Assembly: GCA_947455995.1 (NCBI GenBank) | Contig: CANGQA010000005.1 | Span: forward strand, 1,599-65,598 | Length of the DNA stretch: 64,000 nt | Direction of reading: 5' to 3' | Source of the DNA: Hyphomicrobiales bacterium | GTDB lineage: Bacteria > Pseudomonadota > Alphaproteobacteria > Rhizobiales > Beijerinckiaceae | Shown here: positions 1-64,000 of the stretch, piece after piece | Position numbering within the stretch: position 1 is the first letter of the stretch | Layout of the letters: every line of letters starts with the position of its first letter | Notes under the pieces: generated by a model | What the model was told of the DNA's origin: nothing | The model's database searches: none | What the model saw: only the letters and a program-made list of their open reading frames with translations | Program-made: the position numbers and the translations under genes

Positions 1-1
1 G

Positions 2-256
2 TCGGATGCAGCGATTGGCGAGGCCCTGGCACGCTTGTCTCAAGGGCGTACCACTATTCTGATTGCCCATCGGTTCACGACCGTTACACAGGCCGATCAC
101 ATTTATGTGATGGAACAGGGGCATGTGATCGAACACGGCACCCATGTTTCTTTGCTGTCGCAACAAGGCATTTATGCGCGGTTGAACCAGTTGCAATCCA
201 CCACCGCGGGCTTGCCCGACATCCGCAATGCCAGCCTGTCCGAGAGGGCCGTCTGA
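2..256 (+). CDS. ABC exporter ATP-binding domain, C-terminal fragment (5' end outside the window)
   Basis: The frame is open from the window edge to the stop at 254-256. It has an H-loop region (TILIAHRFTTV) and a typical ABC C-terminus (IYVMEQGHVIEHGTH...GIYARL). Confidence 0.8.
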   Translation, partial: SDAAIGEALARLSQGRTTILIAHRFTTVTQADHIYVMEQGHVIEHGTHVSLLSQQGIYARLNQLQSTTAGLPDIRNASLSERAV

Positions 257-2151
257 TGGAGACGACATTCAAATCCGTTATTGTCAGGGTGCATGATCTG
301 GCTATGACCATGCTTGCGGTCATGGCAGCCTTTGCACTGCGTTTCTCAGAAGCGGAACTGACCCGACGTCTGCCCTATATCGGGACGGCACTGCCCTTGG
401 TCGGCATTTATGCTCTGTTCGTCTACAATCTTTGCGGGCTCTATCAAGGCCGCTGGCGTTTTGCCTCTATCCCCGATCTGGTCCAGATCGTGCGGGCCAG
501 CGCCGTGATGGCGCTGTCTATGCTGGTGGCAGATTACGTTCTGATTTCCCAAAATTTTTACGGCACTTTTTTTGTCGGCAAAATGACTATCATGCTCTAT
601 GCGGTTTTACAGGTGATGGCGCTTGGCGGACCACGCATGGCCTATCGCTATTGGCGGCTGCGGCGGGTCACAGGATCGGCAGGACGTGAAACCCGCACTC
701 CTGTGCTGGTGATCGGCAAGCAAAACGAGGCCGACTCCATTTTGCAGGCCATCGAGACCCAAAGCCTGCAAGGGGTTTATGCGCTGGGGATATTGACACC
801 GAAAGAGACCCAACGTGGCGAGACCATCCGAGGGGTCAGGATTTTGGGTTCTGTGGCGGAACTGGATCGGATTGTCGATGATTTTTCTGCTCAAGGCATT
901 AAAGTTGGCCGTCTGATTGCCACCGCTTCCGCATTGGTTCCCGAGGCCGAACCGGAGAGGCTGCTGTCAGCCGGACGGCGACTGGCTTTGCCGATCTGGC
1001 GTCTCCACCAGACTTTGGAAGATGGCGGGAGTGCGTCCCAGTTGGCGCCGATTGACATCGAGGCCTTGCTGCTGCGCGACAGTGTGACCATTGATCGCAA
1101 ACGGCTTGCAGGATTGATTACGGGTCAACGCATTGCCGTGACGGGCGGCGGGGGATCAATCGGCAGTGAGTTGGCCCAGCGGGCGGCTGTTTTAGGGGCA
1201 GCCGAGGTGTTGATTATCGAGAACGCTGAACCGCTTTTGCACCAAGTACTGGAATCTTTTTCGCGTCTGACGATTGCCGGTACGATCAGCGGCGCATTGG
1301 CCGATATCCGTGATCGGGCACGGATGATGCGTGTGCTGGCCGAGTTCAGACCTGATCTGGTGATCCATGCTGCGGCCCTCAAACATGTGCCCTATCTGGA
1401 AGCCGATTGGGGCGAGGCGATCAAAACCAATATTGTCGGCTCGATGAATGTGCTGGATGCGGCTGTGGCTGCTGGAGCCAAATCGGCGGTGATGATTTCA
1501 ACAGACAAGGCGATTGACCCGGTTTCGATCTTGGGGGTGACCAAGCGATTTGCCGAGCTTTATGCGCAATTGCTTGATCAGGAGACACAGGCAACGCGGG
1601 TGATTTCGGTGCGTTTTGGCAATGTGCTGGGCTCGAACGGTTCGGTGATTCCGAAATTCCGCGCCCAGATTGCTGCAGGTGGACCTGTGACTGTCACTGA
1701 TCCCGATATGGTGCGCTATTTCATGACGGTGCGCGAGGCATCCGAGCTGGTATTGTCTGCGGCTTCACATGCTGTGACCAGTGAACGGTCCAAGCAGTCC
1801 CCATCGGTCTATGTGTTGAAAATGGGCCAGCAGGTTCGCATTGTCGATCTGGCCGAGCAGTTGATCCGCCTCTCGGGTTTCGAGCCCTACAAGGATATAG
1901 CGATCAGCTTCACCGGCGTGCGGCCCGGCGAACGCCTGCACGAGATCATGTTTGCCGATCAGGAACAGGCGACCGAAACCGGCATCGAAGGCGTGTTGGC
2001 GGCAGCACCCATGTCATCCTCTCGCACCGAGATTGAGGGATGGGTCGACCGTTTGTTGCATTCCGAGGCTGCACAGGATCGTCTGGCAGCCGAAGGCGTA
2101 TTTGCCGAGGCCGTCCCGAATTTTCATCCTGCGCGTCTTAACGATCAATAG
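256..2151 (+). CDS. Membrane-anchored polysaccharide biosynthesis protein, CapD/WbpM/PglF-type nucleotide-sugar 4,6-dehydratase
   Basis: 631 aa with several N-terminal hydrophobic segments. It carries a Rossmann motif (VTGGGGSIGSEL), an MISTDKA catalytic region and RFGNVLGSNGSV, all typical of this family. Confidence 0.85.
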   Translation: METTFKSVIVRVHDLAMTMLAVMAAFALRFSEAELTRRLPYIGTALPLVGIYALFVYNLCGLYQGRWRFASIPDLVQIVRASAVMALSMLVADYVLISQNFYGTFFVGKMTIMLYAVLQVMALGGPRMAYRYWRLRRVTGSAGRETRTPVLVIGKQNEADSILQAIETQSLQGVYALGILTPKETQRGETIRGVRILGSVAELDRIVDDFSAQGIKVGRLIATASALVPEAEPERLLSAGRRLALPIWRLHQTLEDGGSASQLAPIDIEALLLRDSVTIDRKRLAGLITGQRIAVTGGGGSIGSELAQRAAVLGAAEVLIIENAEPLLHQVLESFSRLTIAGTISGALADIRDRARMMRVLAEFRPDLVIHAAALKHVPYLEADWGEAIKTNIVGSMNVLDAAVAAGAKSAVMISTDKAIDPVSILGVTKRFAELYAQLLDQETQATRVISVRFGNVLGSNGSVIPKFRAQIAAGGPVTVTDPDMVRYFMTVREASELVLSAASHAVTSERSKQSPSVYVLKMGQQVRIVDLAEQLIRLSGFEPYKDIAISFTGVRPGERLHEIMFADQEQATETGIEGVLAAAPMSSSRTEIEGWVDRLLHSEAAQDRLAAEGVFAEAVPNFHPARLNDQ

Positions 2152-3169
2152 GATCTTGTGGCGCCCGCCGGTCACGCTGCATCTCCCTGATCAGGGCGGC
2201 AACACACAGCGCGCCTATCACCAATAAAGCCAGCGCGATAGAAAGCGACTGCCCGTGCGCGGCAAGTGCCAGCCCGGCCAATACCAGATTGGTGATGAGT
2301 ATCCGTGTCACAATCTGCAGTACCGTCAGGCCTTTTGTGGTGGCTTGCTGGTAGAAATGGGTGCGGTGCGCCTCCCAGATTTTTTCTCCCCGCAACGCAC
2401 GGCGCATCATGGTGATGGTGGCGTCAGCGAGATAATAGAGCGGCGGCAAAAGGGCTGAGACCAGCCCGTGTTTGGCCCCGATCCGGTAGAGCAGCCAGCC
2501 TGTCACCAACCCCAACGGCAGTGAGCCGACATCACCCAGAAACAATTTGGCCACCGGACGGTTGAACGGTACGAACCCCAGATAGGACCCGATCAGAATG
2601 GCCGCCAGCACCACCAGGGCTGTTTCATCGGCCCAAAGACTGACCACCAGAACCACGACCCACACCGGTAGCAATTCGGCGGCGGTGATCCAGTCAATTC
2701 CATCCATGAAATTGACCAGATTGACAAACCACAACAGGGCCAACCCCGCCAGCAGCCGCTCAGCCCAGAGCGGCACGGCCTCGGGCAGCAGTCGGATCGT
2801 GTCGGGCATTGATAGGATGATGATTCCGATCACAGCTATTTGCGTGATCAGCCGAGGGATTGTCGGGAGAGGTTTGATATCATCAAGCCCGCCGATGCCC
2901 ATCAGGACCAGCATGCCGATCAGGACCGCAAGGCTTTCGGGTGGCCAGACGATCTTCAAACCCATTGCACAGATGATGGCTGCGCCCATTGCCACGCATA
3001 AAATGGCAAAGCCTCCGCCTTGCGGGGTCGGCACGGCATGGCTGGAGCGTGAATTGGGGCGGGCCAGCGCATAGCGCAAAAACAGCGGCATCAAGGCGCG
3101 GCACAGCCAGAAGGCGGGAAGGGCGGTGGCAATGACCAGCAGTACGGCGATCAGAGAAGGGTAGGTCAA
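2138..3169 (-). CDS. Polyprenyl-phosphate HexNAc-1-phosphate transferase (MraY/WecA/WbpL family)
   Basis: A multi-TM protein with [21 protein letters not shown] and [10 protein letters not shown] motifs. I place the start at the TTG at 3167-3169 ([12 protein letters not shown]...). The Pro-rich upstream 137 aa of the track ORF overlaps the divergent gene region and looks non-coding. Confidence 0.8.
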
Positions 3170-3246
3170 GTGGGGACGATCCTTGCGGCAAGAAGATAAT
3201 GATTGTTTTTCTTTTACTGCCATTAGAGATTGGAGCAAACAGGGAG

Positions 3247-4431
3247 ATGGATGCTGGCTCGAGAGTGATTCTGGATGGGAGCGGGTCCAAAAAGGGTCTA
3301 TCGACGGCAAAGGGTGCAGGGAGAACGGGCGTGGCCGATATTGATGCGGTGGTGATTGGTGCGGGAGTGGTGGGTTTGGCGGTGGCGCGGGCCATCGCGC
3401 TGACGGGGCGGTCGGTGGTGGTGGTCGAACAGGCCGAAGGCATCGGGACGGAAACCTCGTCACGTAATTCCGAGGTGATCCATGCCGGGCTTTATTACCC
3501 TGAAGGCAGTTTGAAAGCCCGTTTATGCGTGGCGGGCCGGAAGATGCTTTATCCGTTTCTCGAAAGCCATGGCGTGCCATTCCGGCGATGCGGCAAGCTG
3601 GTTGTGGCCACCGACGAGGCCGAAATGGCTGCCATCGAAGGTGTGGCCCGCAAGGGGGCCATCAATGGCTGCGATGATTTGCATATGATCACTGGCGCCC
3701 AAGCCATGGCGCTCGAGCCCTCGCTGTTTTGCGTCGGTGCGCTGGTGTCGCCATCTACCGGCATTCTCGACAGTCATGCCTATATGCTGGCTTTGCAGGG
3801 TGATGCGGAAGCAGCAGGTGCATCGTTGGCCTTTCATACCCCGTTTTTGCGGGCTGAACTTGGCGGCAATATCATCACGATTGACTGTGGCGGGGCGGAG
3901 CCTTTTTCACTGACAACCCGCTGCCTGATCAATTGTGCAGGTCTGCACGCCAGCACTGTCGCCCATAAAATGGAGGGATTGGCGGAAGGCTTTATTCCCC
4001 CGACCAATTATGCGCGTGGCAATTATTTCGTGCTGTCGGGCCGGGCCCCGTTCACACATCTGATCTATCCTGCCCCGCATGCGCACGGTCTGGGTGTTCA
4101 TCTGACGCTCGATTTGGGTGGACAGGCCCGATTTGGCCCCGATGTCGAATGGATCGATGTCATTGATTATGAGGTCGATCCGCGCCGTCTCGAAGGTTTT
4201 GACGAGGCTATCCGCCGCTATTGGCCGGCTTTACCGCCCGACAGCCTGAGCGCGGGTTATGCAGGTATAAGGCCCAAAATTTGTGGTCCCGATGATCCGG
4301 CTCCCGATTTCCGGATCGATGGCCCGCGGGAGCATGGCGTGCCGGGACTGGTCAATCTGTTTGGTATCGAAAGTCCTGGCCTGACGGCCTCTCTGGCTAT
4401 TGCCGACGAGGTCGTGGGGCATTTGGGGTAA
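3247..4431 (+). CDS. FAD-dependent oxidoreductase, DAO/L-2-hydroxyglutarate oxidase (LhgO)-like
   Basis: It has an N-terminal dinucleotide fold ([17 protein letters not shown]) and a C-terminal [14 protein letters not shown] motif. A GGGAG Shine-Dalgarno precedes the ATG at 3247. Confidence 0.75.
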
Positions 4432-4606
4432 GGGTTGCGCGTGGTTTGACCTGTCAAACAGGGCTTTGTGAAAATTCTTTAAATCGCACCGATTTACACA
4501 AAAGCACTTGCGTCTTTGGCGGCCTCGGTGCATCCCTAAAGTATTGGCCTGTTGGCGCAGGGCAATCCTTCACCACACGGATCTGCAAAACTCAGAGAGA
4601 AACGCG

Positions 4607-5731
4607 ATGACCGAACAGGCTCCACGCGTGATTGCTGATGAGACCATCAGCGCGGCGCGCACGAAGAAAATCATCTGTGCCATTACCGGCCGTGAATTGC
4701 CGCGCAAGCGGCTGGTTGTTGTTGATTCCCTGCGGCCGACCTTACTCGACCGTATCCGTGAGGATTATCCTAACCTGCCGGATGATGGCTATATCGATCT
4801 GACCGAGGTCGAGCGTTACCGCACGATTTATGTCGAGGAGATGCTTAAGCTCGAACATGGCGAATTGTCCGTGCTTGATCAGCAGGTGGCCGACTCCATG
4901 GCCCATCATGAGACGGTCGTGGAAAATATCGAGGATGAATTCGAGGAGCAACGCAGCTTCGGCGAGCGTGTGTCCGATCATCTGGCATCCTTTGGTGGGT
5001 CATGGGCCTTTCTGATCAGCTTTTTTGGCGTGCTGGTTCTTTGGATGGGCGTGAATGTGGTTCTGGGCGATGAAAAGGCGTTTGATACCTATCCGTTCAT
5101 TCTGCTCAATCTTGTCCTGTCCTGCATCGCCGCCATTCAGGCACCCATCATCATGATGAGCCAGAAGCGGCAAGAGGCCAAGGATCGCTTGCGTGCGCTC
5201 AATGATTATAAGGTCAATCTGAAGGCCGAACTTGAAATTCGTCATGTTCAGGAAAAGCTTGATTATCTGTTGACCAAGCAATGGCAACGTTTGGCCGAAA
5301 TGCAGCAGATGCAGATGGAGCTGATGCAGGAAAACGTCATGCGGCTGCGGGTTGCGGCGCGGCGTAACAAAGTGCCGAAACGCAAAGTTGCCAAAGTCAA
5401 AGCAGTGGCTTTGCCTTTGGGGGATAATGGTGTTGAGGCGGTGATGAGCGGCGAGAAATTCGTCAAAACCGTTGCGAAGGCCGTGGCCAAGACCGCTGCC
5501 AAGACCGCCAAGAAAAAGGCCGCGCGCTCGGCCGAGGAAGCAGCTTCAACAGGGCCTGTTGAAACTCTGTTCGATGCGGTTGAGGTCGAACAAAACCCTC
5601 CACTGACTGCGGAAGCGATCCAGACCGCGCCCGTTAAAGCAGCGCCAGCAAAATCGGCTGCCAGCAAGCAGCTTGGTGCCAAGACATCAAGGGCTGCAGC
5701 CAATAAAAAGAAAGAGGATCAACCGGATTGA
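4607..5731 (+). CDS. DUF1003-type membrane protein with a Lys/Ala-rich C-terminal tail
   Basis: The core FGGSWAFLISFFGVLVLWMGVNVVL...YPFILLNLVLSCIAAIQAPIIMMSQKRQ matches the DUF1003 architecture. A coiled-coil region follows, then an AK-rich tail (KTVAKAVAKTAAKTAKKKAA...). The stop overlaps the next gene's start (TTGA). Confidence 0.7.
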   Translation: MTEQAPRVIADETISAARTKKIICAITGRELPRKRLVVVDSLRPTLLDRIREDYPNLPDDGYIDLTEVERYRTIYVEEMLKLEHGELSVLDQQVADSMAHHETVVENIEDEFEEQRSFGERVSDHLASFGGSWAFLISFFGVLVLWMGVNVVLGDEKAFDTYPFILLNLVLSCIAAIQAPIIMMSQKRQEAKDRLRALNDYKVNLKAELEIRHVQEKLDYLLTKQWQRLAEMQQMQMELMQENVMRLRVAARRNKVPKRKVAKVKAVALPLGDNGVEAVMSGEKFVKTVAKAVAKTAAKTAKKKAARSAEEAASTGPVETLFDAVEVEQNPPLTAEAIQTAPVKAAPAKSAASKQLGAKTSRAAANKKKEDQPD

Positions 5732-6864
5732 TCCTGATCCTGACACAGTGTTTTCCTCCTGATATGGGGGGAATTGAAAATTTGATGGGTGGGTTGGTTT
5801 CGGCACTCAGGGCCGAAGGCCGGAAGGTGCACGTGCTTGCCGATCGTGCGCGCGGGAAGGGCCAAATCGAAACGGTCCCTGACTATCCGCTGGAGCGGTT
5901 TGGCGGTCCGCGACCGTTGCGACGTTGGCTCAAGATGCGCAGGGCCAAGGCATTGCTTGGCTCGGGTACAATTACGGCCGTTTTCGCCGATTCCTATAAA
6001 AGCATTGAATATTTGCCCCCGCTACACATACCGGTTGTGGTGCTGGCACATGGTATGGAATTTCCGCAGAACCCTTCGGCCCGCAAGCACAAGCGCATTG
6101 CCGCATCTTTTGCCAAGGCCTCGACGGTGATCGCCAGTTCGAACTTTACCGCACGCCTGCTTGGCAATTATCTGTCCCCCGCCAATCATCCTGTCGTGAT
6201 CAATCCGCCGATCGGCCCACAGCCTGCCGCCTCTGGCGCAATGCGGACCAGATTGGCCGACTGGCTTGGTGGCCACACACCCGTTCTGCTGACCCTGTCC
6301 CGGCTGGAGCCCCGCAAAGGGATCGACCAGGTGATCCGTGCTTTACCCGATCTGCTGCCCCGGCATCCCGGTCTGGTCTATCTGGTGGCCGGCGGCGGCG
6401 ATGATGCCGATCGTCTAAAACAGCTCGTCAGCGCACTGGATCTGGCTGACCATGTGCGCTTTATGGGCCGTGTGGATGACGATATGAAGGCGGCTTTGTT
6501 CGAGCGGGCCACGGTGTTTGCGATGCCGGTGCGGCGAGAGGGATCTTCGGTCGAAGGGTTCGGAATCAGCTATTGTGAGGCTGCTTGGTATGGTGTGCCT
6601 TCGCTTGCGGGTTCGGACGGCGGGGCCGTCGATGCTGTGCATGACGGGGTGACGGGCCTTGTCTGCGACGGTGCAAACCCGCATTCTGTATCGCAAGCTC
6701 TGGCCAATTTTCTCGGGGATGATGAATTGCGCCAGCGTCTCGGTGTGGCCGCTCGCCAACGTGCACATGGGGAATTGCAATTTAGCCGGTCTATCAAGAC
6801 CTATATCGGCTTTTTGGAAGTCTCTTGTGACCCCCAATCGGGTCTGGAATCTGATCAGGGTTGA
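5728..6864 (+). CDS. Glycosyltransferase, GT-B fold (Pfam Glycos_transf_1 / CAZy GT4-like)
   Basis: The EGFGISYCEAAWYGVPSLAGSDGGAVDAVHDGVTGLV region is the typical E-X7-E retaining-GT signature. The gene is coupled to the upstream DUF1003 gene. Confidence 0.85.
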   Translation: MILILTQCFPPDMGGIENLMGGLVSALRAEGRKVHVLADRARGKGQIETVPDYPLERFGGPRPLRRWLKMRRAKALLGSGTITAVFADSYKSIEYLPPLHIPVVVLAHGMEFPQNPSARKHKRIAASFAKASTVIASSNFTARLLGNYLSPANHPVVINPPIGPQPAASGAMRTRLADWLGGHTPVLLTLSRLEPRKGIDQVIRALPDLLPRHPGLVYLVAGGGDDADRLKQLVSALDLADHVRFMGRVDDDMKAALFERATVFAMPVRREGSSVEGFGISYCEAAWYGVPSLAGSDGGAVDAVHDGVTGLVCDGANPHSVSQALANFLGDDELRQRLGVAARQRAHGELQFSRSIKTYIGFLEVSCDPQSGLESDQG

Positions 6865-6871
6865 TGCTGTT

Positions 6872-7633
6872 ATGGGATTTTCGTGCTTTATCATCACCAG
6901 AAACGAAGCCCGTAAATTACGGGCGGTGATCGAATCGGTGCGTGATCTGGCCGATGAAGTGATCGTGATCGATTCCGGCTCCGATGATGACACCGTGCTG
7001 ATCGCGGAGACGGCAGGTGCGCGGGTCATCCATCATGACTGGCCTGGTTTTGGACCACAAAAGCGGTTCGGCGAGGACCAGTGCCGCAATGACTGGGTGT
7101 TGAATCTGGATGGCGATGAGGTCCTTTCGGAGGAATTAAGGGCGGAAATACGCGCTTTGTTTGCCGCCGGTACACCCCCTGTGCCGTGCTATTGGCTCAG
7201 GATTACTGCCGTGCCGCCGTTTGGTGACGGCAAGCCTTGGCGGTTCAACCGCATTGACAGGATCAGGCTCTATAATCGCCAGATCGTCCGCTTTCCCGAC
7301 CACGCGACATGGGATGCGATTGCGGCCCCCAAAAATATCCCAGTCGTCCGTTTCAAGGGATTGGTGCTTCATTACTGGATGCAGGATTTTGCGCATCAGC
7401 TCGACAAGATGAATCGCTATACCACCGCTTTGGCCAACACTGTGCCAAAAAAATCGATGACGAGCCTGACCTTCCGGCTGTTTTTCGGATTTCCGTTTGA
7501 TTTCCTGCGGGCCTATCTTTTGCGCGGCCATATAGCAGGGGGGCGTTACGGTTTTGCCGTGGCCATGCTCTATGCTTTTACCCGATTGATGCGCACTGTG
7601 AAGATGATGGAACGGCAATGGATGAAAACGTGA
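6872..7633 (+). CDS. Glycosyltransferase family 2 (LPS core/O-chain type)
   Basis: It carries FIITRNEARKL..., VIVIDSGSDDDT and LNLDGDE (DXD). The start is the ATG at 6872, 8 nt after the GT1 stop. Confidence 0.8.
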   Translation: MGFSCFIITRNEARKLRAVIESVRDLADEVIVIDSGSDDDTVLIAETAGARVIHHDWPGFGPQKRFGEDQCRNDWVLNLDGDEVLSEELRAEIRALFAAGTPPVPCYWLRITAVPPFGDGKPWRFNRIDRIRLYNRQIVRFPDHATWDAIAAPKNIPVVRFKGLVLHYWMQDFAHQLDKMNRYTTALANTVPKKSMTSLTFRLFFGFPFDFLRAYLLRGHIAGGRYGFAVAMLYAFTRLMRTVKMMERQWMKT

Positions 7634-8862
7634 CCCCGCTGGGCGAACGCGGCCACATGGTGCGCCGGTTCTGGTCAGTCGACATGCTGAAATCGGTGCT
7701 GCCGGATGTGTTCTGGTTCGCACTGTTTCCAATATGTCTGCTTGCTTATCGTGCCACAGTGCCTTTGGCAGGGGGCTATGTGTTGATTCTTGTTTGGCAA
7801 CACGGCGTAAGGGGCAGTCTCAATGCCTGCCGCAGCACGCTGGCATCAACGCCCTTGCTGGTGTGGCTTTGCGTGGCGCTGGGCGTTGTCTCGTTGGGAT
7901 GGACCGCCGATCCTGTGGTTGCCGCCAAGGTCATGGGCGCGGAGGTGATGACTGTGGCCGTATTGGCCTTCCTCCTGCTGGCGCTTGTCGGCCAGGAAAC
8001 AGGCAGGCTTTCCGCTCAGTGGCTTTCAGGTGCGCTGATTCTGACCAGCATTTTACTGATAATCGAATTGCGCACCGGCATGATTTTGCATGGCACTCTA
8101 GGATTGCTGCAAAAAGCCGCGCGGCTCAACCAGAGCGTGATGATCGTGTCATTGGCGGTGTTTCCTGTGCTTTATCTGCTGAGGGCTCAACCTTGGCTGG
8201 CTTTGCTAACGGCTTTGGTGGTGGCTGTCATGGTGGCGGTATCAACCAAATCGGCCGCAAAGCTTGGATTGCCCATCGCCGCTATCGGCTTCGGTTTTTA
8301 TTATGCCTGGCCCGTTCTAACCCGCTGGCTGGTGTTTGTTTCGGGCGTATTTGCCACCCTGACATCGCCATGGTGGGGGGTAACCATATTCGATTTCGTA
8401 ACACGGCTTGAGGCTGCGGGCTTGCTGAAACCCTCGGCAACCGACCGCTTGCCGATATTGAAAAGTTTTGGTGCTGCCGTGCTGCAATCGCCCTTGATAG
8501 GTTATGGTTTCAATGGCTCGTACAGCATGATCGGTGATCCGCGCTTCCCAGAATCTTTGGGCGAAATGCGCTATGGTTTTATGCAGGGTCATCCACATAA
8601 TCTTTTCCTGCAGATTTTTGTGGAAACAGGGCTTTTGGGCTGCGCGTTGTTTCTGGGCCTCTTGTGGCTCTTGCTGGGTGCGATTGCGCGGCTTGATCGT
8701 GGTTTGAGAAGTGCGGCCGGAGCTTTCCTGATCTTCAATCTGACTGTGCTGGCTGTCAGTCATGGAGCATGGCAGGCTTGGTGGTGGGCCGCTGATCTGT
8801 TGGCGGTTTTGTTGTTTGTGGCGCAAGCCCGGCTTGCGCATAACGGGGGAAATCGGGGATGA
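7618..8862 (+). CDS. O-antigen ligase / Wzy_C family membrane protein
   Basis: About 10 TM segments with the periplasmic-loop motif QGHPHNLFLQIFVETGLLG. It overlaps the GT2 stop. The exact start is uncertain (7618 or 7657). Confidence 0.75.
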   Translation: MDENVTPLGERGHMVRRFWSVDMLKSVLPDVFWFALFPICLLAYRATVPLAGGYVLILVWQHGVRGSLNACRSTLASTPLLVWLCVALGVVSLGWTADPVVAAKVMGAEVMTVAVLAFLLLALVGQETGRLSAQWLSGALILTSILLIIELRTGMILHGTLGLLQKAARLNQSVMIVSLAVFPVLYLLRAQPWLALLTALVVAVMVAVSTKSAAKLGLPIAAIGFGFYYAWPVLTRWLVFVSGVFATLTSPWWGVTIFDFVTRLEAAGLLKPSATDRLPILKSFGAAVLQSPLIGYGFNGSYSMIGDPRFPESLGEMRYGFMQGHPHNLFLQIFVETGLLGCALFLGLLWLLLGAIARLDRGLRSAAGAFLIFNLTVLAVSHGAWQAWWWAADLLAVLLFVAQARLAHNGGNRG

Positions 8863-9857
8863 CACATCCTGTTCTGGTCGAAGTGATGCGTGGCGATGTC
8901 GTAGAAAGCCGCCATCGAGGCTCTGTTCTGGTCGTCGATGGTGACGGCAAGGATGTTTTTGCCCGCGGGGATGTTGATGCCCCGATTTTTCCGCGCTCGG
9001 CAGTGAAGGCTATCCAGGCACTGCCGCTGTTTGAAAGCGGTGCGGTGGATCGTTTCGGCCTGACGGAGGCCGAAATTGCGCTGACGGTGTCCTCGCACTC
9101 TGGCGAGATGCTTCATGCGCAAACGTCCGCTTCAATTCTGCACAAGGCTGGCCAAACGTCCTCTTGCCTTGAATGTGGCGCGCAATGGCCGATGGGTGAG
9201 GCTGCTACGCGCGATCTTGCCGCGACCGGGGGCAAGCCCTCAGCGTTGCATAACAATTGTTCGGGCAAACATGCGGGCTTTATCTGTGTCGCATGCCATT
9301 TGGATACCGATCCTAAGAACTATGTCAAAGCCGACCATGAGGTGCAAAAACGCATCAAGATGGCACTCGGTGAAATGACTGGTGCGACTTTGGGCGATGA
9401 TGTTTGCGGCACCGATGGTTGCTCCATTCCAACCTATGCGATGCCTTTACGCGGACTTGCGACAGCATTCGCGCGGATCGGCACCGGGCATGGTCTGGAT
9501 TCCGGGCGCGCAAAAGCCTTTGCCCGGATGCGCAAGGCCGTGGCAGCGCATCCGTTTATGGTGGCCGGCACGGGCCGGTTCGATACCGAGGCGATGACGC
9601 TTCTGGGCAACAAGCTGTTTTGCAAAACAGGTGCCGAAGGGGTCTATTGCGCCTCTCTGCCCGAACAGGGGTTGGGGATTGCCCTGAAATGCGATGACGG
9701 CAACGGGCGCGGGGCACAGGTCATGATGGCCGCGCTGATCCAGAAATTCTTACCGATGTCGGACGCGCAAAAGCAGACTTTTGCACCCTTGCTGACACCG
9801 ACTTTGAAAAACTGGAACGGCATTACGGTCGGTTCGTTGCGGCCTGTCGGTTTCTGA
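8859..9857 (+). CDS. Asparaginase II family (Rhizobium-type L-asparaginase, PF06089-like) protein
   Basis: It has VVESRHRGS, PRSAVKAIQALPL, SHSGE and NNCSGKHAGF motifs. Its ATG overlaps the ligase stop (ATGA). Confidence 0.7.
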   Translation: MTHPVLVEVMRGDVVESRHRGSVLVVDGDGKDVFARGDVDAPIFPRSAVKAIQALPLFESGAVDRFGLTEAEIALTVSSHSGEMLHAQTSASILHKAGQTSSCLECGAQWPMGEAATRDLAATGGKPSALHNNCSGKHAGFICVACHLDTDPKNYVKADHEVQKRIKMALGEMTGATLGDDVCGTDGCSIPTYAMPLRGLATAFARIGTGHGLDSGRAKAFARMRKAVAAHPFMVAGTGRFDTEAMTLLGNKLFCKTGAEGVYCASLPEQGLGIALKCDDGNGRGAQVMMAALIQKFLPMSDAQKQTFAPLLTPTLKNWNGITVGSLRPVGF

Positions 9858-9908
9858 CCGGTTCTGGAATGCCTCCCCCCCCCATGGTGTCCAGAGGTGG
9901 GGGGGAGA

Positions 9909-11420
9909 TCAAGGCGATGGCGAGATGGCTTTGGGTATCAGTCTCTCGCTGCCGAGCGCGTCTGAGGCTCCTTCATAGCCCGCTTCATGATATTCGGCAT
10001 CCTCGTTGACATTCCAAACATCGAACCGGCGTGAACCGGCTATAATGTTCTCGACGGTCAGCATCGATGTCATCATGGCGTGGTCCTGATTGTTGTATTT
10101 GTGCATACCGTTGCGCCCGACCAGATGCAGGGTTGGAAAGCGTTCCTCGATCTCGGTGCGCATGGCCATCACATGTTTGCGGTAATGCTCATCATAGACT
10201 GGATAGGCTTTGGGTTGGCGCACCACCACCCCGTCGATCACCTGATTGGCTTGAACCAGTCCAATTTTATCAATCTCCTGCTTGGCCAGTTCGATCAGGT
10301 CGCTATCAGACATCGTCCATAGGCCATCGCCCTCGAAGCAGAAATATTCCAGTCCTAGACAGGTCAGGCCGGGATCCGGGACCATTTCAGGCGACCATGA
10401 ACGGAAATTCTGGACCCGCCCGACTTTAACTGACGGGTCATGGATATAAATCCAGTTGTCTGGAAAATCCTTGTCATACTTAGCAATGAGGGCAACGGTC
10501 AGAAAATCCCGATAGGCCAGTTGTTTGGCATGGGGCGCTGCCGCAAGTTCCGGTTTCAGCATGGTGCCGAGTTCGCGTAACGGTGCAGACGAGATCACAT
10601 GCTTGCCGTGATATTTATGGAGTAGGCCGTCAGCCGTTCGGGTCGTGACCTCCCAGAGATTGTGATTGTCCAGCCATTCCACCGCAACGGTCTTTTCACC
10701 CATCAGGATCAGACCGCCTTGAGCCCGGGTTTTTTCAGCAGCTGCCTCCCACAACATCCCCGGACCACGGCGCGGATAGCGGAAACTCTCGATCAGGGTT
10801 TTGATGACCGGCTGGCCGTTTTTGTCCTTTTTGGAGGGCAGGATATTGCGGGTCAGCGCATTCCAGATCGCCGAACCCAGACTTAACCCCTTGATTCGCT
10901 GGGCAGCCCAATCGGCTGAAATATCGTCACAGGACATGCCCCAGACTTTTTCCGTATAGGTGCGGAAAAAGATGGAAAACAGTTTCTCGCCGAATTGGTT
11001 GCGAACCCATTCGTGAAAACTTTTCGGATTTTGGATCGGCGTCAAACGCGCCCAAGCATAGGAGATGACGCAGCTCAGCGAGGTCCACAGACCCAGATTG
11101 GTCAATGCCTCGAATGCCCGCAGCGGGTAGGAATAGAATTTTCCATCGTAGAAAATGCGCGAGAGGCGTGGCCGCTCGATAAAATCATCGGGCAGGATCT
11201 CGTCCCACAAATCCACGACGGCGCGCGATTTCGAGAAAAAGCGGTGTCCACCAATATCGAACAAAAATCCGTTATGGCGTACCGTCCGGCTGATGCCGCC
11301 AACCAGTTCAGGTTCTTGTTCCAGAACGATGACGGTGTGTTTCTGCTTGGTGAGTAAATAGGATGCTGTCAGGCCAGCCGGTCCTGCGCCGATAATCAGC
11401 ACATTGGCAGTAGGTGTCAT
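9909..11420 (-). CDS. NAD(P)/FAD-dependent oxidoreductase (amine-oxidase / UDP-galactopyranose-mutase-like fold)
   Basis: 503 aa with an N-terminal VLIIGAGPAGLTASYLL...VLEQ dinucleotide fold. It lies directly downstream of a GtrA gene in the same orientation. Confidence 0.7.
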   Translation of the reverse strand: MTPTANVLIIGAGPAGLTASYLLTKQKHTVIVLEQEPELVGGISRTVRHNGFLFDIGGHRFFSKSRAVVDLWDEILPDDFIERPRLSRIFYDGKFYSYPLRAFEALTNLGLWTSLSCVISYAWARLTPIQNPKSFHEWVRNQFGEKLFSIFFRTYTEKVWGMSCDDISADWAAQRIKGLSLGSAIWNALTRNILPSKKDKNGQPVIKTLIESFRYPRRGPGMLWEAAAEKTRAQGGLILMGEKTVAVEWLDNHNLWEVTTRTADGLLHKYHGKHVISSAPLRELGTMLKPELAAAPHAKQLAYRDFLTVALIAKYDKDFPDNWIYIHDPSVKVGRVQNFRSWSPEMVPDPGLTCLGLEYFCFEGDGLWTMSDSDLIELAKQEIDKIGLVQANQVIDGVVVRQPKAYPVYDEHYRKHVMAMRTEIEERFPTLHLVGRNGMHKYNNQDHAMMTSMLTVENIIAGSRRFDVWNVNEDAEYHEAGYEGASDALGSERLIPKAISPSP

Positions 11421-11436
11421 GTAAAAGGCTTTCGGG

Positions 11437-11847
11437 CTATGCTTTGCGGCCTAACGGAGCAAAACTGAATAAAAAATGACCAGAGAAAGAAAGTGCTGCA
11501 GCCGTCAGCGCGCTGGTGACAATCAACCATTGAGCGGCAATTTCTGGCTGCATCCAACGTAAAAACATGAAGAAAAACAGGTTGAAGCTCTGGGCAACAC
11601 CCGTGACAATGCCGTATCGAATGGCTTCAAGATGTTTGCTGCGGCCCGAGGCTGAAAATGTCAGCCAACGGTTCAATGCCCATGTCACGGGGGTAGCCAT
11701 GCACAATGAAGCAAAACGGCTTATTGCGTCATGTTTGCAAAAGTTGAAAATTAAAGAATAGCTGAACATATCAACGGAAAGACCAACAAGGCCTATCGAT
11801 AGAAATGAAATAATTTTTCGTAAAAAATACGGCATAGCGTGAACCAA
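11437..11847 (-). CDS. GtrA-family small membrane protein
   Basis: 136 aa with four hydrophobic helices. Its size and topology fit GtrA-like polyprenol-linked sugar translocation proteins. It is visibly more AT-rich than its neighbours. Confidence 0.6.
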   Translation of the reverse strand: MVHAMPYFLRKIISFLSIGLVGLSVDMFSYSLIFNFCKHDAISRFASLCMATPVTWALNRWLTFSASGRSKHLEAIRYGIVTGVAQSFNLFFFMFLRWMQPEIAAQWLIVTSALTAAALSFSGHFLFSFAPLGRKA

Positions 11848-12099
11848 AAACGAATGGATCGAAACGCGTTCAACAACAAAAACAAAAAATTAAAAATACT
11901 CTACTCATACAAACATATAACATCTACATTCCGAAGGAAAGCAGAAAATCGTCCTAATTATGACAGAATTGTCGTGGAAAGCCTTTCCATGCAGTTGAGA
12001 TTGTTTTTTGACTGCGGTCAGGTGAGCGTGAGCGCGCGAGAACATTGAACAGGCATCATCGGTTTGTCGCCGGAATTGATGGGATTGGAACAGAGAGCA

Positions 12100-13281
12100 A
12101 TGAATTTATACCTCATCCCCCAGATCAGCAGGATGATTGTGATGGCCGGTCTTGGAGCGGTCTTGGTGGCCTGTTCGCCTACCATTGATAGTGTGACCAG
12201 CGATTTTGCCTCCCCTACGGCGATTTGGCGGTCGCAAAGGGCTGATCCGCATGATGTCCGTATTCTGGTGACCTCGACGAGGAAACTGAACAGCAAGGGC
12301 CAGATGACCGGCGACATCGGCACGGAACCCAGCTATTTTTCAACCAGTGTCAGTGTCCCGCCCGGACACCGTAGCGGAATCATCGAGCGGCCCAGTATCA
12401 CGTCAGAGAGCAAAGCCCGCCATTTCGTGTTAGGGGCGCAACGCCCTATGGATGCCGATAATTTTCGGACCGCATTGGCCACCAGTCTGTCAGGCCGTGT
12501 CGGAGTGTCGCGCGATGTATTGATTTTTGTGCATGGCTTCAACACCAGCTATGATGAAGCCCGCTATCGGCTGGCTCAGGTTGTCGAGGATGCGCAGTTT
12601 TCCGGTGTGCCGTTGCTGTTCACATGGCCCTCGCAACGCGATCTGTTCGCTTATGTCACCGACAAGGACAGCGCGACGGCCTCGCGCGACACTTTGGAAC
12701 GCCTGATGCGTGATGTGGCTGCGACACCGGGGGTCGGGCGTGTGCATGTATTGGCCCATTCGATGGGCACATGGCTGGCGATGGAAGCCTTGCGCCAGAA
12801 TGCAATTGGCGGACAGGCCGATCTGGGTGGCCGTTTGGGTGAGGTCATGCTGGCGTCTCCCGATATCGGGCTTGATGTGTTTCGTGGCCAGATGGCGCGA
12901 TTGGGTCAGGTCACTCGGGTTTCGGTGTTTGCCGCGTCAGATGACAAGGCATTATCGATTTCCGGTGCACTGGCTGGCTCGCGGACCCGCGTTGGTGCTC
13001 TGGATTTGAACAACAGCGAACACCGCGCCGAAATCGCCCGTCTGGGCGTGCGGGTCTATGATCTGAGCAAAATGAATGTGCAGGACATGTTCCGCCACGG
13101 AAACTATGCCGAAGCGCCGCAAATCGTCGGCATGATCGGGGCACAACTGGCCGAACCCAAATTCGAGGATCGACAAGCCGGCGGCTTTATCGATGACGAT
13201 GCTGTCAAAGCGGCCAAAGCACCAAGGCCTGGAGCTGCGGCGGTGACCAGCGAAAGCCTGCCCCCACCACCTGCCCAATAA
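12100..13281 (+). CDS. Lipoprotein alpha/beta hydrolase (DUF900-like esterase)
   Basis: It has a signal peptide with a lipobox (LVACS), IFVHGFNTSYDEA and a nucleophile elbow (AHSMGTW). The start is at the ATG at 12100. Confidence 0.7.
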   Translation: MNLYLIPQISRMIVMAGLGAVLVACSPTIDSVTSDFASPTAIWRSQRADPHDVRILVTSTRKLNSKGQMTGDIGTEPSYFSTSVSVPPGHRSGIIERPSITSESKARHFVLGAQRPMDADNFRTALATSLSGRVGVSRDVLIFVHGFNTSYDEARYRLAQVVEDAQFSGVPLLFTWPSQRDLFAYVTDKDSATASRDTLERLMRDVAATPGVGRVHVLAHSMGTWLAMEALRQNAIGGQADLGGRLGEVMLASPDIGLDVFRGQMARLGQVTRVSVFAASDDKALSISGALAGSRTRVGALDLNNSEHRAEIARLGVRVYDLSKMNVQDMFRHGNYAEAPQIVGMIGAQLAEPKFEDRQAGGFIDDDAVKAAKAPRPGAAAVTSESLPPPPAQ

Positions 13282-13347
13282 GGCGATCTGCCCAATAAGG
13301 CGATTCCGTCGCTTGCAGGGTCAATAGGAAAAAGTTGTGCGCCGCCC

Positions 13348-15507
13348 TTATTGGGCGGCACTGCGTTGGGAATAACCGAGTTTGATATTCAACTCGTCCA
13401 GTAATTTGGCGGCAGCTTCGGTTATCACAGTTCCGGGCGGGAAGATGGCCGCAGCACCAGAGGCTTCAAGAGCGGCAAAATCCTGTGGTGGTATCACGCC
13501 GCCCACCACCACCATCACATCGGAATGGCCCTGATCCGCCAGAGCCGATTTCAGAGCAGGCACCAGCGTCAAATGGCCTGCGGCCAGTGACGACACGCCG
13601 ACAATATGTACCTCCTGGGCGATGGCCTGTTCCGCCACTTCCTCGGGCGTAGCAAAGAGCGGGCCGATCACCACATCAAAACCGAGATCGGCAAAAGCCG
13701 AGGCAATCACCTTCTGGCCGCGATCATGGCCGTCCTGTCCCATTTTGGCGAGCAGGACACGCGGCGGGCGTCCCTCGTTCTCACGGAAGGCACTGATTTG
13801 GGCCTCGACCCGGCGGGCGGTTTCATTGTTGGCACCCATTTCACGACGATAGACGCCGGAAATCGACTTGATCTCGGCCTTGTGACGGCCAAATACCATT
13901 TCCAACGCCAAGGAAATTTCGCCGACTGTGGCTTTGGCGCGTGCAGCTTCGACCGCCAGAGCCAGCAGATTGCCCTTGCCGCGGGCCCCCTCGGTCAGAG
14001 CATTGAGTGCGGCTTTGACGGCCGTGTTGTCGCGCTCGGCTTTGAGGCGGTTGAGCTTGTCGATCTGGGCCACGCGCACGGCAGAATTGTCGACTTTCAA
14101 CACATCGATCGGACGCTCGTCGGTGGTGCGGAAGCGGTTGACGCCAACGACAGATTGATGGCCGGAATCAATACGGGCTTGGGTTTTGGCCGCTGCTTCT
14201 TCGATCCGCAGTTTGGGGATGCCGGCTTCGATGGCTTTGGCCATGCCGCCGAGTTTTTCGATTTCCTGAATATGTTCCCATGCTTTTGCGGCCAGATCAT
14301 GCGTCAGGCGTTCAACATAATAGGAGCCTCCCCACGGATCGATGATTTTGGTGGTGCCGCTTTCTTGCTGCAGGAATAACTGGGTGTTGCGCGCGATACG
14401 GGCTGAGAAATCGGTCGGCAGGGCCAGCGCCTCATCCAGTGCATTGGTGTGAAGCGATTGGGTATGGCCCTGGGTGGCGGCCATCGCTTCGATTTGCGTG
14501 CGAATCACATTGTTGAACACGTCCTGGGCGGTCAGCGACCACCCCGATGTTTGCGAATGGGTGCGCAGGGGAAGGGATTTTTCAGATTGCGGATCAAATT
14601 GTTGAACCAGCTTGCACCACAACAAGCGTGCGGCACGCAGCTTGGCGATTTCCATGAAGAAATTCATGCCGATCGCCCAGAAGAAACTCAAGCGCGGAGC
14701 AAAACGGTCAACCGACAGGCCAGCGGCCACACCCGCGCGGATATATTCGACCCCATCGGCCAGCGTATAGGCCAGTTCCAGATCCTGCGTCGCACCTGCT
14801 TCCTGCATGTGATAGCCGGAAATCGAGATGGAGTTGAATTTAGGCATTTTCTGCGAGGTGAAAGCAAAAATATCCGAGATGATCCGCATCGACGATGAGG
14901 GGGGATAGATATAGGTGTTGCGCACCATGAATTCTTTGAGAATGTCGTTCTGGATCGTGCCCGACAGTTTATCGGGGCTGACGCCCTGTTCTTCGGCGGC
15001 GACGATATAAAGCGCCAGAATGGGCAGGACTGCACCATTCATGGTCATGGAGACGCTCATCTGGTCGAGAGGGATGCCCGAAAATAGCGTGCGCATGTCG
15101 TAGATGGAGTCAATCGCCACTCCTGCCATGCCGACATCACCCGCCACACGCGGATGATCGGAATCATAACCGCGATGGGTGGCCAGATCGAAGGCAACCG
15201 ACAGGCCCTTCTGGCCTGCTGCCAGATTACGCCGGTAAAAGGCGTTGGAGTCCTCCGCAGTCGAAAAACCGGCATATTGGCGTATGGTCCAAGGCTGGTT
15301 GACATACATTGTCGGATAGGGACCACGAAGAAACGGGGCCGTGCCGGGGAAACTGTCGATATAATCGAGCCCTTGGCGGTCTTCCTCCGTATACAGTCCT
15401 TTTACGGCTATGGACTCCGGTGTCATCCACTCGGTGGAACTGTCGTCAAGGGCACCGACCGTTGCCAGAGTGAAGTCGATTGTCGAGAAATCCGGAATAC
15501 GGCTCAT
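13348..15507 (-). CDS. mutB: Methylmalonyl-CoA mutase large (alpha, catalytic/B12-binding) subunit
   Basis: 719 aa. The mutase TIM-barrel region ([44 protein letters not shown]) and the C-terminal B12 domain ([13 protein letters not shown]) are unambiguous. Confidence 0.95.
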
Positions 15508-17360
15508 GCTGAACCTCCCACCTGTGACTGCTGCACATGATCCTGGAGCGGACTTAAAATTTTGAGCAGATTAACACCGACAGCGATGAAATCATCAATG
15601 CCGGCCTGTTTGAGCTGGTCTTGAAGTGCGGCCGGGCGGCCTGCCAGCAGGATGCGGTTTGCTCCGGCGGCTTTGAGCGCAAGCGCCGCTGGCACCGCAT
15701 GTTCACCATAAACCTCATCGGATGAACACAGGCACGCCACTGTTGCACCGGAATGGCGAAAAGCCTCGGCCAAAGCGGTATAATCAGTGTCGCCCTCGGA
15801 GGGTATGGTCTCGATTCCGCCCGCTTCGAAGAAATTTTTGGCGAATTGGCTGCGGGCAGTGAAAGCCGCGATCGGACCCAGATTGGCCAGAAAAACGGCA
15901 GGGCGATGGCCAGTGGAAGCCTGCATCCGGTCGGAGGCATCACGCAGGGCCTCAAACGGTTCCGACAGACGCCGTGGTGGCAGGAGACCCTGAGGGGACA
16001 ATACCCCCAGCGGGGCCAGTACGGCCACCGGAACTTCATTGATGTCAGGGAATTCGCTTGTCCCCGTCAGGGCCTGTTTGCGCTTGGCCAGATCGTCATC
16101 GCGATGCTGGCTGACGGCTTTGATTGTCCCAACAAACTGTCCATGCGTGAGCGCCGTGAATATCCCGCCCTCGCTTTCGATTGACTGGAACAGGGCCCAA
16201 GCCTTGTCCGTCAGTTCCTGCGTCAGTGCTTCCACCCCGCCCGAACCTGCGGCAGGATCGGTGACCTTGTCCAGATGCGATTCTTCGATCAGCACGGTTT
16301 GCGTGTTGCGGGCAATCCGGCGGGCAAAGGCATCGGGCAGGCCGAGACTCTGGGTAAACGGCAAGACCGTGATCGCATTGGCTCCGCCCAATCCGGCAGC
16401 AAAAACGGCGACGGTGGAACGTAAAATATTCACCCACGGATCGCGCTGCGTCATCATTCGCCATGCGGTTTCACCGGTGATGCAGGCCGGTTGTGGCTTC
16501 AGCCCGCAGGCCTGTTCAACCCGCGCCCAGAGCAGGCGTAAGGCCCGGAATTTGGCCATGGTCAGAAATTGGCTGGAATCGGCTGCCAGCCTGAATTCAA
16601 TGGTCTGGCGAGCCTCGTCCAGATCCATGCCATGCTGTTCAAGACCGCGCAGGTAAAACAGGGCGGCAGAAAGGGCAAAGGCGAGTTCCTGCGCCTCGGA
16701 CCCGCCAGCGGCATGGATAATACGCCCATCGGCTTTGACAATCGGTGCCATGAAACCGCGCGAGCGCAGATCGATCACGGCAGCAGAAAAACGCTTGGCG
16801 ATCTCTTGGCCATCCCCGGGTGTCTGGCCTGTGACTGCAAAGGCCCCGAGCGGGTCGAGACCAAAACGGATTTTGGTGTTGACTGGCAACACATTACGGG
16901 ACTTGACCACTTGGGCCATGGCCTGAATGGCTGCTTTGCCATGGGGACCTGGATCGAGAACCAGATCGGCCCCGACATCAAGCAGCACATGCTCAAGTAC
17001 GGCATCAACCGCCTCGACGGTGGCAGGCAGGCCGAAGCCATAGGCGTTAACGGCCCCCTCGAACACCAGCGATAGGCCGCTTGCGCCCTGTTCAAGATCG
17101 GTCAGGGCCTGCTGGTTGGCTTGGCTGGCATCGGGATGGTCGATCCGGGCCAGCGAGGCCCAAGGCGTGCCAGGTGCACGGCTGATCAGCGGCGGCAAAT
17201 TCGAACTTTTGGCATAAAGAGGCTCGATGCGGATCGCATCAGCGGTATGTCCGACCAGTTTCTTGTCGAAATCAGCGCCTTTGAGGACAGCCTCGACCCG
17301 TGAAAGCCAGATGTCACGGGTTGCCAGAGCCCCATCGGGGATAAAAGAATGATCAGCCAT
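15504..17360 (-). CDS. mutA: Methylmalonyl-CoA mutase small (beta) subunit
   Basis: It is mutase-like but lacks the DXHXXG B12 motif, and its stop overlaps the alpha-subunit start. An AAGGAA Shine-Dalgarno precedes the ATG at 17360. Confidence 0.85.
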
Positions 17361-17643
17361 CAAGGATTCCTTGATCAATAGGGGCAAGCAGAAGCTGTTT
17401 GCCAATGCGTGGTGAACCGGTCAGTTTGGGTCGTTTATCCAGTATGTTTGGGATACCGTTTGTATCAAAGTCCGTTTTATCGGGCCAATCATGCACCAAT
17501 TGGCCGGTTTTGACCACCAAGCCCTTTGGGGAATGCCGCTCGGCTCGGAGGTGGTTGGCAATCATGGTCGGCAATCATGCTTGCGGCTTGCCACTGGCGG
17601 TCAGGTCGTTAATCTGTGCCCTGCAATGGTAGAATTTTGAAGG

Positions 17644-19032
17644 ATGATCCGCATGGCGCAGTTGGATGCTGTTTTAAAAGCGATTGATACCGATCTTGAG
17701 GCCTCGTTGGATCGATTGTTCGACTGGCTGAAAATCCCTTCGATCTCGACCGATCCCGCTTATGCAGCCCATTGCGTCACAGCGGCTCAATGGCTCAATA
17801 GCGAGTTGAAGGATTTGGGGTTCGATACGGCGGTTCGTGCGACGGCAGGACATCCGGTCGTGCTGGGGCGGATCAGCGGTGAGACGTCGCGCCATGCTTT
17901 GTTTTACGGCCATTATGATGTCCAACCCGTTGATCCGCTCAACCTGTGGGATGTGCCACCGTTCGAGCCGCGTCTCATCACCCTGCCCAATGGCCGCAAG
18001 GCCATTTCGGCTCGCGGTGCTTGCGACGATAAAGGGCAAGTTATGACTTTTATCGAGGCCTGCCGGGCTTGGAAAAAGGTGACAGGCACGCTGCCGGTCG
18101 GGCTGACGATCCTGGTGGAAGGCGAGGAGGAAAACGGCTCCCCCAATCTGCCCGCCTTTGTGGAAGCGAGCAAAGAGGAACTCGCCGCCGATGTCGCCTT
18201 GGTGTGCGATACCGGAATGTGGGATGCCAGAACGCCCGCGATCACGACCTCGCTGCGCGGTCTGGTCTATCAGGAGCTGGTGATCACCTGTGCGGATCGG
18301 GATTTGCATTCGGGCCTGTTCGGCGGTGCGGCACAAAATCCGATCCGTGTGCTGGCCAATATCATCGCCGATCTGCATGATCCACAAGGCCGTGTCACCC
18401 TCAAAGGCTTTTATGATGGAGTGCCCGACACGCCGAGCCAGATTCTAGAACAGTGGAAACATCTCGATCTCGATGATTTCCTGCCGCAAGTCGGACTGAA
18501 ACATCCGGCGGGCGAGAAGGACCGGATGATGATCGAGCAAATCCAGTCGCGTCCGACCTGCGACGTTAACGGGATTATTGGAGGCTATACGGGCGAGGGC
18601 ACCAAGACGGTGATTGCCTCGCAAGCGTCGGCTAAAATCTCGTTCCGGCTCGTGGGGGATCAGGATCCCATCGCCATCGCCAAAGCGTTTGATGATTTTG
18701 TGCGCGCGCGCGTGCCTGAAGATTGCCATTACCAGCTTGTCCACCACAAAGGTTCGCGCGCGCTGGCTCTGCCCTTCGACATGCCGGACCTGACAGCGGC
18801 CCGTTCGGCTTTGCATGATGAATGGGGTATCGCGCCTGTCACGATCGGATCAGGCGGATCGATACCGATTGTTGGTGATTTTAAACGGATTCTGGGGCTG
18901 GACACATTGCTGGTCGGCTTCGGGCTGGATGATGACCGTGTTCATTCGCCCAATGAGAAATATGATCTGACGAGCTTCCATAAAGGCACCCGCTCATGGG
19001 CGCGGATTCTCTCTGCTCTGGCCCATGGATAG
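17644..19032 (+). CDS. M20 family metallopeptidase (dipeptidase / ArgE-DapE-CPG2 family)
   Basis: It has HYDVQP, GACDDKG and VEGEEENGS metal-ligand motifs and a C-terminal HSPNEK. Confidence 0.85.
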   Translation: MIRMAQLDAVLKAIDTDLEASLDRLFDWLKIPSISTDPAYAAHCVTAAQWLNSELKDLGFDTAVRATAGHPVVLGRISGETSRHALFYGHYDVQPVDPLNLWDVPPFEPRLITLPNGRKAISARGACDDKGQVMTFIEACRAWKKVTGTLPVGLTILVEGEEENGSPNLPAFVEASKEELAADVALVCDTGMWDARTPAITTSLRGLVYQELVITCADRDLHSGLFGGAAQNPIRVLANIIADLHDPQGRVTLKGFYDGVPDTPSQILEQWKHLDLDDFLPQVGLKHPAGEKDRMMIEQIQSRPTCDVNGIIGGYTGEGTKTVIASQASAKISFRLVGDQDPIAIAKAFDDFVRARVPEDCHYQLVHHKGSRALALPFDMPDLTAARSALHDEWGIAPVTIGSGGSIPIVGDFKRILGLDTLLVGFGLDDDRVHSPNEKYDLTSFHKGTRSWARILSALAHG

Positions 19033-19065
19033 GCAAGGGAAAAATATCCAGATCGGGATTGCCGT

Positions 19066-20616
19066 TTAGGATGTTTGACGGGTCAGGCGCGGATCAAGCC
19101 GCAACAGCTTGACCATCACCAGCAAGGGCAGGGCGTAAGCGACCAGCCCGATCACCGCGAGCCCTGCCAGTTCCATCTCGTTGCTGGCAGAGGTCCATTG
19201 TCCGCTCCATTGTGCAACAAGTGGCAGGCTTGCTTGGAGAAGGGCGAACATCACACAGGCCGACAGGCCGATGCCAAGCAGCCACCGGCCCAATGTGCTG
19301 TCAGGGACCATCCAGCCCCGCCGCAAGGCCAGGAGAACAAGCAAACCAAAGTTGATCCAGGCCCCAATCGCTGTTGCAAAGGCCAAACCAGCAGCGCCCC
19401 ATGATTGGGCCAGCATGATCTTGAGCAGGATATTGACGGCTATTCCTGCAAAGGATGCGATCACGGGCGTGGTTGTATCGGAGCGCGCGTGGAAGCTGGA
19501 AACGGCCGAGCGGATCAGCACCACCGCCGGAAGGCCGATCGTATAAGCGGCCAGGACAGCGGCTGCATTGCTTGCGGCTGCGGCATCAAAGGCCCCGCGC
19601 ATGAACAGTCCGCGCATGATCGCATCGGGCACCAGCACAAACGCGATCACAAAGGGCATCGACAGGGCAAGGGTCATAGCCATGGCCTGATTTTGAGCCA
19701 GATGAGCCCGATCCGGCTGGCCTGCCGCCCAATGACGGCTCATGGCGGGCAGCAATACGGTGCCTGCGGCAATCCCGATCATACCGACCGGTAATTGATA
19801 GACCCTATCGGCATAGTAGAGCGAGGCAACCGCTCCTGTCGGCAGCATGGAGGCAATGATCGTGTCGGCAAACATCGCCAGTTGAACCCCTGCCGAGCCG
19901 ACAACGGCCGGGCCCAGAGCTTTGAAAAAGCCGCGTATTGCCCGCTTGTGGCTGTCCTCGGCACTGGTGGCCAGAAGGGATGGCAGGATGTTGATGCGCG
20001 CTGCGGCGATCCACACCAACAGCAATTCCAAAACACCAGCGCCAAATACGCCCCAAGCTGCCGCATGGGCGGTTGAAGGAAACAAAGAACCGACCAGCAA
20101 GGCAGCTATAATGGACAGATTAAGCAACACAGGAGCAAAAGCCGCCGAGGCAAACCGCTCATGGGCATTCAGCATGCCCGACATCAGTGTCACCAGTGAG
20201 ATGAAGAGCAGATAGGGAAAGGTGATGCGCGTCAGGGCAACAGCCAGCGCGAATTTTTGCGGATCGGCAGAAAACCCCGGTGCCAACCAGCTCACCACAT
20301 GCGGCATGAAAACAATGGCCAGAATAGTAATCAGGCTTAAAAACCCCAACAAAATGCGGAAGAGACTCGAGGCAAACAATTGGGCGGCTCGTGATCCCTG
20401 ATCTTCCAGCTGCTTGGCATAAGCAGGAACAAAGGCGGCATTGAAAGCGCCCTCGCCAAAAATGGCACGGAAATGGTTGGGTAGGCGTTGGGCCACGACA
20501 AAGGCGTCTGCCATCCAGCCCGCCCCCAACACACTGGCAATCACGATATCGCGGATAAAGCCGCTGATGCGTGACAACAAGGTGAGAGAGCCGACCGAGG
20601 CGATCTGTCGGAACAT
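19066..20616 (-). CDS. murJ: Lipid II flippase MurJ (MviN)
   Basis: 516 aa with about 14 TM segments. The N-terminus (LTLLSRISGFIRDIVIASVLGAG..ADAFVVAQRLPNHFRAIFGEGAFNAAFVP) is characteristic of MurJ. Confidence 0.9.
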   Translation of the reverse strand: MFRQIASVGSLTLLSRISGFIRDIVIASVLGAGWMADAFVVAQRLPNHFRAIFGEGAFNAAFVPAYAKQLEDQGSRAAQLFASSLFRILLGFLSLITILAIVFMPHVVSWLAPGFSADPQKFALAVALTRITFPYLLFISLVTLMSGMLNAHERFASAAFAPVLLNLSIIAALLVGSLFPSTAHAAAWGVFGAGVLELLLVWIAAARINILPSLLATSAEDSHKRAIRGFFKALGPAVVGSAGVQLAMFADTIIASMLPTGAVASLYYADRVYQLPVGMIGIAAGTVLLPAMSRHWAAGQPDRAHLAQNQAMAMTLALSMPFVIAFVLVPDAIMRGLFMRGAFDAAAASNAAAVLAAYTIGLPAVVLIRSAVSSFHARSDTTTPVIASFAGIAVNILLKIMLAQSWGAAGLAFATAIGAWINFGLLVLLALRRGWMVPDSTLGRWLLGIGLSACVMFALLQASLPLVAQWSGQWTSASNEMELAGLAVIGLVAYALPLLVMVKLLRLDPRLTRQTS

Positions 20617-20627
20617 GGCGGGTCCGT

Positions 20628-21716
20628 CTATTTCTGCTGGTGATTGAGCGGAGGCGGGGTCACCGAATCATCTGGAGCATCAATGCCGAAGCGCTCCCCG
20701 ATCAGATAAAGCGGCCGCCGTTTGACCTCGGCAAAGATCCGGCCGATATATTCGCCCAACACGCCGAGTGAAAGAAGCTGGATACCCGAAAAAAACATGA
20801 TCGAAACAATCAAAGAGGCGTAGCCTGGCACATCGACACCCAAAACAGCCGTTCTGACGACATAGACTGTGCCAGTCAGAAAGGCGAAGAAGGAGATAAT
20901 GGCCCCGATAAAGGTCCAGATTTTAAGCGGAAGGGTTGAAAACGAGGTGATGCCGTCAAAGGCGAAGCTGAACAGCCGGGTATAATTGAAGGTGGAATGG
21001 CCATGGGCACGCTCCTCGATCTCGAAGGGGACGCCGATGACCTTGAACCCGACCCAGGCATAAAGCCCCTTGGAAAAACGGGCCCGCTCGCCCATCGCCC
21101 GCAAGGCATTGACGGCGCGGCGGTCGAGCAAACGGAAATCACCCCCACCCGGAGGCAGAGGCGTTTCGCCGGTGGCGGCGAATAATTTATAGAACCATTC
21201 CGAAAGCTTGCCGCGTAATTTGCTGTCCGTCTCGCGGTCCTGCCGCTGGCCATAGACAACCTGATAGCCCTCGCGCCATTTGGCAACAAATTCTGCGATG
21301 ACTTCGGGCGGATGCTGCAAATCGGCATCGATGATGACGGTGGCCTTGCCGCGCGCATGGTCAAGCCCCGCCGCAATGGCGATTTCCTTGCCGAAATTGC
21401 GACTGAATGACAGGCCACGATAGCGTGGATCAGCCTGATGCAGCAATGCAATCTGGTGGGCGGTGTCGTCCCGCGAGCCGTCATCAATCACCAAAACCTC
21501 GAAATCCGGATCAATCGCTTCCAGCACAGGGGTCAAGCGACCGGCCAGCATGGGCAAATTGCGTCCTTCGTTGAAGGCCGGAATCACGATGCTCAGCACA
21601 ACAGACGGCTCATTTGTTCCGGATGCAGGCAGGGCCGTATGGGTCTCGACTAAGCTGGACACTCGAAATCTCTCCAGAAACTCACAAGAGACCATCCCCT
21701 TGGGGTTCTCTCTCAT
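20628..21716 (-). CDS. Family 2 glycosyltransferase, polyprenyl-phosphate sugar transferase type (ArnC/GtrB/DPM1-like)
   Basis: It has LSIVIPAFNEGRNL, VLVIDDGSRDDT and IIDADLQHPPE motifs plus two C-terminal TM helices. The exact start is uncertain. Confidence 0.8.
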   Translation of the reverse strand: MRENPKGMVSCEFLERFRVSSLVETHTALPASGTNEPSVVLSIVIPAFNEGRNLPMLAGRLTPVLEAIDPDFEVLVIDDGSRDDTAHQIALLHQADPRYRGLSFSRNFGKEIAIAAGLDHARGKATVIIDADLQHPPEVIAEFVAKWREGYQVVYGQRQDRETDSKLRGKLSEWFYKLFAATGETPLPPGGGDFRLLDRRAVNALRAMGERARFSKGLYAWVGFKVIGVPFEIEERAHGHSTFNYTRLFSFAFDGITSFSTLPLKIWTFIGAIISFFAFLTGTVYVVRTAVLGVDVPGYASLIVSIMFFSGIQLLSLGVLGEYIGRIFAEVKRRPLYLIGERFGIDAPDDSVTPPPLNHQQK

Positions 21717-21850
21717 GTCATGTTATGCGGTGGTTTGAGGCTTTTGTCATCTCCAAAGGCAGAAGGCCTCATTCCGTGCTGATGATATGCTTTTATATCG
21801 GGCAAGATGAATGGTTGTTGAATGAAAGTGGTTTCGGGTAAGAATGATCC

Positions 21851-22732
21851 ATGACCCTCATTTTGCCAGACGCACACTTATCCGGCCCGACCGTGCCACT
21901 GCTGCTCATTGCCGATGATTTCGGCCTGACACCGGCCATCAGTGCAAGCATCCTGACACTGATCAAAGCCGGGCGGCTTTCCGGCACCGGCGCGATGACG
22001 AATTGTCCGGATTGGGCGGCCAGTGCCCCGGCTCTGGCGGATTTACGCCACCAGGCCGATGCAGGGCTGCATCTTAACCTGACGGCATTGTCTCCCCTGG
22101 GGCCAATGCCTTATGTCTGCCCGCAAGGCCATTTTCCTGGTTTGGCACAGGTGGCCCGTTTGGCTTTGTTCCATAGGGCGGTGCGAGAGGAAATAAGGCA
22201 GGAAATTATCCGCCAAATCGATGCCTTTGCCCGGCATTATGGGTCGTTGCCGTTGTTTATCGATGGGCACCGCCATGTCCATGTGCTGCCGGGGGTCCGC
22301 TCGGCGCTGTTTGATGCCCTGGCACATTATGGCGACGGCTATCGCCCGATGCTGCGCGATACCTATGACCAGCCGTGGAAAATTTTTGCGCGCGGGATTG
22401 TGCCGATCAAAGCAATGGTTATCGCTTTTCTGGCCTATGGTTTCGAGTCAGAGGCTACACGGCGCGGCTATCCGACCAATCAGGGCTTTGCCGGTGTGGG
22501 GCCCTTTGATCCCAAAAGAGATTTTGCAGCCGATATGCGCCGGTTCCTTCGCCACAAGAAGCCGCGTGGACTGGTGATGGTCCATCCGGGCCTGTCGCCT
22601 GACCCCGATCTGGTCGGCATCGACGGGGTGATCGCCACGCGCCCGATCGAACATGATGCGCTGATGTCCGATCATTTTCTGGACGATCTGGCCAAAGCGG
22701 GTTTCCATCTGGGGCGAGTCGAGACCGTATAA
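21851..22732 (+). CDS. YdjC/ChbG/HpnK-family carbohydrate deacetylase
   Basis: It has LIADDFGLTPAISASIL and IDGHRHVHVLP motifs. It is divergent from the ArnC-like GT2. Confidence 0.75.
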   Translation: MTLILPDAHLSGPTVPLLLIADDFGLTPAISASILTLIKAGRLSGTGAMTNCPDWAASAPALADLRHQADAGLHLNLTALSPLGPMPYVCPQGHFPGLAQVARLALFHRAVREEIRQEIIRQIDAFARHYGSLPLFIDGHRHVHVLPGVRSALFDALAHYGDGYRPMLRDTYDQPWKIFARGIVPIKAMVIAFLAYGFESEATRRGYPTNQGFAGVGPFDPKRDFAADMRRFLRHKKPRGLVMVHPGLSPDPDLVGIDGVIATRPIEHDALMSDHFLDDLAKAGFHLGRVETV

Positions 22733-22763
22733 AGCAAAAAACGGAGCCTTTCGGCTCCGTTTG
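22731..22763. terminator. Bidirectional intrinsic terminator between the ydjC-like gene and sod
   Basis: The hairpin is ACGGAGCC-TTTC-GGCTCCGT (22741-22760). An A-run lies on the left, giving a U-tail for the minus-strand sod transcript. TTT lies on the right. Confidence 0.7.
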
Positions 22764-22783
22764 ATGACCAAGACCCAAAGATC

Positions 22784-23380
22784 TTATTTGTGTGCTGCGG
22801 CAAACTGCTCAGCCACGTATTCCCAGTTGACCATGTGATCAATAAAGGCCTTCAAATAGTCGGAGCGACGGTTGCGATAGTCGATATAGTAGGAATGTTC
22901 CCATACATCGCAGCCAAGAATTGGGGTTGCGCCATGCACAAGCGGGCTTTCACCATTGGCTGTCTTGGTGGCAATCACCTTGCCGTCTTTGACTGCAAGC
23001 CATGACCAGCCTGAACCGAATTGCGTGACACCGGCCTGAATGAAGTCTTCCTTCATTTTTTCAACCGAGCCAAAACCGTCGATAATCGCTTTTTCCAGTT
23101 CGCCCGGGATGGAACCGCCACCATTGGGCTTCATCCAGTGCCAGAAATGCAAATGGTTGTAATGCTGGCCGGCATTATTGAACAGACCCGCATTCTTGCC
23201 GAAAGACCCCTTAACGACGTTTTCGAGTGACTGGCCTTCCCACTCCGAGCCCTTTAGCAGGTTGTTGCCATTGTTCACGTAAGCGAGATGGTGCTTATCA
23301 TGGTGGAATTCGAGGGTTTCGGCAGACATATAGGGACCAAGGGCATCATAGGCATATGGCAGTTCTGGCAATGAAAACAT
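22784..23380 (-). CDS. sodB: Fe/Mn superoxide dismutase (Fe-type features)
   Basis: The sequence MFSLPELPYAYDALGPYMSAETLEFHHDKHH, NNAGQHYNHLHFW and DVWEHSYYIDY identifies the family. The start is at the ATG at 23380. The longer track ORF is an upstream read-through. Confidence 0.9.
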   Translation of the reverse strand: MFSLPELPYAYDALGPYMSAETLEFHHDKHHLAYVNNGNNLLKGSEWEGQSLENVVKGSFGKNAGLFNNAGQHYNHLHFWHWMKPNGGGSIPGELEKAIIDGFGSVEKMKEDFIQAGVTQFGSGWSWLAVKDGKVIATKTANGESPLVHGATPILGCDVWEHSYYIDYRNRRSDYLKAFIDHMVNWEYVAEQFAAAHK

Positions 23381-23630
23381 CGGTGCTATCCTTCTGATTG
23401 ATGACTGTCGGGATGCAGACCGGGACTGTGGTATCCGGCCTGCAATCACGGTCGATTGGTTGGGCCATCTTATCCCGACCGAACCGTTCTTTTCTATACT
23501 TAAGGCGCAGATTGGTTTGGGGCAACAGACTTCAACGCACTTGATGCAATTTCCCAACCATGCCAATCAATTCCTGTAGCCAAGATGACAAAGCCCGTCA
23601 GCGGGCGATGCGTGCGAGGGAAGGGCCGGA

Positions 23631-24518
23631 GTGATGTTCAAAGCGGTGTTGGCATTGGCCACCATGATGGTGGCATCAGGCGGCTTTGCCATTTTCAATG
23701 GCATGGGCATGATCCTGAATGAGCGTGGCTGGACACAGGTGATCGGCGGCACATTTGTTTTGTCCACAGGCTTGTTGATCCTTTCACTTGCCGCATTGCT
23801 GACCCATGCCCGCAAACTTTTTGCGCCTGCAATACAGATCCCTCAACCTCAACCTGCCCCTCAACCTCAACTTGCCCCTCAACCTGCCCCCGATATGCCC
23901 GTGCAGCCGGTCGAGCAGGTTTTGCCAACCCCGATAGAGCCTGCTGATCGTCCTAGAGGGGTGACTGAAGATACGATCCATCACGCTGGCGGCCACCACG
24001 ATCAACTGCCGTCAGCCAAACCTCATTCCGATTTTGGCGCCGCTCATGAACCGATGGCCGCTTTTGCCGAGACATTCGAGCGGGACTATCCTGCCGCCGT
24101 ATCGGCCTATAAGCCGGCGCGACATCACAATGTTGCCCAGGAGAGATCAGCGCATGATCTTCTCAGTGATTTGGTCCCGCCGCCGGTTCCGATGCCCGTG
24201 GCTAAACCCGATGAGTGGAGCCAACAGGCTGACTGGCGGCCCGAGCAGCCGTCCCTGCTGGATAACCTCGCTCAAACCGCTTCTTATCAAACCCGCTATG
24301 AGCCTGTACGCCCGACCATGCCGCCTGCACCGCCAATCAGACGCGAATTGGTGGCCAGCTACACCGCAGGAGGTGTAGGCTATTTCATGTATTCAGACGA
24401 GACCATCGAAGCTGAAATGGCGATTGGGCGTTATCGTTTTGCCTCGATGGATGAATTGCGCCATTTTGTCGAAACCAATGAAGGCGGCGTCAAAGTCGGC
24501 GAATCCACCCAGATCTGA
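23631..24518 (+). CDS. Hypothetical membrane protein with a Pro/Gln-rich repeat linker
   Basis: It has two N-terminal TM helices, a PQPQPAPQPQLAPQPAP repeat and a C-terminal globular region (YTAGGVGYFMYSDETIEAEMAIGRYRFASMDELRHFVE). I do not recognise the family. Confidence 0.55.
   Translation: MMFKAVLALATMMVASGGFAIFNGMGMILNERGWTQVIGGTFVLSTGLLILSLAALLTHARKLFAPAIQIPQPQPAPQPQLAPQPAPDMPVQPVEQVLPTPIEPADRPRGVTEDTIHHAGGHHDQLPSAKPHSDFGAAHEPMAAFAETFERDYPAAVSAYKPARHHNVAQERSAHDLLSDLVPPPVPMPVAKPDEWSQQADWRPEQPSLLDNLAQTASYQTRYEPVRPTMPPAPPIRRELVASYTAGGVGYFMYSDETIEAEMAIGRYRFASMDELRHFVETNEGGVKVGESTQI
23841..23890 (+). repeat. In-frame 18-bp tandem repeat (about 2.7 copies) encoding PQPQ(P/L)A
   Basis: The units are CCTCAACCTCAACCTGCC, CCTCAACCTCAACTTGCC and CCTCAACCTGCCCC. 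Confidence 0.85.
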
Positions 24519-24526
24519 GCATAATT

Positions 24527-24979
24527 TCAATCGCGCGGCTTGAAATCCAATGCCACGCCATTGGTGCAATAGCGTTGGCCTGTAGGACGGGGGCCATCAG
24601 GAAAAACATGCCCGATATGGCTATCGCAGCGCCCGCAGCGGATTTCGATTCTGTGCATTCCGAAACTGCGATCCTCATGTTCGACAATCGCATCCGCTGA
24701 AACCGGCTGGAAAAAGCTCGGCCAGCCCGAACCTGATTCGTATTTCGTATCAGATTTGAATAAGGGCTGATCACAGGCCACACAATGAAAGAAGCCGGAG
24801 CGTTTTTCATCAAGCCAAGGGCCGGAAAAGGCTCTCTCTGTGCCATGTTGACGGGTTACCCGAAACTGTTCGGGCGTGAGACGGGCCTGCCATTCGGCAT
24901 CACTGAGGGTCAGGCGATCGTTTTTCGGAGTGTTCATTGTCGGTGCCGTGGCGGCGTTGTCTTCTTTAGAGTTGTTCAT
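24527..24979 (-). CDS. msrB: Peptide-methionine (R)-S-oxide reductase
   Basis: It has [10 protein letters not shown] and [17 protein letters not shown] (a zinc CXXC pair plus the catalytic region) and GSGWPSF. Confidence 0.95.
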
Positions 24980-25303
24980 ATATACACCTTAAGGTTGTAA
25001 ATAAATGACTAGTGGTTGATTAACTCGTTCGTTTGGAGATAAATTTAACCTATTTTATATAGTTTATGTGCATTATGACTTGATGACGACAGATATTTTC
25101 ACTATCAAGAAAAATAATCTATTAAGATGTTATTTGCAAAATGTCTTTTGTTAAACAATTAATTGTCCAAGCGTCGATGATTTGTAGGTCCCTCAGAGGA
25201 TGCATACTCTGGCAAGTTTGTTTTGCAATGTTAACGCGTGTCGATCCTATCTGAGCATTGCAAGCCTAACAGTTTAATCAGCTTGCTTTTGGAGAATAAC
25301 ATT
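24980..25303. promoter_or_regulatory. AT-rich divergent msrB / mucR control region
   Basis: This 324-bp intergenic stretch is far more AT-rich than the flanking DNA. It contains a perfect 12-bp palindrome, ACAATTAATTGT, at 25155-25166, and a GGAGA Shine-Dalgarno at 25291-25295. Confidence 0.5.
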
Positions 25304-25717
25304 ATGAGCGATCAACCAGACCAATATGGTCATACAATTGATGCCACTGCCGAGATTGTCTCGGCCTATATTAGTCACAATAGTATCTCGTGGCATGATT
25401 TGCCTGCCTTGATTAAGAGTGTCCATACTGGCCTGCGGGCTTTGGAAAGTAGCGAACCGATGGTTGCCGTCGAGAGTCATAATCCCGCTGTGCCGGTTAA
25501 GAAATCTGTATTCCAAGATCATATCATCTGTCTTGAAGACGGGAAAAGTTTCAAGTCGCTCAAGCGCCATTTGCAGGCCCATTACGGCCTGACACCGGAT
25601 CAATACCGGCAGAAATGGGGCTTGCCCGATAATTATCCCATGGTGGCCCCTGATTACACGCAGAAGCGGTCAATGCTGGCCAAGAAAATGGGTCTTGGAC
25701 GCAAGGCAGGCACATAA
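25304..25717 (+). CDS. mucR: Ros/MucR family zinc-finger transcriptional regulator
   Basis: ICLEDGKSFKSLKRHLQAHYGLTPDQYRQKWGLPDNYPMVAPDYTQKRSMLAKKMGLGRK is the hallmark Ros/MucR domain. Asp replaces the second Cys. Confidence 0.95.
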   Translation: MSDQPDQYGHTIDATAEIVSAYISHNSISWHDLPALIKSVHTGLRALESSEPMVAVESHNPAVPVKKSVFQDHIICLEDGKSFKSLKRHLQAHYGLTPDQYRQKWGLPDNYPMVAPDYTQKRSMLAKKMGLGRKAGT

Positions 25718-25766
25718 GCGGGGCCTTTGGTCCGGTCATTCCGGCCCAACAACTGGTCAACTATGA

Positions 25767-25797
25767 AAAGGGCAGCATGGGCTGCCCTTTTGTTTGT
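25767..25797 (+). terminator. Intrinsic terminator of mucR
   Basis: A 10-bp stem (AAAGGGCAGC-ATGG-GCTGCCCTTT) is followed by TGTTTGT. Confidence 0.8.
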
Positions 25798-25818
25798 GCA
25801 TGCAGAGCTGGTCGGTGG

Positions 25819-26184
25819 CTAGTCTTTGCAGTCCGATCTCATGCTGCGCCATAACTGGCATTCGGCCCGCCATGCCTGCAACAATGCAATGTGGCGGTTG
25901 ACATCATAATGCGTCTGGTTGCGGTCCAGCCCGGATTGATGCGCCTTGCGCCTTTGTTGCTGCAACGCTTTGCGCAACCTCTCCAAAACCTTTGCTGTCA
26001 TCGCAGGCTCATCGCCTTGTAAATCTGTAGGCCAAATCCGCAGCAAAGGCGGCAGATGCTGAATCCGCACATAGCGTTTGACCCCTGCCTCGATGGTGGC
26101 ATCGACAGCCCGCCAAGCCTGTATCCTCATGATGTGATCAAGCGCTCCATTCACCAGACCTGAAGGGGTGTGAGCTAGGGTCAT
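25819..26184 (-). CDS. Conserved-looking hypothetical protein (121 aa)
   Basis: The ATG at 26184 has a GGAG Shine-Dalgarno 9 nt upstream. The protein is helical and basic (RLRKALQQQRRKAHQ...HYDVNRHIALLQAWRAE). I do not confidently recognise the family. Confidence 0.55.
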   Translation of the reverse strand: MTLAHTPSGLVNGALDHIMRIQAWRAVDATIEAGVKRYVRIQHLPPLLRIWPTDLQGDEPAMTAKVLERLRKALQQQRRKAHQSGLDRNQTHYDVNRHIALLQAWRAECQLWRSMRSDCKD

Positions 26185-26272
26185 AGGTTTTTTCTCCAAA
26201 ATATATTGACAATTTACCTATTATACGAAAATAATCCTATATTACAAATGTCTTGTTGTTCACCTATCCCTA

Positions 26273-27151
26273 ATGGAGCCAACCATGACCCATTCCTTGC
26301 CTGTCCTGACCCCGAATTCTAACCCTCACGAAGGGCCTGTCCGTGCCTTGAGCGATCATTATTGCGGCCTCACGGTGCAGGCGCAGCAGGTGCTTGCGCT
26401 ATTGGCGCAGCCCGATTGCTATGGCCGGACGGCACTGGTCGCGGGCAAGGTCAGCGTGATCGGCAAACGTGGCGGAATCTCGCTGGTGGTCGGGCAGGTC
26501 GAGCTGACACAGATTGATTCGCTGGTCACATCGGGCCATCTCATCCGTGTCGGTCATGGGGAGGGTCTCATCTATCGCGTTGCCCGCCGGCAACAGGCCC
26601 ATGCGACACAATCGGCACAAGAGGCCGTAGCGAAAAGACCCAAATTCCAGACGAGACAGGAAAAAAGGGTGCGTGTTGCGCAGGAAAGTCCACTGCTGTG
26701 GTTGGCGCGTCGCAAAGATAAAAGCGGACATGCCATGATTTCAGCCACAGCTCTTGCTGCGGGCGAGCGGTTGCAACAAGATTTCATCCAGGCCGGAATG
26801 AGCCCAAATATGAGCTCGGACTGGTCAGGCATGCCTGTAAGAGGTGCAGGACATGCTGGCAGCGCCTTGCTGCATAGCGAACGCCATATGGCTGCCTTAC
26901 AAAGGTTGCGGAAGGCTTTGGATGCTTGCGGCAGTGAACTTGCCGGGGTGTTGCTGGACCTGTGTTGTTTTCTCAAACCAATCGAGGTTGTGGAACAGGA
27001 ACGGGGCTGGCCCGCGCGATCGGGCAAGGTGATCCTGAAATTGGCTCTGTCAGCCCTTATGCGCCACTACGGTTTGTCAGAATATGCGCAAGGGTCGTCC
27101 CGCCCAGCCAAGCATTCTATCTGGCGCGCGTCCGATCAGCAGGCCGATTGA
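26273..27151 (+). CDS. Hypothetical protein (292 aa), possible C-terminal helix-turn-helix-like region
   Basis: This long ORF has normal codon bias and is divergent from the 121-aa gene. The central motif is ESPLLWLARRKDKSGHAMISATALAAGERLQQDF. The C-terminus is GWPARSGKVILKLALSALMRHYGL. An alternative start is the ATG at 26285, behind a GGAG. Confidence 0.55.
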   Translation: MEPTMTHSLPVLTPNSNPHEGPVRALSDHYCGLTVQAQQVLALLAQPDCYGRTALVAGKVSVIGKRGGISLVVGQVELTQIDSLVTSGHLIRVGHGEGLIYRVARRQQAHATQSAQEAVAKRPKFQTRQEKRVRVAQESPLLWLARRKDKSGHAMISATALAAGERLQQDFIQAGMSPNMSSDWSGMPVRGAGHAGSALLHSERHMAALQRLRKALDACGSELAGVLLDLCCFLKPIEVVEQERGWPARSGKVILKLALSALMRHYGLSEYAQGSSRPAKHSIWRASDQQAD

Positions 27152-27157
27152 TCAGGG

Positions 27158-27583
27158 TCAGGCCAAGGCCTGCGTGGCATCACGGCGGATGCGTTCCACC
27201 ATCGAACGCACGCCGTTGGAGCGTTGCGGGGTGAGATGTTCGGAAAGTTCCAGCTGTTTGAACAGTCCCATCACATCGCTGGACAGCACGTCTTGCGGAG
27301 CTTTCCCATCGTAAAAGCTGAGGACCAATGCCACCAGACCCTTGACGATATGGGCATCGCTATCACCCCGGAACCGGAGCAAAGGTGAGCCATCGGGCCG
27401 TTGCGTCAGACGAGTGACCAACCAGACCTGACTGGCACATCCGCGCACGCGATTGTGTTCTGAGCGCTCTTCGTCCAGTAGGGGAGCAAGCGAACGCCCC
27501 ATCTCGATCAGATAGCGATAACGGTCTTCCCATGTATCAAGCATGTCGAAGGTGGCTATCACATCGTCAATTTGAAGCGTCAT
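27158..27583 (-). CDS. sufE: SufE-family sulfur acceptor protein
   Basis: The sequence WEDRYRYLIEMGRSL...NRVRGCASQVWLV contains the conserved Cys loop. Confidence 0.9.
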   Translation of the reverse strand: MTLQIDDVIATFDMLDTWEDRYRYLIEMGRSLAPLLDEERSEHNRVRGCASQVWLVTRLTQRPDGSPLLRFRGDSDAHIVKGLVALVLSFYDGKAPQDVLSSDVMGLFKQLELSEHLTPQRSNGVRSMVERIRRDATQALA

Positions 27584-27622
27584 CCGTCAGGCCCTTCGTT
27601 GGCAGTCAAAGCCTATTTAGGG

Positions 27623-28177
27623 CTATCGTTGAACTTTGGCCACCATCTTCTCCGGGACAGCCTTCGGGGCTGGTGCGGCCACTTTCTCGATCAACGCACC
27701 GAGCACATCGGGTTGGGGAGCCACACGGCTTGCAGGACTTTGAGGCTTGTTTTTGTCTTTGGCGTTTTCGATCGGTTGGGCAGTGGTGGTTTTGGATGAT
27801 ACGGCGCTAGCGGCAGAGGCAGCTGCGGATCTGGCAATTTCGGCACAAAGCCCTGGATTTGCCAGACATAAATCCTTGCCCAAAGCGATCAGATCGCCGA
27901 TCTGGTCGGCTTGATGAGGACCGGTGGATGCTGCGGCTGTTTGAACGGGTTTCGATGGCTCTTTGACCGGACGGCCACCGGTGACCATCGCGAGCGCTGC
28001 GGCCTGACTGGCCTGAATGGCCGAGGCCTCAATAACCGGTGTGGTTTTCTGGCCCTGAATGGTGGTTTTTCCATTCGGATGGCTTGTTGACGGCAAGGTG
28101 GTGGCGTCCAGCCTGACAGGCGATAACGCGTAAATCGTGCCGATCACCAGAATGGAGCGAAACATCGAGCCGAACAT
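27623..28177 (-). CDS. Secreted or membrane-anchored hypothetical protein
   Basis: It has an N-terminal signal or anchor (MFRSILVIGTIYALSPV) followed by a low-complexity Ala/Pro/Thr-rich region. Confidence 0.5.
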   Translation of the reverse strand: MFGSMFRSILVIGTIYALSPVRLDATTLPSTSHPNGKTTIQGQKTTPVIEASAIQASQAAALAMVTGGRPVKEPSKPVQTAAASTGPHQADQIGDLIALGKDLCLANPGLCAEIARSAAASAASAVSSKTTTAQPIENAKDKNKPQSPASRVAPQPDVLGALIEKVAAPAPKAVPEKMVAKVQR

Positions 28178-28484
28178 AAAAACCCTTCACATTCCATTTG
28201 CCCGAGGGCAAAGCACCAGCACGGTCCAAGGCTGGCTTATGAGAGAAAACACCGCGACTGGTCCACAAGACAGATGGTCATGACACGTGCTCAACAGACG
28301 TGCTGGTTTGTTGAACACCATATTGGCGGTGCTGGCGAGACCTTGATGCTTTGCATGGTTTACGATTGGTAACCGCTTGAGCGCGGCATTTTGGACAAAC
28401 CCTTGCCTCCTTAACGATCTTTTCCGCTGGTGCTGTCGATTTTCTGCCAAATCATTTATGTTGGCTTCAAGATAAAGGATTGTC

Positions 28485-29003
28485 ATGTACAAGCAGGCAG
28501 ACCAACAGCGCGGACACATCCCTACAGTGCCGCAACAACACGGATTTTTCCGCAGGCATCTGGTCCGGATGGTGCGGGCGGTGCTGCGTCGTCCAGCCCG
28601 TTTGGTGATAGGTCTTGTGGTTGCGGCGGCTTGTTTCGGGTTTTTGTTCAATGCACTGGTCCTGCAAGGCGGACGACATCCAGCACCATTGTTTACGCAA
28701 TGGGGCAGGGTGACCGAGGATCCGCTGCCCGTTCCCCGTCCTGTGCCTATGCCTCCTTCCGATCCGGTCGCCGCTTCGATCAAATCGGCTCCGGCAGGCG
28801 AGCCTGTCCGTGAGGTGCTGTTTGTCCAGCGCGCGCTCAACCGCCTGGGCTTTGGTCCCATCCAGCCTGACGGGGTAATGGGATTGGCGACACAGCAGGC
28901 GATTGACCGTTTCGCCAATGCCCGTAAATGGGGCAAACAGGATGGTATCAGCCGCCGCCTGATTGCCGAATTGTCTGAGGCCACTGGTCTGAAACCCGAA
29001 TGA
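28485..29003 (+). CDS. Peptidoglycan-binding (PG_binding_1) domain protein with an N-terminal TM anchor
   Basis: It has a TM segment (VIGLVVAAACFGFLFNALVL) and the motif VQRALNRLGFGPIQPDGVMGLATQQAIDRF. Confidence 0.7.
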   Translation: MYKQADQQRGHIPTVPQQHGFFRRHLVRMVRAVLRRPARLVIGLVVAAACFGFLFNALVLQGGRHPAPLFTQWGRVTEDPLPVPRPVPMPPSDPVAASIKSAPAGEPVREVLFVQRALNRLGFGPIQPDGVMGLATQQAIDRFANARKWGKQDGISRRLIAELSEATGLKPE

Positions 29004-29401
29004 GTATCCTGACGCGCTTGCGCTCCGATATCTGGGTCGACGCCTATCGTCGCAGGGCCGAGATTGCGGGCGGCTATGTCACGATCCGCCAGCGCGGCGC
29101 GGCGGAAGCGGGCGCAATCTTTCTGATTGTGACCAATAATGAGGGCGGATCACGCCTTTATGGCCCGGCCCCGCAATCATTGTATGACGAGGGTGCAACG
29201 TCCCGGCGTTTCATCGCACTCAACACCGAGAATTGGGACGCCTTGCAGGTGCAGACCATGCTGGACAAGCAGAAACGTTTTGATCCCGATCTCTGGTTGG
29301 TGGATGTGGACGACCGCGAGGGACGCCACTTCTTACTGGATGACGAGCAGGACATGACCACACAAACCATCCCGCCAGCACCCGGCTTTTGGAGGACATG
29401 A
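29000..29401 (+). CDS. DUF1491 family protein
   Basis: [38 protein letters not shown] is typical of the alphaproteobacterial DUF1491 family. The ATG overlaps the upstream stop. Confidence 0.7.
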
Positions 29402-29874
29402 TGGCTTTCTGGAAAGAGAAAACCCTGGATGAAATGACCCCGCAAGAATGGGAAAGCCTGTGTGATGGCTGCGGCCGTTGTTGTCTTGTCAAACTGGAAG
29501 ACGAGGATACAGCCGAGATCTATGCCACCGATGTCAGTTGTGTCTTGTTCGATCCGTTGACCTGCCAATGCAAGAATTATAGCCAGCGCGCCTCTCTGGT
29601 CCATGATTGTGTGACCCTGACACCCGATGATGTGCGGAGCCTGCCATGGCTGCCGCCCAGTTGCGCTTATCGGTTGGTGCATGAAGGCAAGGATTTGCCC
29701 GATTGGCATCCTTTGGTTTCCGGCTCCTCCCGGACGGTGCATGAGGCGGGAGTTTCCGTGCAAGGCCGCGTGTTCGCATCCGAAGACGAGGTGCCGCTTG
29801 ATGACTTGCCGGCCCGCATCAAGGACTGGCCTCTGCAATGGCCGTCCAGTCCGAAGGGTAAAAGTGCCCGCTGA
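29389..29874 (+). CDS. ycgN: YcgN-family (UPF0260) cysteine-cluster protein
   Basis: It has the motifs [21 protein letters not shown] and [11 protein letters not shown]. The start may be 29398 or 29401. Confidence 0.85.
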
Positions 29875-30035
29875 TTGACGCGAGCAGACTGATCAATCGG
29901 CCCGTCATTAGCCATAATATGAACATTATTCCTATATAGGATTATAGTCCTTGACAGGGCCGATGGTTTTGCCTTACTTTTATATGGTCCAAAAGCCTGC
30001 AGGCCGGTGAGGCAGGGAAGGATGGGGCCTGTCTC

Positions 30036-30542
30036 TTGTCACCGGGGTTGCAGGGTTATTTCAAGAGGCCCGAAGCCATGACATTGATCAGTGAACAGAT
30101 GTTCAAACCCTTTTCCTCATGTCTCACTTCCACCACGACAGATCACGACAACCCGCCCTCACGTTGTTTTTATCACTGCCTGGCCGTTATGCCTTACCAG
30201 AAGGGAGGGCCGGGATGGATATGCAAGCGGTTGGGCCGTTTGCTTGCCAGTGATATTTCGCAACTCGAAGACGGTAAAAGTCCTGCAAAATTGCTCAAAC
30301 GCGGCAAGCTGATTGCCCGTTGGGCCAAAGCTGCCAAAGATCTGAATTCATCCTGCTGCACTGCGCCAGACCCAGATCAGTTGAGGCTCGCCAAGCCGGA
30401 TCAAGCATCTTGCGCAGCCGATCCGATTGCGCCTTATCCAAGGGAGCGGTTGATATCGGAGCCCTTGGGCGTTGAAGCTTTCCGAATGGCTTTGTCCAGG
30501 GAACTTTCCCTGATACGAAATAAAAAGGAAAAAATTCCTTGA
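30036..30542 (+). CDS. Orphan hypothetical ORF (168 aa) upstream of the GTA cluster
   Basis: It is the only sizeable ORF in the 0.8-kb lower-GC gap. It has a basic helical middle (KRLGRLLASDISQLEDGKSPAKLLKRGKLIARWAKAAK), a TTG start, and no family I recognise. Its coding status is uncertain. Confidence 0.3.
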   Translation: MSPGLQGYFKRPEAMTLISEQMFKPFSSCLTSTTTDHDNPPSRCFYHCLAVMPYQKGGPGWICKRLGRLLASDISQLEDGKSPAKLLKRGKLIARWAKAAKDLNSSCCTAPDPDQLRLAKPDQASCAADPIAPYPRERLISEPLGVEAFRMALSRELSLIRNKKEKIP

Positions 30543-30669
30543 AATTGTAACGCTGGTTGGGTATTGTTCTGTTATTGTCCAGTCTTCTGTTTTGTTGTGT
30601 TGAGCCACCCCATCCATTCAATCCAATCCTCTTATCAATATAAACCTCTCAGCTTATTCCCTTTTTCTT

Positions 30670-30701
30670 GGCACGGCAGTATCTCTGCCGTGCCATTTTT
30701 T
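30670..30701 (+). terminator. Strong intrinsic terminator 12 nt upstream of the first GTA gene
   Basis: A perfect 10-bp stem GGCACGGCAG (30670-30679) pairs with CTGCCGTGCC (30685-30694) across the loop TATCT. An A and T6 (30696-30701) follow. The opposite strand has no U-tail. Confidence 0.85.
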
Positions 30702-30712
30702 ATGGATCAGTG

Positions 30713-31255
30713 ATGACCCAATCCATGGCGCAATCGACAATCGCTCCGCTTGACCAGGAGGAGTTGTGCCGACTTTACCGTGACAGCGAGGAGACGGTGG
30801 CCAGTCTGATGGCGCGTTCAGGCTTACGGGCGTCCGAATTCTATCAACTGTTGCGGGATCGTGGCTTGCCGCTCAGGCGTCCGCGCCGATCCAACCGCTC
30901 CGGCAATACAGCACCAGATCCTGAACGGCCCCGGAAGCCTGTGCGCAGGGAGGATCTGATTGCCCGCTTGTGGGAGGCGGCGTCAGGCCATATGGCGCAA
31001 ATTGAAACGCGGCTCGCGCGGCTCGATCAAGAGCAATCCAGCCACCCACCGGCGGCGGGAACCGAGAGTGAACTTCGTATCATGGGCCTGATTGTTAAAA
31101 CCCTGCGTGATCTGGCAGCCCTTGATGCGGATGTCGCGGGGGCGCGGAAGAAGGAGATGGTTCAAGATGACCTTGCCGCCGAACTGGCCACCTGCCCCGA
31201 AAGCATGCGCGCGGAACTGGCTCGACGTCTTGCTGGATTGCGCGAAGGCCGGTGA
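30713..31255 (+). CDS. GTA g1-position protein (putative small-terminase-like)
   Basis: 180 aa, immediately upstream of and overlapping TerL. The N-terminus looks HTH-like (LCRLYRDSEETVASLMARSGLRASEFYQLLRDRGL) and a helical region follows. The assignment rests on position only. The TTG at 30668 in the track spans the terminator hairpin and is rejected. Confidence 0.45.
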   Translation: MTQSMAQSTIAPLDQEELCRLYRDSEETVASLMARSGLRASEFYQLLRDRGLPLRRPRRSNRSGNTAPDPERPRKPVRREDLIARLWEAASGHMAQIETRLARLDQEQSSHPPAAGTESELRIMGLIVKTLRDLAALDADVAGARKKEMVQDDLAAELATCPESMRAELARRLAGLREGR

Positions 31256-32564
31256 GGAAAAACGGATTATTGCCTCTCTGAGCGAACGCGACATTGAATT
31301 CATGCTGGCGGACTGGATGAGTTGGGCGCGGCCTGACCAATGCCCACCTGCTCTATCGCAAACCGGATTGCCATGGACGGTCTGGTTGGTGCTGGGTGGA
31401 CGCGGGGCAGGCAAAACCCGCACAGGCGCAGAGTGGGTCCGCGGTATGGCTATCGGACTACCACCCTTTGCCGATCGCCCTGCCGGGCGTATTGCTTTGG
31501 TGGGGGAAACCCAGGCCGATGTCCGCGATGTGATGATCGAGGGAGTGTCGGGCCTGTTGTCTGTCCACAGACGGGACGAGCGGCCAGTCTGGCAGGCCTC
31601 GCGCCGAAGGCTTGAATGGCCTAACGGCACCATCGCACAGACTTTTTCCGCGGAAGACCCCGATAGTCTCCGCGGTCCGCAATTCGATGCTGCTTGGCTT
31701 GATGAATTGGGAAAATGGCGGCGTGCCGAAGAGACCTTCGACATGTTGCAATTCGGCTTGCGGCTGGGTGCCCAACCTCGTCAGACAGTGACAACGACGC
31801 CACGTCCGGTGCCTTTGTTGAAGCGGCTGATGGAAGATCCCGCAACAGCCATTTCCCGCGCGGCTACCCGTGCCAATGCCTTCCATCTGGCGCCATCATT
31901 TCTTGATGCCGTGGTCAAGCGCTATGCGGGAACGCGATTGGGCCGGCAAGAGCTGGAAGGCGAATGGCTGGATGAGCGCAATGATGCGCTGTGGACGCGC
32001 GCCGCATTGGAAATCTGCCGGATCGGGGTCGGAGACACGCCGCCACTTCAACGACTGGTGATCGCAATCGACCCGCCCGCCAGTTCGGGTCGGGATTCGG
32101 ATTCTTGCGGGCTGATCGTTGCGGGAATTGACGTCAACCGGACGGTCTATGTGCTCAATGATGCCACGCTGCCCCAAGCCCGCCCGCATGTCTGGGCAGG
32201 AAAGGCTGCTGCTCTTTATCGGGACTACGAGGCTGATGCCGTGGTGATTGAAACCAATCAGGGCGGCGAGATGGCCGAAGCGGTGTTGCGGGAAGCTGAT
32301 CCCGAATTAGCGGTGCTGCCGGTTCGTGCCACCAGAGGCAAGATGCTGAGGGCCGAACCTGTCGCGCTGCTTTACGAACAAGGACGAGTGAAACATGCAG
32401 GACTTTTCCGTGAGCTTGAAGATGAGATGTGCGATTTCGGCCCTAATCGGGAGGGTTGGGGTCTGTCGAACGGCCATTCGCCGGACCGGCTTGATGCTCT
32501 GGTCTGGGCTGTTACGGCTTTGGCCTTGGGCCCCAAAGCCACCCCACGCGTGAGACGGTTGTAA
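31167..32564 (+). CDS. GTA/phage terminase large subunit (g2-like)
   Basis: It has a Walker A motif (LVLGGRGAGKTRTGAEW), an N-terminal LSERDIEFMLADWMSWARPDQ typical of GTA TerL, and a C-terminal nuclease region. The start is uncertain (ATG 31167 or TTG 31230). It overlaps g1 in another frame. Confidence 0.9.
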   Translation: MTLPPNWPPAPKACARNWLDVLLDCAKAGEEKRIIASLSERDIEFMLADWMSWARPDQCPPALSQTGLPWTVWLVLGGRGAGKTRTGAEWVRGMAIGLPPFADRPAGRIALVGETQADVRDVMIEGVSGLLSVHRRDERPVWQASRRRLEWPNGTIAQTFSAEDPDSLRGPQFDAAWLDELGKWRRAEETFDMLQFGLRLGAQPRQTVTTTPRPVPLLKRLMEDPATAISRAATRANAFHLAPSFLDAVVKRYAGTRLGRQELEGEWLDERNDALWTRAALEICRIGVGDTPPLQRLVIAIDPPASSGRDSDSCGLIVAGIDVNRTVYVLNDATLPQARPHVWAGKAAALYRDYEADAVVIETNQGGEMAEAVLREADPELAVLPVRATRGKMLRAEPVALLYEQGRVKHAGLFRELEDEMCDFGPNREGWGLSNGHSPDRLDALVWAVTALALGPKATPRVRRL

Positions 32565-32609
32565 GGGCCACGCATCCCTCGGCCTCCCGCACTCCGACAC
32601 TGCAAGGAC

Positions 32610-33812
32610 ATGACCATGAGCACTTTTGTTGATCGCTGGTTGCGGCGGGCTTTTGCACGCCCCGATCACACCAAAACCTCCGCCACCGGACCGATGATGG
32701 CCCTCTACCAAACGGGGCGTCCGGTGTGGACACCCCGTGATTACGCGAGTTTGGCCAAAGAGGGCTTCCAGAGCAATCCGATCGTCTATCGAGCAGTCCG
32801 CATGATTGCGGAAGCCGCTGCTTCGGTGCCTTTTCTGCTCTATGATGGCCGTAAGGAATTGGTCGATCATCCTTTGATGCGGTTGATGACCACGCCCAAT
32901 CCGCGTGACAGTGGCACGGTGCTGCGCGAGGCCCTGATTGGCTACCTGCTGGTCTCGGGCAATGCCTATCTGGAAGCGGTTTGTGATGCAGGACAGGTGC
33001 GCGAGATCTATGCCTTGCGACCGGACCGAATGCGGGTGGTGCCAGGCGGGGATGGCTGGCCTGCCGCTTATGATTATCATGTCAACGGGCAATCTGTGCA
33101 GTTCGACCAGGATGCTGTGCCTGTTCCGCAAATCTTGCATCTGACCCTGTTCCATCCGCTCAATGATCATTATGGCCTGTCGCCGATGGAAGCGGCTGCG
33201 GCTTCTATCGACATTCATAATGCGGCGGGAGGATGGAACAAGGCACTGCTCGACAATGCGGCGCGACCGTCCGGTGCCTTGGTCTATGCCGGACCACCAG
33301 GGGCCACTTTGGGGGCCGAACAATTTGAACGTTTGAAAAATGAGCTGGAAGCCTCCTTTCAAGGCTCAGCCAATGCGGGGCGTCCTTTGCTGCTGGAAGG
33401 GGGGCTGGATTGGAAGCCGTTATCGCTTACCCCGAAGGATATGGATTTTATGGAGGCCAAATCGGCCGCTGCCCGTGACATCGCGTTGGCCTTCGGCATC
33501 CCTCCGATGCTGCTGGGTCTGCCAGGGGATAATACCTATGCCAACTATGCGGAAGCCAACCGGATTTTCTGGCGGCAGACCGTGATCCCGTTGTCCAGCC
33601 GGATTGCAACAAGCATCACGCATTGGCTTGCGCCTGTTTATGGGCATGTCACCTTGCAGCCGGATCTGGACCGGATCGATGCGCTGTCTCTTGAGCGTGA
33701 CGCCCTTTGGGCCCGCCTGGGCAAGGCCGACTTTCTGACTGATGACGAAAAACGGGAAGCGGTTGGCTACGGCCCTCTTCATGCTGCCGGAACCGTAAAA
33801 GGCCAGCCATGA
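32610..33812 (+). CDS. HK97-family portal protein (g3-like)
   Basis: 400 aa with NPIVYRAVRMIAEAAASVPFLLY and MEAKSAAARDIALAFGIPPMLLG motifs. An AAGGA Shine-Dalgarno precedes the start. Confidence 0.9.
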   Translation: MTMSTFVDRWLRRAFARPDHTKTSATGPMMALYQTGRPVWTPRDYASLAKEGFQSNPIVYRAVRMIAEAAASVPFLLYDGRKELVDHPLMRLMTTPNPRDSGTVLREALIGYLLVSGNAYLEAVCDAGQVREIYALRPDRMRVVPGGDGWPAAYDYHVNGQSVQFDQDAVPVPQILHLTLFHPLNDHYGLSPMEAAAASIDIHNAAGGWNKALLDNAARPSGALVYAGPPGATLGAEQFERLKNELEASFQGSANAGRPLLLEGGLDWKPLSLTPKDMDFMEAKSAAARDIALAFGIPPMLLGLPGDNTYANYAEANRIFWRQTVIPLSSRIATSITHWLAPVYGHVTLQPDLDRIDALSLERDALWARLGKADFLTDDEKREAVGYGPLHAAGTVKGQP

Positions 33813-33991
33813 ATGCCGGTCTGGATATGATTGTCGCACGCGGGGATTTGGCTGATCTAGCCCTGTTCCTGTGGGCGTCGGGAGCCTCGACAGCTCTGGC
33901 CGTCACTTTGCGCCAGCTTGGTGAGGCCAATCGCCGTTTTGATGAATTCATCCGGCAACTACACCACTTCAACAGCCATTGGGATGGCTGA
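33809..33991 (+). CDS. Small ORF coupled to portal (g3.5-position, one hydrophobic helix)
   Basis: 60 aa. Its ATG overlaps the portal stop (ATGA). It has one hydrophobic segment (LADLALFLWASGASTALAVTL). Confidence 0.45.
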   Translation: MNAGLDMIVARGDLADLALFLWASGASTALAVTLRQLGEANRRFDEFIRQLHHFNSHWDG

Positions 33992-34021
33992 CCTTAAAGC
34001 GTAAAACGGGAGATATCTGCC

Positions 34022-34228
34022 ATGCTTGACCGTTTGTCTGTCGATCTGCCCCAGCCGTCATTGGTGCCGGATGATCCTGCAGAAGCGAACGAAACCCTGA
34101 AGGTGCAGGCCCGGTTTTGGCAGCATCTTGTCCGCCTGACTGCTCCGGCCCGCCGCCTCCAGCAAATCCGCAAAGACTTTGCTGGCGGGCGTGAACCGCA
34201 GAACGCGTTGCGGGAGGGTTTGTTGTGA
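34022..34228 (+). CDS. Small ORF coupled to the prohead protease gene
   Basis: 68 aa. Its stop overlaps the GTG start of the protease (GTGA). I do not recognise the family. Confidence 0.4.
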   Translation: MLDRLSVDLPQPSLVPDDPAEANETLKVQARFWQHLVRLTAPARRLQQIRKDFAGGREPQNALREGLL

Positions 34229-34701
34229 TCGAACATCATCCCTCCAAGGCTGATGTACCGGTCGGTGAATTTGACGGTTATGCAAGCCTGTTCGGCCAGC
34301 CTGATCTGGGCCGTGATGTTGTTGCCAGCGGGGCCTTCGGTGAAAGCCTTGCCCGGCGCGGCGGTGCGGCTGGAATCAGGCTTTTGTGGCAGCATGATCC
34401 TTCCCAGCCCATCGGTGTCTGGACCGAGATACGGCAGGACCAGCACGGGCTCTATGTGCGCGGTGCGCTGAACCTGTCGGTCGCACGCGGGGGCGAATTG
34501 TTCGCGCTCTTGCAACAGGGCGCGTTGGGGGGGCTGTCAATCGGCTACCGCACCCAGAAGTCCTACGCGGATGCCCGCCACAGCGTGAGGATTTTAACCC
34601 GCATCGATCTTTGGGAAGTGTCGCTCGTGACATTTCCTTTACTGCCCTCGGCCCGTGTGTTGCGGGTTGCGGGATCCCCCTCGAACCGGAGACACTCATG
34701 A
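34225..34701 (+). CDS. HK97-family prohead protease (g4-like)
   Basis: It has FDGYASLFGQPDLGRDVVASGAF, LLWQHDPSQPIGVW and GLSIGY motifs. Confidence 0.85.
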   Translation: MIEHHPSKADVPVGEFDGYASLFGQPDLGRDVVASGAFGESLARRGGAAGIRLLWQHDPSQPIGVWTEIRQDQHGLYVRGALNLSVARGGELFALLQQGALGGLSIGYRTQKSYADARHSVRILTRIDLWEVSLVTFPLLPSARVLRVAGSPSNRRHS

Positions 34702-35987
34702 CAAGTTCCAATACTTCTGTGCAGTCCTCGTTGCTGCCCCCTGTTTTGCTGGCACCGGAAGTGAAGGCTTTTGACGCCGAACCCATTGATGCGCTCACCA
34801 CAGTCAATCGCCATTTCGAGGCCTTCAAGGACGGGAATGACCAGCGTCAGTCGCTGATCGACAAAGGCCGTTCGGTCGATGTTTTGATGGAAGAAAAACT
34901 GGCCCGTATGACCCATGCACTGGACGAGGCGCAAAGCAGATTGGAGAGCGCTTTACGTCAGCAACGCCGTCCGATGCTGGAGGGTGCCGAGCATGACTAT
35001 ACCAGCCCGCAACACCGCCACTATAAAAGTGCCTTCCACGATTACATGCGCTCTGGCGAAACATCCGGCCTGAAGGCACTCGAGCTCAAAGCGTTGTCCG
35101 CAGGCAGTCAGACCGATGGAGGCTATTTGGTAACACCGCCAGTCGAACGCGACATTCTCAAGCGTATGTCCGTGGCCTCACCGATCCGTTCGATTGCCAC
35201 AGTCCAGCAGATTTCAACCGCGACCTATCGCAAAGCCTATTCGACCACCGGGCCGGGAGCAGGATGGATCGGCGAAGTCGTGGCGCGCCCGCAAACCACC
35301 TCGCAGGTGATTGCCGATCTGAGTTTCCCGACCATGGAACTCTATGCCATGCCTGCAGCAACCCAGACTTTGCTGGATGATGCGGCGGTCAATGTCGAAC
35401 AGTGGATTGCCGATGAGGTGCAGGTTGTGTTTGCCGAGCAAGAAGGCGCAGCCTTCGTCAATGGTGATGGCACAACCAAGCCGCTCGGCTTTATGACACC
35501 GGCAAAAATTGCACAGGCCAACTGGAGCTGGGGCAAACTCGGCTATACCGTCACGGGGCTGTCGGCAGGCTTCACTGCCACCAATGGATCGGATGCGCTG
35601 ATTGATCTGATCTATTCGGTCAAGGCGGGCTATCGCCAGAGCGGACGTTTTGTGATGAACCGCAAGACGCAGGCGGCGATCCGCAAGCTCAAGGCCACAA
35701 CGGGCGAATATTTGTGGCAACCTCCGGCCATATTGGGCCAGCCTGCGACCTTGATGAATTTTCCGCTCGTCGAGGTCGAGGACATGCCCGATATTGCCGC
35801 CGATAGTTTTTCTGTTGCCTTCGGCAATTTCGCCCGCGCATATCTGATCGTCGACCGGATCGGTATCCGGGTGTTGCGTGATCCTTATTCCAACAAGCCC
35901 TATGTGATGTTCTACACCACCAAACGCGTGGGAGGTGGAGTGCAGGATTTCGATGCCATCAAACTGTTGAAATTCGGCACGGTCTGA
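34698..35987 (+). CDS. HK97-family major capsid protein (g5-like)
   Basis: The ATG at 34698 overlaps the protease stop (ATGA). It has an N-terminal scaffolding-like coiled coil, then DGGYLVTPPVERDI and GEYLWQPP motifs. Confidence 0.9.
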   Translation: MTSSNTSVQSSLLPPVLLAPEVKAFDAEPIDALTTVNRHFEAFKDGNDQRQSLIDKGRSVDVLMEEKLARMTHALDEAQSRLESALRQQRRPMLEGAEHDYTSPQHRHYKSAFHDYMRSGETSGLKALELKALSAGSQTDGGYLVTPPVERDILKRMSVASPIRSIATVQQISTATYRKAYSTTGPGAGWIGEVVARPQTTSQVIADLSFPTMELYAMPAATQTLLDDAAVNVEQWIADEVQVVFAEQEGAAFVNGDGTTKPLGFMTPAKIAQANWSWGKLGYTVTGLSAGFTATNGSDALIDLIYSVKAGYRQSGRFVMNRKTQAAIRKLKATTGEYLWQPPAILGQPATLMNFPLVEVEDMPDIAADSFSVAFGNFARAYLIVDRIGIRVLRDPYSNKPYVMFYTTKRVGGGVQDFDAIKLLKFGTV

Positions 35988-36008
35988 GGACCGATTTGAT
36001 GCGGCGCC

Positions 36009-36794
36009 TCACCGATTCAGGGTCTTGTCGATCCATGCACGCTGGGGTGCCAGCATGATACCTTGGGTCATGGCCCCGCAACGGGCTTGACCCTTGCCTT
36101 CGCTCCAGACCGTGATGGCTTGCAACACGCCGTCACGGTCGAAGATGCCGCCACCGGAATCGCCTGTGCAGGCACCCTGGTTGGCTTGTCCGGCGAGCCA
36201 AAGCAACAGCTTGCCCTGTCCGTAGGGCGTGACCACGGGGAGGGTGATCTGCCGCAAGGTGCCTGTGCTATCTGGCTGGGCCTCGCTCGACAGGCCGAAC
36301 CCTTGAATAGTCAAGCGTGTGTCTTTGGGGCTTGGAGGCTGACGGGATGGCGGCAGCTTGGCCGGTGCGAAACTGTCGGGCAAAATACGTTTCACCTGCA
36401 CAATCGCAAGGTCGATCGAACGGCTGCGCGCAGCAATGGCATCGCTGTGATAATCGGGATGGATGGTGATCCGTTTGGGCTCTTCCATGACAGGCTTGCC
36501 GTCAGCCCCGCGCCAATGCAAGCGGTAGGCAGACCCGCCTGTTACGCAATGGGCCGCTGTCAAAACGGAATCTGGTCCAATGACCACTCCGGAGCAGACC
36601 GAGCCGCGATCGGACAAGACCATCAGCATCGGATTTTCACCCGGGGGCACGCTCTGTCCACCGACAATGGCCCGAACCGGTGCGGTGGTGATCAGTATTG
36701 CGCCCAAGGCGAGCATGGCCAGATGGGCGATCATGATGCCGGAGCGTAAGGGATTCAGATCAATCAAGAGTGAAGACCTCTTTTTGAAAACCAT
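36009..36794 (-). CDS. Secreted trypsin-like serine protease (peptidase S1 family)
   Basis: The signal peptide ends ...APVRA, directly followed by IVGG. The catalytic triad contexts are LTAAHCV, IDLAIV and CTGDSGGGIF. It is antisense to the GTA genes. The start is 36794 (MVFKKR...) or 36734. Confidence 0.85.
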   Translation of the reverse strand: MVFKKRSSLLIDLNPLRSGIMIAHLAMLALGAILITTAPVRAIVGGQSVPPGENPMLMVLSDRGSVCSGVVIGPDSVLTAAHCVTGGSAYRLHWRGADGKPVMEEPKRITIHPDYHSDAIAARSRSIDLAIVQVKRILPDSFAPAKLPPSRQPPSPKDTRLTIQGFGLSSEAQPDSTGTLRQITLPVVTPYGQGKLLLWLAGQANQGACTGDSGGGIFDRDGVLQAITVWSEGKGQARCGAMTQGIMLAPQRAWIDKTLNR

Positions 36795-36825
36795 TTTTCT
36801 TTTCCACTCATCGGAGATTTTGCAG

Positions 36826-37386
36826 ATGATGTCCATGCAATTGATCGCGGAACCGCTTGTCGAGCCGGTGACATTGGACGAGGCGAAGCTGTTTTTGCGG
36901 ATCGACACCCTTGATGATGATGCGTTGTTGGCCAATCTGATCATGGCTAGCCGCCGCGTGATCGAACTCACAACCCGAACCTGTCTGCTGCAACAGACGT
37001 GGCGATTTGGGGTTGATCGTTGGCCGTCGAACACGTTGCTGCGCTTGCCATTGGCTCCACTTCAGTCTGTGTCCTCTGTGACTGTGATGGACGCAAGGGG
37101 CAATCGGCTTGCGCAAAATGTGCTCGATTTCCTGGCGAACCCAACCAGTGTGCCGCCCACTGTTATGGCCAAAACCGTCCCGCCTGTCAGTGCTGCTCGT
37201 GAGGGCGGTATCCAGGTCGATGCTGTGCTTGGTTATGGCAGCACCGCTGCATTGGTCCCTCAGCCTTTACGGATGGCGGTGTTGATGGTGCTGGCACAAT
37301 ATTATGAAACGCGGGGGCAGGGGGACGGCACACTGCCTGCGGCTGTGCGGACATTGATTGCACCGTTTACACGGAGGGCCTTATGA
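36826..37386 (+). CDS. Head-tail connector/adaptor (gp6-like, g6)
   Basis: The N-terminal signature EPVTLDEAKLFLRIDTLDDDALLANLIMASRRVIE identifies it. The stop overlaps the next start (ATGA). Confidence 0.8.
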   Translation: MMSMQLIAEPLVEPVTLDEAKLFLRIDTLDDDALLANLIMASRRVIELTTRTCLLQQTWRFGVDRWPSNTLLRLPLAPLQSVSSVTVMDARGNRLAQNVLDFLANPTSVPPTVMAKTVPPVSAAREGGIQVDAVLGYGSTAALVPQPLRMAVLMVLAQYYETRGQGDGTLPAAVRTLIAPFTRRAL

Positions 37387-37748
37387 GCACGCCCTTGCAT
37401 GACGCCGGTTTGCGGGCCCGTGACCCTGCATTGGCGGGCCGTCTGCGCGACCGCCTGAGTGTGGAAGTGCCTATTGATGTGCCCGATGGATATGGCGGGC
37501 TGACCCGAAGTTATCAGGTTAGCACCAAAGTCTGGGGGATGATTGTGCCTTATCAGATCAGGACAGGACGCGGGCCTGATCAGGACGGGCAGGTGATCAG
37601 CCATTTGGTTGTGATGCGCTGGCGCGGTGATATCGAAATCGGGATGCGGCTGCGCAAGGGTACACGCCTCTTGCGGATCTGCGAGTTGGCCGATGCCGAC
37701 GGACGGCGGATGCGGATGGTGTGTCTGTGCGAGGAGGATCACGCATGA
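37383..37748 (+). CDS. Head closure / head-tail joining protein (g7-like)
   Basis: 121 aa with LRDRLSVEVPIDVPDGYGGLTRSYQVSTKVWGMIVP, typical of the SPP1 gp16/HK97 gp8-type family. Confidence 0.75.
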   Translation: MSTPLHDAGLRARDPALAGRLRDRLSVEVPIDVPDGYGGLTRSYQVSTKVWGMIVPYQIRTGRGPDQDGQVISHLVVMRWRGDIEIGMRLRKGTRLLRICELADADGRRMRMVCLCEEDHA

Positions 37749-38182
37749 CTGTGACAGTCCCTATCATCACGGGTCCGGTCCTGGCTGTGCGCGAGAGGCT
37801 GCGTAATTTCTGGTTGGCCGATTCCGTGCTGCTCGGCTTGCTGGGTGGCGAGAAGATTTACGATACAGCCCCGCGTTCGGTCATTCCGCCTTATGTGACC
37901 TTTGGCAGCGTGACAGCCAGACAATGGCTCGGCGGCAGCCAGCGTGGTCATGAGCAGAATATCACGATTACTGTCTGGTCGCGCCAGATTTCGGACCGCG
38001 AAAGTCTTGAGATCGCAAGTCGGATGAGCCTGATCAGCGATGGCGCTTTGCTGTCTATGGCGGATTATCAGCTTTGGCCCTTGCAGGTGTTGAACCTTGA
38101 TTGTCCGCAAGGCACGCCGCAAGGTTTGCGGCAGACGGTCGTGGTCCTGCGGGCGCTGACTGCGCCAATCGCTAGAACCTAG
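37745..38182 (+). CDS. DUF3168 tail-completion/terminator-like protein (g8-like)
   Basis: It has the motif KIYDTAPRSVIPPYVTFGSVTARQW. The ATG overlaps the g7 stop. Confidence 0.7.
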   Translation: MTVTVPIITGPVLAVRERLRNFWLADSVLLGLLGGEKIYDTAPRSVIPPYVTFGSVTARQWLGGSQRGHEQNITITVWSRQISDRESLEIASRMSLISDGALLSMADYQLWPLQVLNLDCPQGTPQGLRQTVVVLRALTAPIART

Positions 38183-38484
38183 TAAAGCGGTATTTGCTGG
38201 AGCGCGGCATTGATGTCGGCGCGGGCCTGGCTCTGCTGGTTGGTCAGCATGACGAGAAACTCCTCGCTGGCTGGTTCAATACCGGTTTCGATCGCGAAGA
38301 TATTATGGCTGAGCGAGGTGTAGTAGGCGACAAGGCGGCGGAACACCGGATCACGGTGTTTAAGACGCGCAAAATTGGCGGCCTGATCCGCAAATTCCTC
38401 CTCGACTGAAAGCAGCACAGGGGAGACCACCAAACCCGGATCTTCGGGGTGCGATGGCGGCTCATCTGGATTGGGATCACTCAC
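38179..38484 (-). CDS. DUF465 (YdcH-like) small protein with an acidic/Pro-rich N-terminal extension
   Basis: FARLKHRDPVFRRLVAYYTSLSHNIFAIETGIEPASEEFLVMLTNQQSQARADI follows the DUF465 pattern (..HF.RL..eY......I...E....p.sde.l..LKk.rL.lKDEI). Its stop overlaps the g8 stop within CTAG. Confidence 0.65.
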   Translation of the reverse strand: MSDPNPDEPPSHPEDPGLVVSPVLLSVEEEFADQAANFARLKHRDPVFRRLVAYYTSLSHNIFAIETGIEPASEEFLVMLTNQQSQARADINAALQQIPLY

Positions 38485-38595
38485 AGCAACAACTCCTGAT
38501 TCATCGAGAATTCATAGCCCTAACCTGCATGTCCGACAACCGGACAGAATGGGCTTGGCAGCAGCAGCTTTTTGAAACGGTTATGGCGAGGATGC

Positions 38596-39255
38596 ATGAA
38601 TACGGATTTTCACGAAGTGGTTTTTCCGCTGGCCTTGTCGATGCAGGCCCGCGGCGGGCCGCAGCGGCATACAAACATCGTTACCACTGGCGCAGGTCGC
38701 GAGAACAGGATCAGCCGTTGGGCCTATTCACGATATCACTACGACATCGGCTCAGGAATAAAAACACGCGCTGATCTGGCGTTGCTGCTGAGCTTTTTTG
38801 AGGAACGGCGCGGGGCGTTTTACGGCTTCCGTTTCCGTGATCCGCTCGATCACTCCAGTGCGGAGCCGGATATGGCCGTGACGCCGTTCGATCAGCCGAT
38901 CGGGCAGGGTGATGGCACGCGTCTGGCGTTTCAACTGGTCAAAACCTATGGCGCTGCGTTTGCGCCTTATGCGCGACCTATTTTCAAGCCTGTTGCCGGA
39001 ACTCTCCGGCTTGCTGTGGCGGGAGTGGAGGTCGCACTGGGGCAAAATGCCGATTGTGATCCGCGCACGGGACTGGTGCGCTTTCGTTCGGGCCATTGTC
39101 CGGCGCCCGGGCAGACGGTAACCGCAGGTTTTGAATTCGATGTCCCCGTGCGTTTTGCCGATGATCGGCTGGAAGCAGCTCTCGATGCTTTCGGAAGCGG
39201 CGAGATCACCAAAATCAGTTTGATCGAATTGCTCTGCCAACCGGAAAAGGCATGA
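38596..39255 (+). CDS. GTA distal tail protein (DUF2460 / TIGR02217-like, g12)
   Basis: The hallmark N-terminus is MNTDFHEVVFPLALSMQARGGPQRHTNIVTTGAGRENRISRWAYSRYHYD. A GAGGA Shine-Dalgarno lies 6 nt upstream. Confidence 0.85.
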   Translation: MNTDFHEVVFPLALSMQARGGPQRHTNIVTTGAGRENRISRWAYSRYHYDIGSGIKTRADLALLLSFFEERRGAFYGFRFRDPLDHSSAEPDMAVTPFDQPIGQGDGTRLAFQLVKTYGAAFAPYARPIFKPVAGTLRLAVAGVEVALGQNADCDPRTGLVRFRSGHCPAPGQTVTAGFEFDVPVRFADDRLEAALDAFGSGEITKISLIELLCQPEKA

Positions 39256-39256
39256 G

Positions 39257-40138
39257 ATGATGCGTGATATTCCTCAAAGCCTGACGGGTGATGCCGCCAC
39301 CCATGCCTTGTGCTGGCGTGTCATGCGGCGCGATGGCGTGGTGCTGGGTTTTACCCAACATGATAAAGATTTGATATTCGGCGGGATAACGCATGAGGCG
39401 CGCAGCAGGCTGGATGTGGAGTCTGCACATCAGCTGGCGGGCTTTGCTGGCAGCGAAGCCGTATTGCTGGGTGCGCTTGTTTCTGAAAGTGTGACACAGG
39501 CCGATATAGTGGCAGGTCTGTATGACCATGCAACCATCGAGACATGGCTGGTCAATTGGAACGACCCAACCCAATGCGTCCTGCTCGATTGCGGATCGAT
39601 CGGATGGATCGAGTCTTCCGATCAGGGGTTCAAGGTCGAGGTGCGCTCCGTCGTTGACCAGTTGATGCAGCCACTGGGCCGTTTGTTCCAGGCCCATTGC
39701 TCGGCCGATTTGGGCGATAGCCGTTGCGGCATTGCTTTGAAGGGTCCGGGGTTTCGGCTTGAGGGCATCGTCCGCAATACCGATGGCCGCTCCATGCTGT
39801 CCATGGATTCGGGAGGCTTCGGCGCCGATGGGTTCAGCCGTGGCGTTTTGCACGTGCTTGATGGGGGCAATGCGGGCATGCGGGCGGATATCAAGACACA
39901 TGATGTCAACGGCGGTCAGGCGCAAATCAGTCTGTGGCAGGCCTTGCCTTTCATGCTTGGAGTCGGTGATCGCGTCGCTGCCATTGCAGGGTGTGACAAG
40001 ACCATCGGCACCTGCCAGACGCGCTTTGGCAATGCCGCTAATTTCCGTGGCTTTCCGCGTATGCCAGGCAATGATCTGTTGATCCGTCGGGTGAATGATG
40101 GCGAGGCGGGTATGGATGGCGGGAGTCTTTTCCAGTGA
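39257..40138 (+). CDS. GTA hub protein (DUF2163 plus phage BR0599-like C-terminus, g13)
   Basis: It has THALCWRVMRRDGVVLGFTQHDKDLIFGG and a C-terminal CDKTIGTCQTRFGNAANFRGFP. Confidence 0.85.
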   Translation: MMRDIPQSLTGDAATHALCWRVMRRDGVVLGFTQHDKDLIFGGITHEARSRLDVESAHQLAGFAGSEAVLLGALVSESVTQADIVAGLYDHATIETWLVNWNDPTQCVLLDCGSIGWIESSDQGFKVEVRSVVDQLMQPLGRLFQAHCSADLGDSRCGIALKGPGFRLEGIVRNTDGRSMLSMDSGGFGADGFSRGVLHVLDGGNAGMRADIKTHDVNGGQAQISLWQALPFMLGVGDRVAAIAGCDKTIGTCQTRFGNAANFRGFPRMPGNDLLIRRVNDGEAGMDGGSLFQ

Positions 40139-40596
40139 TCCCCTCCATGACAACGGACACCTTGGCCAAATGCGTGGTGGATGAGGCACGTCGATGGATT
40201 GGCACTCCCTATCTCCATCAGGCCTCGTTATGCGGGGTAGGTTGTGACTGCCTCGGTCTGGTGCGTGGTATCTGGCGGACCTTATATGGCGAAGAGCCCG
40301 AACCCTTGCCTCATTACAGTGCCGATTGGGCCGAGGCATCGGGCAGCGAACAGTTATTGCGAGCCGGACACAGGCATTTCATACCGGTTGCTATGGCGGA
40401 TATGGCAGCCGGAGATGTGGTGCTTTTCCGCTGGCGCGCCGGGTGTCCAGCCAAACACATGGGCGTGTTTTCTGGCGACGGCACCATGATCCATGCCCAT
40501 GCGGGTGCGTCCGTCGCAGAGGTGCATTTCGGTATCTGGGCACGCCGCATCGCACAGGTTTTTCGCTTTCCGACGCCAGATCAACGGGGTGAATGA
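40135..40596 (+). CDS. NlpC/P60 cell-wall peptidase (g14-like)
   Basis: It has WIGTPYLHQASLCGVGCDCLGLVRGIW (catalytic Cys) and GTMIHAH (His). Both ends overlap their neighbours. Confidence 0.85.
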   Translation: MIPSMTTDTLAKCVVDEARRWIGTPYLHQASLCGVGCDCLGLVRGIWRTLYGEEPEPLPHYSADWAEASGSEQLLRAGHRHFIPVAMADMAAGDVVLFRWRAGCPAKHMGVFSGDGTMIHAHAGASVAEVHFGIWARRIAQVFRFPTPDQRGE

Positions 40597-43500
40597 TGGG
40601 CACTTTGATCTTGAATGCTGCGCAAGGATCAGTGCGCGCCACAGCGGGTGGATTGATCGGTCATGGGGTCGGTTCCCTGCTGGGCGGTGGTCCGATTGGC
40701 TCGATGTTCGGACGTATCGCAGGGCAGGCATTTTCTGGTGCTTTGTCAGATCACCGGACCCGCTTGCATGATGGCCCGCGTCTGCATGATATGCCGGTGA
40801 TGGGGGCGACGGAGGGTGCGCCCATTCCCAAAGTCTATGGACGGGCCCGCATCGGGGGCACTTTGATCTGGGCAACCCGTTTTGCCGAAGTGATTACCCA
40901 GACTGAAACCGAAACAGGCTCGGGTGGAACGTCTGGCGGGCTTGGCTTTAAGGGCGGTGGCGGCGGGAGTTCCACCCTCAACCGGACCTATTCATATTAT
41001 GGCAATTTCGCCGTCGCCGTGTGCGAGGGCCCGGTGGCATTTATCAGGCGGATCTGGGCGGACGGCCAATTGCTCGACCATCAGGCCGTGACATTGCGCA
41101 TCTATCGCGGTGATGAAAGTCAGCAGCCAGATCCACTGATCGTGGCCAAGGAGGGAGCGGCCAATACGCCGGCCTTTCGCGGAACGTGTTATGTGGTTTT
41201 CGAGCGGATGCCGCTTGCCGCTTTCGGCAATCGTTTGCCGCAACTGAGTTTCGAGGTGGTGCGTCCGGTCAATGGTATCGGCCAAAAAATTCGCAGCATC
41301 AATCTGATTCCGGGATCGGGAGAATTTGTCTATGGCGTGACTGCCACCTCACGCGATTTTGGGCAGGGGAACAGCCAGTCCGAAAGCCGCCATGACCTGT
41401 CTGGAGCATCCGACTGGATGGTCTCGCTGGATGCATTGCAGGCATTGTGTCCCAATCTGCAGCATGTGCAACTGGTGGTGAGCTGGTTCGGCGATGATTT
41501 GCGGTGCGATAGCTGCACCGTCGCACCGCGTATCGAGATGGCCGGCAAAGCAACGATCGGTGCCCAATGGACGGTGGCAGGATTGGCGCGGGTGGGCGCA
41601 CGGACGGTCAGTCAAATCAATGGACGCGCGGCTTATGGAGGCACCCCGTCTGACCAGTCGGTCATGGAGGCGATAACCGATTTGCACCGTCGGGGGCTCG
41701 CGGTGACGCTTTATCCGTTTTTGATGATGGATATTCCACCCGACAACACGCTGCCCGATCCCTGGAGCGGAACCGATAGGCAGGCGGCCTATCCTTGGCG
41801 TGGGCGGATCAGCTGTGCACCTGCACCCGGTCAAGCCGGTTCGCCCGATGGAACTCTTGCGGCAGCCACGGCGGTCCAGAAATTTTTCGGCAATGCCACC
41901 GCTGCCCAATTCAGCTATCGCAACGGCGTGGTTTTTTCGGGCGGTGCGGAATGGTCGTGGCGCCGCATGGTCTTGCATTATGCAACGCTTGCCAAAGCAG
42001 CCGGAGGGGTCAACGGCTTCATTATCGGATCGGAATTTGTAACACTGAATCATATCCGCAGCGGCATAGGAACCTTTCCCGGGCCGATCGCTTTTGCCCG
42101 TCTGGCAAATGAGGTGCAATCCGTGCTGGGAACCGCAACGGTGCTGACCTATGCGGCTGACTGGACAGAATATGGCGGTTACAGCCCGGGCGCAGGCGAA
42201 TTGCGATTTCCGCTCGATGTGCTGTGGGCGCATCCGGCGATCGGGGCGGTGGGGATTGATGCCTATTGGCCCGTATCCGATTGGCGTGACGGCAACCAGC
42301 ACCGCGATTTAGCCCAAGCTGAAACCATCTATGATCCCGCCTATCTTTCGACTTGCATGATATCGGGTGAAAACTTTGACTGGTATTATGCCAGCCCTTC
42401 AGATCGGCAAGCCCAGTTGCGCACTCCCATCACTGATGGCCGCATCAACAAGCCATGGGTGTGGCGTGCAAAGGATATCCAGGGCTGGTGGTCCAATCAA
42501 CATTTCGAGCGCTTGAATGGCTCGGAATACGCTAATCCCACGCCGTGGCAGCCCTTCTCGAAACCGATCTGGATGACCGAAATAGGCTGTCCTGCGGTGG
42601 ACAAGGGAGCGAATGCCCCCAATGTCTTTCCCGATCCTAAATCCTCCGAGGCGGCTTTGCCGCCTTTTTCGCTCGGCGAGCGTGACGATGTCATGCTGTT
42701 GCGTTTTATCGAGTCTGTCTTGCTGGCTTTTGATCCGCACCAGGGCGCGGATGCCAGCCGTAATCCAACGTCGCCAGTCTATGGCGGGCGGATGATCGAC
42801 GCGGACCGCATCAGCTTTTGGGCCTGGGATACACGGCCGTTTCCGGCCTTTCCGATGATGGGCGATGTCTGGGCCGACAACGGCAATTGGCAAACCGGAC
42901 ATTGGTTGACAGGACGCCTTGAAAGCATCTCGCTCGATGGCCTGATGAAATCGATGCTGGATGATGCCGGTCTCAGTGTGGCTTTGACGGGGCGTATCGA
43001 CGAGGTGATCGATGGTTATGTCGCCGATCATCCGATGAGCGTGGCCGAGATGGTCGCTCCCTTATGTGATCTGCTTGATATCGAGGTGGCGGTAACGGGA
43101 GCGGGTCTGCGTCTGCTGGCATCAAAGCGCAAGCCAGTTGCACAACTGATGCGAGATGATTGTGTGGCCCTGCCCAACGGGGCATTGTTTGAACACCACC
43201 GCAAACGGGAAACAGGTTTACCGAGTGAATTGGCTTTGAGCTTTACTGAGTCTGAAGCTGATTATCGTCGTGCCGTAGTATCTTCCCGGCGGCTGACGGG
43301 TCGGGTTGGGCACAAGGCGCTGGCTGAATTTGCACTGGTGACACGCCGGTGCGAAGCCCAGCGTATGGCCGATACATGGTTGCATCGCCTTTGGACAAGC
43401 CGTGACGAAGTGACGTTTGCATTGACGCCGCGCTGGATCGGACTTGAGGTTGGTGATGTGGTCATGCTGCCGGTCACCGATCTGGCAGGGACCTTTGTCA

Positions 43501-44558
43501 TTACATCAATTCGTGAACAAGGCACGCGGCTGATCACAGCTCGTGCTATTGCCGATACGATCGGTAAAGCCCGGCCAGTTTCTATGCCCGCCCTTCATAT
43601 GAGCGCACCGAAACTGGCCAGTCGTCCATGGGTGGCGATTTTCGATTTGCCGATCACGATGGGATCACCGGTGGTGATGCAAGTGATTGCTGCCTTTGCC
43701 GATCCTTGGCCTGCAAGCCTAACAGTCTGGCGGTCTGCCGACGCGGTGTCCTATGATCCTGTTTTGACGCTGGATGCTCCTGCACGGCTCGGCAAGCTGC
43801 TCGGCGATTGCCCTGCTGGCCGTCTTTGGGTGTGGGATGAGTCCTGTTCTTTGACCATCGAGTTGCAAGGCGGGGTCTTGACCAGTCCGGGCGATCTCAA
43901 CGGATTGAGCGGTTCGCCCGCTCTGGCGATCGAGGGAGCAGACGGGACATGGGAGGTTATCAGCTTTGCACGGGCCGAATTGGTCGGACCCAAACAATGG
44001 CGGTTGAGCCGTTTGCTGCGCGGTCTGGGCGGGTCAGAACTTGCAGCGCAGCGCTTTGTCGCCGCCGGTGCACGTTGCGTTGTGCTCGACAGGGCGGTCA
44101 AGCCATTGCGGCAGGGGCTGTCTGCTTTAGGAGAGGTTTGGCATTGGCGTGTTGCGGCTTCGCATCTTGACTATTCCGACACGATGGCTGTGGCACTCGA
44201 TTCAACGGTCAGTGGAGCGGCTTTGATCCCTCTGTCTCCGGTGGGGCTGACCACCAAACGGACCCCGCAGGGCATTGTGCTGAACTGGATCAGGCGCGCA
44301 CGCTCGGATGCAGATGGATGGGGTGTGTCGGATATTCCGATGGATGAGGACGTCGAGGCCTATCAAGTCAGCATTATCAAACAAGGCCAGACCATCCGGC
44401 AGATGATGGTTTCGACCACCAGCTGCCTCTATGCCGCCACTGATGAATGGGCTGATTTCGGGCAGGCACAAAGCCGTCTCTGGGTCAGTATCAGGCAGAT
44501 CAGTTCAGCTGTCGGACCTGGTGCTGCGCTGACAGCACATGCGACTATCCTCTCGTAA
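40593..44558 (+). CDS. GTA host-specificity / baseplate megatron protein (g15-like)
   Basis: 1321 aa, a size and position that match RcGTA g15. It has an N-terminal Gly-rich segment, a central glycoside-hydrolase-like TIM region and a C-terminal phage-tail host-specificity-like region. Confidence 0.8.
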   Translation: MMGTLILNAAQGSVRATAGGLIGHGVGSLLGGGPIGSMFGRIAGQAFSGALSDHRTRLHDGPRLHDMPVMGATEGAPIPKVYGRARIGGTLIWATRFAEVITQTETETGSGGTSGGLGFKGGGGGSSTLNRTYSYYGNFAVAVCEGPVAFIRRIWADGQLLDHQAVTLRIYRGDESQQPDPLIVAKEGAANTPAFRGTCYVVFERMPLAAFGNRLPQLSFEVVRPVNGIGQKIRSINLIPGSGEFVYGVTATSRDFGQGNSQSESRHDLSGASDWMVSLDALQALCPNLQHVQLVVSWFGDDLRCDSCTVAPRIEMAGKATIGAQWTVAGLARVGARTVSQINGRAAYGGTPSDQSVMEAITDLHRRGLAVTLYPFLMMDIPPDNTLPDPWSGTDRQAAYPWRGRISCAPAPGQAGSPDGTLAAATAVQKFFGNATAAQFSYRNGVVFSGGAEWSWRRMVLHYATLAKAAGGVNGFIIGSEFVTLNHIRSGIGTFPGPIAFARLANEVQSVLGTATVLTYAADWTEYGGYSPGAGELRFPLDVLWAHPAIGAVGIDAYWPVSDWRDGNQHRDLAQAETIYDPAYLSTCMISGENFDWYYASPSDRQAQLRTPITDGRINKPWVWRAKDIQGWWSNQHFERLNGSEYANPTPWQPFSKPIWMTEIGCPAVDKGANAPNVFPDPKSSEAALPPFSLGERDDVMLLRFIESVLLAFDPHQGADASRNPTSPVYGGRMIDADRISFWAWDTRPFPAFPMMGDVWADNGNWQTGHWLTGRLESISLDGLMKSMLDDAGLSVALTGRIDEVIDGYVADHPMSVAEMVAPLCDLLDIEVAVTGAGLRLLASKRKPVAQLMRDDCVALPNGALFEHHRKRETGLPSELALSFTESEADYRRAVVSSRRLTGRVGHKALAEFALVTRRCEAQRMADTWLHRLWTSRDEVTFALTPRWIGLEVGDVVMLPVTDLAGTFVITSIREQGTRLITARAIADTIGKARPVSMPALHMSAPKLASRPWVAIFDLPITMGSPVVMQVIAAFADPWPASLTVWRSADAVSYDPVLTLDAPARLGKLLGDCPAGRLWVWDESCSLTIELQGGVLTSPGDLNGLSGSPALAIEGADGTWEVISFARAELVGPKQWRLSRLLRGLGGSELAAQRFVAAGARCVVLDRAVKPLRQGLSALGEVWHWRVAASHLDYSDTMAVALDSTVSGAALIPLSPVGLTTKRTPQGIVLNWIRRARSDADGWGVSDIPMDEDVEAYQVSIIKQGQTIRQMMVSTTSCLYAATDEWADFGQAQSRLWVSIRQISSAVGPGAALTAHATILS

Positions 44559-44586
44559 CACGACTTTTTATAGAAGGATCAATCCT

Positions 44587-45732
44587 ATGGCGCAAACGGC
44601 TCGGCTCGGTCTGGCACTGATGGCAGCAGCGCAGGCACAAAAACATGTGACCCATAATGATGCATTGCTGTCGCTCGATGCGCTTGTTCAGGCGGTGGTG
44701 CTGGAAACGGACCGTCTGTCTCCACCGGCCGTGCCGCAAGAGGGCGATGCTTATCTGATCGGCACATCGCCCACAGGTGCATTTGCAGGGCAGTCCGGCA
44801 TGCTGGCAGCTTACCTGACAGGAAGTTGGCGGTTCTTTCAGCCACAAACGGGTTGGCTGGTTTTTGCCAAAAGCCGCAATGCGCTGATGGTGCTGAGTGG
44901 TGGCAGCTGGCATGTGCTGGATGATCTGGCCCAAAGCTTTGCCAATCTCAAAAGTCTTGGCATCGGAACCAGTGCGGATTCGACCAACCGGCTTGCAGTC
45001 AAAACCAATGCCGCCTTGTTCGTAGCCACCAGTGCAACCGAGGGCGGCAGTGGTGATTTACGGGTGGTGTTCAACAAGCCCTTGCCTACGGGGACTGTCT
45101 CGCATCTTTTCCAGTCCAACTGGTCCGGGCGAACCGAATTGGGGCTGACCGGGGATGACCAGTTCCATATCAAAGTCTCGCCCGATGGCAGCTCATGGAC
45201 CGAGGCACTGGTTTGCTCCCCCGCCAATGGCACGGTGCGGATGGATAGAGTGCTGACAGGCCGCGCGACGCCTCGTGTGACCGCTTGCTACGAGGCTGAA
45301 TTTTCAGGGGCAAGCAAGCTGGGTATCGCGCTCAATGACAGCGGTGCCGCGGCATCCACAGCCATCAGCTTTAGTCGCTCGGGTGTGCTGATCGGTTCGG
45401 TCGGTTTGGCAACTGCCGGTGTCAGTTTTAACACCACATCGGATTATCGCCTCAAGACGGCAATCAAGCCGCTATCATGTGCCGTCAATCGGCTCAAACA
45501 GCTCAGAGCACTGCGCTACGAATTTATCTCCCAACAGGGGCATGAGCTTGATGGATTTTTGGCGCATGAGGTTGCAGATGTGGTTCCAGAAGCGGTGACA
45601 GGAACCAAAGACGGTATCGACGAGCAAGGTCTTCCGGTATGGCAGCAACTCGACCAGACCCGCTTGATCCCTTTGCTGGTCGCAGCTTTGCAGGAGGTGC
45701 TGATCCGCCTTGAAACTCTCGAAACCCATTGA
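44587..45732 (+). CDS. DUF2793-type tail fibre with a C-terminal peptidase S74 intramolecular-chaperone domain
   Basis: The N-terminus is TARLGLALMAAAQAQKHVTHNDALLSLDALVQ...GDAYLIG. The C-terminus, SDYRLKTAIKPL..AVNRLKQLRALRYEF...GFLAHEVADVVPEAV...LIPLLVAALQEV, matches the autocleaving chaperone module. Confidence 0.7.
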   Translation: MAQTARLGLALMAAAQAQKHVTHNDALLSLDALVQAVVLETDRLSPPAVPQEGDAYLIGTSPTGAFAGQSGMLAAYLTGSWRFFQPQTGWLVFAKSRNALMVLSGGSWHVLDDLAQSFANLKSLGIGTSADSTNRLAVKTNAALFVATSATEGGSGDLRVVFNKPLPTGTVSHLFQSNWSGRTELGLTGDDQFHIKVSPDGSSWTEALVCSPANGTVRMDRVLTGRATPRVTACYEAEFSGASKLGIALNDSGAAASTAISFSRSGVLIGSVGLATAGVSFNTTSDYRLKTAIKPLSCAVNRLKQLRALRYEFISQQGHELDGFLAHEVADVVPEAVTGTKDGIDEQGLPVWQQLDQTRLIPLLVAALQEVLIRLETLETH

Positions 45733-45781
45733 TCGGACTTGTTCATATCATGTTCAGCGATCGCGGTTTACAGATAGGTCT

Positions 45782-46105
45782 ATGAAAACAGCATTCTCAT
45801 CATTGATTTTCATTATCGCCATGCTGGCACTGGCCGGCACGGGCGTTTATGCTGCAAGCAACGGGGCAGGACGTTCCTGTTTGTCGGCCCCCGATGTGCG
45901 TGAACTGGTCGACAAGGCAGAGGTGGTTCCCGCCGCCCGCGCCATTTATACCGCAAGAACGGCGGTTTTCGGCGAAGCCGTCAAGGTACGCTTGTGCAAA
46001 CAGGATGGGGCGTTTGTTTATCTGGTAACGATACTGGCAAAAGATGGAAAAATCAGGGTAGTTGAAGTCGATGGCCGTTCCGGCACTTTGATCGAGCGGC
46101 ATTGA
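45782..46105 (+). CDS. PepSY-domain periplasmic protein
   Basis: It has a signal peptide (MKTAFSSLIFIIAMLALAGTGVYA) and a PepSY-like C-terminus (YLVTILAKDGKIRVVEVDGRSGTLI). Confidence 0.65.
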   Translation: MKTAFSSLIFIIAMLALAGTGVYAASNGAGRSCLSAPDVRELVDKAEVVPAARAIYTARTAVFGEAVKVRLCKQDGAFVYLVTILAKDGKIRVVEVDGRSGTLIERH

Positions 46106-46126
46106 GGCCGATGGGGAAATATTGAA

Positions 46127-46795
46127 ATGCGATTGCTGGTTGTCGAAGATGACAAGGACTTGAACCGCCAGATTGTTGCTGCGCTAGAGCAGGCCGGCTA
46201 CGTCGTCGACAAAGCTTTTGACGGTGAGGAAGGCCAGTATCTGGGAGAAACAGAGCCTTATGATGCGGTGATCCTCGATCTTGGTCTGCCAGTCCATGAT
46301 GGATCGTCGGTGCTAAAGGCATGGCGCGAAGCAGGCAAGACAATGCCAGTGCTGATCCTGACTGCTCGCGGGCGCTGGAGCGACAAGGTCAATGCGTTCG
46401 ATATGGGTGCAGACGATTATGTCACCAAACCCTTCCACATTGAAGAAATTCTGGCACGTGTCCGCGCCCTCCTGAGGCGGGCAACCGGCCATGCCAAAAG
46501 CGAGCTGGTCTGTGGTCCGGTGGTGCTCGACACTAAAAACGGGCGGGTTACGGTTGATGGCAATCCGGTGCGGCTGACCTCGCATGAATACCGTCTGATC
46601 GCCTATTTGATGCACCATCAGGGCCGCATCATCTCACGAAGCGAAATCATCGAACATCTTTATGATCAGGATTTCGATCGCGACTCGAACACCATCGAGG
46701 TGTTTGTCGGGCGAATCCGCAAAAAGCTCGGGATTGATATTATCGAAACCGTACGCGGCCTTGGCTACAGGCTGGAATTGCCGCAGGCTGGTTGA
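46127..46795 (+). CDS. OmpR/PhoB-family response regulator
   Basis: It has a receiver domain (MRLLVVEDD, DAVILDLGLP, LTAR) and a winged-helix output domain (RLTSHEYRLIAYL...VRGLGYRL). Confidence 0.9.
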   Translation: MRLLVVEDDKDLNRQIVAALEQAGYVVDKAFDGEEGQYLGETEPYDAVILDLGLPVHDGSSVLKAWREAGKTMPVLILTARGRWSDKVNAFDMGADDYVTKPFHIEEILARVRALLRRATGHAKSELVCGPVVLDTKNGRVTVDGNPVRLTSHEYRLIAYLMHHQGRIISRSEIIEHLYDQDFDRDSNTIEVFVGRIRKKLGIDIIETVRGLGYRLELPQAG

Positions 46796-48183
46796 GCATG
46801 ATGCAACTGATCGGCAAAGCTTCTTTATCAACGCGGATGATTGTCGGCGCTTTGCTGAGTAGTCTGACCGTACTGGCCGCAGCGGGTGTGATTCTCAGCC
46901 ATATCCATAGACAGGCCACGGAGCAGGCATTTGACGAACGGCTTAACGTCTATTTGCAGGCGCTGACCGGTGGATTGGCCTCACCGACCGAAAGCGACCA
47001 TTCGGAGCCTTCCGATCTTGGCGATCCCAAATTCGATTTGCCGATGTCGGGCTGGTATTGGCAGATTGACAGCGGGGGTGACGGTAAGGGTGTTACGATT
47101 GCGTCGCCCTCTTTGTTCGGGTCGAGGTTGCCGCGCTTGGTCACGCCGACACCACGCACCACCAGTTCCGATATTCTGATAGGCTATGTCATAGGCCCAG
47201 ATGGTCGTAATTTGCGGGTGATGGAGCGGATGGTTCTGACCCCGGATGGGGTCTGGCACAGGCTGCGCGTGGCGGCGGATGCCGATGAAATCGAGCGGGC
47301 CGTTCAGGCTTTTCGCTTTCCCCTTTTGCTGACATTCGGCCTGTTGGGTGCGATTATTGTCTGTCTGACAGCCTTGCAAGTCTGGTTGGGAATGCGTCCG
47401 TTGGGGCGGCTGTCCAAAGCCTTGGCCGACATCAGAACCGGACAGGCCGACAGGATTGATGGCGGCTATCCGCCCGATCTGGCTCCTCTGGCGCGGGAAT
47501 TGAACTTACTGCTCGAGTCCAACCGCGAGATCATGGAGCGGGCCCGTACGCAGGTCGGCAATCTTGCCCATGCTTTAAAGACGCCATTGAGCGTTATAGC
47601 CAACGAGGCTGCCACCATAGATGGCGAGGTAGGCGATAAAATCCGAGAGCAGTCGGCTGTGATAAGCACCCAGATGGACTGGTATCTCGAGCGCGCCAGA
47701 ACGGCGGCGGCCAGCGTTGCTCTGGGCAGAGCGACCGAGCTTGCTCCGGTGATTGGCGGGTTAGCAAGGGTGTTCGCTAAATTGTGGCAAAGCCGGGCCG
47801 TCGCGCTGGTGCATGAGATTCCATCCGGTCTGTGTTTTCGTGGCGAGAAACAGGATCTGGAGGAAATGCTTGGCAATTTGATCGATAATGCGGGCAAATG
47901 GGCCAGTACAAAGGTGACTGTAACGGCTTTTGTGAGTGAGGGCGTAGAGCCGTTTGTCAGTGTCATGATTGATGATGATGGCCCCGGTTTGGCCAAGGAA
48001 TTGCGAATTGAAGCCATGCAGCGTGGGCGCAGGCTCGATGAAACCCGCCCCGGTACGGGACTTGGTTTGGCGATTGTCGCCGATCTGGCCAAACTCTATG
48101 GCGGACAACTGACCCTGGAGGACAGTCCTGCTGGTGGATTACGGGCCTGTTTGCACTTGCCGGCACTGCAGTCCCCGTCATAA
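46792..48183 (+). CDS. Sensor histidine kinase (two TM, HAMP, HisKA, HATPase)
   Basis: It has an H-box (NLAHALKTPLS), an N-box (LIDNAGKW), G1 (DDDGPGL) and G2 (GTGLGLAIV). It overlaps the response-regulator stop. Confidence 0.9.
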   Translation: MSMMQLIGKASLSTRMIVGALLSSLTVLAAAGVILSHIHRQATEQAFDERLNVYLQALTGGLASPTESDHSEPSDLGDPKFDLPMSGWYWQIDSGGDGKGVTIASPSLFGSRLPRLVTPTPRTTSSDILIGYVIGPDGRNLRVMERMVLTPDGVWHRLRVAADADEIERAVQAFRFPLLLTFGLLGAIIVCLTALQVWLGMRPLGRLSKALADIRTGQADRIDGGYPPDLAPLARELNLLLESNREIMERARTQVGNLAHALKTPLSVIANEAATIDGEVGDKIREQSAVISTQMDWYLERARTAAASVALGRATELAPVIGGLARVFAKLWQSRAVALVHEIPSGLCFRGEKQDLEEMLGNLIDNAGKWASTKVTVTAFVSEGVEPFVSVMIDDDGPGLAKELRIEAMQRGRRLDETRPGTGLGLAIVADLAKLYGGQLTLEDSPAGGLRACLHLPALQSPS

Positions 48184-48314
48184 AGGCGCATGAATGTTAT
48201 TTCTGAGCATTGCCCGAATCTTGCCTATTTTGTATGAAATGGCTCAGTCAAGACTTCGGAACCTGCCTTTCGAAACCTCCATTCGGAACGGTTAAAACAA
48301 ACGGAAACAAGAAG

Positions 48315-48788
48315 ATGATGGGATCAAAAAAGCTTGTGACATGTGCTTTGGTCGGCGCGTTGGCTATCGGTGCAGCAGGCTGCTCGCAATCAACCGGACC
48401 GAACCAGTCCGGCGGCACGGTGATCGGGGCTGTCGCCGGTGGATTGATCGGGAGTCGTTTCGGTGGCGGTGGCGGCAAGGTTGCGGCTGTGATCGCTGGT
48501 ACAATGCTGGGTGGTATTGTCGGCTCGCAAATCGGCAAGAATATGGATGATGAAGCCCGTCAGCAGGCCTATAACGCCCAGTATCAGGCGGTTTCGACCG
48601 GTAATCCCTACAACTGGCAATCCAGCAACAGTGGTCCGCGCGGGTCTGTGGAGCCTGGTCCGGTCTATTCCGAAAGCGGCCGTGTTTGCCGTCAATATAC
48701 CCATACCATTATCATCGACGGACGACAGGAGCGTGGTGTAGGTACGGCCTGCCGTGCGCCGGATGGACGCTGGGATATTGTGAATTAA
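48315..48788 (+). CDS. Glycine-zipper outer-membrane lipoprotein (17-kDa surface antigen-like)
   Basis: It has a lipobox (AGCS), a glycine zipper (GAVAGGLIGSRFGGGGGKVAAVIAGTMLGGIVGSQIG) and a C-terminal CRQY...GTACRAPDGRW. Confidence 0.75.
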   Translation: MMGSKKLVTCALVGALAIGAAGCSQSTGPNQSGGTVIGAVAGGLIGSRFGGGGGKVAAVIAGTMLGGIVGSQIGKNMDDEARQQAYNAQYQAVSTGNPYNWQSSNSGPRGSVEPGPVYSESGRVCRQYTHTIIIDGRQERGVGTACRAPDGRWDIVN

Positions 48789-48807
48789 TCAACTGATCGA
48801 AGAGATC

Positions 48808-48830
48808 GGGCCGTAAACGCGGCCCATTTC
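48808..48830 (+). terminator. Weak candidate terminator after the lipoprotein gene
   Basis: The hairpin GGGCCG-TAAACG-CGGCCC is followed by ATTTC. The U-tail is short. Confidence 0.35.
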
Positions 48831-48909
48831 GGTTGTCGCGGTTGTATAAGTTGTGACGAGGCAGAGTTTGCGCGTGACAAGATGGGGCAATCGCCGCTAA
48901 CAAGGCCCT

Positions 48910-49758
48910 ATGCAAGCATCTTTGATTGACGCGCTGATGTTTTCTCTCATGGTGGGCGGTGCCGTGATGGCTGTACTGTGGCCCTTGTCACGAGTTCACG
49001 TGCAACCTGCTGCCGCCCAGCTTGATGTTGATTTCTATCGCCTTCGTCTGACTGAAATTGACGAAGATCTTGCCCGTGGGCTGATCCGCGACCGTGAGGC
49101 CGAAGCTGCCCGTACCGAGGCTGCCCGACGTATTCTTGCGCTCAAGCCCGACGCACAGAGTTTTTCGGATCAACCCGCTGCCCATCGTGGACAAGCCGCC
49201 TTGATGGCTTTGATTGCTATTCCACTGGTCAGTTTGAGCCTGTACGGCATCTGGGGAAATCCCGGTCAACCGGATATGCCCTATGCCGAGCGCCCGGCTG
49301 CGTCGTCGGTGTCCAATGTCTCTGGTATGGCGGGCATCCTATCGAAAATCGAAACCCATTTGGCGACGCATCCGGATGATTTGCAGGGGTGGGAATTGAT
49401 TGCGCCGATCTATATGGCGACCGGACAATTCGATGATGCTGTTAAAGCCTATACGGCTTTGGTGCGCGGCATGCAGCCGAGTGTTGCACATTTCGAGGCT
49501 CTGGGCGAAGCCATTGTGGCCCAAGCCGATGGCCTGGTGACTGCCGAGGCTGTTGCCGTGTTTGCCAAAGCCCTTGCTCTTGATGGGAATGCACGCTCGG
49601 CCCGTTTTTATTCAGCGCTCGCACTGGAACAAGATGGCCGCACAGCGGATGCTGCAAAAGCCTACCGGTCTTTGTTATCTGAATTAGAGACAGGCAGTGA
49701 AGCTGCACAAACCGTCCAGCAAAGGCTTGAAGAACTGGAAAAGGGCCGCGGCCGATGA
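48910..49758 (+). CDS. ccmI: Cytochrome c-type biogenesis protein CcmI (CycH), TPR-containing
   Basis: It has an N-terminal TM, the motif [18 protein letters not shown] and C-terminal TPR repeats. It sits at the head of ccmE-F-H. Confidence 0.8.
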
Positions 49759-50198
49759 CCCGTAAAACACGACGTCTGATCATCATCGCGGGGCTAGGCT
49801 CGATTTTGGCATTTGCGGTCGGTTTGGTGCTTTATGCCCTCAATGACTCCATCGTGTTTTTCTATGGCCCGACCGAAGTGATCGAGAAAAAAATCAATGT
49901 CGGTGCACGCTTGAGAATTGGTGGACTTGTGAAAGTCGGATCGGTTGTCAGGTCATCGGATCGGATGGTCGAATTTGTTGTCGGTGACGGCAACAACGAG
50001 ATTGTGATCCATTATAAAGGCTTGTTACCCGATCTGTTCCGCGAGGGGCAGGGGATTGTTGCCGAAGGCAGGCTGGAGGCGGGACAAAGGTTTGCTGCTG
50101 ACAGTGTGCTGGCCAAGCATGACGAGAATTATATGCCGCGCGAAGTCGCCGATTCCTTGAAAAAGCAGGGTCATTGGCAAGGGGAGACAAAGCCATGA
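49755..50198 (+). CDS. ccmE: Cytochrome c maturation haem chaperone CcmE (CycJ)
   Basis: It has a TM anchor, the motif RLRIGGLV and the haem-binding region [13 protein letters not shown]. Confidence 0.95.
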
Positions 50199-50211
50199 GG
50201 GACTCCCTTAT

Positions 50212-52185
50212 ATGACAGTTGAGTGGGGGCATTTCGCGCTCATCCTTGCGCTGGTTCTGTCGTTGTGTCAGGTCGGGCTGCCATTTTGGGGGCTTGTCGG
50301 CCGTGATGCCGCTTTGATGCAGACAGCACGCGGTACGGCTGTCGGCAGTTTTGTGTTCACATTCTTGGCTTTTACGGCTCTGAGTTATGCCTATGTGCAA
50401 TCGGATTTCTCGGTCATCAATGTGGCCATGAACTCTCATTCGACCAAACCGCTTGCTTATAAAATATCCGGCGTATGGTCGAACCATGAAGGGTCTATGC
50501 TGCTATGGGTTTTGATCCTTACCCTGTTTGCCGCTTTGGTCGCGATGGCACGCCAAGCGATACCGCTGTCTCTCCTGGCGGCGGTTTTGATGGTGCAAGG
50601 AGCGGTGGCGAGTGCCTTCTTGTCGTTTATCCTGATGACTTCAAACCCATTTCTGCGCACGTTGGATGTCCCTGCAGAAGGGCGGGGGTTGAACCCGATC
50701 TTGCAAGATCCAGGTTTAGCAATCCACCCGCCGCTGCTCTATATCGGCTATGTTGGTTTTTCGATTGCCTTTTCCTTCGCCATCGGTGCGCTGATTCATG
50801 GTCGGATAGATGCTGTCTGGGCGCGGTTTGTGCGTCCCTGGACCCTTCTGGCCTGGTCCTTTTTGACGTTGGGAATCGCGATGGGCTCGTATTGGGCCTA
50901 TTATGAATTGGGGTGGGGTGGTTTCTGGTTCTGGGATCCGGTCGAAAATGCCTCTCTCATGCCTTGGCTTGCGGGGACCGCGTTGCTGCATTCCACAGTT
51001 GTGATGGAAAAACGCGATGCGCTGAAGGTCTGGACTATCCTACTGTCTATACTGACCTTTTCCATGTCACTGATCGGCACATTTCTAGTACGCTCGGGCG
51101 TATTGACCTCTGTTCATACCTTTGCATCCGATCCGTCGCGCGGTAAATTCATACTGGGGATTCTGGTGTTTTTTATCGGCGGTGGTCTCAGTCTGTTTGC
51201 GTGGCGGGCTAATGCCTTGCGGCAGGGCGGGTTATTTGCTCCGATTTCTCGTGAAGCCGGATTGGTGCTTAACAATCTGGTGCTTGCAACGATGGCTGCA
51301 ACGGTGCTGATCGGGACGCTTTATCCTCTGGTTCTGGAGGCTATCAGCGGGGACAAGATTTCGGTTGGAGCGCCCTTTTTCGAGACGACGATGCTGCCGC
51401 TATTTCTGCCGCTTGCGGTCCTGCAGCCTTTGGGCACGGCCCTCTCGTGGAAGCGAGCCGATGTGTGGGCGGCTATGAATCGTCTGTCATGGGCCTTCGG
51501 CTTATCGCTGCTTGTCATGGGTATCGTGCTTTATGCGACGCGCGGTGGTTCTGTACTCGCACCAATCGGTGCTGGGATCGGCTTATGGCTGGTGCTGGGA
51601 TCGCTGGGGGATCTGTGGCTTCGAGTCTGGCGGGCCAAAGCGGGTTGGGTGGGGAACTTGTCTCGGCTGACAGGCCTGCCGCGTTCGGCTTGGGGAACCG
51701 CGTTGGCCCATGCCGGCTTGGGTATTTCGCTGATCGGCATTGCCGCGACGGGCTGGGGCACAGAGGTCATTTCAACGGTTGGCAAAGGTGCAGAAGTTCC
51801 TGCTGGACCTTATCGCTTGGTGCTTGAACAGGTGATCACCCGGAATGGTCCCGATTATCGTGAAACGATCGGGCGGTTTCAGGTGTATTCTGAACACAAC
51901 AAACTTGGTGTGATCGAGCCGGGCAAGCGTATTTTTATCGGGCAGACCATGCCTAAAACCGAAGCCGGGTTGATGACCCTCGGTCTCGGTCAAATCTATG
52001 CCAGCCTTGGGGATTTCCAACCGGACGGGACAGTCTCCTTACGGCTTTACTGGAAGCCGTTGGTGGTCCTGATCTGGGGAGGTGCCTTGGTCATGGCATT
52101 TGGCGGATTTTTGTCGTTGCTCGACCGCCGCTCTCGCATTGCGGCTCCCCGAAAAGCCGGACTGGCGCAAGGGGATGCGGCATAA
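50212..52185 (+). CDS. ccmF: Cytochrome c haem lyase subunit CcmF (CycK)
   Basis: 657 aa and polytopic, with the WWD motif WGGFWFWDPVENASLMPWL. Confidence 0.95.
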   Translation: MTVEWGHFALILALVLSLCQVGLPFWGLVGRDAALMQTARGTAVGSFVFTFLAFTALSYAYVQSDFSVINVAMNSHSTKPLAYKISGVWSNHEGSMLLWVLILTLFAALVAMARQAIPLSLLAAVLMVQGAVASAFLSFILMTSNPFLRTLDVPAEGRGLNPILQDPGLAIHPPLLYIGYVGFSIAFSFAIGALIHGRIDAVWARFVRPWTLLAWSFLTLGIAMGSYWAYYELGWGGFWFWDPVENASLMPWLAGTALLHSTVVMEKRDALKVWTILLSILTFSMSLIGTFLVRSGVLTSVHTFASDPSRGKFILGILVFFIGGGLSLFAWRANALRQGGLFAPISREAGLVLNNLVLATMAATVLIGTLYPLVLEAISGDKISVGAPFFETTMLPLFLPLAVLQPLGTALSWKRADVWAAMNRLSWAFGLSLLVMGIVLYATRGGSVLAPIGAGIGLWLVLGSLGDLWLRVWRAKAGWVGNLSRLTGLPRSAWGTALAHAGLGISLIGIAATGWGTEVISTVGKGAEVPAGPYRLVLEQVITRNGPDYRETIGRFQVYSEHNKLGVIEPGKRIFIGQTMPKTEAGLMTLGLGQIYASLGDFQPDGTVSLRLYWKPLVVLIWGGALVMAFGGFLSLLDRRSRIAAPRKAGLAQGDAA

Positions 52186-52703
52186 TGTGGCAGCGCGTGC
52201 AAAGCCTTCCAGCCTTTGTCCTTGTTGTTATGCTGGCTTTGTCGGGACTGGCACCGCTTCATGCCGTAGAGCCGGATGAGCGTTTGGCAGATCCTGCACA
52301 GGAGGTGCGGGCGCGGGCGTTGTCGAGTGGCTTGCGCTGTTTGGTATGCCAAAACCAGTCGATTGATGATTCCAACGCCCCTCTGGCGCGCGACCTGCGG
52401 ATCTTATTGCGCGAGCGGATTGCCGCCGGTGATGATGATGCCACCATCACGCGCGATCTGGTGGCGCGCTACGGTGATTTTATTCTGCTGCAACCCCCTT
52501 TCAATCCCCGCACGCTGGTATTGTGGACTGCACCCTTCGTGTTGCTTGCCGCGGGAGGATGGATATTGTTCAACCGCTCGCGCCGCAGGCCTGCAGTTGA
52601 TAAAACCGCTCCCCTGACCGAACAAGAACGGGAGAATTTACGCCGTCTGCTCGCTCAAGACCAGGCCGATCCTCATTCCGACCATCCAAATCACCGGGCT
52701 TGA
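52185..52703 (+). CDS. ccmH: Cytochrome c biogenesis thiol-oxidoreductase subunit CcmH (CycL)
   Basis: It has a signal peptide and the motif LRCLVCQNQSIDDSNAPLARDLR (CXXC). Confidence 0.9.
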   Translation: MWQRVQSLPAFVLVVMLALSGLAPLHAVEPDERLADPAQEVRARALSSGLRCLVCQNQSIDDSNAPLARDLRILLRERIAAGDDDATITRDLVARYGDFILLQPPFNPRTLVLWTAPFVLLAAGGWILFNRSRRRPAVDKTAPLTEQERENLRRLLAQDQADPHSDHPNHRA

Positions 52704-52796
52704 ACAAAGGGCCACACGCTGGACGTTGCCTCGATTTCATGCAGACTGAGAACTTGCATGGAAAAGTGGCAAGTCAGGCATTGAAAGACACTTTGG

Positions 52797-55778
52797 ATGA
52801 CAGACGGCATTATTGGGGCAAGTGTTTTTGAGCATCAACCGACACTGGCTGACCAAGTCGCCTGTACCATCAAGCTGGTGGCCGGCAAGCAGGCGCGACG
52901 GATCGTCTCACTCTCACTGGACGATGCGCGCGAAGAGGGGGTGGATTTCACCCAACTGTTGATCGATCATCCCGCGCTTGGCGATATGTTGGCCGGATTG
53001 GCCGATCATTCTCCTTATTTGTGGCGGTTGATACGGCATGATTGGTCGCGCAGTCACGCTTTACTCACCCAGCCCCCTGCACAGGCCCTTGAGCGGATTT
53101 TGAACGCCGCGGATCAGGCGTGGCGGCACGAAGCCCACAGCTCTGATCCTGCATCAGAGACCGAAGTGATGCGCCGCCTACGCCGTTTGAAACAGGAAAT
53201 CGCCTTGTTGATCGCCCTTTGTGATCTGGGGCAGATCTGGAGCGTTGAGCAGGTCACCGCAGCACTGAGTGATTTTGCCGATCGCACGCTCAATGCAGCC
53301 CTGCGCAGTTTGCTGGCCTTGGCGGGGAGCGAGGGCCGGATCAGTCTCGCTGATCGGGATGATCCGACCATCGGTTCGGGACTCGTTGTGCTGGCTTTGG
53401 GTAAACATGGCGCACGCGAATTGAATTATTCCTCCGATATCGATGTGGTGGTTCTGTATGAACCGTCCCGTGTGCCTCTGGTCGAGCGGTGCGAACCGGG
53501 GCCGTTTTTTGTTCGCCTGACCCAGAGGCTTGTGCGCTTGATGCAGGAGCGGACGGCGGATGGCTATGTGTTTCGCACTGATCTGCGTTTGCGGCCTGAT
53601 CCGGCCTCGACCCCCATCGCGATCTCGCTTGATTCCGCCTATGCCTATTATGAAAGCGTAGGGCAGAATTGGGAACGTGCTGCCTTGATCAAGGCCCGGC
53701 CTGTTGCGGGTGATCTGGCATTGGGTTTTGACTTCATTGCAGCTTTGAAGCCCTTCATTTGGCGCAAATATTTCGACTTCGCAGCGATTGCCGATATTCA
53801 TGCGATGAAACGGCAAATCCATGCTGTTCGCGGCCATGAAACCATTGCGGTGATCGGGCATGACATCAAATTGGGTCGTGGCGGGATTCGCGAGATCGAG
53901 TTTTTTGTGCAAACCCAGCAGCTGGTATTCGGCGGCAGGCGACCGCAACTGAGGGGCCAGCGGACGCTCGATATGCTGGTTGCCTTGCGCGATGATGGCT
54001 GGATCTCGGATGCTGCCGTGGTCGATTTAACCCATGCCTACCGCTTTTTGAGGATGATCGAGCACCGTCTGCAAATGCGCGAGGACGAGCAGACCCAGCG
54101 CCTGCCCGCCGATGAGGAACGGATGCTGGCCTTCGCCAAATTCTGCGGCTATGGCTCGGTTGCGACCTTTGGCAAGGCTTTGACCGGACATGCCCGCAAG
54201 GTCGAGCGGCATTATGCGCGGCTCTTCGAGGAGGGTAGCGAACTGGCCACCTCGGAAGGCAGTCTTGTTTTTACCGGTACAACCGATGATCCCGATACAT
54301 TGCGCACGATAAAGCGGATGGGCTTTGTCCAGCCCTCTGAAGTGGCAGAGACGGTGCGGGGCTGGCATTTCGGTCGTCGGCAGGCCGTCACCAGTCCGAG
54401 GGCGCGCGAGGTGCTGACGGAGCTTGTTCCTGCTTTGCTGACGGCGTTTGGGCATACAGCTGATCCCGATGCGGCCTTGTTCAGTTTCGACAAGGCACTT
54501 GGGGGTATGCCGGCTGCCGTCGAGCTGTTTTCCATCCTTAAATCCAATACCAATGTCCTGCGTCTCTTTGCTGATGTTCTGGGGTCCGCGCCACGTTTGG
54601 CTGATATGGTGGCCCAGCGTCCTCATGTCCTTGATGCGGTGATCGATCCGGCTTTTGTGGCTCCGATGCCGAGCGCCGCATTGTTCATGAGCAGAATTCG
54701 CGAAGGTCTGTCGGGTCTTGACCAGTTTGAGGATGTCCTCGACCGGCTTCGTGAAATGGCCCATCACGAGATGTTCGTGATTGGAGCCCGGTTACTCTCC
54801 AGCGTGCTGTCACCGTCTCAGGCGGGAGAGAGCTATGCGGCTTTGGCCGATGCGGTGGTCACATGCGCTTTGGAGGAGGTCCGTATCCGTTTTGAGAGCG
54901 AATACGGGGTGATACAAGGCGGACAATTGGTGGTGATCGGCTTGGGCCGTCTGGGTTCGAGCGAGATGACGGCAACCTCAGATCTCGATCTGGTGCTGCT
55001 TTATGATTTTGATCCCGATACGGCTGAAAGTTCTGGCCCGCGCAGGTTGCCGCCGACCACCTATTACGGTCGTCTGACGCAACGACTGATCAGTGCTTTG
55101 ACGGTTCCGACACGGCGGGGCACTCTTTATTCTGTCGATATGCGACTGCGTCCTACCGGCAATAAAGGGCCTGCCGCAACCCAGTTCAAAGGTTTTATCG
55201 ATTATCAGGCAACAGAGGCTGAAACATGGGAGCAGATGGCGCTGGTGCGGGCCCGTGTGCTTGCAGGTGATCAGGAGCTGATGGTCAAAGCCGAGGAGGC
55301 GATCAGGACGGTTCTGCAAACGCGGCGCAAACCGGCCAAAATCAAGGCCGATGCCTTGACGATGCGGCGGATGATTGCCTTGGAGAAAGGCGAGGATCAG
55401 CCATGGGATCTCAAAAATGCGGCGGGCGGTTTGACCGATCTGGAATTTTTAACCCAAACACTGGTGCTCAATCACAGTGCCGATCATCCCGGTCTGATAA
55501 AGCGCGAGGCCCGCGCCATTTTTGAGGCCGCGATGAAGGCGGGTTTGATCGAGGCCAATGATGCAGACCAGTTGATCATGGCGCATGCGATGATGCGCGA
55601 TCTGTTTCAATGGGTCAGGCTGACCCTCGGGGATGGAAATGCTGTGACGTCAGCCAGCAAGGGGCTGAAGCGCCAATTGGCTGTGACGGCAGGTCTGCCC
55701 GACTTCAATGTGTTATCAAGCCATTTGCGCGAGACCCAAAAAATTGTACGCCATCTGTTTAATGAAATGATGGCGTAA
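52797..55778 (+). CDS. glnE: Bifunctional glutamine synthetase adenylyltransferase / adenylyl-removing enzyme
   Basis: 993 aa with two nucleotidyltransferase halves (GKHGARELNYSSDIDVV and GRLGSSEMTATSDLDLVLLYD). Confidence 0.95.
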   Translation: MTDGIIGASVFEHQPTLADQVACTIKLVAGKQARRIVSLSLDDAREEGVDFTQLLIDHPALGDMLAGLADHSPYLWRLIRHDWSRSHALLTQPPAQALERILNAADQAWRHEAHSSDPASETEVMRRLRRLKQEIALLIALCDLGQIWSVEQVTAALSDFADRTLNAALRSLLALAGSEGRISLADRDDPTIGSGLVVLALGKHGARELNYSSDIDVVVLYEPSRVPLVERCEPGPFFVRLTQRLVRLMQERTADGYVFRTDLRLRPDPASTPIAISLDSAYAYYESVGQNWERAALIKARPVAGDLALGFDFIAALKPFIWRKYFDFAAIADIHAMKRQIHAVRGHETIAVIGHDIKLGRGGIREIEFFVQTQQLVFGGRRPQLRGQRTLDMLVALRDDGWISDAAVVDLTHAYRFLRMIEHRLQMREDEQTQRLPADEERMLAFAKFCGYGSVATFGKALTGHARKVERHYARLFEEGSELATSEGSLVFTGTTDDPDTLRTIKRMGFVQPSEVAETVRGWHFGRRQAVTSPRAREVLTELVPALLTAFGHTADPDAALFSFDKALGGMPAAVELFSILKSNTNVLRLFADVLGSAPRLADMVAQRPHVLDAVIDPAFVAPMPSAALFMSRIREGLSGLDQFEDVLDRLREMAHHEMFVIGARLLSSVLSPSQAGESYAALADAVVTCALEEVRIRFESEYGVIQGGQLVVIGLGRLGSSEMTATSDLDLVLLYDFDPDTAESSGPRRLPPTTYYGRLTQRLISALTVPTRRGTLYSVDMRLRPTGNKGPAATQFKGFIDYQATEAETWEQMALVRARVLAGDQELMVKAEEAIRTVLQTRRKPAKIKADALTMRRMIALEKGEDQPWDLKNAAGGLTDLEFLTQTLVLNHSADHPGLIKREARAIFEAAMKAGLIEANDADQLIMAHAMMRDLFQWVRLTLGDGNAVTSASKGLKRQLAVTAGLPDFNVLSSHLRETQKIVRHLFNEMMA

Positions 55779-55783
55779 TCCGG

Positions 55784-58162
55784 TCAGGCTGCAATCCGGT
55801 TTGGAGCATCGCGCAAAGGCAAATGTACCAGCACGATGGTGCCGACACCTTCATTTGAGCGGATGCGTAATCCACCGCCATGCAATTCGGTGAAGGAGCG
55901 CGCAATGGCCAGACCTAGGCCGGAGCCTTCGCTTGGCTTGCTCGAATCCAGATCGACCCAGGTAAACGGTTTGGCGAGCTTGGGCAGCGCATCGCGCGGA
56001 ATTCCCACTCCGGTATCTTCGACATAGATGTTCAAAGCCCCCGAGACGATCCGCGAACTCATTGTGACCCGTCCGCCTGCAGGGGTAAATTTGACCGCGT
56101 TTTTCAGCAAATGTCCAAGAATACGGTTTATGGCACGCGGGTCGGCATAAAGTGTGCCTGTTGCCGTCATGTCGTCGATCAACGTGATGCCTTTTTGCTC
56201 GGCTTCCTTCCGGATGGCTGCGAAAGCATCGTGCAGGGTCGCGTCAATCGGCAAGGTTTGGCGCTCAATCTTGACCTTGCCCGCTTCCAGTTCGGCCATG
56301 TCGAGAATATCGGCGATCACCGCCAGCAGGCTATGGCCACTTTTGGAAATGTCGTTGCAGTAATCATGGTATTTTTTGTGTCCAAGCGGACCGAACATTT
56401 CCTTTTCCATGATCTCCGAAAATCCCAGAATGGCGTTGAGAGGTGTGCGCAGATCATGGCTCATTTTGGCAAGGAATTCGGATTTCGCGCGGTTGGCCCC
56501 TTCGGCTTCTGCCTTTTGCTCAAGATAGCGTTGTGCCAGTTCGTTCAGCTTGTCTGTCTGAATTTCGAGCGCCTGGCGCGAACGTTTGAGATCGGAAATC
56601 ATTTGTGTCTGGCGCCGTTCGGCATCTTTGAGTTGTGTGATGTCGGTGCCGACCGAGACATAGCCACCGTCGCGCGTGCGGCGTTCATTCAGCTGCAGCC
56701 AGCGATTGTCGGGCATCTGCACGATGTAATTGCCGGATTGGATTGCGTTGTCGGGGTTGAGTTCAGCGACGCTGTGATAGGTTGGAGGCGTCAGATAGGG
56801 CGCAATATCGTGATAGGGTGTGCCTGCCTGTACCTGCGATAAAGCCAGCTGGTGCAGTTTCTGGAAGCGTGAATTGCACATGACAAGGCGGTTGTCGGCA
56901 TCCCACAACACGAAGGATTCCCCAAAGGCTTCGATGGCTTCGCGCAAACGCAGATTGGCCGTCAGATTTTCAGCTTCCAGTCTGCGCTGGTCAGACATGT
57001 CGACAGCAATGCCGACCAGATGCAAACGGTTCTCGTTCTGGTCGAGAATCAGTTCTGCCCGCGCACGTACCCAGACCCATTCACCATCCGCGCTGCGAAT
57101 TCGGAACGAATGGTCAACGGCGGTTTCCTGATGATCGGCCAGACGCTGGGCCAGGACGTAGAGGTTTTCATCGTCGGGATGGATCAGATCGTTGATCTCG
57201 CCAAAGGCCAGAAATTCACTGACGCGTTGATAGCCGAGCATCTCGTACATCGAGTCCGACCAGTAGAGCGAGCCGCGCGCGATATCCCAATCCCACAAGC
57301 CACACCGCCCGCGCGACAAAGCAGTATCAATCCTCTCGCGCACCTTCTGCACAGCATCATCGGCTTTTTTGACACGCCATGACTGCCAGAAAAAGGCTAT
57401 CGCCAATCCTGCCATGACCAGGGCGGTGGCTGCAAACAAAGTGATCGTTGCTGCGGTTCTCTCTTTCCAGCGTTGCAGGGCTTGAGTAACCGGATTCACG
57501 ACGATTGCCAGTGCCCCTTTATTGCCTATGGCCCTTGCCATCGCCAAGGCTTTGCTGCCGTCAGGAAGAGTAATGGCGACAACGCCGGCATTGTCAGCAA
57601 GAACTGTAATTGGCTGGCTTTGACCGAGGCGGCTGGAAACTGTTCCTGAAATGCCAAGTTTGGCAGGAGCCGTGGCCACAATCATACCTTGCTCGTCGGC
57701 GATATAAACCTGTGAGCCATGGCGTAGACGCTGTTCGGGCAGGATACGTCCCAGCGTGGCTGCAATATTGGTGACGCTTTTCGGGCTATCGAGCTTTTGT
57801 CCTGCCAAAGAAGCTGTGAGTTCCGAGGTCACATAGGCTGAAATCAACTCGATCTCGCCCGCGGAATCGGTTAGCGTTTCATTGCGTATGGTGATCGATT
57901 GAAGCGTGAAGGCGACGCCGATCACAACAGCGAAAACCATCGCAAGCGAAGGCACAAGACGGCGGAGCATCGGCTCTGCTGCCATCAGTCTTTCGCTGAA
58001 TGTCTGCTTAGGGGCTTGCGAGCCTCTTGCCATGCCCGACAAGATCGGTTGCGTGGCATCACAGGATTCTGCTTTGGCTGCGAAAATGCGCGCCATTCTT
58101 TCCTCGTTCATTGCGTCCATTAACGGGGAATCCATTGAAGGTTTCCTCCGAATCATCTGCAT
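55784..58162 (-). CDS. Membrane PAS-domain sensor histidine kinase (PleC-like)
   Basis: It has two TM segments with a periplasmic loop, then PAS repeats. The H-box is ANRAKSEFLAKMSHDLRTPLNAILGFSE, with G1 (DTGVGI) and G2 (GSGLGLAI). It has no receiver domain. Confidence 0.85.
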   Translation of the reverse strand: MQMIRRKPSMDSPLMDAMNEERMARIFAAKAESCDATQPILSGMARGSQAPKQTFSERLMAAEPMLRRLVPSLAMVFAVVIGVAFTLQSITIRNETLTDSAGEIELISAYVTSELTASLAGQKLDSPKSVTNIAATLGRILPEQRLRHGSQVYIADEQGMIVATAPAKLGISGTVSSRLGQSQPITVLADNAGVVAITLPDGSKALAMARAIGNKGALAIVVNPVTQALQRWKERTAATITLFAATALVMAGLAIAFFWQSWRVKKADDAVQKVRERIDTALSRGRCGLWDWDIARGSLYWSDSMYEMLGYQRVSEFLAFGEINDLIHPDDENLYVLAQRLADHQETAVDHSFRIRSADGEWVWVRARAELILDQNENRLHLVGIAVDMSDQRRLEAENLTANLRLREAIEAFGESFVLWDADNRLVMCNSRFQKLHQLALSQVQAGTPYHDIAPYLTPPTYHSVAELNPDNAIQSGNYIVQMPDNRWLQLNERRTRDGGYVSVGTDITQLKDAERRQTQMISDLKRSRQALEIQTDKLNELAQRYLEQKAEAEGANRAKSEFLAKMSHDLRTPLNAILGFSEIMEKEMFGPLGHKKYHDYCNDISKSGHSLLAVIADILDMAELEAGKVKIERQTLPIDATLHDAFAAIRKEAEQKGITLIDDMTATGTLYADPRAINRILGHLLKNAVKFTPAGGRVTMSSRIVSGALNIYVEDTGVGIPRDALPKLAKPFTWVDLDSSKPSEGSGLGLAIARSFTELHGGGLRIRSNEGVGTIVLVHLPLRDAPNRIAA

Positions 58163-58257
58163 CTGAATCGTCCGGTACTGATTTGTCTAGATATTAATGA
58201 AAAGTTTCTGAAATTAATTTTTATTCAATAAATCAAAGGCTCTATGCAAAAAATTTG

Positions 58258-58329
58258 TTAACCATAATTTATGAGTCTGATCATGATGTTAGCCCATCAG
58301 GGCTATTTGTGGCCCGCTGGAATGGTTAA
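58258..58329. promoter_or_regulatory. Two inverted CtrA-type half-site motifs (TTAACCAT) upstream of the PAS kinase gene
   Basis: TTAACCAT lies at 58258-58265 on the plus strand. Its reverse complement ATGGTTAA lies at 58322-58329. Both sit in the AT-rich 169-bp gap upstream of the minus-strand kinase start (58162). Confidence 0.3.
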
Positions 58330-58331
58330 CG

Positions 58332-60947
58332 TCATGCCAGCGAGCGTACCACGATATCTGCGACGTCGGCCGATAGGCTGCTGGCATCGGAGATGCGGCG
58401 AAGGACCTCTCCAGCCTGTGTCCGGCGGGTGCTCTCATAGGACCGCCAGGTCCTGAAGGCGCTCAGCATGCGCGCGGCCACTTGCGGATTGGTCTTGTCG
58501 AGCATCAGAACAATATCGGCAAGGAAATGATAACCTGCTCCGTCGATCCGATTGAACTGTGTCGGATTGGACATACAGAAGGCTCCGATCAGCGAGCGCA
58601 CGCGATTGGGATTGGTCATGGAAAAACCCGGATGGGCCATGAGTGATTTGACACGGTCCAGAGTGCCATCTTCGGCCAGACAGGCTTGCAGAACAAACCA
58701 TTTGTCCAAAGCCAGCGCCTCATCTGAAAAGCGTTCGGCAAAGTGTGATAGTGCTGCCTCGCGGGTTTCACCCGGATATTGGCAAAGCACCGCCAGTGCT
58801 CCGATGCGGTCGGTCATGTTGTCGGCAGTCTGGTAGCATTGATGCGACAGCGGCAGATTGGCATCGGGATCGCCGACAACGATCAGATCCAGCAGTGTGT
58901 TGCGCAAGGCGCGCTGCCCGGCAGATTTCGCATCGGGGCTGTATGATTGCAACGAACTCAGGCGTTGATGCGCGCGGGTGAGGTCATCGGCAATCCCCAG
59001 GCCAATGGCCTGACGGAGCCCTTTACGGGCCAGATAGATGACATCGGGGTCGATGTCGGATTTGATCTCGCGGGCAATATCGTTTTCGCTCGGCATCGAA
59101 AAGACCTGCGCGACAAAGGCGTGATCAGTGTTGTCGTTGAGCAGATGCGCCAAGGTTTGTGCATAGGCCGGATCGAAATGCGGGGTGTCTCCGCGCCTCA
59201 TTGTGCCGACTGCTTCAACGAGCAAGGTCATTGCCACGCTTTGGGCGGCCTGCCAGCAGTTGAAGGGATCATTGTCGTGCCGGAACAGAGCGAGGAGATC
59301 GGTGCTGGTCAAATCGGTCTCAAGCCGCACAGGAGCTGAAAATCCGCGCAGCACGGATGGCACGGGCTGTTGGGTGAGCCCGTCGAATACCAATTGCCCT
59401 TCAGCCTCTTCGAGAACGAAAACGCCTTCATACACGTTGGCGCCATCGGGCATCACCAATCCGTAGGATATAGGGATTTGCAGGGGGCTCTTGTCCGGTT
59501 GCGATGGGGTCGGGGCCAGTGTTTGCCTGAAGTGGATGGTCAGCCGCTTATGCGTTTCATCCCATTGCCGGCGCATCTCGACCACCGGTGTTCCTGCTTG
59601 CACATACCATTGGAAAAAATGGTTGAGGTCGCGGCCCGATACCTCCTGGAAACAGTCAATGAACTCTTCAACCGTTGCGGCGGTGCCGTCGCAACGCGTT
59701 AGGTATAAATCCATGCCCTTGCGAAACGGTTCGTCGCCCAGCAGTATTTTGAGCATACGGATTAATTCCGCACCTTTTTCATAGATAGTGGCGGTGTAGA
59801 AATTATTGATCTCGCGATAGGCGGTAGGCCTGACCGGATGGGCCAGCGGACCTGAATCCTCGGCAAATTGCGAGGCCCGCAAATTGCGCACATCGACGAT
59901 CCGTTTGACAGGTCGCGAGCGTTCGTCTGCGGTAAATTCTTGATCGCGGAAGACCGTTAGCCCTTCCTTTAGGCACAATTGGAACCAGTCGCGGCAGGTG
60001 ATGCGGTTGCCTGTCCAGTTGTGGAAATATTCATGGGCGATGACGGTTTCAATGCCGCCATAATCGGTATCGGTGGCCGTATCGGAACTGGCCAACACAT
60101 ATTTGTCGTTGAAAATATTGAGGCCCTTGTTCTCCATTGCACCCATGTTGAAATCGGACACGGCAACAATATTGAACACATCGAGATCATATTCGCAGCC
60201 AAAGGTTTTTTCATCCCAGATCATGGAGCGAACAAGCGCATCCATGGCATAGCGCGCCCGTTCGGCTTTGCCCGGTTCGACATAGATACCCAGTGCCACC
60301 TTGCGGCCTGAATGGGTCACAAAATCCTGCGCCAGCACATCCAGCTTTCCGCCAACAAGGGCGAACAGATAGGCAGGTTTGGGGTGGGGATCATGCCAGA
60401 CGGCAAAATGGAAACCATCGGCCAGTTGACCTTCTGATTGTTTGTTGCCGTTGCCCAGCAGGACCGGCGCTTCGCTGGCGCGTGCCTCAATGCGCGTGGT
60501 AAAAACAGCCATCACATCGGGCCGATCGGCGAAATAGGTAATTCTGCGGAAGCCATCCGCTTCGCATTGGGTGCAATAGGTGCCCGAAGAACGGTAAAGT
60601 CCCATCAGCTTGGTGTTGCTGTCGGGATCGAGTTGGGTCTCGATGGTCAGGGTGAAAGGCTGGGGTGGCGGATTGTCAATGGTCAGCGATTGTGGTTCAG
60701 CCCGATAGCGGTCGGCTTCGAGCGGTTCACCATTGAGCGAGAGCGCCTTGAGAACCAGTTCGTCCCCATCCAGACGCAAAGGGGCTCCCGCTTCCCCCAA
60801 GGGGTTGGCGCGGATGCTAAGTGTCGCCAATACTCGGGTTTTTGGCCCGTCCAGTCTGATATCGAGATCGACACGATCGATCAGATGGTTGGGCGAAGAA
60901 TAGTCTGACAACCGTGTTACGGTTGCGGTATCGGTGCGCATATCCAC
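58332..60947 (-). CDS. pepN: Aminopeptidase N (M1 family)
   Basis: It has GAMENKGLNIFN, HEYFHNWTGNRITCRDWFQLCLKEGLTVFRDQEF (HEXXH-X18-E) and an 871-aa length. Confidence 0.95.
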   Translation of the reverse strand: MDMRTDTATVTRLSDYSSPNHLIDRVDLDIRLDGPKTRVLATLSIRANPLGEAGAPLRLDGDELVLKALSLNGEPLEADRYRAEPQSLTIDNPPPQPFTLTIETQLDPDSNTKLMGLYRSSGTYCTQCEADGFRRITYFADRPDVMAVFTTRIEARASEAPVLLGNGNKQSEGQLADGFHFAVWHDPHPKPAYLFALVGGKLDVLAQDFVTHSGRKVALGIYVEPGKAERARYAMDALVRSMIWDEKTFGCEYDLDVFNIVAVSDFNMGAMENKGLNIFNDKYVLASSDTATDTDYGGIETVIAHEYFHNWTGNRITCRDWFQLCLKEGLTVFRDQEFTADERSRPVKRIVDVRNLRASQFAEDSGPLAHPVRPTAYREINNFYTATIYEKGAELIRMLKILLGDEPFRKGMDLYLTRCDGTAATVEEFIDCFQEVSGRDLNHFFQWYVQAGTPVVEMRRQWDETHKRLTIHFRQTLAPTPSQPDKSPLQIPISYGLVMPDGANVYEGVFVLEEAEGQLVFDGLTQQPVPSVLRGFSAPVRLETDLTSTDLLALFRHDNDPFNCWQAAQSVAMTLLVEAVGTMRRGDTPHFDPAYAQTLAHLLNDNTDHAFVAQVFSMPSENDIAREIKSDIDPDVIYLARKGLRQAIGLGIADDLTRAHQRLSSLQSYSPDAKSAGQRALRNTLLDLIVVGDPDANLPLSHQCYQTADNMTDRIGALAVLCQYPGETREAALSHFAERFSDEALALDKWFVLQACLAEDGTLDRVKSLMAHPGFSMTNPNRVRSLIGAFCMSNPTQFNRIDGAGYHFLADIVLMLDKTNPQVAARMLSAFRTWRSYESTRRTQAGEVLRRISDASSLSADVADIVVRSLA

Positions 60948-61037
60948 TCCCAGCAGAGGATCCTGTTCAAATCACCTCAAGGATTGATTTGATGTCATGA
61001 TATTGTTGAGGCTTAAAACGGCTTTTGCAAGCCATTG

Positions 61038-62429
61038 TTAAGCCGTACTTTTGGCGGGAGAACGTAAAGGCTCTGTATGGCTGACAATGCGGGCAATGTC
61101 GGGGCGTTGCTGGCGAACATCCTGCTCCAGCCGATCGATCGCGGTGTGCACGGTTGCAACATCTACCGCGGGGTCGAAACGGCAATGGTAATTGACCATC
61201 AAGCCATGATCGTTATGGCGCACGCGGACATTATGGATGTCTTCGATCTGCCCGATCAGGGCTGACTGGGAAATCAGCAAGGCGGCAATAGCGGCACGCG
61301 TCGGCTCGTCGCAATCGGAACCGCTGAGATGGCTGACGGTGAGTGGTTCGATGTGTGTATCAACCTCGGTCACATCGCCGAATTCCGTACGAAGGGCGGC
61401 CTCGAGTTTGCTGGCAATACCATGGGCTGCGCCAAGGCTCATACGCGCGTCGATTTCAAGATCCAGACTGATCGACAGCTGCTCGCCAATCGTCTGCACA
61501 GTCACATGGTGGACTGGAACCCGCCGTTTTGCTGCGATCAGCAGCACGCGTTCCAGCACGGTTTCCTCGTCAAGTGCCAAGGGCTGGGTGGTAACGGTAA
61601 CGATCAGTTCAGGGAAAAGCTGTGTTGCACTTTTGATCACGCTCTCCTTGATCATCGCAACACGTTCGAGCGAGGCGGTGCGGGCCACGCCGATGCCGAC
61701 TTCCGCAAAGGTCTGCGCGCCAGCAGGACGCACACGGATATGATCGATTTTAACCACACCGGCGATTTCGCTTAATGCGGGGTAAAGGCTTTGGCTGACC
61801 CCACTGGGGGCAGCATCTGTCAGGGTGTCGATGGTGCGGCGGCCTAATTTATAGCCCGCTATCGCGATAAACAGCGCAACGCCGAGTGCCGCCACCGCAT
61901 CTCCTTGCGGATAGCCGTAAACCGTAGCCACCAGCCCGAGTATCACCAGAACCGAGGAGACGAGATCGGATGAAAAATGGAGCGCATCCGCGGCGAGCGC
62001 ATCGCTGCGTGTTTCTTTTGCGATGCGGCTTAATTGACGCCAGCGGGTGAAATCGACAATGATCGAGACGATCAGCACCCCGAAGACCCATGGCGAGGCC
62101 TCGATATGGGCGGCGGGAACCAAAAGCCGTTGCGCGCCTTCATAGGCGACTACACCTGCCAGCCCCATCAACAGGCTGGTTTCAATCAGCGCAGCCATCG
62201 CCTCGATCTTGCCGTGGCCGAAATGATGCTCGTCATCAGCAGGTTTATCGGCGGCTTTGATGGCAAAATAGGTCAGGATCGTCGCGCCCGTGTCCAGAAG
62301 CGCGTGTCCTGCTTCCGAAATCAACGCCAGCGAGCCAGACATCAGACCGGCAGTTAATTTACCGATTGTCAGGCTTGCACTGGCGATAATGGACCAAAAG
62401 GCGGCCTGTTCTTTAATCTCTTGGCTCAT
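61038..62429 (-). CDS. Cation diffusion facilitator (CDF) transporter with three tandem C-terminal cytoplasmic-domain-like repeats
   Basis: The TM domain carries the metal sites HALLDTGA and HFSSDLVSS. Three successive roughly 60-80-aa segments follow, each ending ...(T/H)(Q/I/T)(P/E)PL. Confidence 0.8.
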   Translation of the reverse strand: MSQEIKEQAAFWSIIASASLTIGKLTAGLMSGSLALISEAGHALLDTGATILTYFAIKAADKPADDEHHFGHGKIEAMAALIETSLLMGLAGVVAYEGAQRLLVPAAHIEASPWVFGVLIVSIIVDFTRWRQLSRIAKETRSDALAADALHFSSDLVSSVLVILGLVATVYGYPQGDAVAALGVALFIAIAGYKLGRRTIDTLTDAAPSGVSQSLYPALSEIAGVVKIDHIRVRPAGAQTFAEVGIGVARTASLERVAMIKESVIKSATQLFPELIVTVTTQPLALDEETVLERVLLIAAKRRVPVHHVTVQTIGEQLSISLDLEIDARMSLGAAHGIASKLEAALRTEFGDVTEVDTHIEPLTVSHLSGSDCDEPTRAAIAALLISQSALIGQIEDIHNVRVRHNDHGLMVNYHCRFDPAVDVATVHTAIDRLEQDVRQQRPDIARIVSHTEPLRSPAKSTA

Positions 62430-62607
62430 GAATGCTCCTAAGGGGTCAAACTTAGCACGTTTTCACTCTTGTTTCATGATCTATGACAAGGATGACAAAA
62501 TTATTTCGCCCCAACCGACGCCTTCCTCGGATATAGAGGGCTTGAAGAGTGGACCGAACCAAGCCACTCTGGTGCGATAAGCAATAGAAATGGCGGGAGT
62601 TTTTACA

Positions 62608-63048
62608 ATGGAATATCTGCATACGATGGTGCGTGTCAGCAATATCGAGGATTCGCTCGATTTTTATTGCAACAAAATGGGCATGACCGAAATCCGGCGC
62701 GTGGAAAACGAACAGGGCCGTTTTACCCTGATTTTTCTGGCCTCCTCAGATGATCTGGATAAAGCGAAAAAAGACCGCTCTCCCACACTGGAACTGACCT
62801 ATAACTGGGATGAACACGGGTATGATGGTGGCCGCAATTTTGGGCATTTGGCCTATCAGGTCGACAATATCTATGACCTCTGTGCCAGCCTGATGGCCAA
62901 GGGTGTCACCATCAACAGGCCTCCTCGCGAAGGGCGGATGGCTTTTGTGCGTTCGCCAGACGGCATTTCCATTGAATTGTTGCAAAAGGGTGATTCCCTG
63001 CCACCAGCCGAGCCATGGGTATCAATGCCCAATACCGGCAAATGGTAA
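62608..63048 (+). CDS. gloA: Lactoylglutathione lyase (glyoxalase I)
   Basis: It has MEYLHTMVRVSNIEDSLDFY, LELTYNWD, FGHLAYQVDNIY and SPDGISIELLQ. A Shine-Dalgarno (GGGAG) lies 9 nt upstream. Confidence 0.9.
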   Translation: MEYLHTMVRVSNIEDSLDFYCNKMGMTEIRRVENEQGRFTLIFLASSDDLDKAKKDRSPTLELTYNWDEHGYDGGRNFGHLAYQVDNIYDLCASLMAKGVTINRPPREGRMAFVRSPDGISIELLQKGDSLPPAEPWVSMPNTGKW

Positions 63049-63151
63049 GCAGGGAAGTCCCTTAGGGTAATATGTTCTTGGGCCCGTTGGGGTGATCAGG
63101 ATTGGCGGCGCCTGGTATGGTGCGGCCAATCATACAGTTGGAGGCATGGCT

Positions 63152-63493
63152 ATGTCCCTGAGTACGCATGTTCTAGATACTGCACATGGTTGTCCGGCCG
63201 CGGGCATGGGCGTGTCGTTGTACCGCCTGTCCGACGGCGTGAAATTGCGTGATGTCGTCACCAATCATGACGGGCGCGTTGATGGCGGTTTGCTGGGGGC
63301 AGAGGATTGTCTGCCAGGCCTGTATGAACTGCGTTTTCAGGTGGCAGCCTATTTCCGCGCGCGCGGCGTAGCGCTTTCCGATCCGGCTTTTTTGGATGAG
63401 GTGCCTTTGCGCTTCGGCATCAGCGGGGAAGGCCATTACCACGTGCCTTTGCTTGTATCGCCTTACAGCTATTCCACTTATCGCGGGAGCTGA
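63152..63493 (+). CDS. uraH: 5-hydroxyisourate hydrolase (transthyretin-like)
   Basis: It has [38 protein letters not shown] (C-terminal YRGS signature) and a GGAGG Shine-Dalgarno. Confidence 0.9.
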
Positions 63494-63497
63494 GAGC

Positions 63498-64000
63498 ATG
63501 ACGATGCGGCCTTTGCGCTTTCTCAGACGCGGACGGTTGGTCGAAATAGACAGTTTTCATCCTCGAACGACCTTGCTCGAATGGCTGCGTCTCGAAGAAC
63601 GCTCCACCGGTACCAAGGAAGGTTGCGCGGAGGGGGATTGCGGCGCCTGCACCGTGGTGCTGGCTCGTTTACGGCGCGGGCAGGTGGTCTATCACCCTGT
63701 CAATGCTTGTATCATGCTGCTGGGGCAGGTCGATGGGGCCGAGGTGATCACAATCGAGGATCTGGCTGAGGGCGACAGCCTGCATCCGGTGCAGTCGGCG
63801 ATGGTTGAAAACCATGCCTCGCAATGCGGGTTCTGTACCCCCGGAATTGTGATGAGCCTTTTTGCCTTGAGCCATAGTGGCAAGATGCTGGATCGCGGTT
63901 CTGTCACGCAATCGCTGGCGGGTAATCTGTGCCGCTGTACAGGTTATCGGCCGATTGTCGAGGCGGCCTTGGGTGCCTGTCAGGGACCGGTGCATGACCG
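63498..64000 (+). CDS. xdhA: Xanthine dehydrogenase small subunit, N-terminal [2Fe-2S] part (3' end outside the window)
   Basis: I translated this by hand from the ATG at 63498. It reads MTMRPLRFL...GCAEGDCGACTV...ASQCGFCTPGIVMS...GNLCRCTGYRPI, with no stop before the window end. It is not in the ORF track because it is open-ended. Confidence 0.85.
   Translation, partial: MTMRPLRFLRRGRLVEIDSFHPRTTLLEWLRLEERSTGTKEGCAEGDCGACTVVLARLRRGQVVYHPVNACIMLLGQVDGAEVITIEDLAEGDSLHPVQSAMVENHASQCGFCTPGIVMSLFALSHSGKMLDRGSVTQSLAGNLCRCTGYRPIVEAALGACQGPVHD

Follow-up and report, generated by a model that had tools for sequence, protein, structure and literature searches.

A canonical intrinsic terminator in the leader of an RcGTA-type operon, with a GafA-type protein as candidate read-through factor

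Antitermination in Known GTAs

Two GTAs, that of Caulobacter and the unrelated one of Bartonella, are the only ones for which control by termination and antitermination has been demonstrated. Late control in phage lambda involves Q, the promoter PR', a Q-binding element, a sigma-dependent pause, and the terminator tR' (6S RNA). In the Caulobacter system (CcGTA), control rests on GafY and GafZ together with IHF, a GafZ-binding palindrome (ZBE), and the terminator terGTA; GafZ binds the palindrome, which lies between the -35 and -10 elements, and RNA polymerase then bypasses terGTA and also rrnB T1 (PMC11150451). In the Bartonella system (BaGTA), the Q21-like protein BrrG acts at P_bgtA-K, which is accompanied by a leader terminator (bioRxiv 10.1101/2024.11.20.624540). 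These two reports document the antitermination in other GTAs that the first-pass annotation of the DNA described here had named as a precedent.

For the archetypal “RcGTA/GafA” type, which is widespread in Rhodobacterales and Hyphomicrobiales, antitermination is a suggestion made in two discussion sections, with no target terminator named. GafA is known to bind a fragment that includes the -35 element, the -10 element, and the start site (PMC6363796, PMC9638019), and its C-terminus binds the RcGTA core promoter (PMC9638019). Neither a terminator nor antitermination has been reported for RcGTA, and Tran & Le and Korotaev et al. raise the possibility only. Here, a 64-kb stretch of Hyphomicrobiales DNA (the whole of what was analyzed, referred to below as the window) and a set of related loci supply the missing cis element, a canonical leader terminator downstream of a predicted head promoter that keeps its layout across orders.

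A Terminator at the Head of the Operon

The terminator, read from the sequence, occupies 30669-30701 of the plus strand with a calculated energy of about -22 kcal/mol. Its sequence, TGGCACGGCAG-TATCT-CTGCCGTGCCA-TTTTTT, comprises a 5' arm (30669-30679), a 5-nt loop (30680-30684), a 3' arm (30685-30695), and a T6 tract (30696-30701). The perfect GC-rich 10-bp stem with a 5-nt loop and T6 that had been proposed at 30670-30701 is confirmed, and a closing U-A pair extends it to 11 bp, 8 of them G-C. A perfect-stem scan of both strands of the window returned 11 terminator-like sites, among which this hairpin is the strongest and the sole one to combine a perfect stem with T6; in a mismatch-tolerant scan it ranks second by energy, behind an imperfect intragenic fold followed by just T4. 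Folding of the 170-nt leader beats 200 of 200 shuffles (z = -4.2). Read on the minus strand, the hairpin runs into AGAAAAAGGG instead of a T tract, which makes the terminator unidirectional. Judged from these sequence features, the RcGTA-type operon has a true Rho-independent terminator in its 5' leader, at 30669-30701, and efficient termination is predicted for it and for its counterparts in related loci, which range from -18 to -22 kcal/mol and carry T5-T8 tracts.

Between the T6 tract and the ATG of the first structural-side gene, g1, at 30713 lie 11 nt (30702-30712, plus strand), in which a ribosome-binding site, GGA at 30704-30706, can be read from the sequence; the second of two clades of relatives (below) has the same layout with GGAG or GAGGAGG sites. 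The earlier contention that this gap leaves no space for a promoter holds in the window and in all relatives, as the T tract abuts the ribosome-binding site throughout. The choice of the ATG at 30713 as start is likewise backed, both by the genes called for identical and related contigs and by a conserved MTQ N-terminus. A promoter scan of the plus strand from 30568 to 34000, which covers the internal promoter envisaged within 30713-31167, detected no promoter-like site.

The g1-like gene itself (30713-31255, plus strand, 180 aa) is placed by gene calls directly upstream of the gene for the large terminase, which it overlaps, and its product is presumed to be the small terminase. The family is narrow, with 19 homologues and dN/dS values of 0.10-0.34. 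Its colinearity with g1 of the Paracoccus RcGTA is weak (hhalign E 0.011, probability 3.8%), and its profile finds no relative among PDB sequences. Downstream, Pfam matches define an RcGTA-type structural cluster at 31302-44558 (plus strand) that includes TerL, HK97 portal, S78 protease, capsid, connector proteins, g12 (DUF2460), g13, g14 (NlpC/P60), and g15 (GTA_TIM, Rcc01698_C). Within this cluster the perfect-stem scan identifies no terminator comparable with that at 30669-30701; as further strong intrinsic terminators are lacking there, processivity is not demanded by the sequence.

Recurrence of the Terminator among Relatives

In two clades of uncultured freshwater Hyphomicrobiales, 12 distinct relatives have a hairpin and T5-T8 tract that together end 16-19 nt ahead of the g1 ATG. 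The two clades share about 50% identity in g1, and their hairpins have unrelated stem sequences at the same position. In clade 1, to which the window belongs, 100% of the cells in the hairpin alignment are paired, compared with 29-55% in slid controls, and two pairs show compensatory changes; C->U and G.U/U.G changes in this clade are legal only in the plus-strand RNA. Clade 2 hairpins were judged sequence by sequence, the MAFFT/RNAalifold alignment being out of register. Most of the related loci are metagenomic contigs drawn from a small number of lake data sets, and they are not fully independent of one another; a profile search of genome contigs built on the g1 alignment adds at least one locus, in a Lake Erken MAG.

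Beyond these clades, leader terminators accompany the same type of promoter in Shinella sp. PSBB067 (-19 kcal/mol), in the IMG/VR loci L052 and L056, and in four Paracoccus species with covarying stems. The Shinella and Paracoccus hairpins occupy the same position with stems unrelated to that of the window. All of these loci lack the small gene, orfX, that precedes the terminator in the window, so that the terminator is not tied to orfX. The homologue search with Paracoccus g1 remained within that genus, all 120 matches listed being Paracoccus, and TerL matches in Rhodoplanes, Sphingomonas, and Piscirickettsia were set aside as phage or plasmid elements rather than GTAs.

The terminator is missing or weak in other clusters with the same promoter, namely Methylobacterium bullatum, L033, L090, and L132 (weak U tract), and it must therefore be dispensable for the basic GafA logic. 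Recurrent but not universal in the sequences compared, it is best described as an extra layer of control, not the core switch.

Promoter-like Sites Upstream of the Terminator

A promoter scan predicts a GTA head promoter, P2, at 30526-30567 (plus strand), a site found in the same place in every related locus. It has the layout AGGA-N6-TCCTTGAAA, spacer ACGCTG, and -10 TATTGT. The inverted repeat AGGA-N6-TCCT spans 30526-30539, the -35 element TTGAAA spans 30539-30544 and overlaps the stop codon of orfX (TGA, 30540-30542), ACGCTG lies at 30550-30555, and the -10 element lies at 30562-30567. Transcription entering the cluster had been expected to start in the T-rich leader at 30543-30669 or further upstream; the conserved promoter-like site supports that expectation in its general form, with the correction that the leader opens on this specific conserved site, which overlaps the orfX stop codon.

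An anchored alignment of 18 head promoters, including those of Shinella, Methylobacterium, and Paracoccus, yields the consensus TTGACa-N5-aCGct-N7-GgtAg, and in the wider relatives the spacer between the -35 and -10 elements is the palindrome CAGCGT-N-ACGCTG. The copy in the window matches this consensus and is the most degenerate of all, its -35 and -10 elements being TTGAAA and TATTGT and its palindrome reduced to the right half. The -35 element is TTGACA in most Hyphomicrobiales lineages, TTGACT in Paracoccus, and TTGAAA in the window; such a near-consensus -35 fits a strong promoter regulated after initiation. P2 aligns with GTA head promoters across orders and is a predicted promoter with a predicted start site. 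When IMG/VR was scanned with a 14-base P2 pattern, the matches were mostly noise; after filtering for the full motif, 9 sites were retained as real, and TerL lies downstream of 6.

The 18-promoter alignment also reveals a conserved CATNNT/TCC element after the -10, with CATNNT placed 6-9 nt after it in most lineages, and the window has a second, -10-like TATTGT at 30573-30578, near the predicted start site. These bases could form a pause element or, alternatively, an anti-Shine-Dalgarno sequence.

A second promoter-like site of the same class, P1, lies farther upstream at 29930-29980 (plus strand). It consists of the palindrome TCCTATATAGGA (29930-29941), AGGA-N6-TCCT (29938-29951), a -35 element TTGACA (29951-29956), and a -10-like TACTTT (29975-29980). 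The motif AGGA-N6-TCCT occurs at P1 and P2 and nowhere else in the window. P1 is nearly invariant in clades 1 and 2; a scan of metagenomes for its pattern returned GTA-head loci only, and neither this pattern nor the core of the orfX 5' UTR had a match in viral contigs.

orfX and the RNA Elements around It

Between the two promoter-like sites lies orfX (30078-30542, plus strand), a fast-evolving orphan gene for a 154-aa product that is called on all clade 1 and clade 2 contigs and kept where the host flank differs. This affects the view of g1 as the first GTA gene, which has to be given up: orfX, with its related promoter P1, precedes g1 and moves with the cluster. Its dN/dS ranges from 0.22 to 0.58. 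The product has no match in Pfam, NCBIfam, or PHROGs, and an exhaustive HMM profile search of 1.8 billion representatives recovered two proteins only, both from its own clade 1 family. An AF2 model (pLDDT 60) has four helices with the rest disordered, and Foldseek against the PDB relates it to generic helical hairpins only, with E > 0.4. These empty profile searches, together with the Foldseek comparison of a predicted model, led to rejection of orfX as a probable Q-, sigma-4-, GafY-, or DnaA-like factor. Transcripts covering orfX would be expected to run into the terminator at 30669-30701.

The 5' UTR of orfX (29986-30077, plus strand) is conserved to a far greater degree than the gene, with a column identity of 87% across clades compared with an amino acid identity of 23% for orfX. 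In its stem 29997-30002 pairs with 30048-30053 and 30004-30009 with 30040-30045, enclosing an invariant GCAGGRAAGGAUGGGGCCU; RNAalifold predicts 18 pairs, of which 1 is compensatory. The element occurs once per locus and nowhere else, and it has no Rfam match. A small upstream frame (30022-30081) was dismissed as a candidate for a conserved peptide, since clade 2 does not keep it.

The leader between P2 and the terminator (30568-30668, plus strand) is C/U-rich, G-poor (GC skew -0.17), and poorly structured. Among relatives its length varies from about 35 to 105 nt, with large indels between close relatives. Pairing of the 5' arm of the terminator with the leader, assessed in 9 leaders, is no better than in shuffled sequences, with shuffles at least as good in fractions of 0.33-0.995; an alternative antiterminator fold or riboswitch attenuator was ruled out on this ground. 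At the gathering score Rfam has no match in the 64 kb, and a permissive search of 29800-30800 returned nothing relevant, the matches being terminator-like noise with E >= 0.1.

A Candidate Read-through Factor

A search of the sequence for a GafA- or GafYZ-like gene, which had been called for earlier, locates a Hyphomicrobiales-type gafA within the window itself, 3.5 kb upstream of the terminator. The gene (26273-27151, plus strand) encodes a 292-aa DUF6456 protein (Pfam E 4e-42), the annotation under which gafA is found (PMC9765227). Its neighbors are a MucR/Ros gene (ROS_MUCR, 25238-25717), a DUF6477 gene (25819-26199, minus strand), and SufE (27158-27583, minus strand), so that it stands in the published mucR...gafA...sufE synteny of Hyphomicrobiales, in which GafA has a size of 22-32 kDa (PMC9638019). 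The DUF6477 gene has the same divergent position as R. capsulatus rcc01866 beside gafA, a likeness of position. The promoter region of the gafA-type gene is conserved between the clades. No GafY-type gene (small, DnaA-like) precedes gafA here, there being no plus-strand ORF between 25717 and 26273; exceptions to a small DnaA-like gene in that place have been noted (PMC9638019).

The GafA-like protein has no relative among PDB sequences, and single-sequence AF2 gives a pLDDT of 37, so the Q/sigma-4-like fold attributed to DUF6456 proteins is taken from the literature and not from a modeled structure. By analogy with described systems, the GafA-type protein at 26273-27151 is probably the best candidate for a read-through factor at P2, its identity and mode of action both being proposed on this basis.

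A Proposed Mechanism and Its Alternatives

Taken together, the evidence leans toward a leader attenuator resembling lambda PR'-tR' that a promoter-loaded GafA/GafZ-type factor would bypass, with antitermination itself judged somewhat probable. Transcription would start at the predicted sigma-70-type promoter P2, and at the related P1 driving orfX. Transcripts from both would pass through the unstructured C/U-rich leader of about 100 nt and stop at 30696-30701, so that the default products would be a short RNA or orfX mRNA only, and the packaging and structural genes would not be expressed. To turn the cluster on, RNA polymerase would have to read through, an ability that a promoter-loaded DUF6456 protein of the GafA/GafZ type, recognizing ACGCTG between the -35 and -10 elements, might confer, in the manner of GafZ at its element in Caulobacter and of Q in lambda. 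With no competing RNA fold encoded, the agent is most likely a protein that loads at the promoter.

A different role for the terminator, possible if on the unlikely side, is that of a passive attenuator or insulator that ends orfX/P1 transcripts and host read-through and damps P2, with leakage sufficing for the GTA genes and control exerted at initiation by the GafA-type factor as an activator or sigma-like protein. The terminator does lie downstream of a real gene, orfX, 127 nt past its stop codon; clusters that share the promoter lack a canonical terminator in about half of cases, so it is not essential; the cluster has no internal terminators that would require processivity; and R. capsulatus GafA has been described as an initiation factor that contacts RNA polymerase omega (PMC9638019). 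However, the terminator follows the conserved head promoter in every lineage rather than preceding it, and it persists in Shinella, L056, and Paracoccus, where orfX is absent. The predicted efficiency of hairpins of -18 to -22 kcal/mol with T5-T8 tracts also speaks against mere damping, as does the finding that the homologous GafZ antiterminates, even at rrnB T1 (PMC11150451). That the palindrome arose by chance or serves as a protein-binding site at the level of DNA, and is not an RNA terminator, is scarcely credible. It is indeed a perfect inverted repeat in DNA, but among relatives the pairing is conserved and the stem sequence is not, the G.U/U.G changes would produce A.C mismatches on the other strand or break the half-sites of a protein, and on the plus strand the T tract follows the stem 3' in all cases.

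Two further explanations assign the regulation to RNA. The stretch from P2 to the terminator might be a stand-alone sRNA gene producing a C/U-rich RNA of about 75-130 nt, whose CUCC 5' end would act on ribosome-binding sites such as that of g1, with GTA transcription as a read-through by-product or otherwise driven. A C/U-rich RNA with a terminator and U tail is typical of Hfq-dependent sRNAs, and the unit combines a promoter-like site and an unstructured 5' region with such an end, besides the conserved element after the -10; in clades 2 and 3 CUCC/UCUCC is complementary to GGAG/GGAGG of g1 and is paired with it in predicted folds, and the weak Rfam matches are solely to terminator-dominated sRNA models. 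This explanation is nevertheless improbable: no Rfam family is reached at threshold, conservation of the leader body is poor, close relatives differing by large indels, CUCC is only weakly complementary in the clade of the window, g1 always follows the unit directly as expected of a leader, and g1 transcription is left unexplained. Control by a cis-acting RNA, whether a riboswitch or attenuator that switches the terminator on and off from within the P2 leader or a structured P1 UTR that modifies RNA polymerase so that only P1 transcripts pass, is quite improbable. The put and EAR RNAs modify RNA polymerase in this manner, and the orfX UTR, far more conserved than orfX, forms a stable stem and matches no known RNA family, with P1 and P2 standing in tandem upstream of a single terminator. 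Against this, leader pairing with the 5' arm of the terminator does not rise above shuffled controls and covariation in the UTR is minimal, at 1 compensatory pair. Shinella, L056, and Paracoccus, moreover, have the terminator without P1, UTR, or orfX, and the UTR cannot then be a general read-through device. A more specific version, equally speculative and very doubtful, is that the P1 5' UTR RNA (29997-30053) acts in cis like put or EAR, or docks the GafA-type factor, such that P1 transcripts would pass the terminator into the GTA genes and P2 transcripts would stop to give a short C/U-rich RNA. If true, this would place an RNA-based antitermination device in a GTA, on top of an ancestral GafA-terminator circuit.

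Bypass of the terminator by a GafA-type factor, if correct, would offer a possible explanation for how a near-consensus promoter stays silent in the majority of cells in a population. Bacteria that can be cultured and manipulated genetically, Paracoccus denitrificans, P. pantotrophus, and Shinella, share this design, and whether GafA is an antiterminator is now open to direct test by simple reporter constructs.

Comparison with Known Systems

A Q-type circuit has been described in terms of four components (as listed in bioRxiv 10.1101/2024.11.20.624540), and the window has one of them outright: a terminator between promoter and structural genes, here 30669-30701 between the predicted P2 (30526-30567) and g1 (30713). 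For the other three it offers candidates, namely the conserved ACGCTG between -35 and -10 as a putative factor site, the -10-like TATTGT as a putative pause element, and the DUF6456 protein as a putative antiterminator. More broadly, the palindromic element of the head promoter sits where Q and GafZ bind their promoters. The likeness to lambda extends to a strong promoter (predicted in the window) that has an intrinsic terminator no more than about 100-200 nt downstream, immediately ahead of the packaging and structural genes, to the element between -35 and -10, and to a -10-like hexamer at the start of the transcript (TATTGT at 30573-30578 in the window, CATNNT in relatives). In both, a small gene ends at the promoter, Q in lambda and orfX in the window. 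They differ in that no Q homologue was found in the window: orfX has no detectable similarity, and the candidate is instead a DUF6456/GafA-type protein encoded 3.5 kb away.

BaGTA, evolutionarily unrelated, parallels the window by analogy in the antitermination logic that may govern a capsid and packaging operon; it too has an attenuating leader with a predicted terminator, behind a constitutive minimal promoter, and requires a -10-like element. Its leader is much longer, however, at 864 bp, with a weak predicted terminator (-6 kcal/mol), and its antiterminator belongs to another family and is encoded in a second phage-derived module.

CcGTA is closer, with an RcGTA-related cluster, a homologous family of regulators (GafZ corresponds to the C-terminus of GafA, DUF6456), a palindromic element between -35 and -10, and a terminator to be bypassed for expression of the cluster. 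In contrast to the single canonical hairpin and U tract that stand in the leader of the window, 11 nt before g1, terGTA is an atypical terminator made up of three 150-bp GC-rich repeats, and it comes after the first gene of the cluster, the terminase gene CCNA_02880. The -35 element, near consensus in the window, is degenerate in Caulobacter, and the gafA-type gene of the window has no gafY-like gene beside it. With RcGTA the window shares the type of structural cluster and, as in other Hyphomicrobiales, a gafA that is a shorter DUF6456 gene located between mucR and sufE, exactly as published for the order; Paracoccus, the nearest of the Rhodobacterales read, carries the conserved leader terminator as well.

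Anatomy of the Leader Terminator

The leader before g1 (30713..31255, plus strand), the presumed small terminase gene and first of the packaging genes, ends in a plus-strand intrinsic terminator at 30669-30701 that reads TGGCACGGCAG TATCT CTGCCGTGCCA TTTTTT. Its stem of 11 bp (8 G-C pairs), 5-nt loop, and T6 tract, with a computed energy of about -22 kcal/mol, confirm the hairpin described in the first-pass annotation, and a closing U-A pair extends the 10-bp stem claimed there. An 11-base gap (30702-30712) containing GGA separates the T tract from the ATG at 30713, and this start codon, also proposed earlier, is backed both by the genes called on identical contigs and by an MTQ N terminus conserved in the family. 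A perfect-stem scan of both strands of the 64-kb window yields 11 terminator-like sites, of which 30669-30701 is the strongest; when mismatches are tolerated, a single fold ranks higher by energy, and it is imperfect, intragenic, and followed by a T4 tract. On the minus strand, no T tract follows the hairpin. The element is very probably a functional terminator.

The genes downstream are of RcGTA type, encoding a large terminase, HK97-type portal, S78 protease, capsid, and connector and tail-completion proteins, together with DUF2460 (g12), Gp84_N with BR0599 (g13), NlpC/P60 (g14), and a 1321-aa g15 with GTA_TIM, Phage-tail_3, and Rcc01698_C domains. Directly 3' of g15, 44539-45732 encodes a protein with DUF2793 and Peptidase_S74 (an intramolecular chaperone), a tail fiber-like GTA accessory that here lies inside the main cluster rather than elsewhere in the genome. 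Upstream on the plus strand are peptidoglycan-binding-like, DUF1491, and YcgN genes, the last ending at 29874. Identical contigs come from lake metagenomes, and the closest genome among the matches listed is a Lake Erken MAG, “uncultured Rhizobiales.”

Conservation and Covariation of the Hairpin

Related loci were gathered around g1 homologues, including those of Paracoccus, and from pattern matches in metagenomes and IMG/VR and TerL matches in PLSDB. In all loci of the window's own clade (clade 1) and of a second uncultured freshwater Hyphomicrobiales clade (clade 2), the 109-170-nt gap between g1 and an orphan gene, orfX, closes with a GC-rich hairpin (-18 to -22 kcal/mol) and a T5-T8 tract. 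Between the end of the stem and the ATG lie 16-19 nt, and the ribosome-binding site adjoins the T tract. Stem sequences are unlike from lineage to lineage (GGCACGGCAG, GGCAUGGCAG, GGCGCGGC, GCGGCGGGG, CGCGGCGGG, GTCGCCGCCGGA). Across the 11 pairs in clade 1, 64 of 64 cells hold standard pairs, with compensatory changes at two pairs (U-A to G-C and A-U to G-C) and wobble changes at two others (C-G to U·G and G-C to G·U) that would be mismatches on the opposite strand. Sliding the partners by 1-3 columns lowers pairing to 29-55%, and the observed score is reached in 7 of 500 shuffles. Judged by this covariation, the hairpin is a plus-strand RNA structure under selection.

The leader itself is C/U-rich, G-poor, and little structured, with large indels between close relatives and no Rfam match. 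In nine distinct leaders, the upstream leader offers the 5' arm of the terminator no better pairing than shuffled leaders do (a fraction of 0.33-0.995 of the shuffles equals or exceeds it). Given neither an alternative fold nor an Rfam match, read-through, if regulated, must be factor-mediated. In clade 2 and clade 3 leaders (L008, L021, L023, L031, L033), the g1 ribosome-binding site (GGAG, GAGGAGG, GGAGG) has its complement in a conserved element just 3' of the -10 hexamer (CAUCCUCC, CAUGCUCC, CAUUCUCC), with which it is paired in predicted folds. On these models, the element could mask read-through transcripts from translation, as an alternative to serving as a -10-like pause signal.

Two Related Promoter-like Sites

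The motif AGGA-N6-TCCTTGA(C/A)A has exactly two matches in the window and two in every clade 1 and clade 2 locus. The site nearer g1, P2 (30526-30567, plus strand), overlaps the orfX stop codon and is also reported by a promoter scan. Its -35 hexamer is TTGAAA (TTGACA in most relatives), its 17-nt spacer holds ACGCTG at 30550-30555, and its -10 hexamer is TATTGT (elsewhere TAGAGT or CAGTGT). The other, P1 (29930-29980, plus strand), lies 130 nt before orfX and consists of an extra palindrome, TCCTATATAGGA, then TTGACA and a TAnnnT -10 hexamer. At both sites, the inverted repeat AGGA-N6-TCCT is joined to the -35 hexamer (29930-29956 and 30526-30544), with a third half-site inside TCCTATATAGGA at P1. 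The repeat is centered near -41.5, a typical place of class II activators or of repressors that occlude the -35 hexamer. The motif is also found 5' of g1 in Shinella and several IMG/VR GTA loci and is not found in Paracoccus.

Eighteen head promoters from clades 1 to 3, Shinella, Methylobacterium, and three Paracoccus species, aligned on TTGAC, share TTGACa-N5-aCGct-N7-GgtAg followed 6-9 nt on by gtcAT..Tc. More widely, in IMG/VR GTA loci with TerL downstream, the spacer TTGACAGCGTGACGCTG forms a palindrome, CAGCGT-N-ACGCTG, between the -35 and -10 hexamers. P2 is therefore best described as this locus's version of a GTA head promoter, the layout of which, on sequence evidence, two orders have in common. 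Where orfX is absent, a P2-type site is the only promoter-like site before g1. We infer that P2 fires, and likewise the position of its start. In one clade 2 locus (L029, ~5840-5947), an insertion sequence lies directly after P2; from there the sequence departs from other clade 2 leaders, a transposase-like ORF starts MSKKRYKPEEIVAKL, and the contig ends before g1.

orfX and Its 5' Untranslated Region

The 154-aa orfX (30078-30542, plus strand) is the sole small gene in the 840-bp stretch after YcgN. It lies directly upstream of g1 in clade 1 (g1 66-100% identical) and clade 2 (~50%), and is kept there despite changed host flanks (an SLT gene in L021, SelR in L023), so that it belongs to the GTA locus rather than to the host flank. 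The gene is protein-coding and fast-evolving, with dN/dS of 0.22-0.58 versus 0.10-0.34 for g1, and appears by this measure to be under weak purifying selection. Identity is ~50% inside clade 1 and 23% between clades. The product has no known fold, and a profile search against 1.8 billion representative proteins brought up only members of its own clade 1 family; four helices with long disordered, Cys-containing linkers are predicted.

The orfX 5' UTR (29986-30077, core 29997-30053, plus strand) shows 87% column identity across clades, whereas orfX retains 23% at the amino acid level. Present once per locus at a constant position, it adopts a fold of two helices stacked about an invariant GCAGGRAAGGAUGGGGCCU and has no Rfam match, making it a candidate new cis-regulatory RNA. 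A 19-codon uORF (30022-30081, plus strand), the stop of which overlaps the orfX start as ATGA, was considered as a conserved peptide and rejected: its frame is lost in clade 2, so that what is conserved is the nucleotide sequence. The uORF probably arises incidentally from the conserved UTR.

Leader Terminators in Other Lineages

Leader hairpins also occur in lineages lacking orfX and P1, so the element is not merely the terminator of orfX. Shinella sp. PSBB067 has a hairpin and U tract (-19 kcal/mol, TTTTTCATTTT) ~25 nt before g1; locus L052 has one of -17.9 kcal/mol with T5; L056 has a 13-bp stem (12 bp without the closing A·U) followed by TCTTTTT; and Paracoccus denitrificans, P. pantotrophus, P. 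aerodenitrificans, and P. cavernae carry hairpins of -20 kcal/mol with T6, 45-50 nt before g1, the stems of which covary. All lie 3' of the same type of promoter as P2. No hairpin is found in the 35-nt leader of Methylobacterium bullatum and no canonical terminator in the leaders of L033 and L090; the U tract is weak in L132 and the stem interrupted in L031. Present in several orders and missing or weak elsewhere, the leader terminator is thus recurrent, not universal.

The Paracoccus RcGTA-type head region (L036 2945-3077; L038, L040, L041) is kept in the four species while upstream flanks diverge, and runs TTGACT-N-GCGAACGCT-N-TAGAAA, then CATGCTGGGAGA, then the hairpin with T6. Paracoccus and Shinella are culturable carriers of the same design in which the leader terminator can be tested.

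A Candidate GafA-type Regulator

The search for a GafA-like factor proposed in the first-pass annotation yielded a candidate: a 292-aa DUF6456 gene (E 4e-42) lies at 26273-27151 on the plus strand, flanked by MucR/Ros (25238-25717), divergent DUF6477 (25819-26199), and SufE (27158-27583) genes. DUF6456 is the annotation of GafA homologues (PMC9765227). In Hyphomicrobiales, gafA encodes a 22-32-kDa protein, with mucR upstream and sufE downstream (Sherlock & Fogg, PMC9638019), an arrangement that the window matches exactly; the small DnaA-like gene usual before gafA (PMC9638019) is absent in front of this one. The C-terminal part of GafA binds the RcGTA core promoter (PMC9638019). Tran & Le and, separately, Korotaev et al. 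suggested GafA as a possible antiterminator; neither paper points to a terminator in an RcGTA-type cluster, and a full-text search for GafA with “terminator” returned no other GTA papers.

The divergent promoter region between the DUF6477 and gafA-type genes (26195-26272), compared among the window, L023, L025, L027, L029, and L030, is strongly conserved between clades (ATTGACAAT..CCTATTATAYGAAAATAATCCTAT). It has a TCCTAT half-site in common with P1, which hints at a shared regulator or autoregulation. A 54-kb phage-plasmid of the same bacterial order (Rhodoplanes serenus plasmid NZ_LR026982.1; L037) carries a NusG-family gene (1242-1790), separated by two gene positions from the terminase and portal genes downstream of it; this is a different route to late-gene antitermination, by way of a NusG paralogue.

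A Model for Read-through and Its Alternatives

By default, transcription from P2 would yield a leader RNA of ~125 nt ending at 30696-30701, and transcription from P1 an orfX mRNA ending at the same stop. When present, a GafA-type protein would load at the P2 spacer element, perhaps aided by a sigma-dependent pause at a second -10-like hexamer (30573-30578), and the loaded polymerase would pass the terminator into the cluster, from g1 and TerL onward. That GTA transcription has to cross the terminator is likely; that a promoter-loaded, GafA-type antiterminator accomplishes the crossing is a more tentative proposal. The full statement, joining terminator, obligatory crossing, and GafA-type read-through, is judged somewhat probable overall.

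Several other explanations must be weighed. The hairpin could be a passive attenuator or insulator, with regulation at initiation only, as its absence from about half of the lineages and the lack of internal terminators in the cluster would allow; its invariable placement downstream of the promoter and the known activity of GafZ, a Caulobacter factor of the same regulator family, make this unlikely. The P2-terminator unit is also shaped like an Hfq-type small RNA, and in clades 2 and 3 its conserved 5' CUCC is able to base-pair to the ribosome-binding site of g1, but the body of the unit is poorly conserved, and a stand-alone small RNA gene is improbable. Slightly more doubtful still is cis-acting RNA control, including a put-like role of the P1 5' UTR. 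A chance palindrome or protein-binding site on DNA, excluded by the clade 1 covariation, is the most remote of these.

The read-through/antitermination logic suggested initially is thus largely borne out by the comparative evidence, with four corrections. The terminator does precede g1, but orfX and P1 exist upstream of this supposed entry to the cluster. Transcription would start upstream, as proposed, with a specific conserved promoter, P2, overlapping the orfX stop at the head of the leader (30543-30669). As a control element the leader terminator recurs across orders without being universal, and the Caulobacter terminator is located elsewhere.

Relation to Known Antitermination Systems

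Control of GTAs by termination and antitermination is already known; the leader-terminator form described here is new, and it offers GafA-type regulators, long suspected of antitermination, a concrete terminator on which they would act. The logic proposed for the P2-terminator unit is that of PR'-tR' in the lambda Q circuit, and the mechanism as proposed would include all four components that Korotaev et al. list for Q-type circuits.

Follow-up and report, generated by a model that had tools for sequence, protein, structure and literature searches.

Positions 30713-45732 of the 64,000-nucleotide window analysed here, a stretch from a Hyphomicrobiales bacterium of the Beijerinckiaceae, almost certainly hold a chromosomal head-tail cluster of the RcGTA type (after the gene transfer agent, GTA, of Rhodobacter capsulatus) within the core genome. 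The genes for the tail tube, its chaperones and the tape measure are missing from it. On balance, the sequence comparisons favour a vertically inherited, tube-less GTA kept by selection, with a GafA-like activator encoded nearby and a putative stub-tailed particle as its product. RcGTA-type clusters are common in Hyphomicrobiales, so that the cluster as such is ordinary; what sets this one apart is its readable history, namely one genus-wide deletion of exactly the tube/chaperone/tape-measure block, followed by long divergence with undiminished constraint elsewhere.

Every gene named in the original prediction is present in its place. Pfam, NCBIfam or PHROG profiles give family matches for all 13 structural genes, and the RcGTA order it had read as g1-g8 plus g12-g15 was matched by profiles for g2-g8 and g12-g15. 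Its "TerS-position protein" is present as a gene; the TerS role follows from position only, as the protein has no family in Pfam, NCBIfam or PHROG. The cluster reads as follows.

30713..31255 (+): g1-position gene, 180 aa; putative small-terminase role, from position only
31092..32564 (+): g2, large terminase (TerL); Terminase_6N and Terminase_6C (Pfam); dN/dS 0.05
32610..33812 (+): g3, portal protein; Phage_portal, E 4e-89, profile positions 1-320 of 321; dN/dS 0.08
33809..33991 (+): small ORF at the g3.5 position, 60 aa; identity 47-92% in relatives; dN/dS 0.065
34022..34228 (+): second small ORF, 68 aa, from the ORF list; GTGA overlap onto g4
34225..34701 (+): g4, prohead serine protease; Peptidase_S78, E 5e-29; dN/dS 0.22
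34695..35987 (+): g5, HK97-fold major capsid protein; Phage_capsid, E 3e-86, full profile; dN/dS 0.09
36009..36794 (-): antisense secreted trypsin-like S1 protease between g5 and g6; Trypsin, E 3e-27; dN/dS 0.19
36826..37386 (+): g6, head-tail adaptor; TIGR02215, E 2e-43, 1-185 of 188; Phage_connect_1; dN/dS 0.21
37383..37748 (+): g7, head closure (stopper); Phage_HCP, E 5e-16; PHROG 25 'head closure Hc1'; dN/dS 0.07-0.15
37721..38182 (+): g8, tail terminator; PF11367 Tail_completion_gp17 (formerly DUF3168), E 4e-11; PHROG 176 'tail terminator'; dN/dS 0.15-0.18
38182..38596 (no strand): deletion scar, the g8-to-g12 interval, ~0.4 kb; g9, g10, g10.1 and g11 absent
38179..38484 (-): antisense DUF465-like gene, 101 aa, between g8 and g12; identified by the DUF465 matches of its orthologues; dN/dS 0.24-0.26
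38596..39255 (+): g12, distal tail protein; DUF2460, E 6e-76; TIGR02217; dN/dS 0.09-0.10
39257..40138 (+): g13, baseplate hub; PF09931 and PF09356 (N- and C-terminal hub domains); dN/dS 0.15-0.17
40135..40596 (+): g14, cell-wall peptidase; NLPC_P60; dN/dS 0.16-0.18
40593..44558 (+): g15, megatron (baseplate multidomain protein); GTA_TIM (E 4e-126), Phage-tail_3, Rcc01698_C; dN/dS 0.09-0.11
44587..45732 (+): tail fibre; DUF2793 N-terminus and Peptidase_S74 intramolecular chaperone domain; dN/dS 0.07-0.09

The g1-position gene is kept in the genus, with identities of 83% to genome G003 and 47% to G005 and a dN/dS of 0.22. TerL carries the predicted Walker A motif GGRGAGKT in its translation. Its limits are those of the longest ORF and its start is uncertain, since the GTGA at the stop of g1 has its GTG outside the TerL frame; the real start codon is further downstream, with M26 (31167) and M71 (31302) as examples. 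The 60-aa ORF at the g3.5 position has no family match. The 68-aa ORF (identity 65% to G003, dN/dS 0.37) is a weakly supported candidate gene.

Two NCBIfam assignments place the tail end of the cluster within the RcGTA families: g12 matches TIGR02217 'distal tail protein, Rcc01695 family' with 257 bits (cut-off 137), and g15 the GTA_megatron equivalog NF048004 with 1587 bits (cut-off 800) over positions 1-1297 of 1299. In alignments, the four Fe-S cysteines of the hub (C148, C157, C246 and C253) are invariant across 14 taxa and the Cys and His columns of the NlpC/P60 peptidase are conserved. The fibre matches many PHROG tail-fibre families. ORF coordinates bear out the 4-nt overlaps at g3/g3.5a, g3.5b/g4, g6/g7, g13/g14 and g14/g15, and base composition indeed resembles the surroundings, with a GC fraction of 0.57-0.59 in the cluster and 0.55-0.57 over most of the window.

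The cluster had been described as a colinear forward-strand series. This does not hold: two minus-strand genes (36009-36794 and 38179-38484) break the series, and they complicate expression as a single operon. The trypsin-like gene is an old insertion; it occupies the same position in G003, G005 and the sister-genus genome G008, as well as in Methylobacterium/Methylorubrum and Rhodoblastus loci. The DUF465-like gene sits where g9-g11 would be, and its stop codon shares the palindrome CTAG with that of g8. The protein of the window itself has no Pfam match; the Pfam family DUF465 is recognised in its orthologues from G008 (E 4e-17) and Rhodoblastus (E 8e-10), which are located between g11 and g12.

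As predicted, the cluster is embedded in the core genome: synteny comparison finds it with its flanks in members of the genus, in sister genera and in other Hyphomicrobiales families, G003, G005 and G008 among them. Housekeeping genes flank it: upstream one for a CxxCxxCC protein, downstream those for a response regulator and a histidine kinase. Within 10 kb on each side there is no integrase, repressor or replication gene and the tRNA scan found no tRNA; flanking direct repeats do not exceed chance 14-25-mers, and no att repeat was found. A tree of concatenated GTA proteins agrees with the taxonomy at the levels of genus, family and order, the relevant nodes having 100% support. Together with the shared flanks, this tree indicates that the cluster is vertically inherited at a fixed chromosomal site. 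The capsids, which could have grouped with temperate phages, make up a clade of their own, separated with 99% support from the four bona fide phage capsids that match them best. As for presence/absence polymorphism with att sites among relatives, att sites are absent, but one member of the genus (G002, 85% complete) shows no cluster genes, neither g12 nor capsid being found.

In the GTA protein tree the genus is monophyletic (100% support), with a stem of 0.21 and a within-genus depth of ~0.35 substitutions/site. Its genomes measure 2.5-3.1 Mb and the nearest relative is a lake-water MAG; the genus is probably a free-living freshwater lineage.

The genes for the tail tube (g9), the chaperones (g10 and g10.1) and the tape measure (g11) are missing from the cluster and from the whole assembly, and equally from all five other genomes of the genus, while they are in place in sister genera. 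The interval between g8 and g12 measures 390 bp in this cluster and 393 bp in that of the nearest relative; none of the other ~53 loci having both genes shows one shorter than 1,540 bp. Searching the whole assembly by tblastn with g9, g10, g10.1 and g11 of five relatives returned nothing below E 0.3. The g9 family PF06199 is found in none of the six genus genomes and in 17 of the 19 other genera of the family. For PF11836 (g10), sister genera give matches and the genus none. The g11 profile reaches E 1e-77 to 1e-81 in sister genera; within the genus its only match, in G001, is marginal (E 0.0096). Taking g9, g10 and g11 together, E-values in sister genera run from 1e-26 to 1e-81. The generic tape-measure and tube families PF10145 and PF04630 were likewise negative in the six genus genomes, and the cluster's own proteins, searched across the assembly, have no matches beyond the cluster itself. 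All six genomes are draft MAGs, 85-100% complete (two of them 98-100%), and in G001 the head half of the cluster is missing at a contig end.

The same junction g8/DUF465/g12 recurs in four independent assemblies, and the sister genus G008 has the order g8-g9-g10-g10.1-g11-DUF465-g12. Since the genus is also monophyletic, the loss of g9-g11 has a single origin, ancestral to it. The original prediction had listed g1-g8 and g12-g15 and drew no consequence from the missing module.

The remaining GTA genes show dN/dS of 0.05-0.24 at dS 0.5-1.0, the same range as the flanking housekeeping genes, and values equal to or lower than those in three tube-bearing pairs: 0.15-0.18 vs 0.21-0.41 for g8, and 0.09-0.10 vs 0.12-0.21 for g12. 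None of 13 genes has acquired a stop or a frameshift in the lineages of the genus, which are separated by dS 0.5-1.0, and by more in the case of G005. There is no GTA-specific acceleration of rate relative to the response-regulator control, and neither g8 nor g12 shows a substitution burst on the genus stem, which a change of partner might have been expected to leave. Intact genes and low dN/dS after such long divergence mean that selection very probably retains the tube-less cluster for a function.

In the reading we favour, one deletion in the ancestor of the genus removed g9, g10, g10.1 and g11 and left g8 abutting the older antisense DUF465 gene. Selection has since kept the packaging and head genes g1-g5, the neck genes g6-g8, the baseplate genes g12-g15, the fibre and the regulator pair. 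The cell would still make DNA-filled heads, with g6-g7-g8 joined directly to the g12 ring and the baseplate, giving a stub-tailed, podovirus-like particle in which neck and baseplate meet with almost no tail between them. In RcGTA, stopper, terminator, tube and distal tail protein have one common fold and are stacked as hexamers (PMC7296036), so the terminator could plausibly replace the tube disc on top of the g12 ring. In such a particle the iris of the baseplate alone would have to retain the DNA. That the retained genes serve a stub-tailed particle still delivering DNA is a conceivable function, to which we give a little less than even credence. More tentatively, the probably free-living freshwater genus may make a working GTA on a stub without tube or tape measure, in which the terminator hexamer would dock on the distal-tail ring, a change from a sipho- to a podo-like form by one clean deletion. 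Characterised siphoviruses need both tube and tape measure to build a tail, and we know of no stub-tailed derivative of this kind shown experimentally.

A complete GTA would be possible if tube, chaperones and tape measure were encoded elsewhere, unassembled, or too divergent or unrelated to be recognised. The draft state of all six genomes leaves room for this, as do the spread of RcGTA itself over five loci (PMC5026251) and the split or replaced components that Shakya 2017 proposes for incomplete clusters; non-homologous replacement proteins could escape HMM searches. Yet profiles for g9, g10 and g11 that are strong in sister genera are negative in six genomes, including the two that are 98-100% complete, the generic tube and tape-measure families are absent, and the cluster proteins match nothing else in the assembly, which makes this reading quite unlikely. 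Nor do we think it likely that the genes are kept for a use other than transfer, such as tail-less DNA-filled heads released at lysis or head and baseplate-plus-fibre modules used separately. Purifying selection reveals function but not which one, and George 2022 does not settle what reduced GTAs do; however, the only known role of the neck genes g6, g7 and g8 is to join head to tail, and they are constrained as in canonical clusters, with head, neck, baseplate and fibre in one co-oriented cluster and a GafA-like gene nearby.

A decaying relic, in which the deletion killed the GTA and the rest is still uneroded, has precedents: g9 is lost sporadically in ~5% of megatron-bearing genomes of the order, one such case (G175) being a remnant reduced to TerL and a truncated megatron, and G002 is without cluster genes. 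Against it stand a dS of 0.5-1.0 since the deletion with 13 genes still open, their dN/dS of 0.05-0.24, and intact key residues (the Fe-S cysteines of the hub, the Cys and His of the peptidase), so that decay appears very improbable. A defective or cryptic temperate prophage is scarcely credible. All the genes do have phage homologues, and megatron-like genes, 41% identical, occur in genuine Rhodobacter phages, but integrase, repressor, replication gene, tRNA and att repeat are all lacking, site and flanks are the same across families, the tree tracks taxonomy and the best phage matches fall outside the capsid clade.

Returning to the tube-less GTA kept by selection, its likeness to RcGTA extends to the gene families and gene order of g2-g8 and g12-g15, to the megatron equivalog, the Rcc01695-family distal tail protein, the hub with four Fe-S cysteines, the NlpC/P60 peptidase and the DUF2793 fibre, to a regulator of the DUF6456 (GafA) type beside a small, divergently transcribed gene, and to a fixed chromosomal position without integrase or replication genes. 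RcGTA, in contrast, has g9, g10, g10.1 and g11. Only here do two antisense genes (trypsin-like and DUF465-like) lie inside the cluster, the fibre and gafA-like genes adjoin it here but occupy distant loci in RcGTA, and the 180-aa protein at the g1 position is here without a family match.

Reduced GTA sets without tail parts are already published for endosymbionts. Those of Rickettsiales and Holosporaceae resemble the present case in keeping head and portal, in missing tail parts including the tube, and in dN/dS <1 (PMC9254644); George et al. 2022 weighed reduction, undetected divergence or recruitment of unrelated genes (PMC9254644). They belong, however, to obligate endosymbionts with strongly reduced genomes, in which the clusters are often scattered and many tail parts lost or pseudogenised (PMC9254644). 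The genomes studied here are lake MAGs of 2.5-3.1 Mb, inside the canonical Hyphomicrobiales GTA clade; only the tube/chaperone/tape-measure block is gone, cleanly excised, and neck, baseplate, fibre and regulator are intact and constrained as in complete clusters. Our results thus extend reduced sets to a probably free-living lineage, and comparable losses, reported or noted in further alphaproteobacterial lineages, suggest that the change to a podo-like form, if real, recurs. This is a concrete case of a long-tailed phage machine that may go on serving the cell without its tube and measuring protein.

Published surveys discard 'incomplete' GTA clusters, requiring all 14 genes other than g1, g3.5 and g7 (PMC10883770). 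By that measure the present cluster has 10 of the 14, with g9, g10, g10.1 and g11 missing; therefore GTA activity cannot be assumed. Whether incomplete clusters are dead has been left open (PMC5721377). The history reconstructed here argues that GTA surveys may undercount functional elements. The absent g9 also belongs to the 11 marker genes of GTA-Hunter.

Upstream of the cluster lie a candidate regulator pair and a leader:

25819..26199 (-): small DUF6477 gene, divergent from the GafA-like gene; Pfam DUF6477, E 9e-6; dN/dS 0.21 vs G003
26273..27151 (+): GafA/GafZ-like activator candidate, 292 aa; Pfam DUF6456, E 4e-42; dN/dS 0.20
30539..30567 (+): promoter-like element TTGAAA-17-TATTGT ahead of the leader hairpin, from a consensus scan only
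30669..30701 (+): intrinsic-terminator-like hairpin with a T6 run; 11-bp stem with 8 GC pairs, 12 nt before the g1 ATG

GafA homologues carry the DUF6456 annotation (PMC9638019), and the DUF6456 protein, encoded 3.5 kb upstream of the cluster, is a candidate GafA-type activator that is kept in the genus. The family adjoins the cluster in G003, G005 and G008; among control genomes only Caulobacter matched. In R. capsulatus, rcc01866 adjoins gafA divergently (PMC9638019), a layout that the DUF6477/GafA-like pair mirrors in its arrangement. The GafA-like protein would probably drive expression through the terminator-hairpin leader by anti-termination. The GTA of Caulobacter crescentus (CcGTA, with GafYZ; PMC11150451) likewise has a DUF6456-type regulator and a terminator structure at the start of its cluster, and by analogy the hairpin suggests that expression here may need anti-termination. 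In CcGTA, however, the terminator follows the first gene and consists of 150-bp repeats; here a single predicted hairpin with a T-run precedes g1. The equivalent of the promoter-like element in G003 is TTGACA-17-TAGAGT. The hairpin position is also kept in G003, where the stem differs at three positions and still pairs, and in G005 the stem occupies the same leader position with another sequence.

We recovered the gene series predicted at 30713-45732 by ORF listing and by Pfam, NCBIfam and PHROG family scans (gene numbers g1-g15 are those of RcGTA, the reference gene transfer agent, or GTA). The named genes do run colinearly on the forward strand, but two minus-strand genes inside the series had gone unmentioned. 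The other traits ascribed to the cluster were borne out as well: 4-nt gene overlaps, a base composition like the rest of the window, housekeeping flanks and missing flanking direct repeats, a search for tRNA genes and att-like repeats yielding none.

Features of the GTA cluster and of its upstream region, in order along the window
25819-27151 (span of the pair): DUF6477 small gene, divergent from the DUF6456 gene
26273-27151: DUF6456 protein gene, 3.5 kb upstream of the cluster
30713 onward, plus: g1-position ORF, first in the cluster, no family match
second in order, plus: TerL, Terminase_6N and Terminase_6C, Walker A GGRGAGKT
third, after TerL, plus: portal
33809-34228: two small ORFs (60 aa and 68 aa) between portal and prohead protease
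after the two small ORFs, plus: S78 prohead protease
after the prohead protease, plus: HK97-fold capsid (g5)
36009-36794, minus: secreted trypsin-like S1 protease gene, between g5 and g6
after the capsid, plus: adaptor (g6), TIGR02215
after the adaptor, plus: head closure protein, or stopper (g7)
after head closure, plus: tail terminator (g8), PF11367, formerly DUF3168
38179-38484, minus: DUF465-like gene, 101 aa, between g8 and g12
after g8, plus: distal tail protein (g12), DUF2460 / TIGR02217, 'Rcc01695 family'
after g12, plus: hub (g13), PF09931 and PF09356
after the hub, plus: NlpC/P60 peptidase (g14)
after the peptidase, plus: megatron (g15), 1321 aa, end-to-end match to the NCBIfam equivalog GTA_megatron at 1587 bits
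last, after the megatron, plus: fibre, DUF2793 and S74 chaperone domain

The first small ORF is strongly conserved (dN/dS 0.065) and present in many relatives, the second weakly so (dN/dS 0.37). At the g1 stop (31251-31304), the GTG of GTGA is out of the TerL reading frame, so TerL starts either within g1 or at ATG 31302.

Missing from this series is the block from the tail tube (g9) through the tail-assembly chaperones (g10, g10.1) to the tape measure (g11). We used the g12 protein to retrieve 80 related loci and mapped the window proteins onto them. The g8 end and the g12 start lie 390 bp apart in the window; in its nearest relative, a Lake Erken MAG of about 87% protein identity, the distance is 393 bp. 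In the other loci that yielded both genes, some 53, the interval is at least 1,540 bp and holds g9 (Phage_tail_2), g10 (Phage_TAC_11), g10.1 (Phage_TAC_6) and g11. None of the four genes was detected in the whole window assembly (158 contigs, 94% complete): in tblastn, five query sets gave nothing below E 0.3. PF06199 (g9) has no match in that assembly or in any genome of the genus (six, 85-100% complete); 17 of the family's 19 other genera have it. A profile built from seven g11 proteins scored E 1e-77 to 1e-81 in both sister genera examined and gave a single marginal match in the genus (E 0.0096, in G001). PF11836 (g10) follows the same pattern, found in sister genera and absent from the genus, and the generic tape-measure and tube families PF10145 and PF04630 have no match in its six genomes.

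These searches, namely tblastn of the whole assembly and the five profiles across six genomes, returned no relocated tail genes. Replacement genes near the cluster were sought among orf168, orf131 and ORFs of 184, 265 and 295 aa, all without a phage-family match. A glycine-zipper protein (48210-48788) was considered as a tape measure and set aside: its PHROG match is weak (E 0.009) and, in our judgement, most likely compositional.

The junction g8 / antisense small gene / g12 is shared by contigs of four genus members. In the window, the stop codons of g8 and of the DUF465-like gene share one CTAG. The antisense small gene matches Pfam DUF465 in the sister genus G008, one of several, and in Rhodoblastus. 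G008 has the order g8-g9-g10-g10.1-g11, antisense gene, g12, and since the orthologue sits between g11 and g12 in sister genera, the DUF465 gene predates the deletion. Judged by gene order, the family acquired it in an older insertion, and what the deletion removed is exactly g9 to g11. Concatenating five GTA proteins yields the tree (((window, G003), G005), G008), in which G003 and G005 are genus members, with 100% support, a genus stem of 0.21 substitutions per site and a within-genus depth of about 0.35. The parsimonious reading of these sequences is a single deletion in the genus ancestor. As for the remaining members, neither g12 nor capsid was found in G002 (85% complete), and in G001 the head half is missing at a contig end. 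The other antisense gene, for the trypsin-like protease, occupies an identical slot in G003, G005, G008 and in Methylobacterium/Methylorubrum and Rhodoblastus loci, with a dN/dS of 0.19.

Of 301 genomes sampled from the order, 219 bear a megatron, and by manual comparison about 12 of these lack g9. Two g9-less genomes were inspected, and neither is a second clean tube-less case: in one the locus runs off a contig end, and the other is degraded. The degraded one (G175:C1:3604001-3624000) belongs to a different genus of the order, represented by three genomes, that lacks g9; the 20 kb surrounding its match retain only TerL and a truncated megatron (~730-760 aa). By gene content, what is left there is the remnant of a degraded GTA, in contrast to the window's cluster.

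Could the cluster itself be a decaying relic? Compared with G003, all GTA genes of the window show a dN/dS of 0.05-0.24 at dS 0.5-1.0, the range of the flanking housekeeping genes, and comparison with G001 gives a like picture from g7 through the fibre. The G005 proteins are 33-78% identical to the window's, all genes still full length. The hub retains its four Fe-S cysteines, and the peptidase its conserved Cys and His. Low dN/dS, full-length genes and intact residues together make a decaying relic very unlikely. Three tube-bearing pairs (Methylocystis and two Hyphomicrobium) span 0.03-0.41 overall; for g8, the tube-less genus has 0.15-0.18 against their 0.21-0.41, and for g12, 0.09-0.10 against 0.12-0.21. 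On a fixed topology, GTA genes evolve 1.35-2.3 times faster in the genus than in G008, and the response-regulator control 2.2 times faster, so the acceleration is not GTA-specific. Beyond this lineage-wide rise, per-gene branch lengths show neither relaxed selection on g8 and g12 following the loss nor a burst of change in them.

GTA surveys drop clusters with fewer than 14 standard genes (PMC10883770), and unexplained incomplete clusters have been noted (PMC5721377). George et al. 2022 described GTA heads kept under purifying selection with tail parts missing in Rickettsiales and Holosporaceae endosymbionts (PMC9254644). The present cluster departs from such published cases in its clean loss, in its complete neck, baseplate, fibre and regulator, in the place of the genus inside the canonical Hyphomicrobiales GTA clade, and in coming from genomes that are 2.5-3.1 Mb lake MAGs. 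As read from its genes, the element is of an ordinary kind; what is unusual is its tube-less state, which selection maintains.

To our knowledge, the only role of g6-g8 is joining head to tail. The RcGTA tail is a stack of hexamers (one g7 stopper ring, one g8 terminator ring, five g9 tube discs and one g12 ring), the g7, g8, g9 and g12 proteins share one common fold, and the DNA is held by the tape measure and the baseplate iris (PMC7296036). With g6-g8 retained under constraint, and baseplate and fibre also retained, the most economical particle model would place g8 directly on the g12 ring, without a tube.

The reading as an RcGTA-type cluster in the core genome proved right. Besides the absence of tRNA genes and att repeats, the genes that border it, a CxxCxxCC gene upstream and a response regulator and kinase downstream, reappear in different families of the order. 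Grouping of capsid, portal and TerL with temperate phages would have spoken for a prophage; the capsid was tested, and the capsids of these chromosomal clusters form their own clade (99% support), with the four best-matching bona fide phage capsids outside it. The two best 'phage' database matches are metagenomic contigs. One of these two, MW091529.1, filed as 'Bacteriophage sp.', contains the whole canonical g1-g15 cluster and, after it, two genes in the position of the response regulator and kinase of other loci; it looks like bacterial DNA filed as phage. In genuine Rhodobacter phages there is a megatron-like gene (41% identity).

DUF6456 is the annotation given to GafA homologues, and R. 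capsulatus has rcc01866 beside gafA in divergent orientation (PMC9638019), an arrangement that the DUF6477/DUF6456 pair resembles. The pair is retained beside the cluster in G003, G005 and G008 (dN/dS ~0.2). A phage-database search gave no match connecting DUF6477 to rcc01866, a link that thus comes from gene arrangement only. A strong hairpin with a T6 run (30669-30701) ends 12 nt before the g1 ATG, with a promoter-like element upstream, and recurs in two fetched loci (L087 1118-1153; L089 17081-17049). It could be a plain terminator of the upstream ORF. In G003, the stem differs at three positions with pairing kept, and G005 has a different stem sequence at an equal position; this constant position with a changing stem across the genus suggests a functional attenuator or anti-termination target. 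By analogy, the leader arrangement would fit anti-termination control, as shown for GafZ in Caulobacter (PMC11150451). Directly upstream of the DUF6477/DUF6456 pair lie MucR and MsrB genes. In the phage collection, MW462191.1 has a GafA-like match that lies about 29 kb away from the capsid gene.

Follow-up and report, generated by a model that had tools for sequence, protein, structure and literature searches.

The RcGTA-like cluster of this Hyphomicrobiales bacterium holds, wedged between the capsid gene g5 and the adaptor gene g6 and running on the reverse strand, a complete S1A (chymotrypsin-fold) serine protease gene that is real and intact. The product is predicted to be exported, and comparison with its relatives argues that the gene is ancient and vertically co-inherited with the cluster, not recent cargo. 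The best explanation we can offer, put forward with middling confidence, is that a host envelope/periplasmic or secreted protease, whose value would be independent of GTA, became trapped at the head/neck break of the operon.

The window, i.e. the whole 64,000-nucleotide stretch that was analyzed, contains in order g2, g3, g4, g5, the reverse protease gene, g6, g7, g8, a reverse 101-aa ORF, g12, g13, g14, g15 and a DUF2793 gene. This colinear g2-g8 and g12-g15 series, together with the presence of the GTA_TIM, Phage_BR0599 and DUF2460 families, identifies the cluster as RcGTA-like; it shares g2-g8 and g12-g15 with the Rhodobacter capsulatus RcGTA (g1-g15) in canonical order, followed by the DUF2793 gene, and differs from it by the reverse S1 protease gene between g5 and g6 and by the lack of g9, g10, g10.1 and g11. 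RcGTA-type clusters are usually described as one co-directional structural operon of vertical descent across the Alphaproteobacteria, and to our knowledge RcGTA has no S1 protease between g5 and g6. The features of the locus, with gene starts as inferred, are the following.

31092-32564: g2 of the RcGTA-type cluster
34225-34701, plus strand: g4, prohead protease (Peptidase_S78)
34698-35987, plus strand: g5, major capsid gene and convergent neighbour, stop codon 35985-35987 (Pfam Phage_capsid, E 2.6e-86)
35988-36008, no strand: convergent junction between the g5 and protease stops, 21 nt, no terminator
36009-36794, minus strand: S1A serine protease coding sequence (ORF), 261 aa from ATG 36794, stop codon 36009-36011
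36012-36668, minus strand: mature protease domain, 219 aa with IVGG at its N-terminus, which aligns with mature PDB proteases
36156-36158, minus strand: codon of catalytic Ser213 (GDSGG), invariant alignment column
36411-36413, minus strand: codon of catalytic Asp128 (SIDLAIV), invariant alignment column
36549-36551, minus strand: codon of catalytic His82 (TAAHC), invariant alignment column
36669-36794, minus strand: part coding for the signal peptide predicted with the -3/-1 rule, residues 1-42 counted from ATG 36794
36767 and 36734, minus strand: alternative protease starts, TTG 36767 (252 aa, homologous to the relatives' start) and ATG 36734
36795-36825 (31 nt) or 36768-36825 (58 nt), no strand: A+T-rich divergent spacer between the protease gene and g6
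36804-36825, plus strand: 22-nt block CCACTCATCGGAGATTTTGCAG directly 5' of the g6 ATG, holding a GGAG ribosome-binding site
36826-37386, plus strand: g6, head-tail adaptor gene and divergent neighbour (Pfam Phage_connect_1; NCBIfam TIGR02215 head-tail connector, E 1.6e-43)

A preliminary description of this DNA had proposed a complete chymotrypsin-fold protease with the catalytic contexts TAAHC, IDLAIV and GDSGG, lying on the reverse strand between capsid and adaptor and convergent with the capsid gene, and both proposals are borne out, the flanking genes by Pfam and NCBIfam and the protease by a match to Pfam Trypsin (PF00089, E 1.8e-27, 97 bits versus a cutoff of 20.6) over profile positions 1-209 of 220; NCBIfam holds no family model for it. 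His82, Asp128 and Ser213 are all invariant in a 26-sequence family alignment, and the catalytic residues are retained in 128/128 aligned protease copies. The 26-sequence alignment also shows as invariant D212, which corresponds to Asp194, the partner of the new N-terminus, as well as C67/C83 and C209/C239, equivalent to the 42-58 and 191-220 disulfides, so that the four cysteines of the protease form conserved disulfide pairs. In the AlphaFold2 model (pLDDT 83.8, pTM 0.79) a helix at residues 15-33 is followed by two beta-barrels, and the chain stops 20 residues past the barrel. The top 50 Foldseek matches of this model are S1A proteases without exception (E about 1e-14, TM about 0.76), the best PDB structure matches being granzyme H, Fusarium trypsin, chymase and chymotrypsin.

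Concerning specificity, the initial label 'trypsin-like' holds for the fold and not for the substrate preference: S1-pocket position 189 is an invariant Gly (G207), no Asp being present, and position 216 is Ser, Ala or Thr. Trypsin sensu stricto, with its Arg/Lys specificity, is ruled out by the Gly that replaces Asp189, and to judge from these pocket residues the P1 preference is probably for small or hydrophobic side chains. HtrA/DegP (S1C), a name that some sources give to the homologues, was likewise rejected, as the protein has no PDZ and carries Trypsin and Trypsin_2 domains only. With secreted S1A proteases such as the Fusarium oxysporum trypsin (1try/1fn8) and Vibrio VesC (6bqm) it shares PF00089, the two-barrel fold, the triad, the Asp194 equivalent, the 42-58 and 191-220 disulfides and the mature IVGG N-terminus; it is, however, only about 23-27% identical to solved structures and differs from the secreted enzymes by Gly189, by the lack of a propeptide and by having neither extra domains nor a C-terminal sorting signal.

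The N-terminal region points to Sec-type export, either to the periplasm or outside the cell. The predicted signal peptide reads ...R-S-G-IMIAHLAMLALGAILITTA-P-V-R-A/I, where IMIAHLAMLALGAILITTA is the hydrophobic core and the slash marks the predicted cleavage, whose V-R-A motif directly abuts IVGG (...APVRA/IVGG) with no propeptide between them. Residue 43, the first of IVGG, aligns with residue 1 of mature trypsins, granzymes and factor Xa in PDB sequences. A signal-peptidase cut after VRA would expose Ile-Val-Gly-Gly, which would pair with Asp212, and since the mature N-terminus can form this pair, a propeptide step would be unnecessary and the protease would then be active in the periplasm or extracellularly. 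The same junction had been picked out earlier in this single gene, and it proves to be kept across the whole family in the AxA-type form A/[IVLM]-x-G-G; activation by signal peptidase alone is thus predicted to be a conserved design.

Less certain is the start codon. The ATG of close relatives aligns with codon 11 (ATT) of the gene in the window, and beside this codon lies TTG 36767, which has AGAGG upstream and is the start of a 98%-identical database protein (P0001); by alignment TTG 36767 is the homologous start. The originally proposed start at 36794, 31 bp from that of the adaptor, is correctly spaced for the ATG, and with the homologous TTG the distance to g6 becomes 58 nt. For either start the mature protease is identical, and the claim that almost no spacer separates the divergent protease and g6 genes holds over the whole range of 31-58 nt.

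A search at E<=1e-5 returned 916 protease homologues. Compared with three relatives, the protease shows dN/dS of 0.14-0.19, inside the range of the GTA genes (0.04-0.21), and its GC and GC3 are like those of the neighbouring genes: it is an intact native cellular gene under purifying selection.

The survey of related GTA clusters for an S1 protease at the g5/g6 junction, which the preliminary description had called for, finds it in all close relatives and in many genera. The arrangement is identical in metagenome contigs whose protease is 79-81% identical, and metagenome relatives with the junction protease span 52-98% identity, the protease staying together with g6 through g15 in the 52%-identity relative. 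Named genomes with the arrangement are those of Chelatococcus, Bosea, Microvirga, Methylobacterium bullatum and Methylorubrum extorquens (CP110131.1). A protease-profile scan of one genome per species gave 80 loci, all from Hyphomicrobiales except for mislabelled MAGs; both g5 and g6 flank the protease in 44 of the 80, and in a further 8 just one of them does. These cover the Methylobacteriaceae, Alloboseaceae, Chelatococcaceae, Alsobacteraceae, Phreatobacteraceae, Nitrobacteraceae (Tardiphaga) and Xanthobacteraceae, to which MAGs labelled Beijerinckiaceae and Salinarimonadaceae add two, bringing the total to nine or more Hyphomicrobiales families. In most clusters the protease gene is present as a tandem pair; the source lineage has the g6-proximal copy only.

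Clusters lacking the protease exist as well. A scan of IMG/VR with the capsid turned up 65 clusters in which g6 comes immediately after g5, and 6 with the protease; ten protease-less capsids could be named by exact look-up, belonging to Aminobacter, Pseudaminobacter (2), Rhizobium (2), Aurantimonas, Hartmannibacter, Faunimonas, Cohaesibacter and Methylosinus. The absence from RcGTA stated in the preliminary description agrees with Paracoccus denitrificans (Rhodobacterales), whose cluster has no protease; this cluster and that of M. bullatum were found by a capsid search of a plasmid collection, in which the Sinorhizobium capsid matches turned out to be an unrelated HK97-type prophage.

In neighbour-joining trees, which carry no support values, the g6-proximal and g5-proximal protease copies form two clades, each tracking host taxonomy; hence the duplication would be old and the source lineage would have retained only the g6-proximal copy. 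The capsid tree unites the protease-bearing clusters, the one exception being Methylosinus, which keeps a full cluster without the protease, is nested among them and must, on this topology, have lost the gene. Most simply, the gene would have been gained once, at the base of the Methylobacterium/Bosea/Xanthobacter/Bradyrhizobium branch of the order, then duplicated early and lost now and again. As to the ultimate source, PHROGs has no family for the protease and tblastn gave no match among 50,697 phage records; by these comparisons the protease is of cellular, not phage, origin.

This history bears directly on the idea, voiced in the preliminary description, of a moron-like cargo gene. In the form of a recent moron or horizontally acquired cargo gene that landed by chance in the cluster of the source lineage, we consider it highly improbable. 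Reverse orientation within a phage-derived structural operon is typical of morons, and the likeness extends to a non-structural gene embedded in such an operon, probably with its own transcription. However, the protease occupies the same junction across many genera, in relatives down to about 32-45% protein identity, its phylogeny follows that of the hosts, its composition is native and not foreign, and it has no phage or PHROG relative. None of the marks of a phage moron that were sought, i.e. phage homologues, atypical composition and a flanking terminator, was found.

Stand-alone copies of the protease, with at least 3 kb free of GTA genes on either side, account for 21 of the 80 loci and occur in Bradyrhizobium, the M. 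platani group, Bosea sp. OK403, Methylocapsa, Lichenihabitans and others. Their neighbourhoods are ordinary (MTA phosphorylase with a flavin monooxygenase; a PAS histidine kinase), and the catalytic residues are intact in all of them. Because such intact copies exist without adjacent GTA genes, and because GTA clusters persist without the protease, the enzyme probably has a value of its own that does not depend on GTA.

From these observations we infer an exported, activated and independently transcribed protease with a GTA-independent function. A cellular gene would have been captured once, early in one major Hyphomicrobiales branch, where the head module (g1-g5) of an RcGTA-like cluster naturally parts from the neck-tail module (g6-g15), and after an early duplication it would have descended vertically with the cluster, its position being held by strong cluster synteny. 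Transcription would run on its own strand from the A+T-rich spacer shared with g6 toward the capsid gene, with no terminator between, and any influence on GTA would be exerted via convergent transcription at the head/neck junction and not by cleaving GTA proteins.

It should be noted that the protease has been kept in at least nine families with next to no spacer on either flank, a tightness and longevity beyond what is expected for a neutral passenger, which speaks against the host-passenger reading and could reflect regulatory or functional coupling with g6. The stand-alone copies, for their part, may have switched function, and their genomes may still hold a GTA cluster at another place, which also counts against it.

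Another reading, which we entertain only tentatively, makes the protease, or the pair of proteases, a GTA accessory enzyme, co-regulated with the neck and tail genes from a bidirectional promoter in the spacer and acting in the periplasm, with envelope or surface proteins as its targets. It might loosen outer-membrane tethers at lysis, destroy a protein receptor and so counter the re-adsorption of released particles to producers or debris, or trim exposed particle proteins after release. The conserved position, shared by both ancient paralogues in at least nine families, fits such a role, as does the very short, A+T-rich divergent spacer with g6, which mostly measures 3-120 nt in 40+ other clusters and is 33 nt long in Methylorubrum extorquens. 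Within this spacer a 22-nt block, CCACTCATCGGAGATTTTGCAG, is near-invariant between the window and three close relatives (L001, L003 and L008), with no more than one substitution in each; in the same four sequences the remaining spacer and the codons of the signal peptide diverge freely. A further point in favour of an accessory enzyme is that the protease remains with g6-g15 in a split cluster, L004. This last case was down-weighted as a sign that the protease belongs to the tail half, since it is one event and the L004 capsid, truncated beside an A+T-rich insert, looks recently disrupted. Finally, there is a precedent in Caulobacter, where serine-peptidase activity (LypA/LypC) controls GTA release (PMC13236601).

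Against an accessory enzyme stand the intact stand-alone copies and the GTA clusters kept without it in Methylosinus, Rhizobiaceae, Phyllobacteriaceae, Aurantimonadaceae and Paracoccus. The gene lies on the opposite strand, and an exported protease cannot meet cytoplasmic assembly intermediates. Concerning co-regulation, no full CtrA box (TTAA-N7-TTAA) matches anywhere in the window, and a comparison of the sequence upstream of the cluster with the protease/g6 spacer brought out only a 9-mer at chance level. The downstream response regulator at 46127-46795 was considered as CtrA and rejected, being PmrA/QseB/PhoP-like with a CtrA-model score of 180, below the cutoff of 350. A clade-specific GTA component, switched with or against the neck-tail genes via the 30-60-nt spacer and the terminator-less junction and aiding release or blocking re-adsorption from the periplasm, may be imagined, and we would not give it more than a modest chance.

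The convergent side deserves separate treatment. A promoter/terminator consensus scan gave nothing significant, with no terminator between the stops of g5 and the protease gene, and on neither strand is the fold of the junction superior to that of shuffled sequence (z -0.31 and -1.28). The window yielded no RNA gene in scans with Rfam and for tRNAs. The gap between the two stops is typically about 25 nt in protease-bearing clusters, where a terminator-like hairpin is seldom present (3/48 for the g5 strand and 5/48 for the protease strand). In protease-less clusters, a strict scan finds a GC-rich hairpin followed by a T-run between g5 and g6 in 19/65, which marks the g5/g6 junction as the operon's natural punctuation point, where a foreign gene would be tolerable. 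In the window, with terminators lacking, the protease transcript and head-to-tail read-through would have to overlap if both units are active.

From this one may propose that the orientation was selected and not the enzyme, the reverse gene replacing the post-capsid stem-loop, so that convergent transcription, through polymerase collision or antisense RNA, would set the head-to-tail expression ratio or make protease expression and full GTA expression mutually exclusive. The hairpins of the protease-less clusters, the almost spacer-less junctions with rare terminators of the protease-bearing ones and the necessary overlap of sense and antisense transcripts all agree with this proposal. We nevertheless regard it as unlikely, for a roadblock alone would leave unexplained why the protein is under purifying selection (dN/dS 0.14-0.19), why every copy has kept its catalytic residues unchanged and why two paralogues have been retained.

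In the searched literature, including the comparative papers PMC5721377, PMC6821227, PMC10883770 and PMC11409702, there is no mention of an S1 protease inside a GTA cluster, and the only link between GTA and a trypsin-fold peptidase is LypA/LypC of Caulobacter (PMC13236601). The LypABC system of Caulobacter crescentus is a CARD-NLR-like system controlling GTA release, in which LypA (CARD-like, peptidase and ATPase) and LypC (peptidase and endonuclease) are large cytoplasmic multi-domain proteins encoded outside the structural cluster (PMC13236601). The common theme is a trypsin-fold serine peptidase activity tied to GTA biology, whereas the protease described here is a 219-aa single domain, predicted to be exported and encoded inside the cluster. 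That it might serve defence or lysis in the manner of the CARD-NLR/LypABC proteases, or be the protease effector of a defence system such as a variant of Lamassu LmuA, is scarcely credible: trypsin-like peptidases do drive GTA-linked lysis in Caulobacter, and PADLOC gives a weak match to LmuA (E 2.8e-7) that covers the protease domain only, but a single domain with signal peptide and disulfides should be extracytoplasmic, CARD-like, ATPase and nuclease domains are missing from it, and its neighbourhood contains no gene for an NLR partner. The predicted exported, single-domain architecture thus excludes a role of the LypABC/CARD-NLR type. Nor should the enzyme be confused with the other serine protease of the same cluster, the g4 prohead protease, which is of unrelated fold and family, lies on the operon strand, is cytoplasmic and acts on the capsid inside the prohead.

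Taken as a trait, one or two reverse-strand genes for a predicted exported protease, wedged between capsid and adaptor, mark one large branch of Hyphomicrobiales, made up of soil and water bacteria, that includes the Methylobacteriaceae, Bosea, Xanthobacteraceae, Beijerinckiaceae-type lineages, Tardiphaga, Phreatobacter, Chelatococcus and Alsobacter, and they would have been held intact at the junction since before these families diverged. The insertion would provide a clean synapomorphy for tracing the evolution of GTA clusters, and since it splits the operon where other clusters carry a hairpin, it may bear on the dosage of head versus tail genes. The protease is also a candidate lineage-specific accessory function in tractable organisms, e.g. 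Methylorubrum extorquens. Were it a GTA component, it would be the first known exported enzyme encoded within a GTA structural operon; if it is unrelated to GTA, as in the host-protease reading that we prefer, it offers an example of a host gene long trapped in a domesticated viral operon.

A final point of notice concerns the second reverse-strand gene of the cluster. In the source lineage g9, g10, g10.1 and g11 (tail tube, chaperones and tape measure) are missing from the cluster, the 101-aa ORF standing in their place, and tblastn with the Bosea g9-g11 proteins gave no match in the 64-kb window; g9-g11 are present in Bosea, Chelatococcus, Microvirga, Methylobacterium and others.

At the junction between g5 (major capsid) and g6 (head-tail adaptor), most genera other than the window lineage have two S1 protease genes in tandem (loci L006, L007, L009-L011, L014-L017, L020-L035, L038-L046, L088 and L172), with catalytic residues intact in both copies, which are ancient paralogues. 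The g6-proximal copy alone has been kept in the window lineage, as well as in Alsobacter, Chelatococcus, Xanthobacter and several Beijerinckiaceae-type metagenome-assembled genomes (MAGs). Methylosinus sp. LW3 and a relative (L095/L096) harbor a complete GTA cluster lacking the protease, with a g5-g6 gap of about 95-104 nt. Their capsid nevertheless falls within the lineages that bear the protease, which points to a secondary loss of the protease while the GTA was kept. The clusters of two Xanthobacteraceae-type MAGs are rearranged: L061 lacks g6-g10.1 and has the protease pair between g11 and g5, and L063 has g6 together with two proteases but no g5 in the vicinity.

In protease-less clusters (Aminobacter, Pseudaminobacter, Aurantimonas and others) a strong GC-rich hairpin with a T-run behind it often stands immediately 3' of the capsid gene; this arrangement is found in the g5-g6 intergenic region of L098, L104, L106, L108, L111, L113, L117, L124-L126, L168 and L169, among others. 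The hairpin resembles a terminator or attenuator, by which the neck and tail genes would be expressed at a lower level. On the g6 side of the junction in the window, a 22-nt block before the g6 start, CCACTCATCGGAGATTTTGCAG (36804-36825), is nearly invariant among the window and its three close relatives, with at most one substitution each, and its surroundings drift. The block takes in the ribosome-binding site and possibly holds more than that.

The capsid side differs in L004, the 52%-identity relative (10823-11579), where g5 is reduced to its last 26 codons, 96% identical to the C-terminus of the window capsid and adjoining the protease stop. Beyond this remnant lie an A+T-rich ORF of 162 aa and transporter genes. 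The locus looks like either a recently disrupted head module or an assembly join.

Further features of the window concern the tail region and the 3' end of the cluster:

38179-38572, g9-g11 gap, between g8 (37721-38182) and g12 (38572-39255)
38179-38484, minus strand, 101-aa ORF, second reverse-strand resident of the GTA cluster
44539-45732, DUF2793 gene that overlaps the g15 end by 20 nt and has a weak Peptidase_S74 match in its tail
45710-48183, directly 3' of the cluster, genes for a small exported protein of 131 aa, a response regulator of the OmpR family and a histidine kinase resembling PhoQ

The tail tube, tail chaperone and tape measure genes (g9, g10, g10.1 and g11) are absent from the cluster and from the entire 64-kb window, and are likewise missing in L001-L004, L008 and L092, while in the nearest outgroup, L093, g8 is still followed by g9. 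The GTA genes that are still present are nonetheless under purifying selection (dN/dS 0.04-0.21); either the missing genes have been relocated or the particle is unusual. The 101-aa ORF, with a dN/dS of 0.22-0.29, has no match in Pfam, NCBIfam, PHROGs or PADLOC. Its homologues stand between g11 and g12 in L014, L022 and L041, a gene order that fits a single deletion of g9-g11 in the window lineage.

The DUF2793 gene looks like the tail-fibre gene, which in RcGTA is found at a separate locus. Its place after g15 agrees with a published remark that some clusters of Rhizobiales have rcc00171 homologues at their 3' end (PMC5721377). Identification of the downstream response regulator as CtrA was rejected, the protein being PmrA/QseB/PhoP-like; it also lies 3' of the GTA cluster in L001, L002, L004 and Bosea (L006).

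Follow-up and report, generated by a model that had tools for sequence, protein, structure and literature searches.

Gene content of the locus

The stretch of DNA analysed here, referred to as the window, is 64 kb long with a G+C content of 56%, and carries on its plus strand a head-tail cluster of the type known from RcGTA, the GTA of Rhodobacter capsulatus. The head module (terminase, portal, protease and capsid), the neck (g6-g8) and the baseplate (g12-g15) of an RcGTA-like cluster can all be recognized (Table 1). The retained genes are full length; g6/g7, g7/g8, g13/g14 and g14/g15 overlap by 4 nt, and g12 and g13 are separated by a gap of 1 nt. Two small ORFs lie between g3 and g4, and the ORF at the g1 position is called as a 180-aa gene in loci L003, L004 and L006. 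The genes on either side of the region of interest were also compared with those of RcGTA directly: a profile built from the window g8 and its relatives finds Rcc01690 (6TBA), the tail terminator of RcGTA, with E = 4e-15, and g12, which begins with an ATG at 38596 and has the N-terminus MNTDFHEVVFP..., matches the RcGTA distal tail protein Rcc01695 with E = 3e-55.

Table 1. Features of the cluster in the window, with domain matches and dN/dS estimates
Feature	Coordinates	Strand	Domain match or description	dN/dS
g1-position ORF, upstream of terminase	30713..31255	+	no Pfam match	0.22 (vs L008)
g2, large terminase	31167..32564	+	PF03237 + PF17289	0.03-0.05
g3, portal	32616..33812	+	PF04860, E 4e-89	
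g4, prohead protease	34225..34701	+	PF04586	
g5, major capsid protein	34698..35987	+	PF05065, E 3e-86	
Trypsin-like serine protease, passenger between g5 and g6	36009..36767	-	PF00089	0.13-0.17
g6, head-tail adaptor	36826..37386	+	PF05135	
g7, head completion / stopper	37383..37748	+	PF05521	
g8, tail terminator, left deletion edge	37745..38182	+	PF11367, E 4e-11	0.13-0.19
orf101, divergent DUF465/YdcH-like, right deletion edge	38179..38484	-	101 aa, GTG start	0.16-0.25
orf101/g12 divergent spacer	38485..38595	.	RBS of both genes + palindrome; five-species alignment	
g12, distal tail protein	38596..39255	+	PF09343/DUF2460, E 6e-76	0.08-0.11
g13, baseplate hub	39257..40138	+	PF09931 + PF09356	0.11-0.19
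g14, NlpC/P60 cell-wall peptidase	40135..40596	+	PF00877	
g15, megatron	40593..44558	+	PF13547 GTA_TIM E 4e-126, PF13550, PF23666	0.09-0.13
DUF2793 / S74 chaperone-domain, fibre- or spike-like, cluster 3' end	44587..45732	+	PF10983 + PF13884	0.06-0.09

Gene families and gene order are the same as in RcGTA (g1-g15; Bardy et al., 2020, PMC7296036) for g2-g8 and g12-g15, and both are chromosomal clusters with conserved flanks. The window cluster differs from RcGTA in having no g9, g10, g10.1 or g11, and in three additional genes: two in reverse orientation, for a trypsin-like protease and a DUF465 protein, and at the 3' end a fibre-like DUF2793 gene. These additions are shared with intact Hyphomicrobiales clusters (L090, i.e., GCA_945877775.1 CAMDVU010000001.1; L103; L193; L040), which have the order g2-g5, trypsin(-), g6-g8, then DUF465(-), g12-g15 and DUF2793 as in the window but, unlike the window, keep g9-g10-g10.1-g11 between g8 and DUF465; their DUF465 proteins have 78-80 aa. 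The reverse-strand trypsin-like protease occupies the same g5/g6 position in many intact Hyphomicrobiales clusters.

The interval between g8 and g12

In over 140 other alphaproteobacterial loci, the interval from g8 to g12 is occupied by g9-g11. In the window, g8 ends with a TAG stop at 38180-38182, g12 starts at 38596, and the only gene between them is orf101 on the reverse strand. The stop codon of orf101 (CTA on the plus strand, 38179-38181) overlaps that of g8, so that the two share the tetranucleotide CTAG at 38179-38182, exactly as an earlier reading made from the letters of the DNA (the sequence-only reading) had described.

That reading had also claimed that g9-g11 are absent from the locus and have left no remnant, which our searches bear out. 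Specifically, tblastn with g9, g10, g10.1 and g11 from two relatives gave no match in the 64-kb window, and HMMs of the same four genes (62-75 alphaproteobacterial sequences each), run without filters on the six-frame translation of the 64 kb, gave best E values of 0.6-4, which is noise. In four sister species, whose loci of about 12-20 kb were searched too, tblastn and the g9-g11 HMMs were likewise negative. In the window and in these four sister loci we thus find neither a tail tube g9 (PF06199 / TP901-1-type), nor the chaperones g10/g10.1 (PF11836, PF09550), nor a tape measure g11, and the combination that characterizes a siphovirus-type long tail, with tube, tape measure and chaperones beside the baseplate genes, is missing at the locus. 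The sequence-only reading had named a divergent tube or tape-measure ORF within 38179-38595 as the finding that would overturn it. The forward ORFs at 38194-38409 and 38454-38774 were considered for this role and rejected, since neither has a family or HMM match.

A promoter and terminator scan of 35900-38800 returned nothing above chance. Since the scan predicts no terminator where g8 and orf101 meet, it is plausible that transcription from g8 reads through the reverse orf101 into g12-g15. The spacer between orf101 and g12 is identical across four strains, and its palindrome, TGTCCG-ACAAC-CGGACA, lies at 38530-38546.

Distribution of the arrangement

The exact g12 protein is found on 15 contigs, and six assemblies were retrieved, from different ENA samples and including the NCBI MAG GCA_947449815.1. 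These independent assemblies, made by two assemblers, align to the window with 99.35-100% identity and zero gaps over 15-20 kb, and contig k141_1713731 of ERZ27263692 is identical to it. An assembly artefact, which the sequence-only reading had allowed for, is excluded by these six gapless assemblies together with four other species that have the same junction.

Two of those species come from a scan of species-representative genomes with g12, which returned 80 loci. L007 and L008, each with the order g8-orf101(-)-g12, come from lake MAGs that carry the label Hyphomicrobiales/Rhizobiales, and their g12 identity is 89%. Among the remaining 78 loci, about 70 contain g9-g11 in the g8/g12 interval. 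In a few loci the upstream part is cut by the contig end and the module is only partly visible; in L050 g12 itself lies at the edge of the contig. A phage-like, divergent region that includes a long tape measure is present in L055 and L067, and L084 has divergent copies of g9-g11 that were found by the HMMs. A homologue search with orf101 returned only seven protein clusters, at 66-97% identity and all from the same clade, and two of these led to two more species, L098/L099 and L100/L101. In both, the gene order, the overlapping stops and the chromosomal flanks are as in the window, with DUF1491 and CxxCxxCC genes upstream, and a response regulator, a histidine kinase and a 17-kDa antigen downstream.

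At least five species thus have the g8-orf101-g12 arrangement as a fixed feature. The synonymous divergence among the window species, L007, L008, L098/99 and L100/101 is dS = 0.3-1.1, and the deletion, judged from these comparisons, is both shared and old, and would go back to the common ancestor of at least five species. Because the flanking genes are conserved in five species and dN/dS is 0.03-0.24 (see below), the cluster is best described as a chromosomal, vertically inherited cluster of the RcGTA type under purifying selection, rather than a recent prophage, and its host belongs to an uncultured freshwater clade of Hyphomicrobiales.

Identity and ancestry of orf101

The sequence-only reading had called orf101 DUF465-like. 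Compared with Pfam directly, orf101 has no match, even at E <= 10, and so does not reach the 25-bit gathering threshold of DUF465; against PF04325 its orthologues reach 22.9 bits in L008 and 19.8 bits in L007, also under the threshold. The assignment is instead supported by a profile of 14 PF04325-positive proteins encoded at the same position in intact clusters, which finds orf101 with E = 2.3e-12 and all its orthologues in the clade with E values from 1e-11 to 1e-13. Moreover, tblastn between DUF465 proteins and orf101 gives E values of 1e-6 to 1e-3, and the orthologue P0129 from JGI does carry PF04325. By profile similarity, orf101 is thus a divergent DUF465 protein, homologous to bona fide members of the family. 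The proteins of the clade have 100-113 aa, with a clade-specific acidic N-terminal extension rich in Pro, Asp and Glu, as compared with 76-82 aa for the DUF465 proteins of intact clusters. An AGGAG ribosome-binding site in front of orf101 is conserved in the five-species alignment.

In intact clusters a reverse-strand DUF465 gene (PF04325, E = 1e-14 to 1e-18) lies between g11 and g12, with its stop 1-10 nt from the g11 stop. Such intact loci are found in Methylocystaceae (L040), Beijerinckiaceae (L035), Microvirga (L024-26), Blastochloris (L028), Xanthobacteraceae (L015), Salinarimonas (L049/60/61/80), Pleomorphomonas (L048) and the lake organisms L087-97, L103 and L193, and a DUF465 gene at the g11/g12 position also occurs in at least eight JGI loci among the matches listed. 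By this distribution DUF465 is an ancestral resident of the g11/g12 spacer that was in place before g9-g11 disappeared, and not an insertion. The sequence-only reading was thus right in placing DUF465 at the junction, but the gene does not mark or cause that junction, since it occupies the same spacer where the cluster is intact. Because DUF465 abuts the g11 stop in many intact clusters, the convergent layout with zero spacer was inherited rather than created by the deletion.

Breakpoints of the deletion

The native C-terminus of g8 is kept (...LRALT... aligns with ...LRAVTE... of the outgroup), the C-terminus of orf101 is kept as well, and in intact relatives g9 starts 1-16 nt past the g8 stop. 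Intact C-termini on both sides combined with short spacers in the relatives point to a precise removal of about 1.6 kb, which extended from the g9 start through the g11 stop and included essentially nothing else. We thus envisage a single precise deletion or relocation, with ends a few bases after the g8 stop and a few bases after the g11 stop. What disappeared from the locus in this way is the tube gene g9, the two chaperone genes g10 and g10.1 and the tape-measure gene g11, and the event placed g8 against the reverse DUF465 gene that already lay between g11 and g12.

Selection on the retained genes

To quantify selection, dN/dS was calculated by the Nei-Gojobori method for the window versus L008, L007, L098 and L100, and for pairs among those. 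Every retained GTA gene has a dN/dS of 0.03-0.24 at dS = 0.3-1.1. These values are similar to those of the flanking housekeeping genes, and no higher than those in pairs of Microvirga, Salinarimonas and Methylocystis with intact clusters, for which dN/dS is 0.15-0.39 for g8 and 0.10-0.23 for g12. The window species compared with three other strains has 88 synonymous and 56 non-synonymous polymorphic codons with no internal stops, and none of the 14 retained genes is shortened or frameshifted in any of five species and four strains. Low dN/dS over a dS of up to about 1, together with the lack of stops, indicates that the retained genes are functional and not decaying. The earlier claim that the retained genes are intact and decay unlikely is thereby reinforced: the genes are evidently in use, and decay is effectively excluded.

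A different picture emerges for the rate of protein change along the branch leading to the clade. For each gene, protein distances to 6-15 common outgroups were compared between the clade and its nearest outgroup, locus L010 of MAG JBJTDR01. The clade/L010 distance ratio is 0.99-1.04 for g2, g3, g4, g5 and g14, but 1.22 for g6, 1.27 for g7, 1.35 for g8, 1.25 for g12, 1.29 for g13 and 1.17 for g15, with bootstrap intervals that mostly exclude 1. In g12 there are 15 clade-fixed changes at sites conserved in outgroups and a C-terminal extension of 5-6 residues. As judged from these ratios, it was the neck/tail/baseplate module, and not the head, that changed on the stem of the clade, with constraint restored afterwards.

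The search for g9-g11 at other loci

L010 itself retains g9, g10 and g10.1 at their usual site, with an overlap between g10.1 and g12. As in the window, the tail-assembly region is rearranged while the other genes are kept, and the canonical g11 site, here between g10.1 and g12, is empty. Unlike in the window, g11 is found inside the cluster, between g2 and g3 (2754-3335), and the locus has no DUF465 gene. The independent JGI contig L113 (Ga0209358_10001990; 99% g9 identity) is likewise without g11 between g10.1 and g12. In this part of the tree a tail-assembly gene has thus demonstrably been moved and yet retained.

Homologues that could represent a second locus of the clade were sought with the L010 genes. 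The best 120 of 6635 matches in the g9 search all have about 65-74% identity, and none is assignable to the clade; the g11 search gave no sister-like match. Five g9 homologues (P0010, P0008, P0005, P0006, P0021) and two g11 homologues (P0211, P0205), chosen for their high similarity to the L010 proteins, were looked up in their genomic context, and all lie in intact clusters of other organisms. A scan of JGI metagenomes with a g9 alignment showed no orphan g9-g11 block among the 80 matches listed.

What the cluster may build

The leading and most economical explanation, which we hold tentatively, is that the tube, the chaperones and the tape measure are supplied from another chromosomal locus. 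The cluster would then still build a particle, with transcription from g8 running through the reverse DUF465 gene into g12-g15 and the g9-g11 functions coming from the second locus. This reading draws on the relocation of g11 in L010 and on the precedent of RcGTA, the genome of which is known to span five loci; incomplete clusters have also been suggested to be split (PMC5721377). In addition, the only known role of g8 is the capping of a tube (PMC7296036), and the strong constraint on g8 suggests that it still caps something. Counting against a second locus is that no g9-g11 of the clade was found among the looked-up homologues and the JGI matches listed, which lie in ordinary clusters. Furthermore, if g9-g11 had simply moved to another place, faster evolution of g6, g7, g8, g12, g13 and g15 would not be predicted.

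This acceleration leads to the next alternative, a particle with no tube, which we regard as rather unlikely but which accounts for several of the observations. The tail of RcGTA is a stack of hexamer rings made up of the stopper, the terminator, a tube of five discs, and the distal tail protein; the distal face of the terminator binds the tube, and a long loop of the tube binds the distal tail protein (PMC7296036). These contacts make g8 and g12 the two proteins that a tube, missing here, would touch directly. Because stopper, terminator, tube and distal tail protein share one fold in RcGTA and stack as hexamer rings (PMC7296036), the terminator ring of g8 could in principle dock on the ring of g12 to give a stub tail that bears the hub, the peptidase, the megatron and the fibre. 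What was deleted is precisely the module that lengthens the tail and nothing else, and the neck, tail and baseplate genes have accelerated, with the 15 fixed changes and the C-terminal extension in g12, while the head has not. Published observations include RcGTA particles without a tape measure (PMC7296036) and Caulobacter GTA particles on which TEM reveals no tail (PMC9632790), and there is no orphan g9-g11 block among the look-ups and the JGI matches listed. However, this last point is weak evidence, as it covers the window, the sister loci, the looked-up homologues and the listed JGI matches, and g8 and g12 are not the only genes that have accelerated. We also know of no siphovirus-type tail that assembles without tape measure and tube. 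Finally, a trimer of the RcGTA tape measure fills the channel and probably helps to retain DNA in the head (PMC7296036), which likewise counts against a tube-less particle.

It is also conceivable, though we consider it improbable, that non-orthologous genes for a tube, chaperones and a tape measure, for example from a prophage, act from another locus as replacements. Such a replacement would explain at once why g8 and g12 are under purifying selection and why the tail interface shows accelerated, co-adaptive change, and also why searches with GTA-type g9 and g11 gave nothing that could be assigned to the clade. Against it stands that the 64-kb window contains no candidate gene.

A defective relic, in which the deletion is one step of erosion, has parallels in the incomplete clusters with pseudogenes of other alphaproteobacteria (PMC5721377) and in the short JGI contigs L136 and L138, which show other deletions in the tail region. 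We nevertheless consider it very improbable here, as neutral decay over a dS of up to about 1 would have destroyed genes, while all 14 are full length with dN/dS of 0.03-0.24. A mis-join or binning error that dropped 1.6 kb might be suspected in a window from short-read metagenome assemblies, but is practically negligible given six colinear gapless assemblies from different samples and two assemblers, and four further species with the same junction in diverged sequence.

The two explanations offered by the sequence-only reading, a split GTA and a particle of a non-classical kind, thus both survive the present analysis, and supply of the tail genes from a second locus remains the one that we favour.

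Relation to other incomplete clusters

The large clusters described as incomplete by Shakya et al. (2017, PMC5721377) resemble the window cluster in being RcGTA-like with missing components, and the same authors already proposed that such genomes could be split, have parts replaced or have changed function. Incomplete RcGTA-like clusters and the idea of a split are thus already known. The window clade differs from the clusters described there in that a specific four-gene module is missing, in several species, and that selection has been quantified. The GTA of Caulobacter crescentus (PMC9632790) also offers a comparison, as its particles have no visible tail and yet a tube is encoded, whereas in the window clade the tube gene is absent from the locus. 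Our literature search found no paper that links GTAs with DUF465, nothing on the function of DUF465 and nothing on tail-less Hyphomicrobiales clusters.

GTA head-tail clusters tend to be seen as operons that can hardly be divided, and when one is incomplete, this is usually put down to decay or to limited detection. In the window clade a four-gene module is gone in at least five species, and the remainder is as constrained as in intact lineages. If g9-g11 do lie elsewhere, the clade would cleanly illustrate the splitting of a structural operon under selection, and its sister lineage would represent a stage in between. If instead the particle has no tube, a long-tailed architecture would be convertible into a stub-tailed one that selection maintains across a clade of freshwater Hyphomicrobiales, and the minimal neck-baseplate set able to deliver DNA would have been identified.

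What is new is a clean loss at the level of a module that is fixed across a clade, with quantified selection and an intermediate state in the sister lineage. Also new, as far as the literature search on DUF465 goes, is the recognition that two reverse-strand genes, DUF465 and the trypsin-like protease, have long resided in the GTA clusters of Hyphomicrobiales.

Rearrangements of the tail region in related clusters

The nearest outgroup of the clade with the g8-orf101-g12 layout, locus L010, carries its tape-measure gene g11 between terminase g2 and portal g3, with none between chaperone g10.1 and distal tail g12. The same species is represented by an independent JGI contig (L113), in which the canonical site is likewise without g11. 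Other deletions in the tail region are found in at least two short JGI contigs, L138 and L136, and these could be either real variants or chimeric assemblies.

Approximately 15-20% of the fetched loci, spread across several Hyphomicrobiales families, have a reverse-strand DUF465 gene in the g11/g12 interval, its stop lying 1-10 nt from that of g11. A literature search for a link between GTAs and DUF465 found no such paper.

Features in the window and in related GTA loci
Feature	Locus	Position	Strand	Remarks
Trypsin-like serine protease gene	window	36009-36767	-	PF00089; flanked by capsid g5 and adaptor g6
Palindrome TGTCCG-ACAAC-CGGACA	window	38530-38546		in divergent orf101/g12 spacer
107-aa ORF	window	45782-46105	+	between DUF2793 gene and response regulator
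g11 rearrangement	L010	2754-3335 and 8935-10020
Region without g11 at canonical site	L113	228-2728
DUF465 gene between g11 and g12	L040	9684-9926	-
DUF465 gene between g11 and g12	L087	9580-9816	-
DUF465 gene between g11 and g12	L103	7507-7743	-
DUF465 gene between g11 and g12	L193	9573-9809	-	further loci alike
Tail-region deletion	L138	745-1591		g10 then directly g12; g10.1 and g11 absent
Tail-region deletion	L136	1070-1633		g10 then g15 fragment

Sequence evolution within the clade

When the window is compared with L010 and outgroups, the neck, tail and baseplate proteins g6, g7, g8, g12, g13 and g15 evolve 1.17-1.35 times faster in the clade than in the L010 lineage, and the head proteins and the peptidase g14 show no such speed-up relative to that lineage (ratio 0.99-1.04). 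The C-terminal extension LLCQPEKA of g12 is also specific to the clade. Upstream of g12, both arms of the palindrome have undergone compensatory changes in the clade members L007 and L098, and a 4-nt deletion disrupts it in L008 and L100; it may act as an operator or form a small hairpin.

The protease gene, with a dN/dS of 0.13-0.17, is under purifying selection, and the same g5/g6 insertion occurs in many Hyphomicrobiales GTA clusters (L010, L024, L049, L087, L103, L111, L193 and others). The 107-aa ORF, which has no family match, is conserved in every species of the clade, with a dN/dS of 0.24-0.36, and carries a signal-like hydrophobic segment at its N-terminus.

Two species of this tube-less-cluster clade occur together in one lake sample (ENA ERZ27263692), represented by the window contig k141_1713731 and by L098 (k141_335946). 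The sample also contains a different organism, L111 (k141_813654), whose cluster is intact and shares this architecture.
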